DNA of 64,000 bases from contig OZ316892.1 of NCBI GenBank assembly GCA_973895155.1, positions 22,359,168 through 22,423,167 of the forward strand. Direction: 5' to 3'. Both the position numbers and the translations under genes were made by a program. This DNA is from Marsupella aquatica (lineage: Eukaryota > Plantae > Marchantiophyta). Positions within the stretch are counted from its first letter, which is position 1, and the number at the start of each line of letters is the position of its first letter. Positions 1 to 64,000 of this stretch are shown piece by piece. Below the pieces are notes generated by a model. That model did no database searches. It saw only the letters and a list, made by a program, of their open reading frames with translations, and had not been told where the DNA came from.

Positions 1-19
1 TTGATCATTATTCAGATCA

Positions 20-637
20 CTAGATCCATGAAATGTGGTCCATGGTTGGAGTGTTGAGGTGTGGATCAATAGGATGACGGGGACAATAAAATATTTGTTG
101 TTGTTGTCCATGTGCTTCATGGTCCCAGATGTCCCTTTCATGAGCAAACCTTTTGCTTTTGATCATGTGGAGACAATCTGTATTCCAAGCATTTGGACAC
201 TGTAGACATTGTACCATGTTCTTGACCATCTCACCCTCAAGACCCGATAACATGTCCAACATGATTGTATGCAGTGGGCAGGACTTTGCATCAGCTACCA
301 AACACCCAAAGCAATAAAATCAAACACAAAAATGATCAGAGCATTTAAATTGCACAATTTTAGGTGATGGTCCCACAATGAGTCACCCATAACACATGGC
401 CTGATCCTCATTACAATTTGGGCAAAACCATGGCTTCCCTCCATGATGGAGGGGAAGGACTACACAAGGGCAAGAGTTGTTAGGGGCTTCATTGCCAACC
501 ACAAAATGAAATTGCCTCTGACCTGGCCCATCACAAATTACCAGCTTCCCACCATGCTCACAAATTGCACAAACACCCGCACAAACATGAGGGCTGGTTT
601 GTAGATTCTCTTGCTCAGAGAACAACTGAATACACAA
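20..637 (-). pseudogene. Disrupted EDM2/NSD-type atypical PHD-finger coding region
   Basis: ORF 383-637 has VCAICEHGGKLVICDGP..RQFH..C..WFCPNC. ORF 20-301 has CPLH...VQCLQCPNAW..DCL...IFYCPRHPIDPHLNTPTMDHISW, resembling the C-terminal PHD of plant EDM2-type proteins. The two pieces are separated by stops or frameshifts. Confidence 0.6.
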
Positions 638-1384
638 TACCTCTTCAAAGAGGCTCCTCCATCAGCAGACTGTTACTTTCTTTATGTTTGAAGACCTTGT
701 CAACTGCAATCATCACAAAGCACATCACATATTAGAGTGACCTGTGTAATAGTGGGCAATCCATACACAATTAAAGATTTAAGGTTAATTGTAGATTGAA
801 GTAACTAGTTGCAAACCTGCTCCAATTATTTGCAAACCTCCCTCCCAGCCGGTGGTCACTCAAAATGAATAGACGATCATGTAAGTCAACTAATGTTCAG
901 TGCAACCTAGAGACCACCAACCAAGACATACATAAATACACTGCAACCTTGCAAAAATTTGCCACATAATGGGAATGAAAATGATTCTCATGAAATATAT
1001 CACAGATGGTACAATTGCAACCTTGCAAACAAAGGCCTAGTTATGAACAATGCATCCATGGGCTGTAACCTTAGCTTTATATGGAATACTATCTGGGACT
1101 ACAATATCAAGCTCAGTTATATGTGGAATACTATCAGGGACTACATTATCAAGCCTATCCGGGATGTCAATCTTGCGTAAAAGACACTCATTTTGAGGCC
1201 AAAGGGTTGACCTTATACAAGAGCACAATTTTGCCATGCTTTGCCATGTATGTCCTAGTAACAAGTCTTTCACACATTTTCAAGCAGAAGCAATGGAACC
1301 ATTCAAAATTGCCATTGCCAACCCTGCACTTGACACAGGATTCACACCAACAGCATTCATCAGGATGCTGTAAAAGGAGCTTCT

Positions 1385-1657
1385 CTCGGGGGTCTCACTA
1401 CATGGGGACCTCCCCATCACCTGCGACGTTTTTAGGCCTTGGACCCCCTAAAATGTCAGAAAAAAAATTATTTTTTAACCCCTATAAAGTTGAATTGAAT
1501 TAAAAAGGCCCTAATGTTCTTATAAGTCTCAAAATTGAATTTAAAAGACCCTATTGTTCTTCTACAAAAATTCTTAAGTCTTTCCTTACAACCAATAAAA
1601 TGACCCTATCCTTCGTCACACGTGATATGCCATTTTTGTGGAAGTGAAACCCCCTAG
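1385..1657. mobile_element. MITE with 8-bp TSD
   Basis: TIRs CTCGGGGGTCTCACT...AGTGAAACCCCCTAG; TSD GAGCTTCT at 1377-1384 and 1658-1665; near-identical to 5813-6108. Confidence 0.85.
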
Positions 1658-4619
1658 GAGCTTCTCATAATTCTCCTCTAATGTAATGCCCAATATAGCC
1701 ATGGCACTACTTTTTTGTACTTGGTGAATGGCTAGGCCAACAACTTGCAATTAAAGGCAACTTACTTACTAAGAAGACAATGTACAATTCACTAGGTAGT
1801 ACACTATGTGTTATACCAAAATGCTTCACCACAAGAGTTGGTGCTTGCTGTTGCAAGCATTGATGACAACCTCCACAATTGCTTTTGCAACCTGTGAACA
1901 CAAAATTGCAACCAACATTTCAATTCCTAAGTTACTTTTACATGGAGACAACCATTTGGGCATGCTGCCACAACAACAAACAAATAGGCTCAATAGACCT
2001 GAATAGCTAACAATGCCTCCAACTAGATCACTTCAAATAGAGCTTCATATGCAGATAAACTAAGCAAAAGGAGCAAAAGCAACATCATTATTCTTTCTTG
2101 ATCATTCTGTGCCTATGAATGTATAAACACTGAGTGTAGATTACACGAGGGCTGGATAAACTTTATGTTGCAATGAGAGGCAATATATGCTCTAGATTAT
2201 CAAAAGTGCTATGTACATTTTGAGATGAACAAGGGAAGTAAGTTCACAAGAGAGATCGCACCTGACTCTGATGAGCTTTGTCTTGAACTGCACCCACTGA
2301 ATCGTAGCCATTCTCGGATCCTATCTCTCTCCACCACTCTTGCCCAAGCTGAAGTGTCTCAACGTTCTCTCTACTATTCAAGCCTTGAGCACACAATGTA
2401 CCAGGTTCTGCCCCAACATAACTCCTCTCCTCACCTCACTGCATGTTGTCACAGGGTCGAATGTGAAAAATGAAAGCTGATCAAATACAAAAAAAGACTG
2501 AAGCATGAGACAAGAGGCCAATGTTGCCTGCATTGCCGCAATATTGCCTCAATATAGAGTCAGCAATGTCATCAACGTACTCAGCAACATTGCCCTGGAT
2601 CAACAACGATAATGTAGCTCAATGCTGCAGCACAAAATACCAGGTCATTGTATGAGCTCCAAGATGAGCTCAACGTAGCTCAACGGGGGCAGCTCAGTCT
2701 CTCACCAACAGTGAAGCTTGAGCTGGAGTTGAGCTGCAGCTCGGCTCAACTCCACAGCAAAGCCACCAAAGCTCTCAACCAGATCTCAGCACCAGCCCAG
2801 GCCTAGCAGTCCAGATCCCTGCAGCAGCCCAGCCCAACGCAGAGCAGCCCTCGGCGCACAACCGGATTGCAGCACAACGGAGCGCAGCTCAGCTTGCAGC
2901 TTGACCAGATTTCAGCCCAACTCTCAACCTGATCGCAGCCCACCTTGTAGAGCACCTCGCAGCCCAACAGCACTAACAGCAAGTCTGTCGATGAATAGCA
3001 AGTGCATTGATCATTATCTACTCAACTTAGTACATTGATCATTATCTACAGTGGCCTGGTTCATAGCACTTCATCTCAACCAGCACAAAGCAAGCAACAA
3101 AAGGTGAGCAGCAAGCTAAGAGCTTGGAGCACAAACAAAGCAACTAAGACAAAGTGAGCTAAACCACAAGCTCAATGTCACTTGATCTTGATCAGCTGAA
3201 CACCAACTTTGACCAGTGAGTAGAGCATGCATCCACCAATGTCCAACTCTTCTCTCATTTTAACAACAGCTTGTTTGCAATGTTATGGAGAAACCATAGA
3301 CTTCAACATATCTATGAAGGATTCATGTGTCCAAAGTTGAAGGATTTGTAGTGGCCACAGCTTTGACTATGTTGTATGTGGTCGCACTTGATCTCAGCTG
3401 AAACTTGAGCTTGAAACTCAATAGTACGTGCTCAACTTGGCTTAGTAGCTACTGCTGTCCAAGGAAGGTTCAAAAGCAATAGCATTGCGACGACATCAAG
3501 CAGTAGCCAGGCAATTATGTCAAGCAGTAGCTGTGTGATGATGTCAAGCATTAGCTCCCCTTGGTCAATGGTCGATCGTCAACAGCATGTAGCAGCAGCT
3601 CCCTGCTCACTTTGGAATGCAACAGCTCCCCTATTTTTGCTTGATGGTCAATGATGGACAATGCAAACCCAGCAGCGGAGCCTCCCTCTCACTATGAAAT
3701 CTCAGCAGCAATGCTCTCCTCTCCTCTCAACAGCTCCGCTATCCTCTCAAGAACTTTGCTCTCTTCTCAACAGCTCCACTCTTCTCAGCAGCAACTCCAC
3801 TTGGTCTACTCCTCAATCTGCAGCCCAGCATTGCTCGATGGTCTCAGCAGGTCTGCTTGATGGTCTCAACAGCTCTGCTCCTCTTTTTGGTGGTCGATCT
3901 CATTAGCTCCGCTCCTCTCTGCAGCTTGATTTGCTCCTCTCACACAATGGTCAACAACATTCATTGTCAACAGTGCACATCAACAGCAGCTCTGGCCCTC
4001 TCTGTTTGCCCATTTCACAAAGGAGGCATGAGGGCAAACTTGAACGTGTGAATGACTGATGTCGATTGTGTGGCCAAGGGACAGTGGAGGGAAACAGCCA
4101 AGGGATAGTGGAGGAAAACAACACGAGACAACCCTAACAAGGGGCAATGGAGGGAAATAACACACATGAAAGGGGTGAGTAAATGGGACAATTTCAAACT
4201 TGTGAAACCCGGGTCAAACTCTAACAAGTGAGTCCCCCCAAAACCAGATCACTTAAACCATTCTAAAATTCTTGCCAACTTAACATATATCCAAGGATTC
4301 ACTAAATTTGTTGGGAGTGTTTAAGTGTGCCACATGTACCAATCATATAGTGACACATGTATTTTGTATAATCCGGCACAAAGTCACCCTAACTTCCATG
4401 TATGTCTCCCATTTACATAGTCATGCAATCTAACTTCAAAAATACTAATATCCCTATTATATTCTTAAAAGTTGTCCAACATATAAAGTTGACCCTATTA
4501 TTCTTATACAAATCTTCTTAAATCTTTCTTAAAACCTAATAAACAGACCCTATACTTCATTGCACGTATGTGCAATTTTTGCAGAGTGAGACCCCTGAGG
4601 GATTACCAAACAAATAGCA

Positions 4620-5230
4620 ACAAGAGTGTGGCACAACAGCCCACACTTTTGCCAAACACTCTCCTTCATAAGAGCTATACTTAGCCTCTGCTAAATTGTT
4701 TTATTTATTGACATACGCCACAACAAATTCATTCCCCTTATCATCCTTCTTAGTCAGCATTGTTTTAAGTCCTACTCCACTCCAAATAAGTGTGTAGTTG
4801 AAATGGTCTTCCTGAAAATGGATCTTCTCAAAATAGAGGATGACCAACCTTTCCTTCAACTCCCGAAAGACATGCTCTTAGTCATCACCTCCTCAAGTCC
4901 ACTCTTGATCCAACTTCATGAGTATGGTTAAATCCTTTAACATACTTCTTGTAGTAGCTTGCCAATCCCAAGAATGCACAAACTCTACTCACATTAGTAG
5001 GACAAGTATTCTGTGTAATGGCCTCCACATTAGTTTGTGGCACACCCAATCCCCCTTAGTAGATAGTGTGGCCCAATTTCTCAATCTGGTCTTGGAAAAA
5101 ATTACACTTGCCATGATGGAGTTTCAACCCATGTTCTCTCAATCTCTCCAACACAATCTATAAGTGTTCTTCCATAGTAGAGGAATAGACCAAAATATCA
5201 TCAATATAGCATTTAACAAAGTCCAACCTA
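4620..5230 (-). pseudogene. Ty3/gypsy reverse transcriptase relic, C-terminal part
   Basis: Minus strand reads LDFVKCYIDDILVYS (YxDD) and REHGLKLHHGKCNFFQDQIEKLGHTI. It continues on the far side of the CACTA insertion. Confidence 0.75.
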
Positions 5231-5812
5231 CACTAGTACATATTGGGGCCTGGTCCGATTCTCATTTTCCGACAATGCCAAACTTTCCGATGTTGTTGTA
5301 ATTGTATTGGCTTGTTAAATGTCCGATCCTACGCGAATCGGACATTTGCCATTCTTTCACCATCGGAAACATTAGGTTCCAACACCAAAACAATTGGAAA
5401 CATTGTGTGATTCATATACAATCGGACATTTGTTGCGTGTTGAGTACAAATGGATTGATCAGTGCAATTGTTATGTCATTCAAAATGCATCGAAGACGCT
5501 TTAACAAAGAAAAATGTATGTTGTACATTCCGATCAATTTACAATTGCAAGTTCCGATGTGGTACGAATTGCACATTGCGATTCAACCTAAATTGGATTT
5601 TACCTCTTATCGATTCAATGTCAAACGGAAAGACGTTCTCGTGGAAAATGTAATTGGTAGCATGTTCCAATTTTGGAGGAATCAAACATTGGAATCCAAT
5701 CGGTTTAAGCTAGGATGTAAATGGGTGATCTAAGTACAATGGGATGTTTGTCCAATTGGTTTTGAATTGGACTATAGTTTCCCGTTGGACTGGAATTGGA
5801 ATCAGTGTTCCT

Positions 5813-6108
5813 CTTAGGGGTCTCACTATATGGATGTCTCCCCATCCCCTGCGACGTTTTTAGGCCTCAGACCCCCTAAAATGTAAGAAAAAAATTAAAT
5901 TTTCAATCCCTATAAAGTTGGAATATTCTTGGAATATTCTAAAATTTTGGTTAAAAAGACCCTAATGTTCTTATAAGTCTCAAAATTGAATTTAAAGGAC
6001 CCTATTGTTCTTCTACAAAAATTCTTAAGTCTTCCCTTCAAACCAATAAATCGACCCTATACTTCGTCGCACGTGATGTGCCATTTTTGTGGAAGTGAAA
6101 CCCCCGAG
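5813..6108. mobile_element. MITE nested in the CACTA
   Basis: Same family as 1385-1657; TSD GTGTTCCT at 5805-5812 and 6109-6116. Confidence 0.85.
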
Positions 6109-9100
6109 GTGTTCCTATTAAAGGAGAATGGGATAGTTTTCCGATTGTGTTCTAAACGGAAAGCAAATTGTGTTGGTTTTTGGATTGGAAACTTATTTGT
6201 AATATCATCGCAATGGGATGGGTATCCGATTGAGATTAAAATGGACAAGATTGTCCAAGCGAGTTGAAATTGGAAGCCTTTTTGCATTTGATTTAGAATT
6301 GGAAGTCTTTGAATGCTTTATGGAATGAATTTCAAGGTCCATTTGATGTCTAATTGGATAAAAGGATCTAATATATTAATTTCTCATGGAAGTTGTAAAA
6401 TCTGGATCTAATTTGTTGGAAAGATCTTTGTTAATTATTTCTTGTTTTGGAAGGAATTAATGATAATGATGTGAGACTTGATGTGAGGTTGAACAAACAC
6501 ATGCAAGGCAAGGTGTTATGGGTTTTCTTACAAATTAAATGGGCATGAATTTTGCTAGGAAGAGAAAAATTTATGAGGACGCAAACTAGGAGATTTACTC
6601 TTATGTTTTTAGCTACGGCTAAAGCATGCTTCCCTACTTAAGGGCTTCTCAAACTTGGGTACAATGGGGGTTGAAGAGGAGGATTATATACATTAGGTCA
6701 CAATGAAAGATTTTCACAAAATGGTACATACCTTGTTGTGGGTGATGTCTGGGTTTTAACTGTATTGCAACCTGGCTTGGTTGAAGTAATTTATCAAAGA
6801 AATGGATAAGGAATACATTTAATTTTTGTACCCTTACATAAAATCACAATCATAATGCTTCATTATAATTGACAAAAAATGTTGCAAACTTCTCAAACAT
6901 CATGAAAAAACACATTTGGGGTGTGCAATACTAACTATAATTTAGTCTCTCCATATTTAATAACTACACATCATTCCTCGTCAAGGTTCTGAACTAAAAC
7001 AATCTCAGGGGCCTCTTGGACAACTGATCAAGTACGAGGTGTGTAAGGGATGACAACTGACCATTCCTCAGGGTCGGGGGGTATGCTAGGTAGCAACACT
7101 GTTCAACCTGGTGAGGAAAGGCAAATGGGTCAGAAGTTGACCAATCTTGCCTGATAGTGCTAGATGCAGCGGTCTTCAACCTAGTGAAACCACACTCATC
7201 CTCAACCATTGTAGCATTGGCCCCTACTAGATTACTCTTAAACCACCTACACTTGAAGAGAACTTCCTCCATCTCCGTATGTGAAGCATAGGTCACAGTC
7301 ATGATCTCCTCAATTTTCCCATAATATGAGACCAAAGGTGTCACCACATTGCAGTCATGTCGACTACTTCGAAAGTCCTGTGTGAACTGAGATGTAACAC
7401 CACAATCAAATGTCACAACCTTGGTGTCATCAAGTCTAGCAATCCGGAAGTGTCTGCCCTTTGACCACATGGCAGTTCTAGTAGACACCGTCAATAAGGG
7501 GCCATGAAGCAAAGTCTGAAGATGTGGAGACACCTCAGGGTAGTGTGAAACTGATTCCCCCCTTTGTGCCATGAGTTCCAATTCCTCAACCTTTCTCCTC
7601 ATGTATTCCACAAATGTAGGGAATATCCTTTGCCTCCGTGCTTGGCTCTTTCCAGACTCGTACACATCTCTCCATTTTTCTGCATGCTCACTATTACATA
7701 ACATCATGGTGGTGATTTGTGATACCTCAGTAGGAGTCAACTGTCACTTCTTATGGGAACCGGTCAATCTATCATCATCTGGATCAATGACCTCCTCCCA
7801 AGCTCGAGGAGCTTTTGGGTCAATAGTAGAGATGATGTTTGTCATGTAAAACATGGATTCTGCTGCAAGATGTCCCTCAGCTATGCTGCCTTCAATCCTA
7901 GCCCGGTTCCTCACATGCCATTTAAGCACTCCCATATAACGCTCCACCCAATACATCCACCGACAATGCACCGGACCTGCCAACGCAACCTCAGGAACTA
8001 GGTGCACTAGCAAGTGAATCTGACAGTCAAAGAAAGAAGGGGGTAATGCCCTTTCCAAGTGACATAGAACCTCAGCACCAAAGGTCTCCATGTGTGAGAT
8101 CTCTTCCTCCTTCACAGTCTTACCACATATCCATCTCAACAATTTTCCCAATGACCAGATGCATGTTGAAGCTCTGGGGTACCCAATCCAATAATAGCTA
8201 CTGGAATTATGTGTTGCAACAAGCGATGCCAATCATGCGTCTTCAAATAGCTTGGCCAATTTTTCAGGTCATCCTCCCCAAATGCCTTACGAAGGTTGGC
8301 ACCATAGTTTGTGGGAAATCTCATGGCCCCAATGCGTCTACGAAACTCCTGCCTCTCTGGTTTGGATAATACCCAAGGCACGGATGGTTGTACTAATCGT
8401 CCCCTTGCATCTTTGTATGGCCAAACCTCAGGATGCATGTCTTGCTCCACACAAGCCTCCCTCCAATTGACACCCTTTTCCCCATAAAGGTGTTTGATAA
8501 GGAATTTTCCAATGTTACCCTCAATGTGCATGGGATCCAACAAATGGTTTATCTTCATCTCACTCCAATATGGCAATTGATTCAATGCACTCAAAAATAC
8601 CATCCCACATCTGTTATATTGGAGAGGGTCACCTGGGTTTGATACTCTCTCCCAAACATCCCTCCAATATGCAGGTCCTTTGGGGTTTGGTTTTGGACAA
8701 TCATCATCAGCTCCATTCCAAGGGTCAAGGAAGTACAATGGGTCCTTTCTATATGGATGATCAGCAGCCAAATACTTGGTATGATGGAGATAAATACATT
8801 TTTTGCATGCCTTAGAGTACCTTGAAACATCATCAAGGTCTGGGCCACAACTTGGACAAGCCTTGAAGCCCTTTGTTTGGAGTCCAGAGAAATATCCAAA
8901 GCCTACACCATAGCCAAAAAAAAAAAAAGTTATAAAATATTACCAATTACATGCATGGTTAATCAATCATAGGAAAGACTTTCAATTTTAATTGGATAGG
9001 TGTGCACTATCTATATAAAGCACTTTGTTTGGAGACCTGAAACATATCCTAAGTCTAGGGCCCGCACCTATCAAGCCATCCATACTTCTAAGTAATGCAA

Positions 9101-10888
9101 TCTTCAGGTATAATACTTCCGATACAACATCCGACTCTATACTCATTGTACCCCTCCTCCAACAATCGGAGCCCTTGTACTTCAAAGGCTAAGATTGTTG
9201 TCTTCTTATTTGGCTCACTATGGAAAATTCAGATTAAACACGAATCGGACCCCTCCAAAAGTCCGATTCTAAAGGAATTGGAAGTCCTTCTAGAATGGGG
9301 ACTTGTGCTTTCAGTTACAAAATCCATTTTTTTAGTCACAATGAGTGAGACCCCTTTTAAGTAAATCAGACCGTGCCCAAGACACCCATAGTATGCTTAC
9401 TTAGGTTTGGCAACAAGGTTTTAATTAAGTGACAGCAAAGCCTAGCTCTTTAAAACATAATTTAGGATAAAATAAAGATAACCATACCCATTGTTTTGGT
9501 ACACATGACCCAAAATTAAGCATTATCATACCCTTTAGCCCTTACTAAAGTCAGGAATTGTACCTGGATAATCATGCATTGTCCACAAAACAATTGCTTT
9601 GAGAATAAACTCCCGAGGTAGACCGTTGGTTTTAATCCAATTGTCATAGGCTGCAACCCCACACCACAACTCCTCCAACTCCTCTATCAACGGTGCCAAG
9701 TAGATACTCATGTCTGATGGTTGTTTAGGGCCTGGGATAATCATGGAGAGTATCAAATGTCCCTTCTTCATGGAGAGCCATGGTGGAATGTTGTAGTTCA
9801 TTAAAACTACTGGCCACACTGAATAAGGTTGCGCCTTGCCTGCAATATTGAATGGACTGATGCCATCTGTGGCCAAACCAAGTCGAACATTTCGAGGGTC
9901 TCCTCCAAACTCTGGCCATTTTTGTTCTACAAACTTATTTGCCGGTGAGTCCACTACCATGCGCATGATACCCTCCTCTGACCTATGGCTTGCATGCCAA
10001 ACTTGATACTCTGCTAAATCAGAGCAACGGTATGTGTGAAGCAATCGAGGTATGAGGGGGAAATACCTCATTGCTTTCTGGGGCACCTTCTCAGTGGCCA
10101 TATTTGACTTGTACCTAGGTGTCTCACACTCTGGGCATGTAGTGCAATGTGCATATTCTTTCCGATAAAGAATACAATCATTCGGGCAAGCATGGATGAT
10201 TTCATATTTCATTCCAATGGAACGAAGGATCTTCTTTGCCTCCTTCCATGATGATGGCAGAGTATTTCCCTCAGGTAGAATAAGATCACATTGCATGGAT
10301 CGAAGAAGAGAATCAATCATGATGTTGCTCACATTAAACTTTGATTGCAAGTTCAACAACTCCAATATGGTGGAAAGTTGGGAAAGTCTTGCTCCCTCAT
10401 ATATCCGAGTTGTTGCATGCTGCTTAGCTGCCTCCCAAAGCTTTTCGTGTGGATGATCTTGTCGAGGTTGCACATGTCCTCCTTCGTATTCCATATCGTT
10501 ATCCGCAAAATAATTGAGTGTGACTTCATCCATTGCACGTTCCTCATCCATCTGGACAGAAGCCTCTGTTCGGGGTAAGTCATCTTGTTCCTCATCGGAG
10601 TCTGAGAATGCTTCTTGTCTCCAAGCTTCTCTTTGTAATTCCCTCATGCGTGTAGGTAATACAGAAGGATCTGGTTGGCAAAACTGGTATGAACAACAAA
10701 AAAAACATATATATGGGTCATGTTTAGTAAGGCATTACATGATATGATTGGAGTCAAATGTTGATACAAATTTTTCCAAGGATATATGGACAATTATTCA
10801 TTGAAAAACATTGTTCAAATGCCCAAAAATTGGAAGCAATACAGGTACAAGTCTACACTAATTAAAGTGACAACAGGGTCAAAACTCA

Positions 10889-10892
<4 letters not shown>

Positions 10893-10971
<79 letters not shown>
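10893..10971. repeat. Compound (TC)n(TA)n microsatellite
   Basis: Directly visible. Confidence 0.95.
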
Positions 10972-10973
<2 letters not shown>

Positions 10974-10981
10974 GGCAATTT

Positions 10982-11773
10982 CTACATGGGTGTCCAGTCA
11001 TAATCACAAAATAGCTCCTCTCCGGCTCTAATTGGTCGAATAGCCACGGTCATAATGTGATCATCTACACATTTGCCATTAAAGGGTGGTGGTGGATTTC
11101 CATCTACTGTAACCCACTCTACATTTGGAATCTTTTTTGGCTTAGTCCCTTTGGTACTATTAATGTACCCAGCTATGTTAGGAAATCGAACTGGATCACC
11201 ATCAATGGTGCGAGTGTGCTCCTTCCTGTTGTGACTTCCGGGCCAACAATCCATATCAAGTTGGTACACTTTCCAAGATGGGTGTTGGAGCACAAGCAAC
11301 TTCCATGCCTTTGATGTATAAACTGGTCCAACATAAGGAAATAGTCCGGGGGCATATTGCATATCACTCCCTAGATTGTTGGGGACATGAATGTCCTCAC
11401 ATGCAAACAATCCATAGCCAAGGCCAATTCCAAGGGTATTGTCTCTAACTATCCAGCGTCGGCCCCCAAGAACTATCTCCTCCTTGACCGGAATTGTAGG
11501 AGGGAAACAAAATACTGATGGAGCCCAAGTTTTCAAGACCTTAGCCGCTTTTCCAGTGACCAATGCCTTCCCTAGTCTACCGTCCACCTCAATACAATCA
11601 ACATCATCACAAACCAAGGGTGTTCTCCTACTCCAATGGCGAGGCGGTCTGGGTGGGTGAAGAGGGAGTGGGCATGACTCTGATGGTAGTGCTGCAGTGA
11701 CTTCTCTCACCACTTTTGCTACCACACCAAGAAGATCCTCCATTGAATACTCCAATGATGGTTTACGCACAAC
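10982..11773 (-). CDS. SET-domain (lysine methyltransferase-like) exon carried inside the CACTA
   Basis: Uninterrupted frame with GLGYGLFACEDI, YVGPVY, IAGYINS..PNV, VAIRPIRAGEELFCDYDW (SET motifs I-IV). The AG acceptor at 11775-11774 is in phase with the donor after exon 12126-11908. Confidence 0.8.
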   Translation of the reverse strand, partial: VVRKPSLEYSMEDLLGVVAKVVREVTAALPSESCPLPLHPPRPPRHWSRRTPLVCDDVDCIEVDGRLGKALVTGKAAKVLKTWAPSVFCFPPTIPVKEEIVLGGRRWIVRDNTLGIGLGYGLFACEDIHVPNNLGSDMQYAPGLFPYVGPVYTSKAWKLLVLQHPSWKVYQLDMDCWPGSHNRKEHTRTIDGDPVRFPNIAGYINSTKGTKPKKIPNVEWVTVDGNPPPPFNGKCVDDHIMTVAIRPIRAGEELFCDYDWTPM

Positions 11774-13602
11774 CTATATAATTGAGGAAAAACAGTCGGG
11801 CATGTGAAAGTGAAAATACACAAACCTTCATCATATCCATGTATATAGCACCTAACATACTACCAAAACATCTTATACACAAGTTACAATGTAAATGTAT
11901 TCTATACCTGTTGGGAAGAGGATGCTCCTGGAAACTGCCCCTGGTGGCGGCCCCAATTCTGGATATGCTCATCTGCCTTCCATCCATGTTGTCGAACCAT
12001 CCCCACACATTTAGTGCACCAACACATCACCTTCTCGGGTTGAACAATAGGATGTGGCACATTGTGCTCATCCTCAGATTGTGATGATGACTCGGTATCA
12101 TCCTCTGTACTAGAGGAAGTAGACATGTTGTCAACCTACAAGATGGCAAAAGTGTGATAAGAAATACACTCTTTCCCAAAGAGCCTCCATTAAAATTCAT
12201 TTTCAACTGTTATATGGACCCATGAACATATTCACAAATTAACATGTTGTAATTTTTATTAAAAGATTTTTAGAATTTTAAAAAGAGGAGTTGCAGACCC
12301 ATGAACAACCCCCACCCATGAAAATAGTTGCAAGCTAGGTATTGGCTTGGCCATATATATACTACTATTCTTAGAAAAGTGTTTGGAATGCCCTTAATTT
12401 ATTACCTGTTGGACACCCAGACTCAACAGTGCCTATAGGTCTCCAAGAGAATCTGAAGGTTGAGGATGGAACCTGGATTATTTAGAATACCATTATATTG
12501 GGGGTTAGTCAAACCATGCCAAGTTTGATAGTAACCATTTCATTTTATAAGTAAACTTGCACAATTTAATAAAAAACAAGACAGTATTCATGGCTAGAGA
12601 AATAATCCAAGGTAAGTACCTCTCAGATGTTTGGGCTGTCACTGTGCATATATTGCATTTAGAACAGGTACCCCTTCCGCTCACCCCAAAACACATGCAC
12701 CATGTTTGTTGCCCTTGCCCATATTCTACATTCCAGTAACATAAATGCCCACAACCTTTAATATCTACTTAACTGTAGTTCTAGCTACTTTATAGAACCC
12801 TAAGAAATGCAACACAAGTTACAGTAGACAAAGAAACATAATAAACATTTTGGTTGCACAAAGTAACAGGGTTATATAGTTTATTAGCTTAGTACCTCTC
12901 ACATACGATGGCTCTCCCAATGCTTACTGCATTAAGAACCGGTACCCCAGGTTGTCCTCACACTGAGCAGACAATCCTAAGCTGTAAGCCAACCATGGTC
13001 TACACTGTAATTAGAATGACCCTAGGTATATAAAACTTTCAAGATGGGAAATAACCATTAATAAGTTCATGTCATACGCCCGGTCATACGCTTGGGAGGG
13101 TGGGGAAAGGTACCTCTTAAATATTTGGGGCTATGCACTAATTTGATATATCTCCCCTCAAATAGCCAAACTTACGCATCCCCCAATAAGTATCTAAAAA
13201 TTTCAAAACAAAAAAACAAAAACAAAAAACAAACACACAAGTTCCGCAATACTTTGCCGCAAACTTATTTTGGACCTGCATTGAGTTTCAAGCACCTTAG
13301 TAAAAACAAAGTCTCACCCATAAAATACCTATGATGCTTTCACATGGTCCCTACTACCTCCATTAACAAAAAAAGAGCCTAAATGCGTAAGGGGGAATAC
13401 TCTAATTTGGTCAACAAACCGGTCCAATTCTTGTAGAATTGGAACTATCTTGGTCCAATTGCACACAAATTGGACCATCTCTTTAGGGTTCCAATTATGG
13501 TTTCGATTCAAGTATAATTGGAAGTTCCGATTCTGTTTGAATTTGTTTGGGATCCCAGCGGGGGTATTAGCGCTTTCTTGGGCCTTTTTCTTCCTTCCGT
13601 TC

Positions 13603-16363
13603 ATGGCATTGTTAGTTGAAGAGGATAGACGTCGGACAAGGAATCGGATTAGGGCTCACAGCTACTACTCTTAGCTTTCTCAAGAGATTTCAATGGAGAG
13701 ATTATAGCGAGGGATTGCAGGAAAGGATCGAAGATAGAGGACGGGATTGCAAGGGAACGAAGCAAGCACTAGCTACATAACCATGGTGCAAGAGATAGGA
13801 GAGGGGTCGGCAGGAAGAGAAGGGATTCCCGAAGGGAACACAGAGAGCACAAGAAGAGAAGGGATCACAGAGAGCTTGCTGTCCACGTTGACTGCAAAAT
13901 TCAATGTTGGTGAGGGCGAGGCTGCTGGCTTGGCCACTTTTATATCTTCCCTATTGGAGAAGGGCTGCTTGGATTCAGTTTCTTTAGCTAGAAAAGCATT
14001 CGAGGAGGAGCAAGCCAAGAAAGATGAGGAGAGGAAGAAGAAAAAGGAGGAGAGGAGGAATCGAGCTATAGTCCCCCTTGATTCTCTGTCACCAGGAGCC
14101 CGGGAGAAGGAGCTGAAACACAAACACAAAGAGGGATTGAAGAAGGCACGGGAGGAGGAGAGAGAACGAGAGAGAAGAAGGAGATCAATGCCTTTCATAG
14201 ATTTGAGTAAGAGACTGACGGTTGAGCCCTCATCATACTATCTATTCAAGTCAAACTTACGGCAAGTAGTAAAAGCCAATTTTCAGCTGCATGAGCTTTG
14301 GTCTATTGCAGCGGATGGCACTAGAAGGAGCGAAGAAGAGAGAAATAGGATCATTGCTCAGGTCCAGGACAGATTTTGCAATGGAACTGCCATCCCAGCT
14401 ACATACATTTCCAATGCAATTTCAAAGAGCTTGATTGATAAGCAAAATCATCAAAGGACCATGATTCGAGAGTACCTTCAAACTCCCAAAAGGCGAATTG
14501 AGACTGCAGACGAGATCCACAGGGCAGGCTGTCCTACCAGTGGCACCATTGACCAGGGATGTTGGGACAATATGATTGTGGAGGAGCTGCAGATGAGAGC
14601 ATGGATCAATATAAGGAGACTTAAGTCAGAAATTGAGGCATTGCAAGCTAAAGAACCACCACAACCAGAACTGTTGAGCATTGCAATCGGAAAGAAGGCC
14701 ATGTGTGAGAGGATTGCAGCAAAACTTGGGGATCCTCCTAAGGCATTGCAACTTGGCGTGATCAGGGCAGAGAAACGAGGCAAAGTACCCACACACAAGC
14801 TTGGACAGGGAGGTACCAAGAAATTACAAGCCGAATTTGTAAGCCTCCTCCTCCTCCTCTCGCATGCAGTCTAAAGAGCTTTGTTGCAGGAAGCCTGTCT
14901 TCAATGCATGCAGTAGTGCTATGACCGTTGAAAACGTTCAGCCTGGACTTGTATTTTTTAAGTTCCATGGTCCAATTTCCTTCCAATTTTTCCCGTATCG
15001 TAAGTAGAATTGGAAGCAAAGGGTTTGCGCTTTAGTGCCGGAAAGCTTCCAATTGTGGTCCAATTAGACCCGCATCGGAATCATCGGAATGCTTTTACTA
15101 TTGGATTATTGAAAACATTTTAGGGCGTGGTTTGGGTTACATTGTGTTAATTTGTGGGTGTTAGGTACTTCGAAAGGGCCGGACAACATCAAGTGCTGAG
15201 CTTGATGAGGGTGTTGAGCATGGGGCAAAAGCTCTTTTTGACCGTTTGAATATGGAGGTCAGAGAGGTATGTGCACTTTAAGTTACCCGTTTTAATATGT
15301 TTCCCTTCATTTGTTATGATGTTTGACTTGGGTAGAAGGAGGTTTTGGCATTTGTACATAGGTAGGCCTTGGGGAATCACTCGTTGGATTATTAGAACGG
15401 GGTGCAAACAAATGAACGTTATTTTTAATCTTGTTAGAGTAATAATTATAATCAAAAACTTATACTAAAGGCATTTAAAAATCCAATTTTGGTAAAAAAA
15501 ATTAGTTTTTATGTTCATGAAGGTATTTAAGAATTGTCAAAGTCATGTTATAAATGGTACAAGGGTATATTTAATTGAATTTATTTTTAAATTTATTTTT
15601 TCAAATTCCATTGGTTTGTTCTCACGTGTTTTAGGGGTTTTACTCTAAGTGATTCCCCAGGGTAGGTAGGTAGGAGTGGAATTGATGATTTGTGCTAGGG
15701 CTTTAATGATGCATGCATGTAATTAATCACTTTTAGTTGGAAATTGTTGGAAATTGTAGCTATATGTAGTGTTGCATACTTTTTGTCAATTTGTTGTTTT
15801 TTGTTCATTTGTTTGGAGTGTCATGGGGGGATTTGTAAGTATAATTTTAATTGTGGCCTCAGTCTCTAGTATATCCACTATCTTCACATTATACATATCT
15901 TAACTCAAACATTATTTGTGAAATATAGCAGATTGATGAGTCAGACTCAGAGGCTGGTAGTGGCGATGATGATGATGCAGATGGCACAGAAGAAGCCAAA
16001 CATATGGAGGGGTCTCATTTAGTAGAGGGTGGGGGCAGTGGTACTAGGAGACTATCCTCCAGGGGTAGCACTAGGGGACTAGCCTCACGGGCTAGTGGTG
16101 GGGGGTCGGCTGCCTCAAGGGGCAGCACAGGGGCACCAGCCTCAGGGGGTAGCAATTGGAGATTGAGCACCGGCGGCGCTACTGGGGAACCACCCGTGAG
16201 GGATGCACCCTTGGGGTCACCGAGTCCTGCACCTAGAGCCACACCAAGGAGGAGGAGTGCTCGCACAGGGACAGCAGTTGGCCAGAGTCCTCCAGTGACT
16301 GCTCGGTCATTAGCCCAGGAATTCACCACACGACCTGCTCAGCGACGGTCTACACGACATTAG
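13603..16363 (+). pseudogene. CACTA second ORF (TnpA/ORF2-like), multi-exon
   Basis: ATG at 13603, in-frame TAG at 13672, then a 375-aa frame (13747-14874) with a charged coiled coil and HKLGQGG before a GTAAG donor. A low-complexity last exon lies at ~15930-16363. It sits inside the TIRs, divergent from the transposase. Confidence 0.55.
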
Positions 16364-17158
16364 CTTTTAGGCTTAGTTTAAGGACCATAAGTTTAGGGTA
16401 GCCTGGCCTAGGTACCAAAAGTTTAGTGTTTGGGTTGGATGAGCATGCTATTTTGAATCATTAATGGAGAAACTTCAGGGTTTACTATGCTCCTTCTATG
16501 CTCGGGGTATGTTTCCCCATTTTGTATATATGCTATTAGCTCTCCATATATTGACTACCCACTTTTTTGGTGTAATTGTAATAGCCTCCATGACCCCTAA
16601 TTACCAATAGAAGAGAATCCTCAATATCTGTCACAATCCAACCAAAAGGGAATCGAAAATTGTCTTCCGACATAAATGGAGTTGCAACCTCACTTCCAAT
16701 TCCCCTTAAATGGAAACCCACTTTCCGATGTGCTTACAATTGGAAACCATTGTCCGACTTTAAATGGCATGCAAACTAAGTTCCGATTTATCTCAAATTG
16801 GAAAATACTTTCCAATGGTTTTAACATGGATAACTAATGTACGATTCAACGCGTATTGAGAATCATTTTCCAATTCTATGGCAATCGCAACAAAGATCCC
16901 AATTGTAGAGTGCTTGGAGATGGTTTATCCATTTTACAATGATCGGACAATTCGTTGCCATTCCTTACAAATTGCACATTGTCTCCGATATGGTTTTAAT
17001 TGGAAATGTCCGATCTTGGTCCGATCACGCTATTCTGATAGTTTTAGCATTGGACAATGCAATTCGACTAATATCGGACCACCGGGAAAATCCGCCAAAA
17101 TCCGCTGAAGGGGTCCGATTGGGGGATAATCGGTCTAGAGGGTGATTCTGTACTAGTG

Positions 17159-17460
17159 CTACAAGGATTCAATCCATAAGTCTGTGGAATTCAGCCGGAG
17201 CATTCTTTAACCCAAATGGTAAGAACTATTCATGATACAAATAATCCTTGGGCCATACAAATCAGTTCCCCATAATGATGTCTTGGACCAGTTAAAATGC
17301 CTAGTTGAATTGAAGAGTTTTCTTTTTCACTTTGGGTTAAGTTTTTTCCCAAAGAGAAAAGAAAACTCCTCTCTCATAGCAAAAGGCCAAAAAATCTGTA
17401 GACATCCAGATTTAGACATCATCAGTCCCCTGCCTAAAGGGAAATAGTCCCTTAGGTAAA
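17159..17460 (-). pseudogene. Ty3/gypsy RT relic, N-terminal part
   Basis: Minus strand reads FLPFGLKNAPAEFHRLMD*ILV, the motif that precedes YxDD. It joins 5230 once the CACTA is removed. Confidence 0.75.
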
Positions 17461-17895
17461 ATTGACAGAGCCTCAGCATTCATGTGTAGACAAAAAAAAT
17501 TCATTCCAGCATACGTTACATCCCACCCCTTCCTGCTTGCCAGCTTAGATTGCAGGCTATAGATATATATGACACGTCAAGATATGTACCATTACTTCAT
17601 CATATTACCAGAGTGGTACATCTTTATTTCTTATTTTTCCCTCATTTCTAGGTTTCCGTCGTTCTCGGTTCTCCCTATTCTTTAGTTGTTTAGGGTTTTG
17701 GACCTTGCTGGACAGTTGGATCCTTTTTCTTCTAACTGCTGTACATCACTTATTCCCGATACAAACGGCTGAGATCACTCTACGTCATTGTTTACCTGGA
17801 TGGAGCCGCCCTCAGTTTGCACTAGAGAGACCGCTTTGCCTGTCTGATCTGAAGACGCTTCTTGGCATTCACTGCAAGCTCCTGTCCTCCCCCTC

Positions 17896-17902
17896 TATAA
17901 AA
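17896..17902 (+). promoter_or_regulatory. TATA box of the phytocyanin gene
   Basis: CTATAAAAGG about 145 bp upstream of the ATG. Confidence 0.6.
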
Positions 17903-18040
17903 GGGCCTCGATTCCCCCGCATTCTAAGCAATTCCGTTTTCTCTGGAGCCGGTGCGTTGAGTATATGAGCTTTGGCAAGTCCTCCTTTGCCCATCACTGT
18001 CTAGCTAGTGCGACACATATTAAGAAGTCCGATCAGAACA

Positions 18041-18730
18041 ATGGCTCGCAATAGCTACGCAAACAGCACCGCAAGCACTGCGGTGCTGCTGTGTGTGATG
18101 GTAGTTATGTGTACCTCTGCAACAGCGGTGACGCTGGAGGTGGGCGGAGCAGTAGGCTGGACATTTCAGCGCTACGGACCCATCACCATCAGGCGTGGTG
18201 ATGTCTTGGGTATGTGATTTCTCAACATCTTAGGTTACTGGAGTAGAAGGAACGCTTGTACTTTATTCCATATCCGTTTGCCCAGAGTTTGTCCAGAGTC
18301 AGTAGCTTTGGAAGCAGTACGCTAATTATAGACGCCGAATTATTATCCGACTTTCAACTGGTTGTTTGGCAGTAAACGTAGAGTCCATTGATATGGCGTT
18401 TAGGCAAGAGTAGATCGACAAATTGCAGTGCAGTGACAAATGCATTCATTATTTCGCTGATATCGATAGAGAGACTTCTCTTTAGGGGCAAAATGAAATT
18501 GATATGTTTCTGTATGATCTACAGTCTTCAAGTACAAACCTTTCCACTCCGTATTGGACGTCACCGAGGCGGATTACCTTTCTTGCAACACCTCGAGGCC
18601 ACTTAAAGAGTACCTCTCCGGGTACGATCTCGTCCAGTTCAACACTCCGGGAAAGTACCACTTTATCTGTCGAACTCCCGGTCACTGCGGTGCTGGAATG
18701 AAGCTGCCTGTTACTGTCGCTTTCGAATAG
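18041..18730 (+). CDS. Phytocyanin (plantacyanin/basic blue copper protein), 124 aa, exons 18041-18209 and 18525-18730
   Basis: Signal peptide, VGGAVGW, GDVL|VFKY across a phase-1 GT-AG intron, and Cu ligands in FHSV and ICRTPGHCGAGMKL (H, C, H, M), plus the disulfide Cys. Confidence 0.93.
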
Positions 18731-20096
18731 AGATTATGGAGATCCTTCGCCGTTCAGCAACCAGTCTGAGCTCAAAGTTCTCTGACATTCTGGCTAGAAG
18801 TCGAGTTTTAGCAAATTGAAAGCTTTTGGCGGGCGGTCACGAGATACAGTAATAATCAACTCTTCCTCAGAAACTACTGTAGCCCACGAGAATATCTTGA
18901 CGATTCGGCAGTTAAGATGCAGGGCAGCAATATACTAACAGGAGACGGAATAATAAAAGAGTAGGCTGTCTGGCTAGTCAAGCTCTCTATGTGGCTGTCC
19001 AATTGTTTATTAAAATTTCTGTTTTCCCTTGGTTTCTGGAATAAAACTCGGCAACATCTGATAGCTAGCGATCCGCATTTTCATACTTCGAATTGTTTGA
19101 TTTGCGACGAAACGGTAGTTACCCTAGTAGGAAACTAAGGGATTATATACCTCTGTCTTCTTTTCACTGCCAGTACACAAGCCAGTACAGTACCTACCCT
19201 AAACAAGGTGGTTTTAGTCGACAAGACACTTTGTTACAGTTTCATTTTATTGTGCATGGGTTGAATTCTGTTTACTGGCTTCCTTCGTTTAGAATTTAGA
19301 TTGAAGTGTCTGTCAAGGTTGATAATGGTGAAACCTTGATTGAACTTGTGTATGTGATTATGCCGTGATGGTCATCTGAAGTTTTCACTATCCTCAGTTC
19401 TTCTTTACGAGATTTATCTCTTCGTCTAATTCTGTTCTTCTTAGGCTGGAACGTGGCATTGATGACTACCTTAGTGCCATCAGAATCCGCAAGTACGTAG
19501 AAGCTAAATTACCAAGATAAGCCCATCTGTTATAGAATATTGTGATTGATTGTGAGCAAAAGAGTGAACAAATCAATTGAATATGGAATAAATTTAATTG
19601 TCTTCGAATGAAAGGATGAGAAAATAAACAGTTTCTTGGAAAAGTAACGAATTTCTATAATAGTGAATACTAAATTAGAGAAAGGGGTTTCCACTCATAG
19701 GAACCCTGAAGTAAATGACAAACTTCCATTTGGTTCTCTACTAATTCACATTCATCCTCAAAGTGAGCTAATATAGAAAACAATATATGACACTCTAATA
19801 CTAGAATCAAGTAAAAATAAAAATAATATTCTTTGTGGGAAGGGATATCCATCAAATTCAAATTGTGATGGCTGACAGTCGAAAAAGAGCAGTGTGATGC
19901 ACGAGGTTATCCCCCAGTTTAAGTGCGCTACTCTTGATGACAGGTGGTCATGTTATCTCCGGTAAGTATCATAAATCGAGCGTAGAGTACAAAAATGTGG
20001 TTTTGGCCTTGTGCTGTCCGGGGAGTGAACTTTACCACGCATTTGGACTGGTCCTGGCTTGAGTGAATGTACTGCCAGACCTACCCTCATGAAAGG

Positions 20097-20102
20097 TATA
20101 AA
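20097..20102 (+). promoter_or_regulatory. TATA box upstream of micropeptide copy 1
   Basis: AAGGTATAAAGT; the same GTATAAAGT occurs upstream of all four peptide loci. Confidence 0.6.
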
Positions 20103-20283
20103 GTATCGCTGCCTTCCTCATTGTCCAACTTTCCCTCGATAACATAGAACGACCACCGGTCCTCTCACAGAGCAACTTTCTTCTTTAGTATACGGAGTCC
20201 ACTTCGGTATCACTTGCTTACCGGAGTTTTCGACTTGCCAAAGCTCAGACGTTCACGGACAGCAAACTTTTCTACTCTGCCAC

Positions 20284-20358
20284 ATGGATCCCAACGATAT
20301 ATTCTACGGTGATGACGCTCCAGCATGGTTGACTACATCCAACGGCGACGACTACTGA
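20284..20358 (+). CDS. Acidic micropeptide MDPNDIFYGDDAPAWLTTSNGDDY (24 aa)
   Basis: ATG-to-stop ORF conserved with 8 other copies, mostly through synonymous changes, while its flanks do not align. Confidence 0.75.
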   Translation: MDPNDIFYGDDAPAWLTTSNGDDY

Positions 20359-21870
20359 ACTTTTTGTGAATAACTAAGCTATGGCCTTCTCCATAGATCG
20401 GTGTAGATAGCAGCCATATTCTATTCCATGTCCAATCTTTTGCCGGTTCTACATTTCAAGTCAAGGATCAGGGAAGGACGATCAGTTAGTAATCCTTGGC
20501 CTGGGATATGGACTCCCATGGACTCTCCATTACCTTTTCAGCAGGTCAAGGAGAATGGCGGGCTCCAGGAAATCTAGACCCGTTAAAATGCGTCGAGTGG
20601 TAACTTACAAGACTAAGCACCGCTCAAGGATGAGGTCGAGCTGAAGCGTAAAATGATCTGAACTCTTGTAAATAGGTCATTAATTTTTGATACATTGCAT
20701 GAAACATGTTCAGCTTGAGCACCCCTTCAATCGTTGTCGATATATAGTGAAAAGCGACTTTAGAATATTAAACTGATCGACTGGTCAGCTTAACGGCACA
20801 TATAGTTCATTCTGGGAGCCATATCCCCCTGTACATATCCATACAAATTTATTCTTTGTAAGAAGATACCTCATTCATAGGTTTCCATCTTCACGTCACA
20901 GATCACAGAGTGTGCATATTCTTTATGGATGTCGATCAGATATCCTGCTCTTTGTCGGAAAAAAAATATAGATATGTTTTTGGCTCTCCTCGCAGGGTGG
21001 CCCTTTGGATGTAAGCCACGAAATGTCATTAATTTACTCCTCTGAGCAAAAGCACGCTTTGGTTGGTTTATTTTAACCCTAAATTTCCCGAGCATCTACT
21101 TTATGCAAACCAACGTTGGCCGGAACTTCAATACTGCCTGTTGGTGATTTCCATGCGCGCGCAGAGAGAGGGTATCCAAACTGTCCGATTACTGCATTAG
21201 AATGTAATTCGAATATTGAGTGAGCCCTTAGGGTAGAACATACATGTCAATCATTGTTGGATTGTGCCTCTTAACTCTCGAGGTGCTGCCACTTTGCGCA
21301 AGATTCTCATACCTTCCGGAAAACTCTAGTCCAATCTAAACCCTGTCTGTCATTTATAGCTGCAACAGAAACATATCTTAAACATCTCAAAAACTGATGT
21401 TCTATGGTTAATTAAGTGACTTGCTTTAAACACAAAACAGACCAAAAATAGTGGTTTAGAGAGATACTCGAAACTGGAAAAAATGCCAAGCAGCACGATC
21501 GAAAAGGGAATCAAGACCTCCTTTGCAGGAAACTAGATTTTGGCTGAGCACAGTGCACTTCTCCATCCATCCAAGACGACTGTTGACTGGGCCACCATGA
21601 ATTTGACTAGTATCGATTCTATTCAAACGAAGATTCTATGAAAAGATTCTCTAAAATTGTTACTTTCAAAATGAAATTGCGCAGATCTACAATACTTCAA
21701 GACTAAATATTAATATTCTAGATGCTAAGTATCCAGTAATTCCTGTTTAGAGGGCACTATGGGATGAAATGAGAGCTGTAGCTTGAGTTTTGAGATATTT
21801 ACTTATGGTTCCCATGAACAACACTCATCGAGGTGTTTACCCAACCAAAGCCAATGGCTGGAGACTAAAT

Positions 21871-22120
21871 CTTGGGGGCCTCACTCTAAAGGAGGTTTTA
21901 TAACATGCTTGACTTTTTCAGCTATTAAACACATTAAAAAATAAAATTAAAAAATGAACTATTTTGCTGCCCCTATCTTTTAGAATATTCTAAAAAGATT
22001 TCTAAAATTCATTTTTAAGATACTATCTTCTTTTATAAATTCTAAAAGTATATTTAAAAAATCCTAATATTCTTCTACATAAATTTATCAAACCCTATAC
22101 TTACTTTTGCATGAGTAAAT
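21871..22120. mobile_element. Degenerate MITE of the 8-bp-TSD family
   Basis: Starts CTTGGGGGCCTCACT and has the AT-rich CCCTAT interior; the right end is eroded. Confidence 0.4.
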
Positions 22121-22174
22121 AAGTGTGTCTGGACTAAATATATTGCTCTTACCCAACCAAACTTAAGCCATTGG

Positions 22175-22506
22175 TGTTGAACTAAGACGTCATTCGTAAC
22201 GACCATACAACCATGATTCATTCCATGTACACGTAGTCGACACAATCTCTACGTGGTTCACCTTTTCTCCAAGGCTACGTCCACATGAACACTCAAGCTT
22301 TACTTCAAGAGTAGACGAACACACATCCTCTCCCTCTTCCTCAAGTTGCTCTGTTACAATGAGTAAGCACCACACACCAGCGGCTTACACTAGCCCTGGT
22401 ATATACAAGGTCACACACGACTAACCTAACCTCAGCTAAGATCCTAACTGTGGTTAGCCTAAGTGCCGTAACCTATGAGTCACAAGACTAAGAACAATCC
22501 TTAACA
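22175..22506. mobile_element. Solo LTR (332 bp)
   Basis: TGTTGA...TTAACA ends with a 5-bp TSD ATTGG (22170-22174, 22507-22511). Confidence 0.8.
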
Positions 22507-23577
22507 ATTGGCTGGAGACTAAATTATTGCTCATACTTCTCATGCCCAACCAAAGCCATTGGCTGGTGACTTAATTGTTGCCCATATATAATGCTCTTGA
22601 AACATAGACTTATTACAGTTAAAGGCCTGAGAGGTTTATATTTGTAACCCTAGTAAATAAAGTACACTATAATATTCCCCATCCAGATTTATGTGAAAGG
22701 AGCCCTATGCCTTGCCTGTGTGTTGCACGGTGCAAAGAGGGTCAGCCCATAGGAAGTCTAGCCGGGGTATTTATGGGGTAGCGGGAAGCACATATGTGAC
22801 AGGGGTGCACATTTCCACTATCAGTGGTCAAGAAAATATCAATCAAATCCAAACACATGTGCATTTTTCCACCCAGAGGTTTTTGTATTGGAACAAAAGA
22901 CTAAAAAAGACTTGATACTTTATTATAGTTGTAGATTATAAAATCAAAATGCCCTACATATTACAATACAAAGGCAAAAATCACCAAAGGCGTTACCTAC
23001 CGGTACTTGACCCGGTATAGAGAGTACCAGCACGGGAAAATGAAAATTTTACCTGACCCGGAAAAGACAGTATCAACATGCTAAACTGATAATCTGACCG
23101 CCGCCTGTTGAGGCTCCCGTCCTGGGACGCTTTTGTCATTGACCTTCAGGCCGCGACTGGTCTTTCTGGCTAGACCCGTGCAATCGTTTTCCTCAAGTTC
23201 TTCTCGGCCATTGAATTTTGTGCATAGCTCTCTTCGTCCCCACTGCATTTTGGCTGCACACGCTGTCATCATTGGTAAGACAGGTTCAATTCGTCTCCGT
23301 CGTTAATATTGAGGCACCGAGTCAAAGTCCCTATTTCTACGTGTGCCAAGAATCAGAATCCAGGCTGAGTGGGAAGTAGTCTCTGTGCGCGGTAATGTTT
23401 GTTGAAAATGCTCAGCTGAATGGTTTCAATTTCCCGAGCAAATCTGAGAACGCTCTGTTAGGACGAGGTTTTAGGCGTCTGACAGTTCCAACCTGAATTA
23501 TCTTGCGCCAGTTATGTGACATGGACTGAGCATACGCGGTTGGATTGCTCCACCGTGTCTGCTAAATGGAGGCAAGG

Positions 23578-23583
23578 TATAAA
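23578..23583 (+). promoter_or_regulatory. TATA box upstream of the micropeptide tandem array
   Basis: AAGGTATAAAGT, 210 bp before the first ATG. Confidence 0.6.
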
Positions 23584-23787
23584 GTTATCCTCAGCTTACT
23601 GAATCAAGCACACAAGACTCCTCGATTTGTATCTTCCTCGCGCTCCCTAGATCTTCCATGTCCTCAGATTCTGAATGCTCGTCTACATCCATCCTCAATC
23701 TATCCGTGGCAACGTCTCAAGCTTCCATCAAGGGCCTTGAGGTTCGATTCACGAATTAACCTTCAGAATACGGAGTTCTTCTTTGAA

Positions 23788-23865
23788 ATGGATCCGAATG
23801 ATATGTTCTACGGTGATGACGCCCCAGCGTGGCTGACTGCCTCCAACGGTGACGACGAGTGCTGA
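23788..23865 (+). CDS. Micropeptide MDPNDMFYGDDAPAWLTASNGDDEC (25 aa)
   Basis: Translated directly; GAAATGG start context. Confidence 0.75.
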   Translation: MDPNDMFYGDDAPAWLTASNGDDEC

Positions 23866-23965
23866 TCTATTCTTGAACGCTGCCGTGCCTTATCAGACTT
23901 TCATTCAAAGGCCTTGACAACACATACAAGAGAAAATTCAAAACAGCAGGTCGTCAATCTCTGAA

Positions 23966-24043
23966 ATGGATCCCAATGATATGTTCTACGGTGATGACGC
24001 CCCAGCGTGGCTGACTGCCTCCAACGGTGACGACGACTGCTGA
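23966..24043 (+). CDS. Micropeptide MDPNDMFYGDDAPAWLTASNGDDDC
   Basis: Array unit 2, intact. Confidence 0.65.
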   Translation: MDPNDMFYGDDAPAWLTASNGDDDC

Positions 24044-24142
24044 TCTTTTCTTGAACGCTGCTTCCCTTATCAGGCTTTCATTCAAAGGCCTTGACACCAG
24101 TTGACAAGAGAAATTCAAAACAGCAGGTCGTCAATCGCTGAA

Positions 24143-24220
24143 ATGGATCCCAATGATATGTTCTACGGTGATGACGCCCCAGCGTGGCTGACTGCCTCCA
24201 ACGGTGACGACGAGTGCTGA
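24143..24220 (+). CDS. Micropeptide MDPNDMFYGDDAPAWLTASNGDDEC
   Basis: Array unit 3, intact. Confidence 0.65.
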   Translation: MDPNDMFYGDDAPAWLTASNGDDEC

Positions 24221-24321
24221 TCTATTCTTGAACGCTGCCGTGCCTTATCAGACTTTCATTCAAAGGCCTTGACACCAATTCACAAGAGAAAATTCAAAAC
24301 AGCAGGTCGCCGATCTCTGAA

Positions 24322-24399
24322 ATGGATCCCAATGATATGTACTACGGTGATGACGCCCCAGCGTGGCTGACTGCCTCCAACGGTGACGACGAGTGCTGA
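24322..24399 (+). CDS. Micropeptide MDPNDMYYGDDAPAWLTASNGDDEC
   Basis: Array unit 4, intact. Confidence 0.65.
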   Translation: MDPNDMYYGDDAPAWLTASNGDDEC

Positions 24400-24499
24400 T
24401 CTATTCTTAAACGCTGCCGTGCCTTATCAGACTTTCATTCAAAGGCCTTGACAACACATACAAGAGAAAATTCAAAACAGCAGGTCGTCAATCTCTGAA

Positions 24500-24577
24500 A
24501 TGGATCCCAATGATATGTTCTACGGTGATGACGCCCCAGTGTGGCTGACTGCCTCCAACGGCGATGACGAATGCTAA
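24500..24577 (+). CDS. Micropeptide MDPNDMFYGDDAPVWLTASNGDDEC
   Basis: Array unit 5, intact. Confidence 0.65.
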   Translation: MDPNDMFYGDDAPVWLTASNGDDEC

Positions 24578-24704
24578 TTTACGTTCGAATTGCTATATCG
24601 AGTAATCTAGGTGGGAACCGTGAATTCTTCATGTTCACTGACACGCAACCGACGATTTCATCAATTGCTGCGTTGTATTTCTTATATCGATCCGCATTCA
24701 CGAT

Positions 24705-24758
24705 ATGTTTAACGAAGGTGACGCCCCAGCGTGGATTACTGCTTCCAACGAGTGCTGA
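24705..24758 (+). pseudogene. Truncated micropeptide copy MFNEGDAPAWITASNEC
   Basis: First ATG lost; in-frame deletion. Confidence 0.6.
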
Positions 24759-24854
24759 ACACTGAACGCTGCCGTCGCCTATCAGGTTTCATTCGAAGGC
24801 ATTGAGATCAAGTTCACAAGAGGAAATTCAATATCTGAAACAGATTCGAACGAT

Positions 24855-24887
24855 ATGTTCTACGGTGACGGCGATGACGAGTGCTAA
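24855..24887 (+). pseudogene. Internally deleted micropeptide copy MFYGDGDDEC
   Basis: First ATG mutated to ACA; the central DAPAWLTASN is missing. Confidence 0.6.
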
Positions 24888-25042
24888 CTAATTTCTAACC
24901 CGATTTCTAACCGCCTCATACAAATTTCTAGAAGGGAACCGAGAAAATTCTTCTCGCTCGCTGATCGATACAAATCCGGCGATTTCTCATCTCTTCTGTT
25001 CTTAATATCGATCCGAGTTTTAAGTGCTCCAGTATCACTACA

Positions 25043-25120
25043 ATGGATCCCAACGATATGTTCAACGACGACGACGCCCCAGCGTGGTTGACTGCTACCG
25101 ATGAGGACGACGAGCTCTGA
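25043..25120 (+). CDS. Divergent micropeptide MDPNDMFNDDDAPAWLTATDEDDEL
   Basis: Intact 25-codon ORF in a CAATGG context with unrelated flanks. Confidence 0.65.
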   Translation: MDPNDMFNDDDAPAWLTATDEDDEL

Positions 25121-25289
25121 TCAACTACTGAGCTGCCTTCTCCATCTTATATAGGTGGGGACCGAGAATGGATGGAATCGATTTTCAGAAAAAACCTGGA
25201 ATTCAGCGTTCGGAATTAGTGGTCTCTCTGCTCGATCTTTCCGCATCGATGCAAACGTTCAGGGCTGGAACCTAGTGGTGCTGGAATTA

Positions 25290-25356
25290 ATGGATCCCAG
25301 CGATGCTATCTTCTACGGAAGATGCTACCTCGCCGTGCTTGACAGCCCGTCCCTGA
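25290..25356 (+). pseudogene. Frameshifted micropeptide relic MDPSDAIFYG...
   Basis: The N-terminus matches the family; similarity continues only in a shifted frame (DATSPCLTA). Confidence 0.45.
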
Positions 25357-26765
25357 TTATCTGTGTGCTCGATCGCGATTTTTGGAAAACCCCTGGCAAA
25401 AATTTTCCCCACTCTGTATGGGAGGCATTCTCCAGATCAAGAGTGCCGAAATACGCTGTAGGAATTCGAGCTTGCATGGCAATGACAGTCCCTCCCTCAA
25501 ATGGCTTAAATCGAAGGACAATCATTTCGCGGTCAAATGTATAGAGCCTAACCAGTAGGACTGTATATGCTAAGATTGGTAGGTATTTTTGCAACAGAGA
25601 GGTTCGATGGACTTGAACAGCTCCAGCTGACGAAAATGCATAATCACATCCATGACTCTTGCAGCGAGCTGAATCAAGCTGATTCTCGGTAGCTGTTAGA
25701 AATAGAAACATAGTGATTCGAAGATTTTTTTGTACAAATCCATTCTTTATACAATTATACGGAATTCTTTGTGACGAGACCCTCAGTTGAGGGTCTGTTC
25801 ACCTTCAGCTATAATCATTGAAATTTTTTAACACTGTCTCCTCGATCCACCGGATATCCTGCATTTGTTACCGAGTCCCTTACGCCGCTGCTACTGTTGC
25901 CATGGCAGAGCTAGTTTCAATTTCGTTGTAGCAATGCTTCAACCTACTGTCAAGTTATACAAATATCCAAAAACGACATCTGGGAAAATGCAAGGGAGTC
26001 CTGATTTATTTAGTAAATATATGTGAGCAAGATTACAATGTAGGTCCAGTTCCATGCAGAACTGATGACCAGAAACTAAGTTACTCGTAATGTACGTCAC
26101 TCAATACGTCGACCATTGCTTTCCGAATGGAGATCATTGTGAATATCTTAATGGGGAGGGTATTCTATCGATGCACCGTCACATCCTTCCTGATAGCAAA
26201 TGTCGCACAAGAGCCAACGGTGAACGAAAGCTTGCTCGAGCTCGGAGCAAACTCGCGTTGAGTAGGGCTCCCAGCGATATGTTAAGTGAACAATTATCTA
26301 TTAATACCCAAAGTCATCTAATTTGTTGAGATTTGGCTTTCAAGAATTATCAATCAGCCTTCGCCCCTGGGACACTACACCAGTCAGGACCCGGGTGCAT
26401 CTTCAGTGTGACAGTTTTGTTTAATCAACAATAGACTCATACTTAATGAGGGGCATTTCTTCGAAGAAATGCCCTCAGGAATCGTAAGCGAAGAAGAATG
26501 CTTCGTCATCACGCGTCACTCCTTGTTTCATTTGAGAAGGAGCACCTCCATTGGTTTCCCCGGCTTTATTCAGTTTGGTAAGTGTCTTTCAAGGCACAAA
26601 ATAACCCAAAGGTGTTGGAGAATATCTTGACGGTGGGTAGTTAGTTGGCTGGAGCATGTTAGGCCATTTTTTGGATTAATTTACTCTCGAATAGTTGGAT
26701 AAGGCATTATTTTAGGGTTCCTTACAGGCTACGTAATCAACTTTAGGGCTTCGTAATAAGCTTTA

Positions 26766-26910
26766 GGGTTGTTTAATTATTAAAGAAGTAGATACCACTG
26801 CAAAATGTTCAAACAACACCATTCTAACCAAGCACTGGACCTTGACTTCTGGTCAGAATGGTGTCCTTTGGAGTGGTATCTACTGTACTTCTTTAATAAT
26901 TAAACAACCC
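26766..26910. mobile_element. Short fold-back MITE (Tourist-like)
   Basis: GGGTTGTTTAATTATTAAAGAAGTA...TACTTCTTTAATAATTAAACAACCC inverted repeats; TSD not clear. Confidence 0.7.
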
Positions 26911-28526
26911 CACCGAAAGTGCAGTAAGAGTAGTCTCCTCATTGGAATGATTCCATGCCTCAAATGTATTCTAGGCTTTTGTAAGCCATTTTAGATTTAC
27001 CAAAATAGGCAATGGAAACCCTGAGAACTCACACTGAAATCACAGGGGCAACCAAACATTCAAACTTGTTTGCAGGCGGGGATGGATAGGGGCAGGCAGC
27101 AAAAAGATGTTTAGTTGCAAGTTTCGATAGGAGGGTGATGCACCAAAATGTCTCAGTCCCAATTTGTCTCTATGGGCCTACTGGCTTCTTTTGTGTAGGG
27201 TAACCCATTCAGTGGGTTGCTTTGCCTTTGTGATCTTGTCTCCTGGTTGGGCATTTTTGTCCTTGGGCGGCGTTTTTGTCCCTTGGGCGGCGTTTTTGTC
27301 CTTGGGCAGTGTGTTATATTTGTGTAGGGTAACCCATTCCCAAGAGTGGGTAATAGGTAAAGCCCAAAGGGCAGTGAGCCCATTGCATGAATTCCCTTGG
27401 TCCAAGCATTCTGACTCTGATGTGATTCCTCAGTCTAAACTCCAGGGCTCCTCAATCATGCTAACCTCTAACTTTCCTCTCGACTTGTTTTGTCACATCA
27501 TCATTGCAAGAAACCCCTTGGTCCAGCTATCCTGCAGCTCATGCCCTCCACCCTCCCCCATGATGCCTCAGAGAGGGGTTCCATGTGGCTAGGGGCACGG
27601 AGCGCCTGTACCCACAGCCCTCGCCTCCAACTTTGCGGGAGGTTGTTGGCGCGGCAGGTCCAGGGGCCTGCCACAGTCGCATGCAGCTCCTCCCCACCCC
27701 TTGCCCCCCTGCCTTCCGGTCACCCAGCCCGGGCACCTGTGCTGCCGAGCGGACTGCTTGCCCCGGGCCCGGCCTTCTTTCCACCCGGACCCCGCATTGT
27801 TTCGCGACTGCCTCCAGCCAAGCCACAAACGAAAAAATGCTGTTGGACCCCGATGCCATAGCTCGGGCCCTGAAGCTTTTCTCAGCTCTCAATCGACAAT
27901 CACCCGGACTGGTAGTGCTGAATGCAGCCAATAGCAACAGCTTGGCATCCACTGTAAGTGCCGTTGCGACCTGCCTGGCTTGATCGCAAAAACTCTGCGA
28001 CAAAGGTGAGTGCTTTAGAAATAATGTCGTGTGCTGGTCCCAAACCTAAATCAAATCTGATTGAAATTCAATTTGAACTAGTTCTCCTTGATACTTGTTA
28101 CAAGCTTGTTGCCATAGACATGAGGAGCGTTGGATAGCTACATGGGCTGCAGATCTGCAAAGCTAGATGGGCTGCATCGACAGAGGAGACATGGAGCAAC
28201 TCTTCGCTTTCCAGGCTAGACTTCGATTGGGCACTTGAGTCTACAAAATTCATTTCAGGTTTATACATTACTTGTTCCTTATTGAACTCATTGTTGGATT
28301 CAGTGTTTAAATTACACAGAGTGTTTGCTGGTCTGGTAAAATTTCTTAAAATGTGAGAACAAATAGCTCTCACAAAGTGCTCAAATTGAAGCTTGCCCTT
28401 GTTTCAATTGCAATTGATGGACTGTCTGTTCTTCAGACCTCAGCAATTAACAATTATAGGATCTCATTCTTAGAGTTCTCTGTTTCTTCATGACAGGCAA
28501 ATTAAAGCTCTCATAGGATAATTCTC

Positions 28527-29972
28527 ATGGAAGGAGTTAGTTTTGATGAGGATGTGCCACAACACCCAGAGCTGCCTGATCTCAACCAATCTGTTCACGC
28601 TGCAATAGCCCAGGGCAGACCCCCTCCTCGCAGGTTCCAACCTGGTCCTGGGCCACAAGCACTCCACTCAATACTGAGAACAGTGGCTTCCTTGATGGCC
28701 TCTATTGCCACTGTCGTCCACCTGATGATGCCCTGGTTTGACAGTCCCACTAATTCAATACTTGACTCCATGGACAACAACTCACTCACTCAGTCAACAC
28801 TCTGCAGAGCACTATTGTTTTCTCACATAGTTCCCTCCTTTTTGCAAGTTGTTGGGTTAGTTCATATTCGACCAAGACAGGTTATAGATTAGTGGTATAT
28901 TAAGCCCCGCACACGACAGAGATTAATCATTTGGATTGATGACACACCTTGGGAGGATCCTCACCATTTTCAAGAGTTTTTCCGAATTAGTCCTCCTCTA
29001 TTTTTCTATATTTGTGAGATTGTGCATGATGATACGATCACAGATCCTCCTATTTCATTGAGAATCCTGCCGAACAGACAACTGTTGGTAATGAGACAAG
29101 TTGCTCTTGCATTGAGACGTCTGGCTACTGGTGATACATTCTTCACAATAGGTGAATTGTTTGGAGTTTTGAAGAGTTCTGCTATGAAAGTGACTTGGAA
29201 GTTCATTTCCTCATTGCGAAGGAGGGCTGCTCATGTAATCCGATGGCCAGATGAGGCAGGCCTTCGTGAAGTGAAACAAGGATTTCAGGACAGATGGGGT
29301 TTCCCCAATTTCTGTGGAGCTAATGATGGCACTCACTTGCCTATTGAGTTGCCATTTGGTGAGGACTCTACTCAATACTATGATTGGAAGCACAAGCTCT
29401 CAGTCTCCATGCAGGGAATTTGTGATCAGAAACTGAGGTTTTTAGATGTATGCTGTGGGCTGCCGGGAAGCATTCAAGATACTAGATTGATGAGGATGTC
29501 CCGGTTTTATTACCAAGTTACACAGCAGCACAGTCGATTGAGTGGGTCTCTATTCCGTTGTGAAGATGGCAGGATGCTGCAAGAGTACATCATTGGGGAT
29601 GCAGGGTATCCTCTTCTACCTTGGCTCATTGTTCCTTTTCCAAGAGGTGTGTCTGAATAGACAGATGCTTTTAACTACAAGTTGTCCAATACGAGAATGT
29701 GTGTGGAAAGAGCTTTTGGAAGATTGAAAGGGACATGGAGAATTCTGAGTAGGGTGTTGTGGAAGCCTCGTATTGAACGACTCGGACCGATGATATTTTC
29801 CTGTTGTGTTCTTCATAATCTCATTATAGATAGGAATGATGGACTGCCAAATGTTGTTTGGCAGTATCATCCACCTCACCCACCAGGCTATGCAGGCGTC
29901 CTTCGTCCCAACAGGAGAATGTATAGAGGGGGGCCAGAGGCACGAATGGCTTTGATGGAGCATGTAGGATAG
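28527..29972 (+). pseudogene. Harbinger DDE transposase (HARBI1-like)
   Basis: FRIS..F, ALALRRLATG, GANDGTH, QGICD, PGSIQD, IGDAGYPL, RMCVERAFGRLKGTWRIL, CCVLHN. In-frame TAG at 28890 and 29658. Confidence 0.9.
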
Positions 29973-30409
29973 TCAGGGTCGTGGATTTAGCAAATGGCCA
30001 CTTCAAAGCTCTCAGCCTTCATTATTTAGTCCATTCATACCATTGTAATGCCATTTGTTTTTATAATGCAATTCTTCTCTTTTTCAGAAAGATTACAGCA
30101 CCTTTAATCTCAAATTTACCTTGGAGTTTGAAATGTAAAATACATTAGCAAGCATGGAGCATGCAACTTGATTCTTCTCATGTCATTCAGATATATGATG
30201 AATTCTTCCATAGAAGCAAACAAAGTTAAGTTCAAAATTGTGCAGATTGAATCTGTCATTGCAAAACATCAAAAACTTGTGCATCAGCTGCAAAAGCATT
30301 GTTTTATCCATGTTTTGAAGTGTAACCTGTTCTGAATGTATTTCTCACTATCAAGCTGAGATTTCTGTCCCAATGGATGTACATAGAGCTTTCAAAACAT
30401 ATCAACTTC

Positions 30410-31455
30410 TCAAGTGTCTGTTGACTGCCTGAGTCCATTTGTAAGGTACCTAACAGAGTCCGCAATGAATGCAAGAGCATTCGCAACATCAATCCCAGTT
30501 TGTCGGGCAGATCGAGTAGCCTCAGCTTGAGCAGCCAAGACATCAACATGTCTCCTGTTGTTGAAGGTGAGGAGTTCGTTGTGCTCCTCCCTTCTTGCCA
30601 GACGGTCCTCAGCAATGGCTTTCACAAAATGGTCGGTCACTTTATGCATCTCATCTCGGGTCCTCTCAGATGCTTTTTTCCGTTTCCAGCCCCTAGTGGT
30701 TGATGGACCAGGATCCTGCTGTCCAGTGACAGAGGCTGGGCTTGTTCCCATGGGGCTTGGGTTGGGGGAGGTGGTTGGTTGAGATGGTGTGCCTCGATCC
30801 ATACCTGTATGACCAGTCTCAGCAGGAGTTGGCGGATCTCGAGTAGTTGATGGTGGTATGTATGAGGTATTAAAAGGTTCTGCATCATCATCTAGGTCTT
30901 CATATGCAGCATCAGGGCTTTCTTGATCACCTCCACCCATGTTTGAATTGGTAGAGGACCATGGTTGGCCTTCAGGAGTTGTTCCTGATCCTGGATCCAC
31001 GAATGATGGACAGCTTCTTCAACCTCAACATCTGCTGTACTGTCAACATACTGATTGGGATCTGGATGGACAGCTCTATTTGCTGGGACAAATACCACCA
31101 TAGCCTCATATATATCTTCCTGGAAAGTAGTGGGCAAGCCTCGATCCTTCTTTTCAGACCTTGACAATTGAAAGTAGCCATCACCGCCAGAGGGAGTGTG
31201 AGCCTGGAAATCATAAATCTTCTTGAAATCTGTGAGCAATTTCTCCCACCTCTTCTTGCACTGCTTCCAGCCCCTTTGAACATTGTTGGCCTTGCAGTTG
31301 TCTTCAATGTCTTTTTACCTTTGCTCAGCTGTTCGAATTCGATCTCTGGATGAATCTAGCTGAGCTTGATCTTGCTGGTATTTCTTGCTATCCACAAGGA
31401 CCAGAAGTTCTCGAGTCTCCCATTGAGCAGTTCGTCCCATGCGGTCCTCTGCCAT
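30410..31455 (-). pseudogene. Harbinger Myb/SANT (trihelix-like) DNA-binding protein
   Basis: MAEDRMGRTAQWETRELLVL...QCKKRWEKLLTDFKKIYDFQ..YFQLSRSEKKDRGLP, then a low-complexity linker and a C-terminal helix. One stop and one frameshift. Confidence 0.8.
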
Positions 31456-34400
31456 CTACACCCCACAAAGTTTTTAATTTCAGTTCAGTCTAATTACACA
31501 GTTCAATGTCTAATTACATAGTTTTAATTCCAGTTCAGTCTAATTACACAATTCAATGTCTAATTTCTGTTCTACTTCACGTACTGAATTAAAAACCAGA
31601 GAGGAACACATTCGCCAGAAGCAGATTGCACTGTCTAGCCAAATATAGTATTGACAGTTTTCTGGTTGTGCTTCAATGAATTCAGAACCAAAGAGACACA
31701 ATTGGCCAGCAGCAGATTGCAATGTCTATTGAGATATAACATAAGAATTATGTAAGAGAAATGCAATTTTGGTAGTCGCTGCATGACGCAAAATGGAATG
31801 TGGGAATTCAGAGGAATTGTAGTTTCAGAAAGGTCCACATTAATAGTTCATAGTGTCCAATGACAATGAGGATTTTATAGATCAAACATTACTGTTTCGT
31901 AGACGAATGCCCGGTTAGATATCTCAGATTTCTTCTATTCAGTCCACCAATGGCTCTTGATTAATCTGCCGTCAATTGAGCTCACAATTCACCTCAAACT
32001 GTTGAAAACTATTGTAGTAGTGCTGCAAGAATGGTGGACGAGCGATGGCGGCAGCAGCAGCAGCATATGGAGCTATGGTGGAAGCATCAGCTAGGACCTC
32101 AAAGCGACAAAAAGCTATGGCGGCTACGGTGAAGCTAAAAACAATTCCATGAGCGGGAGCCAAAAGTCCGAGGCACACGATCCCGCGCAAGCAAGGAGCA
32201 GTCGGATCGCCGATGCAGCCGGGTCGCCGCAGCCGGGTCAGGCGGGAGCAGCAGCCGGGCCGGCGTGAAGGAGTTACCGCCAAACGGCGGTTGTCTTGGG
32301 CTAATCACCGGGGCAAGCCCGTTGCCCATGAGGGGCGAGGGTACCCCGCAAGGGGCGGGAGGGCTCGCCAGCCTCCCCACGGCCTCCTTCCCCCGCACTC
32401 CCTACTGACGTGTACAGCCATAGCGTGGCAGACAGCCCTCGATTCCTGGGGCGTCCGTGCGGAGGGGCACTCCCTGCCTGTACCTGCATGGAACCCCACT
32501 CTCAGCCTCCACCTGATGCCCAGGCCTCCTAGCTACTTAAGCCCAGTGTCCCCACGGCCGAAGCCCTCCAGACCTGACGCACGCCAAAGCCCTCATCACC
32601 TGATGGTTAACACCCAATGCAAATGCATGCCCCTCATGGCCCTCCAGGTGCTGTACTTGCCATGATGGCGAGTATGCCACCCCACCCCGTCCCTGCCATT
32701 TGGGCCAAAATGCGGCCCCTCCTCCCCTCCTTGGTGCTCCTTCCCTTTCTCACGCCCGGCCAACCGGGCTCCCTCCTCCCCTCCTCAACACTGACTCCCT
32801 CCTTGCCCCCTCACAGCCTAGGGTGGGGGTCGGCTCGCCGGCCTCTCCTCCTCTGCTCCCTTTCACGTGCCTCCTGGGGCCTTTGCTCCTTCCATTTAAG
32901 TGCCTGGACTAGGGGCTGACACCCTGCCCCTCTCCAGCCTCACATTGCCGTGCCCTCTTCAGGCCTTTGCTCCCTCCATCCCTTTCATGCGCTGGGCCTA
33001 GGCTGACACCCCGTATTGGGATGAAACTGGTGTGTTGTTGGGCCTCGGTCCTGGGTTCCCTTGCAGGCCAACCCCTCGCCTTCCTGACTTGATCCCATTC
33101 TGCGCCCCTGGACCCAAGGGGCTCACACCCTCTTGCATGCTGACGCCCTATTGGGGCTCGCCGATGCCAATGCCAGAGGGCATGTCGGGGCTCACTGAGG
33201 CCATTGCAGATCCGCCGCAGTGGTGGGTGTCACGATCGCCCTCCATGTATTTCTTGGTTGGGGCCAAAAGTGCATTGCCAAAAGTGGTCAGGGGGTGGCA
33301 AGACCCCATTGGGGACCGCATAAAGATATATAAGGGGACCGTAAATCCTGTCAGGAGAAGAGGTTACCGGTGTGTAACCATTTCTACAGGGGCCTGCTAT
33401 AGTCATAATTTGGTGTCCTGAAAAGTTGAGCCGGTAACCTCTTTCCGGGCAGGAGTTACGTACGCTAGTGCAGGGCAGGGCTGGGATTATAGGCTGTAAC
33501 CTGCTCCTGGAATATTCAAAGAAGCTTCCCGGCTGCCGCCGATCAGTTTCTTTTCATATTCCGGACGCAGGGTTACAAATACGATTTCGGACCGAACGAG
33601 AACTATTTCCTCTAAACGAGAAGTGTATTTTCATTTTCCGCCGAATCTCGCGAAATTGGCAGTTTTTTTCATCAAAAACACGTTTTTGGGGAAATAATGT
33701 AATTCGTATCGGAGTTCGGATTGAAACAGTAAATTTAATAATGATCAAAACCAATGAAATTCATGCTAACAAACATTCATATTATCAAGGAATAATTAGA
33801 TCCAAAAAACTTTCTCCTCAACCTCATATTCACGCTCTTCGAAGATATATGAAAGGTCTTATCTATAAATCCATATCCACATTTTGAGCCAAGTGCAATA
33901 ACTGTATCGGACTCCGGATTTGAGCCATGAAAGCTCCGACCCAATCTCAGTTTTCTCAGTTTTTGGATATTTACCAAAAATATTTTACATCACAGTCGAT
34001 AAGAATTACTGCACGGTTCGTCAAACTTACCTTGCAGTTACCTCCACAATTGACCAGTTACCTCTGCAAGTGACCATAGTCAACATGCCATTCTTTCAAC
34101 AGCAATGCGCAGTCCGATAAAATTATCGCGAAAACTACGGGTGACAAAATACTAGTCGACAATACTAAGATCCTTCGGTTCATCGGTTAAATTTCAAAAT
34201 TCCTATCCATATGAAGAAAACTCTTCGCAATACCAACATCAGATAAATTTATCGCTTCAATTTCAAAACTATATAATTTTTCCACGATGCACATGTGAGA
34301 ATGAAATTGGAAATCCAAGAAATATACCCTTTTTTGCTATTTTGTCGTTTAGGGTGACAGCCAATCAAAAGTGGACACGTGGGCCAACCCCTCAACAGAC

Positions 34401-36140
34401 ACTATAAAAGGGCCACCGCCGATAAGTTTTTGGCATCATTATCGAGAGTAGAGTTTTGGGAGTTGTGTTCTTGGAGCAACATTCTGTCCGCTGAGCCTTT
34501 CATTTTCCCTGATTGCGGGAGGAATGCAAAGCCCCATAGTGTCTTGGATAGCCATGTCTCAATCAGACACAGATTCACCTTCCAGTTCAGTTGAATCCTC
34601 TCCTAATCTTGTCGCTCGCTGTTTGCCAAGTCGCATACTTAAAGCTCTACCTCTCTCACAACAAATAGTGCCCGAAATCTCTGACTCAGATTCTGATGCA
34701 AGTTCTGGTCCTGAGCCCAGTGCTTACTTTCAATCCCAGGTTTAGGTCCGAGACATCGCTTCAGGCCATCCATCCCGGGTTATGGAGAGGGTATCCGGCG
34801 ACCGATACGCGTATCGCAGTCGGCATTCAAGTTGCCACATTCAACACAAGTTCAACGATGGATCTTTCAGTCTCCGGGTGAGGATCAGGACACAGAAATA
34901 CAAAGACCGATACGGCGATTGGTCTTTGCATTGCCTGGACTGGATGTGCGAGCAAGCGAGGGAATCGGATTGCGAAGTCCAGACTCGGCCCTTTCTCGAA
35001 TGGTCCATGGGAATCGTGGTGAACAAGTGCTCAATTTTCCAGCAGCTCGTGGAGTCGTTGGGACTGCACGTGCGAATCCAGAATCTCCAAGTTCTCAAGG
35101 GTGGACTATCATTGGTTCTAGGCTCCAAGTATCGAGGAGAGGTCTTAGTGGCGTTTGGGTTATGTATAGAGAGCCACGGAGTCCAATTGTGTTTTCAGAT
35201 GAGTCGAGTGCATCGGAGGATGAAGATGAGAAAGGAGATAGAGAATCCGATATAATAGCACAAGTTGTGTCTGAATGTTTAGAAGGAGCTGTGGAAGAGA
35301 ATAGTTATAGTCATCTATTCAATACCCCTCTAAATGCGTCAAGGAGATGTATAGAGGATGGTAGCTCAACAGAGAGTGATGCATCTATTCGTGAGGCACC
35401 TGAAGGACCCGAAAATGCCAATGTTATGAACGGATTTCAGGCTGTAGAGAAGTCAAATGAGCCTAGTAAAAAAGATAGGGACCGAATTACTAGGAAAGAC
35501 TATGATAAATGACAAATTGAATAGAAACAAAATGAGAGAAATTCATAAGTATTCGTGTTGCGATAATTACTGTCTGAGGAATTTGGGTCTGCTAGCCGTG
35601 ACGAAACAATGCACTTATTACTATGGGCTATCCTACCCAGAGAAGAACGTCCTTCTAAGAGGATGTGTGAAGGGTGGGCATGCTGGTGCAAGTGGTTACT
35701 CAGTTAGCGGTAGATCCTTTTGTCGGAGTGGTTTTAAGAAATTATTTTCACTAGGAAATAATCGTCTCCAAAAAATCTCGCAAAACATGTTTTCTCGGAT
35801 ACAGATTGGTACAGTTTGTCGAGAAAAATCACCTGCACATCTTGGTCTCGTCCAATGGCTGGATGATTTTTTTCCACAAATGTCGAGAGTCTCCCCAACA
35901 AGGATATCTTTCATTTACCTGACAATTGGACAAAAATAGAAGTTTTTGATGCCTTCCAGTCCAAAACTCTAATGTGCCAAGAACAAGGCATGACATATTC
36001 GTGGTTTGTTTGCATATGGAACAAGGAGTTTCCTTGCATGCGCATCCCCAAAAGGAGCCGTTTCTCCACCTGCGCCCCGTGTACTGAATTCAAATCACTC
36101 CGTGACAAGGCAACACTCGAAGCAAAAAAGAGTAAGTTTC

Positions 36141-37863
36141 TGTCGCGTCCCTAACCTGGGCCTTAAATCCAGTTTAGTTCCATGGCGCAACCTCGACCAC
36201 CAGTAGGGGTGAGGGTTCGGGCAAGGAGGTGTGTAGTAGCCCCGATTAGCCCTAAGTCGGGCTAAGTCTATCTACGTACTGGTATAAACACTTGCGCAAT
36301 TTGTACTAGTCATAGGTATATTTGTTTTCCACCGCTGGAATCTTCCCTCAGTTAGTGACTCGGACTAACTCCCGGCTTGGGGCTTTTCAAGCCATTGACG
36401 TGACAGGACCTTGTGACATACAATGGGTGGAAATCCCTACCATTAGTCCGCACCCGGTACGTCCCTTAAAATGGCGTCTTTGCCCAGACAAAGCATGCGC
36501 ACAACACCAGTTACTTGCAGAAACATTAGAGGGAAAAGACTACATTTACTCAGCGAAACATCAGTTTACATGGTTGACTCGACTTCAAAGGGGGTCAGCA
36601 GGCCCAACAGCAGTCGATGCCCAATCTCTACGAGGCCCTGCCTCGCACTTGCCCAGCAAGCTCGACTCTGGCTCTCACTCCTTGGTGCGCTCTGACCCTG
36701 CTCAGGCCGGGACTCCCCGTGCCTCACCTTTCTTATGCTAAAATAACTAAGCCTTCTCCCCCTACCATAGCGGAAGGGGAAGCCTAAATACTACAATTGC
36801 GGAAGAGAACCGGCGGATACTACCTTCCGGGATACTACCTACTGACTAACTACTTTTTGACTACTGGTCGCGCCGCACTGACTGGTTGACCGTCGACGAC
36901 AAGTGTGCCGACCGGGATGGCAGCGGCCAAGCCTACTTACAAACTCTAGTCCGTTGATGAACTCCATCCTACGTTGGCTGATCCTAACTGATCTGGCCCT
37001 AATTCTTCTTACTGCCGCTAATCAGCGCCTAATGACAGCCATTCTATCGTTACATCTAACCAAAAGATGCCGCTGACTTAACGGCCTTGCGCGGCGCCTG
37101 CTTCCATCCTTCGCTAACCACCCCTTACGTGTGTGCTGTGGTTGGACCAGGGCTGGTCCCCTTGTCGGGGCGAGACCTCGAGCCGCCTTGATCAGAGGTG
37201 GGCCCAGGTTTTCCCCGTTGGAGGACGAGCAGGGTAACGCGGTCCTGCAAAGCCTTGTTGTCCCGTACCGCCTCCTCCGCCTCGTTGGCAGCTTCATCGG
37301 CCTCGGTCTGGAGCCGCGCTACCTCCAGGTTGAGCTGGTTAATGGAGTCGCGATGGATCTGGTCCTGCGCCAGCAATTTATCCCACTCGGTGGAGAGACT
37401 AGCCACCTGCTGTGCTGCCTGCAGGAATTGTTCACGGTGTCGTCCAACTTCTCGATCAGAAAGGCAAGTGGATGGCAACGTCCGCGAATTCCAAAAAAGG
37501 TAGACATAAGCAAATGGCCCGCAGCGCCATCGGCTCCTCTCTTATGGAGGTGCCAAGATGAGCCCAAGCGTGAGAAGGCCAAGCCGTTTTGGTCATTGAT
37601 AATGAGCTGAAGTCGGCGCCTCGGTCCAAGCGTGATTCTTCTAACTGATTTTTACTCCGCTGCCGCCACCGTACCTCGGTCATGCGTAATAATCCTCTTC
37701 CTGAACTCGTAATTATTCGGTCATCTTAACCTACTCCTAATCTAATCATAATGGCAATAGACGGGTATACGTGCTATTCTACGCTATGGCTACGGTCCTA
37801 ATGCCCGTACAAGGCCTAATCTACGACCTGGGTTTGGTTAAGTGACACGTTACCCGTGTCACA
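36141..37863. mobile_element. Solo LTR (1723 bp) in the transposase intron
   Basis: TG...CA ends with a 5-bp TSD GTTTC (36136-36140, 37864-37868). Confidence 0.85.
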
Positions 37864-37959
37864 GTTTCTAAACCTATGTGTTACTCCCGATAATTTTATC
37901 GGGTTGAGTATTCATGTGCTTCTTCTTTGGCCATGTGAGTGAATATATCGTTTGAACAG

Positions 37960-38112
37960 TTTGAATACTGAACCTGATAAATTTATCGTTGTCACAATTT
38001 TTCATTACGGTCTTGTGTTTGAATACTGAACCCGATAAATTTATCGTTGTCAGAGTTTATCATTACGGTCTCGTGTTTGAATACTGAACCCGATAAATTT
38101 ATCGCTGTCAGG
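37960..38112. repeat. 3 x ~58-bp tandem repeat carrying the GATAAATTTATCG palindrome core
   Basis: TTTGAATACTGAACC(C/T)GATAAATTTATCG(T/C)TGTCA occurs three times. Confidence 0.9.
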
Positions 38113-40103
38113 GTTCAACATTGCGGTTATCATGTTTTGTCCTAAACATTTTTATTATTGTAGGAAAATTCTTAACATTGCTAAACAAGCATCGGAAGGC
38201 ACAAGCAGTCGAGAGGGAGAAGTTAGCAAAGCACCGGAGCAAATGTTACAAGAGTTCGGAGAAATATTTGGGCATCTGTATTGATGGAATGGATCAAAAG
38301 AAGACAGAGTTACCTCATTTCATTCGGTGTCCGAAGAATATGGATGAAAAGTATTTCATCCCCGTACACGTAGTGGGTTGTTTGATCTTCAACAAACAAT
38401 TAAGTTCAAATGTTTTTTTGAACTATCCAAATATTCACAATGATAGCAACCTGACCATCCACGTTATCCAGCATATTCTGAATACCTGGGAAGGTCTGCT
38501 CCCTCCAGTGCTTTACCTCCAGCTTGATAACATAGCTCGGGAAAACAAAAATAAATATCTTATGGCATATTTGAATATGTTGGTGGAGATAGGTGTTTTC
38601 CAGAAAATAAAGGTTGGTTTCCTATTGGTGGGGCACACCCATGATCAAATTGATCAAATGTTTAGCAAGTTTTCTTCAAAATTGAACAAGTGAAAAGCTT
38701 TCCGGTTGGACATTCTTTCAGCAATCATAGAGGAATCCTACAATCCTACGGCAAAGATATTTTTCGTCGACGAGGTTGCCGATTTCAAGAAATTTGTGTC
38801 AGACAAGGATCAAGCAAATGACAAGGATATGGATGGTCAGCTTCTACGTACTCTCCATGGCATAAGTGCTCAAAAACAATTTCAGATTACTAGAGTACTC
38901 GAAGATGGAAGTGCTTGGTCCGTATTCCATGCCAAATATCTTTCAACGACAACCGATTGGGGGGAGACGGTGGATTTTGTTCGGTACATTCCATCATCTG
39001 GAATGTGGGTCGCACCACAAATGGCATTGAAGTCGGCCACGGGAGCGACAGGAGACAATGAAGAGCAAGAGAATGATGTTGAGGAACAAGATGAGCGGGC
39101 AGCTCAAAGTTATTTGTCAACTCTTCAAAAATATCGAAGAGCAATTGAAGATGGATTCAATTACTTTGACGACGAAGATCGTCTATGGTGGGGTTGTTTT
39201 TTTGACAAACAAAAAGAAGTGATTCAGCACCACCTGAAACCTGCACAATGGAGTTTTGATTGGAGTTGGCCCAAGGTAAAAGTACAGAGAGAACTTCCGA
39301 GTAATCCTACGGAAGCAGCAATGGAACCTAGCTTGGTTGATAAAGTAGCGGGTGTGAGGACAGTCATGTATTCTGGAAGTCGAAGAAAAGTCACGGAAAT
39401 TGGAGACTTCAAGGATCTAGAGGTGAATACTAAATTTGCAATGATATGTGTAGCAGCCCATCAGGATCCCAAGGGAAGACCATTCTGGATGGCAAAAGTG
39501 ATTGAGATTCTCACAAGAATTAACGACATCCCAGAGCGGATTAAAATCACTTGGTATGCAATGGATTCAGAGGACGAGTCTGCAATTGAAGGCAGATATT
39601 ATCCGGAGAAAGAGGCTTCGTCTAGCAAAGTACTGGAGGATGAATTGTCCCTAGCAGAAACTGTCGTTTATGCGTATAACTTTGCATTATTGGCAAATAG
39701 TACTCTCCCTATACAAACAAGACGAATCATTCAAAATGCAATGGAGACTGTAGTCGTTGATAGTCGAAGCTAGTTGCAGCTTTAAGTTATAATGGTTATC
39801 GTTCCCATGAATATGTACAGTGGTTATCGTTCTGGGACTATGTACTCCGCAGCTATAATGATATTTTTTTTTTGAAATAATTGCAATGACAAACCAGTTA
39901 GAGCATACAATGCTAAGTCCGATAAGATTATCGACAACTCCATTCCCCTAGCTAGAACACCACGACAATCCGATATATGCAAAGTCCGATAAATTTATCG
40001 CATTAATAAAGGTGACAAAGGTTCTTCCTCATGGAATACAGAATCCGATAAATTTATCGACAACTCCATTGGTGATTGACATTATCCTAACGAGCACACG
40101 CAA

Positions 40104-43100
40104 CTAATCTAATAACATGTCGTTGAGATCATCCTCATTTGGTGTTCTGGGAGGCTCTTCCTCAGTTTCTTCTTGTTCCTCTTTGGTCTCCTTCACGACC
40201 TCAACTACGTAAGTCGATGTCCCGAGAACACCCAATTGGCCTGCAATTGGTGGTTGAATCTCATGACCTTCAACGCCGTGCCCTTCAATCTGGGATTCTT
40301 CATATAAATTCCAGTTTGACTCTAGAATCATGATCCGGGATTTCACAAAATCAATCTGCGCAGAACTCTTATCAACAGCACAACCCTGGCGAGAATTGAG
40401 GAGCGTAGCAGCTAATGTCGATCCGGTTCCACAACAAAGATCAATAACCCAATCCTCTTTCTCAGAGAAATGGGAAACAAACCAAGCCCCCAAACCAACA
40501 GGCTTCTGATACGGGTTCACAATAAATCCCAACAGATCAACAAACTTCTTGGTTACACATGGAACCTTGATGATATTGACGCGAGACTCATCCGGTTGGA
40601 AATTGTACATGTCCATGTTCCGAATGCCTTCCTCGCTATAGAAACATATCGACCAGTTCTCAAAACCCCACGCCAATCGAGCTCCAACGGGACGCTTATG
40701 AATGTTAGTCTTCTCCCAAATTCCAGCCTCGACCCCACAGTTGCATACACTCTCCAGTGCAGACATCACCATATGCGTTTGTTGTAGTGAATGGATCACA
40801 ACAAACCTCCACTGCTTAGCGGTCGTCATCTTTGAGAAACTTGTCAACATGTCTAAAATGTCCTTTTCTGTGAAGGCCACTTCATCAAACTCCGAACTAG
40901 GAGCATTAAAACCATACGGAATATCCGCAACCGCAAGGGTGTAAGCCCTTGGTTGAACAAAAGAATCCAAAATTCGAACATCACCAACATGGAGATAGTA
41001 GGGAAAAAAATCCCCGTCTGCATTTTTCCATGTTTGTTCAAACGCTTTTGCTGTGCCCTCGCCTAAGGACCTCAGCCGATTGTACTTATCAATTGCAGCA
41101 AGCACAAAATTCTTAAACACATAAGGGATTTCAGCTGAGGGAACAATAACCTCCCCCGCAGATTTATAAGTGACAGCCGGAACCACTTTGCTTTTCCTTT
41201 TCGAATTAATCTTCAGTTGTAAAAATGTCAGACACATCTACAGTTAGAATAGCGTGAGATGAATGCTAAAGCCGATAAAAATCTCGCAATGGAGCACGCT
41301 AGCCGATAGATGGAATCGCTTAGAAACCAACAAAGGAATGCTAAAGCCGATAAAATCTCGCGATGGAGCACGCTAGCTGATAGATGCAATCGCTTAGAAA
41401 CCAACAAAGGAATGCTAAAGCCGATAAAAATCTCGCGATGGAGCATGCTGTGAGAGGAATGCTTACCGCATCACTCAATTTCTCCGCCCATATGCCAAGG
41501 ACCGAGACATCTATTTCGTTGGGAAACATTTCTCTGCATGTTGCCCAATCTGGCTGACCAGATATCTACAAAAATAGTTTCTTCACCTTGGCAAGCTTTT
41601 TCAACTTCTCACCTTCCTTGTGCATTTGATCCAAAGTGATCACCTTCCCGATAACCCTATTCAAGAGACGCTTGACATGCTCCTTATTTGACAGTCCTTG
41701 GAGACCTCAAAATGAATTTAAGTTGAGGTCACCAGCAAGTTTATTCATTTTAATCTCCCTTACCGTCAAAGGTTTTACCTTTCCCTTTGCGTTCGTCGTT
41801 GCCACAATTTTTGTGGGTTGTCCTAAGACAATACCTTTCTCCCACATCTGGAAAATTTGCTCCTGAAGATCCCAAATTTCACCTGTTTGGAAAGCAATTT
41901 GGAAAGCCGGATCATGTTTGGCCATGGAGTCACGAACTCCTGGCGTGTACTCCATCATGCATTCTTGACAACATGCTTCGCGGGCATCTTTAGTCGAGCC
42001 CACACCCATTTCAAGAAAAATATTGTGACAAGCGCGAACTTGGTCAATTTTAGTCATGTTCTTCCGATACTCTTGGTCATAGTTATGCTGGAAGCCTAAC
42101 TTTTGGACCTCGGATCTCGTACGCCCAGCGTAAACCCAAGCTTCCAGCTCACCATATATTTGCTTCCCGTACATTTTAAACAACTCGGACTTTGCCCGAG
42201 CACCATGATTCCCTCCAATAATTCTATACTTCCATACCCTTGACTTCAGGATGTCCCAATCTGCGGTTGTGGGACAATCCTTCGGATCCACACACAACAC
42301 GAACGGGGCACTGAAGTTGGTGGGGTTTTTCATGAGAAGTATCTTGATATTTTCCACATGCAATCTATCCACTGGTCTAATCAAAGTTGACAAATCCCCC
42401 TCCTCATCAAATATGAGATTGTCGACATGCAGAAGCACAGTTGTCCTTTGCACCCTTCGTTGCATCAGAAGACTGAGCTCTGCCTTGATTGCGTCCGTCT
42501 CATACATCAAAAGAGCCGTCTCCTCCTCCTGATCAGCCTACAAAAGCGTTGAAAATTCAATTAAGGAAAGAAACTGCGAGATTTTTATCGGAGTTCGCAT
42601 TTGTTCAACATAACTCCACAATCCGCAATTCAGGAAATAAACAGCGAGATTTTTATCAAATTTCGTATTTGTTAAACAGTACAACGACGTAGTACTTACC
42701 AATGGCGCAGCAGGAACCACGATTGGAACTGATGGAATTGACGGAGCTCTATCTACTTCTGCAGCCACCGTCTCAGTCCAACCAGTCCTCTTCCTCTTTG
42801 TGCTAAGTCCAGAATCAGATGGCCCGGATCCCTCGGATCCTTTACTTTCGCTTGGTTAATTAACGGATGGTCCTCGACGGTTGCCTTGGCCTCTCCCACT
42901 ACCGCCAGTTTCCTGGCTCTTCTTCCCACCGTCAGAGGTTCCCGCAACATCTCCCCTGCCGCTACCTCTCCCTTTCCCTCTTCCACTTCCCGAAACCCGA
43001 CCAGAAGTTGTAGGTTCGTCCACGTCAATATGTGTAGAGGATTGCAATGGTTCTTTCTGCCCCGACATTTTATCGGCATTAGAACCACCGCTGCCACTTG

Positions 43101-43671
43101 AACCTGGTTTCTTGAAAACAATTTTGCGGACAGGTTTGAACTCTTCACCCACAAGTCTCTTGTACTCTGCATTCACCCTTGGAAGCATGATGGCATCACA
43201 ATCTTGCACATACTGGCCGATCCAAGCCGAACCCATAACATTCATCTCTCTTGCTGCCCAAACTTCGGCAACAAGGGGATCTTCTGGATAACTGTCCATC
43301 GATTTCTCATCAAAGTTATTGAGAGTAACAATGAGAGATGTGAAACCCTTGCGCCCACACATTGTCAAGAAACTAAGGCCCTCTGTCAACACTTTTCCCT
43401 CCCCGTGGCCAACCATGAACTCGACGACGGCAACAGCAATGACAGGGCCATACGAAACATTAACCTTCGCCGATTTTTGCAATTGGACCCAAAGGATTGG
43501 GGTAGCACAATCTTCAAAACCCATGGACTGTAATCTGGCATCACGGAAGTACCATGACTTCTTGATACACTTGACCTCTTCACAAATGTCTTCACTCGTC
43601 CAAATTGCATTGGTGAGGCTTGTCATGAGACTTTCTGCCTCAGCAGATCCACTCTTTCCACTAGCAGCCAT
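40104..43671 (-). pseudogene. ParB/Srx-like domain + beta-class N6-adenine/N4-cytosine DNA methyltransferase fusion, 3 exons (43671-42700, 42537-41467, ~41237-40104), about 1050 codons
   Basis: Exon 2 has IRPVDRLHVENIK..YRIIGGNHGARA (ParB-like). Exon 3 has LAVADIPYG (motif IV), IWEK, NPYQKP, and WVIDLCCGTGST..RQGCAVD (motif I) in beta order. GTAAG donors and AG acceptors give phase-0 in-frame joins. Three internal stops (42856, 41707, ~41567). Confidence 0.8.
41260..41447. repeat. Tandem ~75-bp repeat in the methyltransferase intron
   Basis: GAATGCTAAAGCCGATAAAA(A)TCTCGC occurs three times. Confidence 0.85.
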
Positions 43672-43907
43672 GGCAAAGTCTGCAAATAAACAAATTCCAA
43701 TGCAAAGAGCGATAAAATTATCGCCGCCAATCTCACAGCACATGTGGACATGACATCTCATCACACAAGGACAAAGAGACCCGCAATGCAAATGACCAAT
43801 AAAATTATCACAAAAGTGAGCCTTCTTTAAATTGACGGCCGAGTGTACAGGTCGAAGAATCAACTACGGAACCCTAAATCCAAAACCTTAACCCCTAAAC
43901 CTAAACC

Positions 43908-44620
43908 CTAATCATAGTTGAACCTCGCCAGAGCGAAGCGTTCGATCCGCTTCTTGGGCCATTGGGGAATATGAGTGACGCGATGATCATAAGCCCACAG
44001 CCAATGGAAATCAACTTCACCAGTCTCAGGATTCACTACTGCTACTGAATACCGGCGTGACGGAATGTCACAACAAGCATTTGTGCAGCATGGACAGATC
44101 TCACCATTGGCAAGGACGTTCGTCCACAGGCAACTTACATAGATCAAGTTAAAGAGCGCACAGACTGGCTGGGGGGGGAGTTGATGAATCTTGTATGAAT
44201 ATATTTTCCCACCAGTGTCAATAAAAAACTCAGTGGCAAGAGGATTGTCCAGCTCGTCAATCACATCCTGAATCTCATCGAATGCTCTACGTCTGTTGTC
44301 GGCATAGAATTCTGGCTCATAAGTAGGATTGCCCTTCACAACATGACAGCAGTGGAGTATAAAACGTCTTACTGCACCGGTTTTTAGAAAGAGTAGGATA
44401 ACTCTTCTAGAAAATCCAACATATCTATCCCACCGAATATAAATTTCTCCCCTACCTGATCTACGTAGAAGTGAAATGCGTTATGGTAAAACGGTTTTAC
44501 TACCAGCCTGCATATCTTTAAAATTAGTGACTCATCCAGCCTCCTTAGCTGGTCCAGCATGGCTCCATTCCCCCATTCTGGAGGATCCAAGTAGGGTACA
44601 AAAATGCGTCGCTCGAGCAT
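43908..44620 (-). CDS. Unknown transposon cargo ORFs (44384-44620 and 43908-44339), possibly one disrupted gene
   Basis: Protein-like composition, a CPCCTNACC cluster, and the same strand as neighbouring cargo. No family recognised. Confidence 0.35.
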
Positions 44621-44935
44621 GGCCTGATCACCGAATAGAAATCAGGAATAATTTTTGGAGAACATACTAATTACAATTCTACAAGTTTCATCCAACTTTA
44701 CAGTACCTTGTATAACGGGCTGTGAAGCCAATGCACTTGTCAGCTAATCATCCGAAGAGGCGCAAACAAATACACTCTGGACCACACAACCCAAAGTCAG
44801 GGGAGGTAGAGTCAATTACATTCAAAGTGTTTCTTTACAAGCTCTTCTCGAGCAAACCTTAGAGCACCCAAAATCGACTAGAGGAATGAGGAGTGCGATA
44901 AATTTATCGGATGTTCGCAGCAATGCCTCATCCAC

Positions 44936-45484
44936 TCAGACTTGTCCATGCCATGCAAGAATTGTCCGCTTCCCGCTTTCTCCAAGATTTATCCAAACTC
45001 TACGAAACTGATCTAACTGCTCATACGAAAAGCACCCAAGCATATCTATGGGAGGGAGGAAATGAGTTTCCTCTCGGAAGACCCTAGCAATATGTATGTT
45101 TGAGAGAAGGTCGGCATTAGGAATGTTTGCGAGCATTTTATTTATGTCATTGATCTCACGGACTGCATATTTCAATAGCGCCCAAAATCGTGTACCAACA
45201 ACAAGATGGTTCCATTTCTTTGAGGTGGTTCCAAGACAAATGATTGTTCTCATTCGAGTCAGTCGTTCTTTTGGTAGAAGTTTTAGGTCAAGGCCAAGGT
45301 GTTCATCTTGTGTGCAAGACAAGGCTAGGAGGGGCCAAATGTGAGATTCAACGAGTTGATCGGGAAGTCCATTCAACAAACTTCTGCATTCCACACCGGG
45401 CACTTTTCCTCAAATATATTTCCTACGCTCGTGGGCTAAAACGGATCCCATCTTTGCAACGATTAGATTCTCTGACGTAGCCAT
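44936..45484 (-). pseudogene. F-box-like cargo ORF
   Basis: LLNGLPDQLVESHIWPLL...ICLGTTSKKWNHLV resembles an F-box. The upstream ATG at 45484 is separated by one TGA. Confidence 0.45.
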
Positions 45485-48400
45485 GAAGCAGAGCTACCAA
45501 AACCACCAATAAAAATACCTTCAATCACCAAGTGTAACCGAACACATCCACAGTACCAACCCTGCATGACAGTTTAACGATTAGGACTCGTGACGTATTA
45601 TATTCGCTGCGCAAGGGTAGGACTTGTTTATTTAAATATGTCCTTACAAGATGCGCCTCAATGCAAAGGTCGAAACACTCATCGTGAAAGGTTCACCCAA
45701 GGGTCTTCGTTCCAAATCTTACAACAGAAGTGAGCCTGTTTGTGGTACTTGTTGTCAAGACGACAACAACAATAGTTACAAGAAAACTCCAAAGAATGTA
45801 AACACGCCGTTAACATCAACCTCGAACGAATTGGAACTCCTGCATCATTCATTCCGCAAAATTCAATGCGGAGAGGATTCTGCCTATCTCCAGGATCAGT
45901 ACCACCCATCCACAATGCTCCTATACCGATGGGGAGAACTTTGAGTCGCACGAGTCTCTTGTACAACCGGCGTGCACGTTTGACACAATTTTCAAGGAAG
46001 ACAGCCATTTGTCACAATACCTGTTGTCCACGGAGTGCAATCGACCTTCCGTTGTGCCTCCTAAACCCGGCAACACTGCGACATCAGAGATGAAGATGAG
46101 TCTCCAAACAAAACAAAGGAAAATGATTCTCACAGGAGGATGCGATAAGTTTATCGCACTCCGCATTCGAATTGAAAATATGACTTCCTTAGACACCTAA
46201 GCCCTGAATTCAATCTTTCACAAAAATGACAACTCCGATAAATTTATCGGATTCTCAATTACTCCTCTTTCCATAAAAGAAATGAAGACTCCGATAAATT
46301 TATCGGAATGAAGGCAACACCTCTCTAAACACTGGAACAAATGATTGCAACAGAGGAATGCAGAATGCGATAAATTTATCGCAGTCCGCTCGGATCTGGA
46401 CATTTTACACTAAATCACTAGTTAGTCTTACATGGAGAACTTGAACAGGAATGGCTGTTCCGATAAATTTATCGGGTTTTCGGTAGAAAGAGTCGAATCG
46501 CTTGGGAGGAATGTAAGACTCGATGGGAGTTTGGTATTCGCTCTCAGTCAGGAGATATTTGCTCTGGCGAAAGCAAACGTTTTATGGGCAGCCCGCTCCT
46601 CTTTATATAGGAGACGCTCTAAACCATGGTTAATTTCCCCTTTACCATGGTTAAGTTTCCCCTTTACCTGGGTTAGTGCGTGGTCGTTCCTGGATTACAC
46701 GGTTCGGACCAAGTTACTCGTAGTTTGGACTTTTTCACTGACGGAATGTAAAACCCGATGCACGTATCACTCCTTGCATTCCCGCGGCGATGCAATGGAG
46801 GAAAGTGGCATTTCGGAGAGTTTTTGCCAGTTTTATCGGTCATTGCATTGCCTTAGAAAAAAATGGGATCGGGCTAAACGAGAACTCCGACACACTTCTC
46901 GGTCGGTCCGAAATCGTGTTTACAGCCTAGTAACCGTGCGCCCAGACCTGCATTACCCTATACATAACTCTTGGAGGTGAGTGAGAAACTGACCCGCATG
47001 GGAAACGGCAAACATGGGTGGTGATGACCAGAGCGAGCATGGGCCATCCCCTTGACAAGACTCAACGGGAAGATGTGTACAACCATTGGGTGTCCCAATC
47101 TTGGTGACAGCCATGGGAATGGGTGACCTCCCAAAAACATTGTGACCACTGTAAAAACATTTGCTGAACTGCTCCAATTTTTTGGGTCATCACCATGGAC
47201 TCGCCATCTTGGGGTACTTTTGGAAAACCCAGGGGAAAACTCTCCTATTTTTGGCGGTGATCACCATGGGATATGGCTCTGGTAGGGAATATTGGAGAAC
47301 CCCATTACTATTTTTGGGCCAATTTAATTTTTTTGGGTGATCGTTATGGGATGTGGCCAGGGTACAAAATATTGGGGAACCTATTCACTATTTCTGGGCT
47401 CCTTTAATAATTGTGGGTGATCACCATGGGATGTGGCCATGGTAGGGAAATATTGGGGGTATGGAACAAGAAATTTATTAGGATGTGGCAGTGCCCTAAA
47501 TATAGTGAACCCTTTTTTTGTGATAAAGGGGTTTGTGGATCTGTCGCATCCGAGAGATCTTTTTGCAATGGGAGCTAAGAGGGTACCATAGGGGCAAGAC
47601 ACATTAGGGAAGCAGGATGATCGCCTTGAGGTTGGGAGAGTGAGACAAGGGGTCCCGGTAAGCATTATCCTGGACGGATATTGGGTCCCATCAACCCACC
47701 ATCAAAGTCTCAATACTCTTGCAATGGAGTGGTGGTTATCACTTGACATCTTTTTATTATTTTGATATATTTTTATCACTTGACATCTTCTTATCACTCC
47801 ACATCTTTTGTGCAATACCGGGGCATTGGGTTGTGTATGATAAAAAAATTATTTATTTTGAAATTTGGTAAAATGTATGACCTGACACAAAGTGCATCAA
47901 GGATAGGGTACGAGGGGCTCAATAAATATGTATGATCTGAGATTAAGTGCATAAATGATATCAAATGCACTTATTGGATAATGCACCGTACACATGGAGA
48001 TTCCGCAAAGGACATCTCGTACAATCATGAGGATAACTGCAAATTTGGGGTGGTGCTTGGGGTGGTTTCCCGGCAGGGAGCCTGCACTTAAAATGGGGAA
48101 TACTTATGCAATTAGGGCACGCATTACGAAATGGGTATACTTCTGCGCTTAAAATAGGGTATACTGTACGGGCGCCATACTTTACAGCATGGGCACGCGC
48201 AAGTTCTAAACCCGGGAGAGTCAAAAGACCTCAACTGTACGCTTTGCAAGGACTCGTCAGATTGGTTGGGTCCACGCTCGTTTGCATGGGGATTCGATCT
48301 TGCACTTTTTAAAAGAATCATAGTTTATTATATGTGGACCTGCAACAGAGGTCAACGTGGGGAACGTCAACACGAATGTTCCTTAAAAACTTTTCACGAT

Positions 48401-51400
48401 GATTGAATAAGCATCATTCTGCCGCAACTTCCGCTATGAAGGAAATTGAGAATTGTTCCTCTGCGAGTTCTGTGGATTTTGTCAGCAAATAACAAAGACA
48501 GTGCTCTTGAGGTGAACCGGTACAAGCGGATATCATTCACAGCAACCTCAGTGGAACAGGAGCATGAGAAGAATCAAAGTCAACCGGAAACTTACGAAGG
48601 CTCCCACTGGTCAATGGGAAGAGGCGTCTTGTTTCAACAAAAAGTATTCCACATCAGCTTTCGAAAACAGAATTGAAGGACTCGAGACCCATATTGAGAC
48701 AAAGGCACTAGTTGTACAACCATGACGTTCAGTACAGTCCTCTTTCATCTACGTACGCTGATTCGCTCTCGTCAATGAAGGACATTACAATAAAACAGAA
48801 AAGCACCATTACCACTCATCTAGTGTGCCCTGGATAAGGTATCACTTGACGATATGTAGAAGAGTGTTCTTCGATGAGTGCAGTGAATCATTCTTGTGTT
48901 AGTCCAAGTACTCACTAGTACGTGAATAGTAAGGTGGCCACACCTTAATTTGGTGCGTTGACACCATTCAATCGACTGGTCCTCCAGTATTGTTGTAAAC
49001 GATCAAGCTACGGGTACAATATATCGTGTACTTCACTAATGCGGTGGTCACTACCACCGAAATCGTCAATACAAACACTAGTTACTCGTCTGTGCTACTA
49101 CTCCACTCTCCTAAACTGTACCCGGTCGCTCTGCTACGCGGATGAGCAAGCTCACATAGCCAGGTGTATTAGTCGTTTGCTGCCTTGTTTGTAATCAGTG
49201 CGTACTCTCTCAGTCATGTTGTAACCGAGTTTCCCAAAAATAGGCTGACCGCTGAATTGACTAGGGCAGCTGAGATTAGTCTCGTTCTGTGGAATTCTCG
49301 ATATCAATTAGGATAAATGTTTTGTCCGTCCCACACGAATTATCAGTATTTTGCCACATTGTTGCACATGCAAAATTGACAATCGCCCTGTTAGCTAAGA
49401 GAAGTGAAATACCCTGGTCTGCGAATAGTTTCCCTACGTGTTGTACACTAAGTGTTACTGCAAATGGATCAGGATGATATGTTTTTATATGTTGATGACT
49501 GCCTCAAACGGCGACTATGCCTGTTGACTTGCATTTGCCGCTGAGCTTCTCTGGAACAGTTCGCGAATGATTCACTGTGTACAGAACAGCTGCAACTGAT
49601 GAGAAGCAAATCCTAACATGCTTATCTGCTCCATTGGCAACCTGTCAAGCAGGATATATACCCAGACGAGTACCCAGAAAGATCATTTGCACTCATTTTT
49701 CACCCAAATTTTGTCAGGTGAAGTGCGAGTGCCAATCTCATTTCACCATCTTACACACCGAATAACATAGCTACAATTAACTGTGACAAGAGACTTGGTG
49801 ATCGAAGAACTCTTCCAGAAAACAACCACTGAGCTAAATAATCAGGTGCTCTACAAAGCATGCATGTCAGTGTGGGAATAGGAAAATAGTGCAACTTGCT
49901 CAATCATATGGTTCCGGATTTGCACTCGCTAGTCAGTGAATCTTGCATGATTTGCATTCATGAAGTCAAGGTTAGAAAACGCACTCAATCTTTGTACCCT
50001 CTCATGAAATTCGAGGTGCGATTTGGGAAAAACTAAGTTATCTGATGTGTATTCGTCTAGTGGTTACATTGCAAATTGTACCTTAATGTCCTGGAACACC
50101 TTTACAAGTCGCTCAAGTATGTTGGAATCAGGCGCTTTCTTTTAGATTGCGCTTCCAAGTGCAGATCGTCAACAGTGTACCATCTTGAGTCGCACTCGAT
50201 CCACTTTCGCTGGTATTTAGGGGAGCTTTCCCCATGTTATTAATCTGATTATTTATCCGTCACCAGTAAAGTTCCTGAAGGACTGTCGATGCCCCCATCG
50301 CCGGTGTCCCTTTCATTGTCTAAGTTACCTTGTGTCTTCTGTACATATACTAGCTCATTGCTACATTCCTCATTAGTGGAGAATCAATAAACATTCTTAT
50401 AAATTTTATATCCAGTCAGTTTATCGTTTAAGTTGTTTCTTTGGGAATTCAGTGGCTGAAGTCCATGCCACGATTCACTTTGACTTGACTAAACGTCAAA
50501 TAAGATTGCACACATTGTCAGATGGCTTCATTTCCATCGTGCGATGGTTATGTTGCTTAATTCACTCTGCCTTATGTATGTAGCACCTGTAATGCTAAAG
50601 TAAACGAGCTCTTCATCATTAGGGTTTGAGCCCCCGTTCAACATTTATCCCTATTGCTGGAATTCAGCGATATAATTATGCAGGACCTATTGTCACCATT
50701 GAATATGAATCGTAGATTAAGATCCGTACTAGGAAGCACAAAATTTTATGGAGACAGGTAAGGCATCCACGTTGCTAGACTCATCATGACTTGAAGCATT
50801 CAAGTTTCAACCTTCGACTCAACTAAACTTGACGTTGCTAAGACAGGGAGCGAAAGAAAGGTCCACCACTCCACCTAGCTTTCAATTAATGCGGAACCGC
50901 TAAAAGTACATGTAGTTGTTCTCCGAAAGAGCTTTAACCCCTAGAACTACCTGTAGACGCGGACATGGACAAGAGTTGGTTGTGAAAGCAGGTGGGCAGG
51001 CTTCTACATCTGATTAAAGAGCCTATTACGTAACAACAAATGCTCGGTATTAAAACACTCCTCGCTGACCAATTAATGTACTGAGCATTGGCTAGAACAT
51101 AAACCTCAACCCTAGATATGGCTAACGACATTGATTTGGGCCTCTCAATGGATCGAGCACTCGATCCGCCCAAATATTCGTTGCCGTCGGTTTGCGCCTC
51201 CTAGCTAGTATCAATCAGCCACCTATCGGAGTCCCGGTAACTCTGCACATCAAAATATGACATAAAATCAGTGAATGCACCCTTGTATTACCACATTTTG
51301 GGCTACCTGTCCTGGGAATTTGTTTGGGGTGCTAAAAGTTTACGTAGGTACTTGTGCAGAGTAGTTGAACGAAGATAGGCGCAGCCATGGAAGACTTTTG

Positions 51401-54189
51401 ACGACAGTCACAACTGCGCACATGTTTTTATTCTACGTGATGGAGCTAACTATAAATTGTTATTGTACAGGACCATTCGATTTGTACCTGGTTGACCTAG
51501 CCTCACTGCACTCGTAGAAATAATAGATTTTCCCGTGGACTAGTCAACGATTTGAAACCTTACTCATAGAAATCACAGATTGTCAGGTACACTAGTGAAC
51601 GATTTGCAACCTTGCTGACTACATGAACCAAAATTCGGGTCCCCTAACTGCACATCAAAATATGACATATTGTGTATTACATCCCTCCATACCATGATAA
51701 ATCTACTTAGTTTCTTTAAATCAATGAGTTGCACACCACATTTTGATGTGTGATTACCTGCATGCCAAATCTCTACCCCGACAAAATTATGGTACATCCT
51801 CCTTGAATGGGATAGTCATACTGATCTACCAGTAAGTGCCTGTCCAAACGAACTCTGAAGGGCCAGGAAACTCCCACCAGCAAGTCTATAGGAAGTGGCC
51901 GTGCGACGCGCGTATGGGCAACTTGAGGCTGACAAGTTATCATGAGAAGGTAGTGACACGTCTCCATCCTTGTTGGGAAAGATTTTGAAGACCGTCAGAG
52001 TCATGTAGACACAGATTGCTACCCTATTGATAACTGACTGAAGGAAGCATTAGGTGCGATAAGTCGCCTTCCCCAGCTTGTGTAGTCGTAATCGACAATA
52101 ATGACTAGTGAAAGCATACTCGTATTTGATTTCTGATCTCCAAATGTAGAAGAGGAATCTTTGGACTCGGTCGGGACTCGGGAGTGCAGACCTTAAGTAC
52201 TCTAATTGAAGCGTGGACTTTCACCATCAACCTCTGAGTTTAACTTTTTCGGCCATTGACGACGGCACAACAAGAGACAACTGCAGACAAAGCCATAAAG
52301 TTCTAGCAAAAGTCAATGGAACGAAACGTACGAGGTTTTTGTTTGACATGCCGTCATGAGCACTTGGGAGGAAGCCAACGATGTGTGATCCCAACGATGT
52401 GATCCCAACGAGCTTAATTATCTAGGGTTCACCTTATTACCAGATTTTAAGACGATGCACCCGTTCTAAAGATTCTGGTTCATGGTCACTGGCTGATAGG
52501 AAACAAAAACCATAGCCAGTTTTAGAGAAGTGGCGAATACTTATGAGATGGGTGGAATCTAGCTAATTTTTCGCTACCCAACTCCTCAGTCCCCGGCGAC
52601 TCTCAGTGCAACCATGAACGGTGGGTAAGCTGCTGTCGATGACAATGGCTACCCACTGTCGTTGCGTGAAATAGGATCTAAGGCTGTGAGAATTCCTACA
52701 GTAACAGCTACAGTGAGGTTGCATGAGCTCAAAGGACTTTCTAGGCGTTTTCCGGTGGGAAGATCAGGAATCAATTCAAGTATCCCCAGAGCCTTGCTTC
52801 AAACAACAGCGATGAGCTCGTCAAATTCTCAAGCTCATGTGCGAAACCTGCCATACAACCGAACGAGAAGAATGAATTGGAGTGAATTCGAGTGAGTGAA
52901 AAGACTGAGTGTTGTACGTTCAAATTGTTGATCAATTTGATTGAAATCAACACGAGTAGGATAGAGTAGATTTTTGTGTTCCGGATATGCAGCATTGTTT
53001 TCTGTCCAGTTCTCATTCGAGAATTGCTAGGAAGCCTGTTAGAGAATTGAACGAAACCCAACACAACTGACCCACCCCGCAGCAGTAGACGAAATCGAGT
53101 ACTTCAATCATACCAGGTTTTCAAAATCATTGACAAAAACCTACACCCACCTGCAGCCGACAAAGAGCTGATCCTATATTCAGAGAAATAGTTTCCAATC
53201 AAACGTAACTCATCATATTCCCTCTGCGTTCATGATGTACGAAATTGACAAAAGAAACCATTTTAAGCACAAGAGGCATTAATACGATTCGCCTCTGTAA
53301 AATGATATAATATAAGAAGTGTGATTGAACATGAGCTCATGGAAGATTACTGTGGAGCGGCTCTCATATCCCTGTACATTTTAACTACTGTATGAATGTT
53401 GATGCCTCTTCGTTGTTCAGACAATGTCTGGGATCGAGGGAGTCTTTTTACATGGAGTGTCACCGGGAGTCTCACACCCACCCTAAGAAAATTGTCATGA
53501 TTTAAGTCTTCTTGAATATTAAACTGTTCGGATGTTCGGATGTTTTTGATGCTCATGAGATATAATGTGCACGAGTGGAGCATGTACTCAATGAATAAAA
53601 GATTATCAGTTTTGAAAGCGAATGCCCTTGAATTAGGGGATTCTCCCAAGATTCATCTGCCTATAAAGAATTTGAACTGTACACGTAAATTTTCAAGACC
53701 TTCGTGTGTTCTGGATGGGAGCAACTATTGGAGCTCGTCAATTGCCAGACACCGCTGCCCAAAGAATGCAAATACTGTGTGTTTCTAAATGGGGTGCTTA
53801 CTTGAGGATGCCCCCAGATCTCAATCCTAGGAATTGTCTGCCTATTTACAAGAAAATTGTTCGCGCTGCTTTTGGTCAGGACCTGATCCAGCCACTATTT
53901 GGAGGATTCGGCCTTGATAACCATGACCGTCAACTGAGCTCGCGAGAATCTATGCACCGCCACGCAAATGTGTGTGATCCTTAAGAGCGATCTGTAAGAA
54001 TCCAATTCATGTTGCATTTTTTGGAGACCTTGACCGCTTCTGAAACCTGAAACTGTCAAATCCTGTCTGAATATGATCATTCTTGCTCTTGTGCATAGCA
54101 TTGCTGCCAACTATGCCCAGAAGCTGAGAACCTCAATTCTTCACCCCCTCAGTCCGCTGGAATGTTTGCAAAGACACTATTCCAGAAAA

Positions 54190-54264
54190 TCAACAGTCGT
54201 CGCCGTCGGTGGCGCTCAGCCACGCTGGGGCGTCATCACCGTAAAACATGTCGTTGGGATCCAT
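54190..54264 (-). CDS. Micropeptide MDPNDMFYGDDAPAWLSATDGDDC (24 aa)
   Basis: Intact minus-strand ORF in an AAAATGG context; TATAAA at 54558-54553. Confidence 0.75.
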   Translation of the reverse strand: MDPNDMFYGDDAPAWLSATDGDDC

Positions 54265-56793
54265 TTTAGGAAGCGGATTTGTGAACGGATTTGTGAAGTG
54301 TTGACTCAATCAAATGGTTCAACGGCGTACAAACTTGTCGCCTGCAATTGGATGGCAGATCGTTGAATGGCCAGTCCAGAAACTGGTTTGATCTCAGCCC
54401 TCAGAAAGCTCTCGGTTGACAATTCGAGAGGAGACTTGCTGTTTGGAGTCCTTGTTGTGTAGTGCTTGATAGCGCTCTGGAGCTGTGTTCAATGGTGAAA
54501 TGAAATGAGTGTGAAGTTCTCTGATACGAGAGACTTGCTGTCCATGGCGGACTTTATACAGCTCGCCATCACGAGGTCTACGCGTCCGAAAAGGCTCGGC
54601 CCATGCCCTGCCTCCACCGCGTCGCTGAGGCTCAGCCCGGACCATCAAAGTTGACCTGACAAGGCTGGAGAGACGGACCGCGGTATAGGTGTGGTTCGTC
54701 AAAACAGGGGATTATTATTAATTGGTTAGCAATAAAATCTACTCCGAAGCAAAACTGTTTCCTCCCTTGGATCATCGAATCCAACGGCTTTTTGTGGCCT
54801 TTCATTCGGTATTTGTTAAGTCAGTCTGTGCGGTCACCGGCGAGAGTACCAGACCTAGCTGGTCAAGGCCGGGACATGACCGTGAGGTAAGGTACAGGGA
54901 CGCGGCACAGGAACTCCTCATCAAGTCGTTACATCGGAACGACGCGTTTACAGTTACGGGGCACTGTAAAGTTGGGCGAGTCGTTGTTTGTCGCGAGTAC
55001 TTTACTGGCTCCAAGACCCGCTACATTGCTTGACAGTACAGTGCGTGCCATGTAAGTTTAGTAATTCTGCTTTACGGTGGTGTAAGCCCCAACCTTTGGC
55101 TTCATGGGGTCAACTTTGAAAATCTCCTTGATGGGAGTGTTATCTTTGATCAACTGTGGGCTGCCGTTCCAACCCCCGCCAAGTAGAGGTTTCTCCCATG
55201 AAGCAAAGTTTTTGAGTTTAGGCCAGCTAATTAGAAGTAGTTATTACCACAATTACAAGACAGAATATCTAATTTATATAATCACAATCATAGACCATGG
55301 TTTGGGGCCTATGGTCTAGAGTGAAGATATGTTCTAGAGTGAAGTCTTTAGACTGTGCATATAGAGCTCAATAGGTCTCAATAGATCCCATCAGAGCTTA
55401 GTGAGTTTCGTGTAGTAACAAAAATACTCACCAATATTTATGATTTTTTTATCATTTAACTTATTTCCGTGGCCAATCTTGTCAACTAAAAGCAAGAAAG
55501 GGGCCGACATCCTCTTCTAATGTCAGTTCCAGTGTGACACTGAATCTGCTTCCGCACTCAACTTGAGGTATTAATGCTCAAAACCAGTTGGTCCATTTAA
55601 ATTTACATGGGTGTCATACCCTTGTAGCAGTGCAGCAATTTATATCACCAGATAGTACATAATTAAAATTTTCATTTTGAAAAGTAAAAGAAATTTGATC
55701 TACTCAGTGTGCACCAGTTTCCCCCCCTCCCAAAATCAGAAAACAAAAAGAATTCCCCCTCCTCCCACCACATGAAGCATCCCAAGTCCACTTTGTCCGC
55801 CCTCATCCCCCTCCCCTGTGCCCCATGCCAATACCCTCTCACCAGCTACTAATGTTTGGAATGTGGTTTTGTGTAGGGTAACCCATTCCCAAGAGGGGGC
55901 AATGGGATGCCCTCCTAGAAGACCCCAGGGGGTTAGGGCCCATTAGCCCCAAGTGTAAAGCCTAAGTGAGTTTTTGAATCATTCACATAGTTTTTACAAT
56001 CATTAATAAAGTCTCATCTGTCAGTCTGTCACTTGCGCTTTAGGGTATATCTCATTCAATTCCAGAATCCCCAGGCCAGGTTGGCACAGGGGTTCCATGG
56101 CCTCACCCGGGGTAATGCCTGGTAACCACTTGCAAAGACACAAAGAAAAAAAATTCACGAGGGGTTTAAATTTGCACAATACACTCCATTCCTTATTTTT
56201 GTTCAGTGTTTTGTAGGGATCCTGGTTGATGAGCCATTAGATTTCATTATCGAAAGGTCAATATTTAAAGCTGTAGTGCGGAGCAAGTAAATCCGATGGA
56301 CAAATTCAACGTCTCCCGTCGCTACGGTAATGCTCTGTGTGACGCGTGGTTCTACTACGAAGGAGCGTTTGAACCACACCGCGCAGTTACCTCACGGACG
56401 GACTGCGTCCACTGCAGTCCTTCTCTATGGCAGGGTCAGGTCAACTTTGATGGTCAGGCTAGGGACGCTGAGCCTCAGCTACGCGGTGGAGGCAGAGCCC
56501 TTCTCGGAGCTGTATAAAGTCCGCCATGGACGTCAAGTCTATCGTATCACCATCTCACCATTGCACACTGCTCAACGGCGCAATCAAGCTCCACACAACA
56601 AGGACTCCTGCCAGCAAGTTTCCGGGCCACTCCTCCTCTCGAACTATCAACCCAGAGCTTTAAACCGATTTCTGGACGGCTCATTCAACGATCTGCGGTC
56701 GAATTTCAGGCGCAAAGTGTGTACGCCTTTGAAGCCATTTGGTTGGGTCAAGGCTAGAGTATTGTACTCAGTTCACGAGTCCACCCTCCTAAA

Positions 56794-56868
56794 ATGGATC
56801 CCAACGATATGTTCTATGGTGATGACGCCCCAGCGTGGTTGACCGCCTCCGACGGTGACGACTGTTGA
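56794..56868 (+). CDS. Micropeptide MDPNDMFYGDDAPAWLTASDGDDC (24 aa)
   Basis: Intact ORF in an AAAATGG context; TATAAA at 56513-56518. Confidence 0.75.
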   Translation: MDPNDMFYGDDAPAWLTASDGDDC

Positions 56869-59800
56869 TTTTCTGGACTAGTCTCTTTTTCTAATTCTCG
56901 GCGCTGGAGCTTCTTAGTTGATCACTGCTTTTGGGGCATAGTTGGCAGCAATGCTGTGCACGAGAGCAAGTGTGATCATATTCAGAAAGGATTTGACAGT
57001 TTCAGGTTTCAGAAGCGGTCAAAGTGAAGGTGTACAGAAAATGCAACATAAATTGGATTCTTACAGATCGCACACATTTGCCCGGCGGAGCACAGATTCT
57101 CCCGAGCTCAATTGCCATTTACGAGTCTCGGCGGAGTGTATAAATGAATATGAAGGCCGAATCTTCCTCCAAATAGCAGTTGAGAATGACACCATTTGGC
57201 ATTGCTCGATCTTGTGACCGGATTCAGGGCGATCAATTATTTTGTAAATAGCTAGCCTAGACAATCGTCAGGATTGAGATCCAGGGGCATCCTAAAGTCA
57301 AGCACCCCATTTTGAAACACACACTAATTGCATTCTTTGGGCAGTGGGCTCTATCAATTGAAGAGCTCCAATAATTGCCCCCCTCAAGACCTCATTCGGT
57401 TCTTGTCAATTTATGTGAAGTCGAACTTCTTATAGACAATTAAGCTTTGCGAGAATCCCCTAATCCAAGGGCGTTTCGCTTTTAAACAGGACCACCTGCT
57501 ATTCATTCCGTGCATAATCTACTCGCGCCGACTATAAATACGCTCCTGTCTCGTTCTATCGATATGCATTGCTGGTCTGTTTATATACACTAAGAAAATT
57601 CGTCATGTCCAATTGATTGATAGTTCTTGGCGAAAATGTCTATCTTCTGCTTTCAGATGCTTTCCGTAGTGTATCCTATGAATTACTTGGCAACCAGAAA
57701 AACTTTGCTATGAAATTCTTGACAAGCATTTGTCAGCCCATTTTCTTGTATTTTGTCCTATGAATTTATTGTCAGCTCGTGTTCTTGTAAACAAAATATA
57801 CAAACGATACAAATTTCTGCCAAGTAATTCATCGGAAATAAGTCAAGATATCAAGGCTCGAACGGTTTATGCGTTCTGACTTTGGAACTTTATGTCAATG
57901 TCCCCTTTAATAGACCAGGATGAAATGTTGTGAATGTCATTATTTGGGCATCATCTTGTCGTCATATTGAACTAGAGGAGGTGAATTTATGAATTTTTGC
58001 ATGGGACCTGGGATGATGGGAAAATTCACTCAAATTGATGTAAGCAATTGAGCGAGTATTAATGACATCGCTCGTGCTCAGAGTGAGCTGACTGGTCAGC
58101 ACATTACTAAGAAATTAAAGGTTAATTTACATTGCCAATTAGCATCATTGCGAAACTGTAATCAATGACTCTTTACCAGCAGTTGTGCTTTTGTTGTCTT
58201 CAACGTTGAACAGCAGGTCTGGTTTCTTGTTTTGTGCGTTCAAAAGGGGAAACCGCACAAGCAGGTCTAGTTTCTTGTTTTCACTGTTAAAGTCGGTATT
58301 GATGCTGCTTGACGACTAAGCACCGAACAGAGAGAATAAGTATACCGATCATAATTCTACCAAACCTTGTCTCAACCTTGATATTATCTAATTATTTCAT
58401 AGGCATGTGCTGAAAATTTCGGAAACTTAGATTGCGCTTGCATATTACGACAGTAACTGAACTGTTGGTCGGAAGGTAAAATATTATTAATGTATGTCTG
58501 GCAAATTCGAAGGGGCACGGTAACAGCAAAACATGCTCCTTAGAGCTACAATTGTATACATAGATCCAGAATATGTATGTCAGGCGAATAATGTGATACT
58601 GTCACCCAGTCGGACACAACACAATGGCACGAGATAACCCGTCTGGTGAAAAAGTCTTAGATTGTCTGATTTCCATCGTATTACCGTAGACTCGGCGTAA
58701 TAACGTATTACCGTAGATTGTCTGATTTCCATCGTATTACCGTATTACCATCTCGAAACGTGCGCGTCCAGTAATTGTGGTCGTTTTGGACTGGTGGGTG
58801 CTTGAGGCACCATTGCAACCGAACAGCATCTAGCTTGACTGCGGCAGTAGTCATCAGTCCGGGACGGGTGGTGGTCGATCGATCCTAAAACAAATCACTG
58901 TCCGTGTTCTCCACGGTCTATGGCTCAGGTAAATGACCTGGTCAAGAATTGCTATGCGTAGTGAGAGGTGCCAGCAAATTCGAGCTCCAACAATCAAAGT
59001 CCCTGTAACTCCCGGTACGTCTCTCGGATCCTATCGTTGCCATATACCATCCCCTGATCCTTTAATTGAGCAGATTTTGAGCTCTCCCTCAATTCCTCCT
59101 TCAGCCGATCATAATGCCCAGTGAGAATTAGTTCTGCCTTTTATTGACTTCAGTACTCAATCGGGCTGGGAGACCAGCATTCGTTGGAAGAGACTGGTCT
59201 AGAAAATAGTACTGTTATCATTTCGGACAGATAAAGTGGATCGAAGAAGTCGGCCTTTTCTCCTGGGTAAACAGGTTTTCTCAACGATCCTTTTTGGCAT
59301 TTGAGGTGTAATGTAATGGTTGCAGTTCTATCTCTTCTGTACGTCATTGGAGGAAAACTCGGGAAACAGCCAGCTACTCTCTTGGATTAACTTCGAGAAC
59401 CCTCGCGAGAACCACATGAATCGGTTCACAGACAGGGAATTCCTAGCCTCATTATTTGCAAGATTTTCCCCCCAGTCTAATGCGGAATCCGAACTAGCTT
59501 GCACCGAGAGCGAGCCAATATGTCCTACTATAGTGAGTACCTTGACATGACTGTCCATCATCGCATCTGTGTCTTGTTCTTCGTATTTTTTCGAACGAAT
59601 GGCCATAAGTTCAGCAGTTCTTTTGGAGGATCAACTTCCAGAAAAACAGCATTGTTATCTCGCCGTAATGAGGCTAGCTAGTGCCCTAATCGCAGTACCA
59701 CCATGCATCCTCTTTAATAGTATCTCACACATTTTTGGCAAACGTTTATCTGCCCTTCGAACTTTGAGGAGGCTAAATCTCTTCCACCTTAATACCCAGT

Positions 59801-60649
59801 TTGCAGATCATGCTTCTCCTCAAATCGTGGGAGAGAATCGTTAGGCTAAGAGTGCTCCCGATACCGAACTGGCTTTCTACCCTACAAAGTTAATTGACAT
59901 TGTCAAAGTCAAACGCTGAGCGTTCGGTAGTGCCCCTGTGGATTACTAATTTCGCCTAGATGGATTTGACCAAGGAGGACATGCATGATGTCTGTGAGGT
60001 TTTAGTTCTTCAAAGTAGTGCAGTGTATGAGTCGCTTTGATGGAAGGCTCAAATATCTACAGTAGAGTACGTCCTGCCGCTGGAGCCCTAAGCATGGACG
60101 ATGTCATGCAAAAGTTGTTTGCCTCGTGAGATCTGCTCACTAAAGTTTGTGTTCGGTAAATTATGAAAACTGCAGCTCCTCGAGATATACTTGGATTGGA
60201 AGTCGAGGCCAAGGACTCTCTACGCTATCGGCCTCCTAACTACCCACTTTACAATAAACTCCTTTAAAGGGTTGCGACATTTTTTGAAAGTGGTGGTCAT
60301 TCAAATTTGCAGGGGTACAAAAAATGAGAAATCCTATCAGAGACAAGGTAATGAGAAATCGTTTCGGAGAGAAGGTATAAAGCCAAAAAGTGAATTTAGT
60401 TTAGTCTGTACAAGAAAAAAAACACCATTGTTAGATAAACAAAAACAAGATATTATAGTAACACAATGCACCACGATCAATGAGGATATTCCGATCATGG
60501 AATGAAGTACGCTACATACTCAATAGGGTGTACATACTCAATAGAATAGTATTGCATAGTTTCCTGTTATACTTGGAGGAGTTAAATTGATACTCATTGC
60601 ATAGTTTCCTGTTATACTTGCAGATAGTGCTTTAGTCAATAAGGGGACT

Positions 60650-61344
60650 ACATACGCTACTCAGTTAAGGAAAAAACTATTATTCCAATATTTGGGGGGC
60701 TTTTTTATATTATTTTTTGTGTCATTTTCGTTGCCAAAAAACCAAAAACATAAGGCCCAAAGATAAAAATCATGGAACGGGCGTTGATGGCAAGGTGTCG
60801 GGCAAGGGGCACACTTACACAGTTTGACAACGTCTTTTTACTTCACGGTATTTTTCACATAACGACCCTTTTGGCACCACAACATCTTTTTACTTCATGA
60901 CATCTTTCACATAACGACATCTTTGGCTTACCAACTTTGTTTTGTTAATGGCATCTTTGTGTTTGACGACATCATTTTACTTGTTGAGATCTTTCACATA
61001 ACCACATCTTTGAAAAACAAAAAACAAAATCTTAATGACATCTGACTTTTTATTTGACTAAATCATTACTTGACGAGGTCTTTCACATAATGACATCTTT
61101 GGCCAAACAACTTTTATTAGTGACATTTGTTTTTACTTGACAACATCTTTCACATAACCACATATTTGACAAAATAACTTTTTTTGAACATTTTTTTCGT
61201 TTCACAACATGTTTCACATAACAACATCTTGGGCATCACAACTTCTTTTTTCTTAACAACTTATATTTATTTCACAGCACTTCTGACATAACATCATCTT
61301 GGGCGTCACGACATCTTTTGTGCAACACACGGGTATTGAGCTAG
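60650..61344 (+). mobile_element. Non-autonomous Helitron-like element (5' end uncertain)
   Basis: The 3' end GTGCAACACACGGG-N-CTAG|T is a degenerate hairpin plus CTAG; the interior has TTTCACATAAC(G/C)ACATCT repeats. Confidence 0.5.
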
Positions 61345-62358
61345 TGTTATTATAGTTCTTGATGGGACCCATGCCAAAACAAGTTCTAAGTGAATCCTAA
61401 GTGAAGACTATATGGTTCATGTCTTTGAGTTTGAATTTCTACCATACCATTTGTCTTTAGGTTGTTTCACACAACCTCTGCACGGGGTTTGCATGATGTT
61501 ATGGCGTTTCTCTTTGTTCTATTATCTAATATGGAATGAATCCTTCACCTTTGGCCATAATTGGCCTCAGCCTACTGCAACGTTCATATATTTTCCAAAT
61601 GTAAAATTTGTCTAAGTATGGAAGGAACCAAACATCTTTTAGACTTGGCTGTAAGTTTGCCCGTTCAATCAGCCAAACGAATGCACTACTGCAATGTCCA
61701 GTAAAACATTATTAGCAATTTAATAAGAAATTAGAAAATAGCATTTGCAAAGGAGACCGTAAAGTCACCAAGGTCATCGTGAGAATAAAAATAAGGACTC
61801 AGTCATGACTTGCCAAAACCCATTAAGCAGATGAGGCAAGGTATCATCTGCTTGGGATGACGCACACTAAATGATTGTCTAGAGTTCATGCACCAATCAA
61901 ACACTATAATATTTACTTTCTTCCGCCAAAAATGTCCTTAGTTTGTTTATGAAATGAAAAACAGTGAGAGCTCATCTTGGCCATTCATTAAAAAAACTAT
62001 TTTTGCACAGTTTCACATTGGCCCATACACCTCCTTTATCTCGACTGTCTGCCTCAGCTGCCCTGAGCCTGTCATCACCTGCTTAAGATAAGAAAACTAA
62101 TTAGAAAATTGAATATATGAATTAGAAAATAGTTCTGAAATGTTTTTTAAAAGTAAATAAACTCTATAAATAAAGGAACTGTAGAAAATAGTTGAGTATG
62201 TACACCCTATTGAGTAGAAAATATCTATGTAGACACGAGGGAGTCTACATGACACGAGGGAGTACATTTGCCCCCCTACCGGACAACAAAATTTTGGCAG
62301 CAACAATCACCCAAGCAAAATTTTGCACCCATAAATGACCCAAACAGAAAGATAACAC

Positions 62359-62664
62359 CCCGGGGTCCTCACTTCTTTTCTTCCGACCCATCACGCGCAA
62401 ATAAGTGTAGGGTTTTTATATTGGGTTTAGTGAAATACTTTTAAATTTTTGTTGAAGAACATTAGGGTTATTTTAATCCAATTTTGAGAATTATAAGAAT
62501 CATAGGATTTTTTAAAACCAAATATTAGAATATTCTTGGAATATTCCATTAAGTTAGGGGTAAAAAAATTCCTAAAAAAAACTTTATTGACTTAACTTTT
62601 AGGGTGTTTATTCCCCCAAACTTCGAGCGTGATATGAGACATCCCTTGGATTGAGGCCCCCGAG
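62359..62664. mobile_element. MITE of the 8-bp-TSD family, reverse orientation
   Basis: CCCGGGGTCCTCACT...TGAGGCCCCCGAG with TSD GATAACAC (62351-62358, 62665-62672). Confidence 0.8.
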
Positions 62665-62975
62665 GATAACACTTATTTATCTCACTTGCAAATTTTTTTA
62701 CCTCACCTTTGTGCCAGTTCATTTGAGGCTCTCCTTTCTCGTTGCACAAACTGGTTTAAATAAACTGTTTATCCTATTGTAATGACCATCATATAATTGA
62801 CCACAGGTTTGGAACAACACGATGATCAATGACGACATGGTTAGAACAACATACAAGATGCTTCACTAGCTTCCTTGCCTCACCTGTATTTCTTCACCTC
62901 AGCTTGACACCATGATCATAATGACCACATTCTACAATGAATGTGGAACTTTATGGTCCATTGAGCCCCAATCTG

Positions 62976-63250
62976 AGCATGAGGGTTCTTTTGGTCAGGT
63001 CCTCATTGAAAAGCCATGAGCATGAGGGTTCTTTTGGTCAAGTCCTCATTGAAAAGCCATGGGTTGTGTTACACCCTTGTCTTCTCGCTTGTCTTGAGGA
63101 CATGACTTAGTGCATTTCCAGCCTGTGCATTTTAGCAAACAGAGCATGAGGCTTCTTTTGGTCAGGTCCTTGTTGAAAAAGCCATGGGTTGTGTTACACC
63201 CTGGTCTTGAGCAAGGTCTTGAGGTGATGACTTAGTGCATTTTAGCAAAC
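62976..63250. repeat. Imperfect tandem repeat
   Basis: AGCATGAGG(G)TTCTTTTGGTCA(G/A)GTCCT..TTGAAAAGCCATG occurs three times. Confidence 0.8.
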
Positions 63251-64000
63251 ACCACATGCAATCTTGAGCTAATTATAATACCTCTACTCTATATATAAAT
63301 AGAAGACTGTGCAAATGTTCATATTTTGAATGCTAAATGAAATATCCTTTAACAACTTTCAATTGATCAAAATTGTATAAAAATATTTATCTTGGACAGC
63401 ACGTGGTTCCACTGGTTTTTTGTAGTTGACCCCCAAAGACCCTGAGAGGGAACTGTTCTACCAGTGAGAGCACAAGCTTTTTCTCAAAACAAGCACTTTT
63501 CTTGTGTTCAATGAGTGTATTTGGGCTCATAATGCCCACAATCATTGCAAAAAATTTGAGAGGAATAGTGGTCATAATCTACAAAAGGGCCAAATCAAAG
63601 TACAATGAAGGGAAAACAAAACAGTTCCAAAGAGTAAAACACTAAACACTAAAAAACAGGCAAATACAACCATGAAAATCAAGAACAGGAAAAGGAAAAT
63701 AGAGGGAAAAACTACCACTACAATCATGTGATGAGCTAATAGTCCACATGCAAAAGTCTCATGAGCTAATTGTCCACATCTACCATTGCAGCTAAATCTG
63801 CAAGTGGGAAATGGATGGCCTCTAAGGGTGCAACGTACCTCAACAACTGAAGCACATTAGTACCTACACCAAAAGACCTAAGATAGAGTGCCCAAGCTTG
63901 AGCATTTGTTATGTCACTGAAAGTTGCTGAAGTGTCTGGTCAATACAAATCGTGATGGCTTAATGGAATTACCCTTCCAAGAATGTCTGAAGTTGCCTGT

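Follow-up and report, generated by a model that had tools for sequence, protein, structure and literature searches.

A 64,000-nucleotide stretch of the genome of the liverwort Marsupella aquatica, hereafter the window, contains nine intact open reading frames (ORFs) of 24-25 codons at four loci (A, B, C, and D), and purifying selection acts on the acidic peptide that they encode. The copies are very probably transcribed and translated. Our overall reading, to which we give an even chance, is that of a selected family of acidic peptides made from small TATA-box genes and acting as intracellular docking regulators.

Copies in the window and selection on their frame

The initial annotation had reported nine intact copies at four loci on both strands, and the coordinates confirm this count. 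Locus A (20284..20358, + strand), locus C (54190..54264, - strand), and locus D (56794..56868, + strand), an inverted duplicate of locus C, each hold one intact 24-codon ORF. In array B, five intact ORFs of 25 codons on the + strand, B1 (23788..23865), B2 (23966..24043), B3 (24143..24220), B4 (24322..24399), and B5 (24500..24577), are separated by 100, 99, 101, and 100 nt from stop to next ATG; a further intact ORF on the same strand, B8 (25043..25120), is the most diverged copy. Four decayed copies, all on the + strand, had been missed. With nhmmer, three were found in array B, namely B6 (24686..24758, E 3.8e-12; first ATG lost, with a 17-codon frame left from an internal Met), B7 (24840..24887, E 6.8e-06; core deleted and first ATG lost), and B9 (25290..25346, E 0.0027; frameshifted), and one at a fifth locus, E (49464..49527, E 0.0034; frameshifted, core deleted). 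The window is rich in transposons. A reading of the copies as mini-exons was rejected, since each has an in-frame stop at codon 25-26 and no GT near the ORF end is common to A, B1, B8, C, and D. Additional copies of the family from outside the window were found in contigs from four sequencing runs, which behave as genomic DNA and, in three of the four cases, give cover across all 30 bins. Among them, X1 hardly differs from the window and may be where it comes from.

Selection on the peptide, as proposed in the initial annotation, was borne out by dN/dS, change counts, and a six-frame test. Across the 10 possible pairings of A, B1, B8, C, and D, dN/dS is 0.04-0.19. Distinct changes among these copies comprise 17 synonymous versus 8 replacement changes (binomial p 6e-7, or at most 1.1e-5 with transition bias), counts that only approximate the number of events because the copies are related. 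When all six frames were compared, the peptide frame gave a synonymous/replacement count of 17/9 versus 6/20, 3/23, 5/20, 13/12, and 2/24 for the others, and it is the only frame that is both stop-free and synonymous-rich. The earlier description of the differences as mainly synonymous or conservative holds overall, with 5, 5, and 15 variable alignment columns at codon positions 1, 2, and 3, but fits B8 less well (Y8N, G9D, G21E, and C25L). In the contigs of the four DNA runs, compared with copy D at 80% likeness, 11 of the 14 listed variant letters are synonymous (our codon mapping), including all five that are carried by no window copy.

The flanks do not share this conservation. As had been noted, they mostly fail to align between loci outside the inverted pair: 400-nt flanks of different loci score 16-26, with shuffle maxima of 24-30, the exception being the C/D flanks with scores of 212 and 235. 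This statement needs qualification for the downstream flanks of B1 and B8 (36), which belong to the same array, and marginally for those of A and C (26 versus a shuffle maximum of 24).

Promoter-like elements and the layout of array B

Exactly four GTATAAAGT TATA-like boxes occur in the window, one before each of the four loci, where 0.47 would be expected under an order-3 Markov model. The distance of about 190-290 bp given in the initial annotation agrees with the measured 188 nt (20096..20104, +), 211 nt (23577..23585, +), 295 nt (54551..54559, -), and 282 nt (56512..56520, +) before the first ATG of A, B, C, and D, respectively. A putative CGCG-box-like element, ACGCGGT, lies at locus B (23534..23540, +), locus C (54616..54622, -), and locus D (56481..56487, +), with the TATA box 43, 63, and 31 nt further on; the elements of C and D are not independent, these loci being duplicates. 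Locus A lacks ACGCGGT and has only ACGCAT, and a relic ACGCGG at 49136 (+) of the decayed locus E is followed by a TATA-like relic about 30 nt beyond. CGCG boxes are linked to CAMTA factors. Transcription of small TATA-box genes from the GTATAAAGT-bearing promoters is likely; that expression might also be inducible through the CGCG-box-like element is a weak suggestion, which we regard as doubtful.

Only one TATA box precedes the six intact ORFs of locus B, and no TATAAA is present on the + strand between 23584 and 33863, the next being at 33864. With one box before six ORFs, the locus may produce a polycistronic mRNA, a proposal that could equally well prove right or wrong. This consequence had not been drawn in the initial annotation. 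Re-initiation limits given for the insect tarsal-less gene are ORFs under 35 aa and a spacing of 40-200 nt (Galindo et al. 2007, PMC1852585). With 25-aa products, 99-101 nt from stop to next ATG, and one TATA box, B1-B5 fall within these limits as far as layout is concerned. The spacers contain no ATG; with a probability of 0.12-0.24 that an independent spacer has none by chance, this absence is not significant. The leader of the array holds two uORFs of 33 and 21 codons, which speaks against a polycistron. An in-frame 99-aa extension of B1, without a Pfam match, begins upstream of the TATA box.

Somewhat short of an even chance, in our estimate, is the alternative that only the first ORF is used. 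On that view, B2-B5 are recent tandem copies carried along passively, within the 3' UTR or past it, and B8 is a separate gene with an unrecognised promoter. B1-B5 form a recent tandem of a 178-nt unit with 93% matches, spacers included, so that their intactness is weak evidence for a polycistron; three copies of the array have decayed, and scanning ribosomes would be intercepted by the ATGs at 24631, 24705, 24855, and 24874 in the 465 nt that separate B5 from B8, as well as by two more that start in the last codons of B5. Use of the first ORF alone fits less well with the lack of any frame-breaking change in B1-B5 despite the indels in the spacers, and with B8, which was kept at a dN/dS of about 0.1 (dS about 1.1 and dN 0.11 versus B1) in a region without TATAAA. 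This alternative bears on array B, not on the reality of the family. In our main reading, the number of genes would raise the dose of the peptide, as would, for locus B, a single polycistronic mRNA read by re-initiation; we consider this combination neither more nor less probable than its converse.

Conserved core, homologues, and possible roles of the peptide

The core N-D-x-F-x-x-D-D-x-P-x-W-L is invariant in the window copies and in the Riccia homologues described below. This aromatic-plus-acidic middle is the most conserved part of the peptide and the ends are variable, which is the usual shape of a docking motif. Net charge is -6 to -10, and the tails are of the D/N-G-D-D type, with a final Cys in seven of the nine window copies. 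The claim that there is no signal peptide was upheld, as no basic or hydrophobic leader and no hydrophobic stretch was found (GRAVY -0.7 to -1.1). Secreted plant hormones such as CLE, CEP, PSK, PSY, RGF, and RALF carry an N-terminal signal peptide on a longer precursor, and neither feature is seen in these peptides of 24-25 aa. The start context has a purine at -3 in 8 of 9 copies and G at +4 in all 9, the latter because Asp2 is conserved; 13.7% of window ATGs have both. We expect, with high confidence, that the ORFs would be transcribed and translated directly, without a signal peptide, and the product would act inside the cell. There it would dock its invariant motif on a conserved cellular protein partner and serve as a decoy or adaptor needed in quantity; we give about one chance in two to action through such a short linear motif, comparable to that of IRON MAN peptides on E3 ligases of the BRUTUS type or to that of the tarsal-less peptides.

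Homologous 24-residue heads begin three hypothetical proteins, R1flu_011955 and R1flu_000934 of Riccia fluitans and R1sor_011800 of R. sorocarpa (E 2e-10 to 4e-7). These models are annotated as proteins of 66-104 aa with no function given. Their heads are identical at 22 of 24 residues between the two species, and their mutually unrelated tails are at shuffle level in all three pairs. Because the heads are homologous and the tails unrelated, the family is shared between liverworts, Riccia among them, and the tails are most likely gene-prediction extensions of a misannotated family. The Riccia proteins are true homologues with the same start position and invariant core, differing in annotated length and tails.

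The initial annotation did not recognise the family, and neither Pfam, PDB, the ESM Atlas, nor the literature provided a match. Pfam (even at E 1), NCBIfam, and PDB gave none for the peptide, and Rfam none in the window DNA. PDB stretches in the bulb-lectin-like repeats of 4oit, herpesvirus gL, and an LHCI chain were rejected as sub-significant. The ESM Atlas yielded no usable feature match and, as structure matches, short helices only. The search yielded no partner protein for docking: among 1.84 billion representatives, no long protein with the motif was found at E 0.001 except one fibronectin-repeat protein summed over 10 stretches; P0002 (1626 aa) was rejected as a summed repeat artefact. 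Both metagenome DNA pattern scans gave 0 matches. A word-indexed protein search with the window copies alone returned no candidate, a false negative given that the homologues P0001 and P0004 are present in the same database; the search with the phytocyanin exon also returned no match, which leaves the Riccia homologues and genes of plant type as the only sequence basis for the clade of the host. In the literature, GDDAPAW gave no match and other peptide motifs gave unrelated biomedical papers; among the matches listed, nothing relevant was found on IRON MAN/IMA in Marchantia, on liverwort non-secreted peptides, or on Marchantia polycistronic sORFs. Fesenko reportedly presented a moss microprotein catalogue in 2021. 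This catalogue or bioRxiv supplements could list the family. Neither the Riccia gene ids nor the motifs looked for were found in the supplements of PMC11923412 and PMC12744755 or in the portion covered of one supplementary file of PMC13642808.

Several other roles can be weighed against that of an intracellular docking peptide. Orbitide and fungal MSDIN precursors lack a signal peptide, and prolyl oligopeptidases cleave them behind Pro or Ala; it is conceivable, though unlikely, that the peptides are RiPP precursors cut by a protease or cyclase into a small natural product. They resemble such precursors in being short, signal-less, and multigene, with an invariant Pro, then an aromatic residue, and an acidic tail, comparable to the acidic follower after Pro or Ala, and many gene copies would be in keeping with a product required in large amounts. 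They differ in lacking a hypervariable core flanked by a conserved leader and a conserved follower, since the core is invariant and the ends vary, and in lacking a second conserved Pro; Pro3, which would bound the core on the N-terminal side, is absent from all three Riccia copies. No protease, prolyl oligopeptidase, cyclase, BURP, or other tailoring gene was found in those window translations that were scanned with Pfam, except a sub-threshold caspase-domain match at 60167-60505.

Slightly less probable still is a role as small metal buffers, Asp-rich chelators of Ca, Fe, Cu, or Zn that would be produced in large amounts during mineral stress. The net charge, the tails, and the final Cys would suit chelation, and an intact gene for phytocyanin, a copper protein, lies 1.5 kb before locus A, but A, B8, and the homologues P0001, P0003, P0004, and P0005 have no Cys at that position, the invariant F, P, W, and L would not be needed for chelation, and a single gene nearby does not show that functions are shared.

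Pep and systemin are signal-less precursors released on damage or by unconventional secretion. We consider it improbable that the present peptides likewise give rise to a signal that a receptor kinase perceives outside the cell: a strictly conserved short core in a multigene family fits a receptor ligand and Tyr in an acidic context recalls sulfated plant peptides, but this Tyr is replaced by N in B8 and by G in R1flu_000934, sulfation requires passage through the secretory pathway, and the conserved core lies in the interior of the peptide, not at its C-terminus.

Very improbable is a function in cis, as conserved uORFs or nascent-chain stalling peptides controlling a downstream gene. A length of 24-25 codons with Trp 9-10 residues before the stop recalls arrest peptides, and an ATG frame follows C and D at a distance of 82-88 nt; however, these two downstream frames differ by a 13-nt frameshifting indel, have no Pfam match, and have no homologue after A or B, where flanks are at shuffle level, and the Riccia tails are mutually unrelated. 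With flanks unalignable between loci, a homologous main ORF downstream of each copy, the hallmark of conserved uORFs, was not found.

We attach equally little probability to the conserved 75 nt being an element of DNA or RNA (a structured RNA, a site for a small RNA, or a piece of a transposon) with an incidental ORF: RNAalifold did draw a consensus structure, if a weak one (-8.3 kcal/mol; two-sided change in 2 of 13 pairs), and the window is transposon-rich, but covariation was no better than in shuffles (222/500 for two-sided-change pairs, 44/500 for score), folding z versus synonymous recodings was +1.2 to -2.0, Rfam had no match, variation follows the codon period in one frame, and there are no terminal repeats or shared flanks. 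Covariation, folding, and Rfam thus do not support the explanation that the initial annotation had set against its own. Among segments scanned for pre-miRNA-like hairpins after the ORFs, 15 of 16 had z above -1.4 and one reached -2.6.

Relation to known peptide systems

In plants, conserved micropeptide families that are not secreted are rare, and those known so far (IRON MAN, ENOD40) proved important regulators. The present family falls below gene-annotation cut-offs and is misannotated in two Riccia genomes, and since the lineage has tractable models, its target and phenotype are directly testable. If array B is one mRNA, it would be a plant nuclear polycistron of repeated peptides, not found described in the literature searched, and would lend itself naturally to testing re-initiation in plants.

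ENOD40, described as encoding two different peptides together with a structured RNA region (PMC12744755), has more than one ORF for a short peptide on a plant transcript, as array B may have; here, in contrast, one peptide is repeated and no conserved RNA structure is supported. IRON MAN/IMA peptides are induced by iron deficiency and bind BRUTUS-type E3 ligases. They are about 50 aa long and need a C-terminal PAA end (YDYAPAA) for BTS/BTSL binding (PMC9226616); these peptides, also termed FEP, have an Asp-rich consensus in the C-terminal region and were described from angiosperms (PMC10167411, PMC9226616). Both families consist of small, non-secreted, Asp-rich multigene plant peptides, the acidic run followed by A-P-A/S recalls the IMA end, and the proposed mode, competing for a protein site, would be the same. 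However, A-P-A/S is internal here and is followed by the invariant W-L and an acidic tail, none of the nine window copies has a PAA end, and the copies, although Asp-rich, are 24-25 aa long with a different order of elements from that consensus (PMC10167411).

Tarsal-less (polished rice, mille-pattes) is an insect polycistronic smORF gene (PMC1852585). As described there, it shares with the present family unprocessed, very short signal-less peptides, a single conserved motif repeated from ORF to ORF, ORFs small enough (under 35 aa) and suitably spaced (about 100 nt) for re-initiation, and a trend to more copies with whole-gene duplicates. The LDPTGXY motif of that gene is absent from all copies here, which are 24-25 aa, strongly acidic, and from a land plant, and loci A, C, and D hold one ORF each. 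Judged by these sequence features, the peptides are members of neither the IRON MAN nor the tarsal-less family. We tentatively suggest, as less probable than its converse, a land-plant counterpart of tarsal-less: a nuclear liverwort mRNA from which re-initiation would yield one new regulatory peptide five or six times over, within an intracellular system of about two dozen copies per genome and with its own conserved protein target.

Copies of the peptide ORF and selection on its frame

All nine acidic-peptide ORFs of the initial annotation are present and intact in the window, as read from the sequence: copies A (20284), B1-B5 (23788, 23966, 24143, 24322 and 24500), B8 (25043) and D (56794) on the forward strand, and copy C (54264) on the minus strand. 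A nucleotide profile scan of the window adds four decayed copies, all on the forward strand, namely B6 (24686, E 4e-12), B7 (24840, E 7e-6) and B9 (25290, E 0.003) inside array B and E (49464, E 0.003) at a fifth locus; the first match beyond these has an E of 0.57. The upstream TATA-like element GTATAAAGT was found as reported, with four occurrences (0.47 expected in 128 kb, both strands of the window), each 188-295 nt 5' of a locus. ACGCGGT also occurs four times in the window, and at three of these sites it lies 31-63 nt 5' of a TATA box (loci B, C and D); it is absent from locus A, and the decayed locus E has kept ACGCGG together with the relic of a TATA-like sequence, spaced as at the other loci. 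Loci C (53620-54690) and D (56410-57480) form a head-to-head inverted duplication of ~1.1 kb, in which a 92-nt stretch 3' of the ORF is 93% alike. The statement that flanks do not align outside this inverted pair holds in part: between-locus flanks score no better than shuffles, but further exceptions are B1/B8, which share an array, and A/C, with one marginal score.

Purifying selection, which had been proposed, is evident in all ten pairs of A, B1, B8, C and D (Nei-Gojobori dN/dS 0.04-0.19, dS 0.49-1.69). The differences are indeed mainly synonymous, with 17 synonymous and 8 replacement changes relative to the majority codon (9 with another tie-break; binomial p 6e-7, and ≤1.1e-5 when transition bias is 4), these counts being approximate numbers of events because the copies are related. 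Among the six frames, only that of the peptide is both stop-free and synonymous-rich. Conservation as an RNA element fails as an explanation: Rfam has no match for the peptide DNA in the window, the RNAalifold consensus is weak, with covariation equalled by 44-222 of 500 shuffles, and ORF folding energies resemble those of synonymous recodings.

Copies outside the window and relatives in Riccia

Four sequencing runs contain the region; none is recorded as RNA, and their coverage pattern is like that of genomic DNA. Run X1, whose contigs are near-identical to the window, may be the window's source. Mapped on copy D at 80% likeness, it gave 17 contigs, and their depth sums to 441 at the centre of the ORF; the upstream flank has 20.5, and contigs of single loci have 15-21. 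Such depth, in itself no copy number, would fit a total of about two dozen copies. Two contigs of X1, one of 5733 nt (two copies, 4.3 kb apart) and one of 3175 nt, match no window spacing and place at least three copies outside the window. Of the variant letters listed on copy D, 11 of 14 are synonymous by manual codon mapping, the others being G9D, T17S and S19T; five of those listed are seen in no window copy, and all five are synonymous. In organism B (runs X3 and X4), a diverged second haplotype of locus A shows, among the differences listed, one synonymous change and T18A (towards the family consensus) in the ORF, and indels outside it only. Over window positions 19500-26000, one haplotype in these runs equals the window and the other is clearly diverged, a pattern expected of a hybrid or allopolyploid. 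Between loci A and B, at 22104-22537, summed contig depth is very high in all four runs, which marks the insertion of a high-copy repeat.

No match to the peptide was found in Pfam, NCBIfam, PDB or Atlas. Among 1.84 billion representatives, a profile search found four proteins at E 0.001: the Riccia fluitans hypothetical proteins R1flu_011955 and R1flu_000934, the unnamed Logan protein P0001, which ends in a near-identical peptide, and P0002, which was rejected as a repeat artefact. A second profile retained 4 proteins out of 21 candidates and added R. sorocarpa R1sor_011800. Named relatives come from Riccia only, and on this basis the host would probably be a complex thalloid liverwort; protein databases contain called genes only, so missing matches are no proof of absence from other plants. 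All three Riccia models begin at the homologous Met. Their heads are 22/24 identical between R1flu_011955 and R1sor_011800 and 14/24 in the remaining two pairs, and their tails, with shuffle-level alignment scores in all three pairs, are read as putative gene-prediction extensions. The R. sorocarpa annotation combined transcript and ab initio evidence (PMC11735767), and the Riccia models are therefore no proof of expression. N-D-x-F-x-x-D-D-x-P-x-W-L is invariant across eight aligned sequences, which differ in the N-terminus, in the acidic tail and at the final Cys. Among open-access papers searched by full text, no description of this motif or of such a liverwort family turned up. We take the micropeptides to be a genuine liverwort family, so far undescribed and wrongly annotated.

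Genomic setting

The window is plant DNA of 43% GC, mainly transposon remains. The one host gene found in it is an intact two-exon phytocyanin (plastocyanin-like) gene with a hydrophobic N-terminus (18041-18730, forward strand; PF02298, E 3e-16; splice sites read from sequence), 1.5 kb 5' of locus A. A CACTA-type element (6994-14874; Transposase_21, DUF4216), beside which lies an intronless SET-domain ORF (10982-11743; PF00856, E 5e-7), might be a transposon with a chromatin modifier as cargo; a 363-aa ORF without a Pfam match adjoins it. A DUF7869 element with several long unknown ORFs (about 34000-46500) includes a DNA-methylase-like ORF (40104-41237; N6_N4_Mtase, E 5e-5, below cut-off), and the near-palindromic repeat CCGATAAATTTATCG is scattered through it. 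A Harbinger-like pair (29091-30940) consists of a DDE_Tnp_4 ORF and an opposite-strand ORF. The forward stop-to-stop frame at 60167-60505, with a weak caspase-domain match (PF00656, E 4e-4, under cut-off), could be what remains of a metacaspase, or a chance match.

Array B and the proposed action of the peptide

As a class, sORF-encoded regulatory peptides are already known; a plant polycistron in this family is possible. Array B has one TATA box followed by five intact ORFs, with 99-101 nt between each stop and the following start, ATG-free spacers and starts in gaaATGG contexts; the next TATAAA on the same strand is 10 kb off. The chances that array B would give a polycistronic mRNA read by re-initiation seem evenly balanced. 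The 100-nt gaps could hardly accommodate a terminator plus a promoter, but B1-B5 arose by recent tandem duplication (93% matches) and three members of the array have decayed. The arrangement fits the rules described for tarsal-less, with ORFs of <35 aa placed 40-200 nt apart (PMC1852585), although ATG-free spacers alone are not significant and the leader carries two uORFs in weak context. B8 is old (dS ~1.1 to B1) and still has a dN/dS of 0.1 without its own TATA box, whereas the stretch from B5 to B8 contains several ATGs.

The peptides are hydrophilic, of 2.6-2.9 kDa and net charge −6 to −10, and the absence of a signal peptide from those in the window was confirmed. Short linear docking motifs typically have an invariant aromatic/acidic internal core and loose ends. 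Because the invariant aromatic and acidic core with loose ends looks like such a motif, we chose an intracellular protein-binding reading, to which we give an even chance: the peptide would remain inside the cell, its core would bind a conserved protein, and its effect would come through dose, as with IRON MAN. No longer protein carrying the motif emerged among the 1.84 billion representatives. Precursors of RiPPs, for which a variable rather than invariant core is expected, and chelators, in which Cys and Asp should matter whereas the invariant residues here include F, P, W and L, both fit worse.

Plant IRON MAN peptides compete with bHLH IVc factors for BTS/BTSL ligases (PMC10167411, PMC9226616). 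The likeness of our intracellular protein-binding reading to this system lies in the proposed dose-dependent competition for a protein, here predicted; IRON MAN membership was rejected, the window peptides being without the PAA C-terminus. The likeness of the DNA layout of array B to insect tarsal-less lies in short repeated ORFs and their spacing, and in tarsal-less the repetition perhaps raises dose (PMC1852585).
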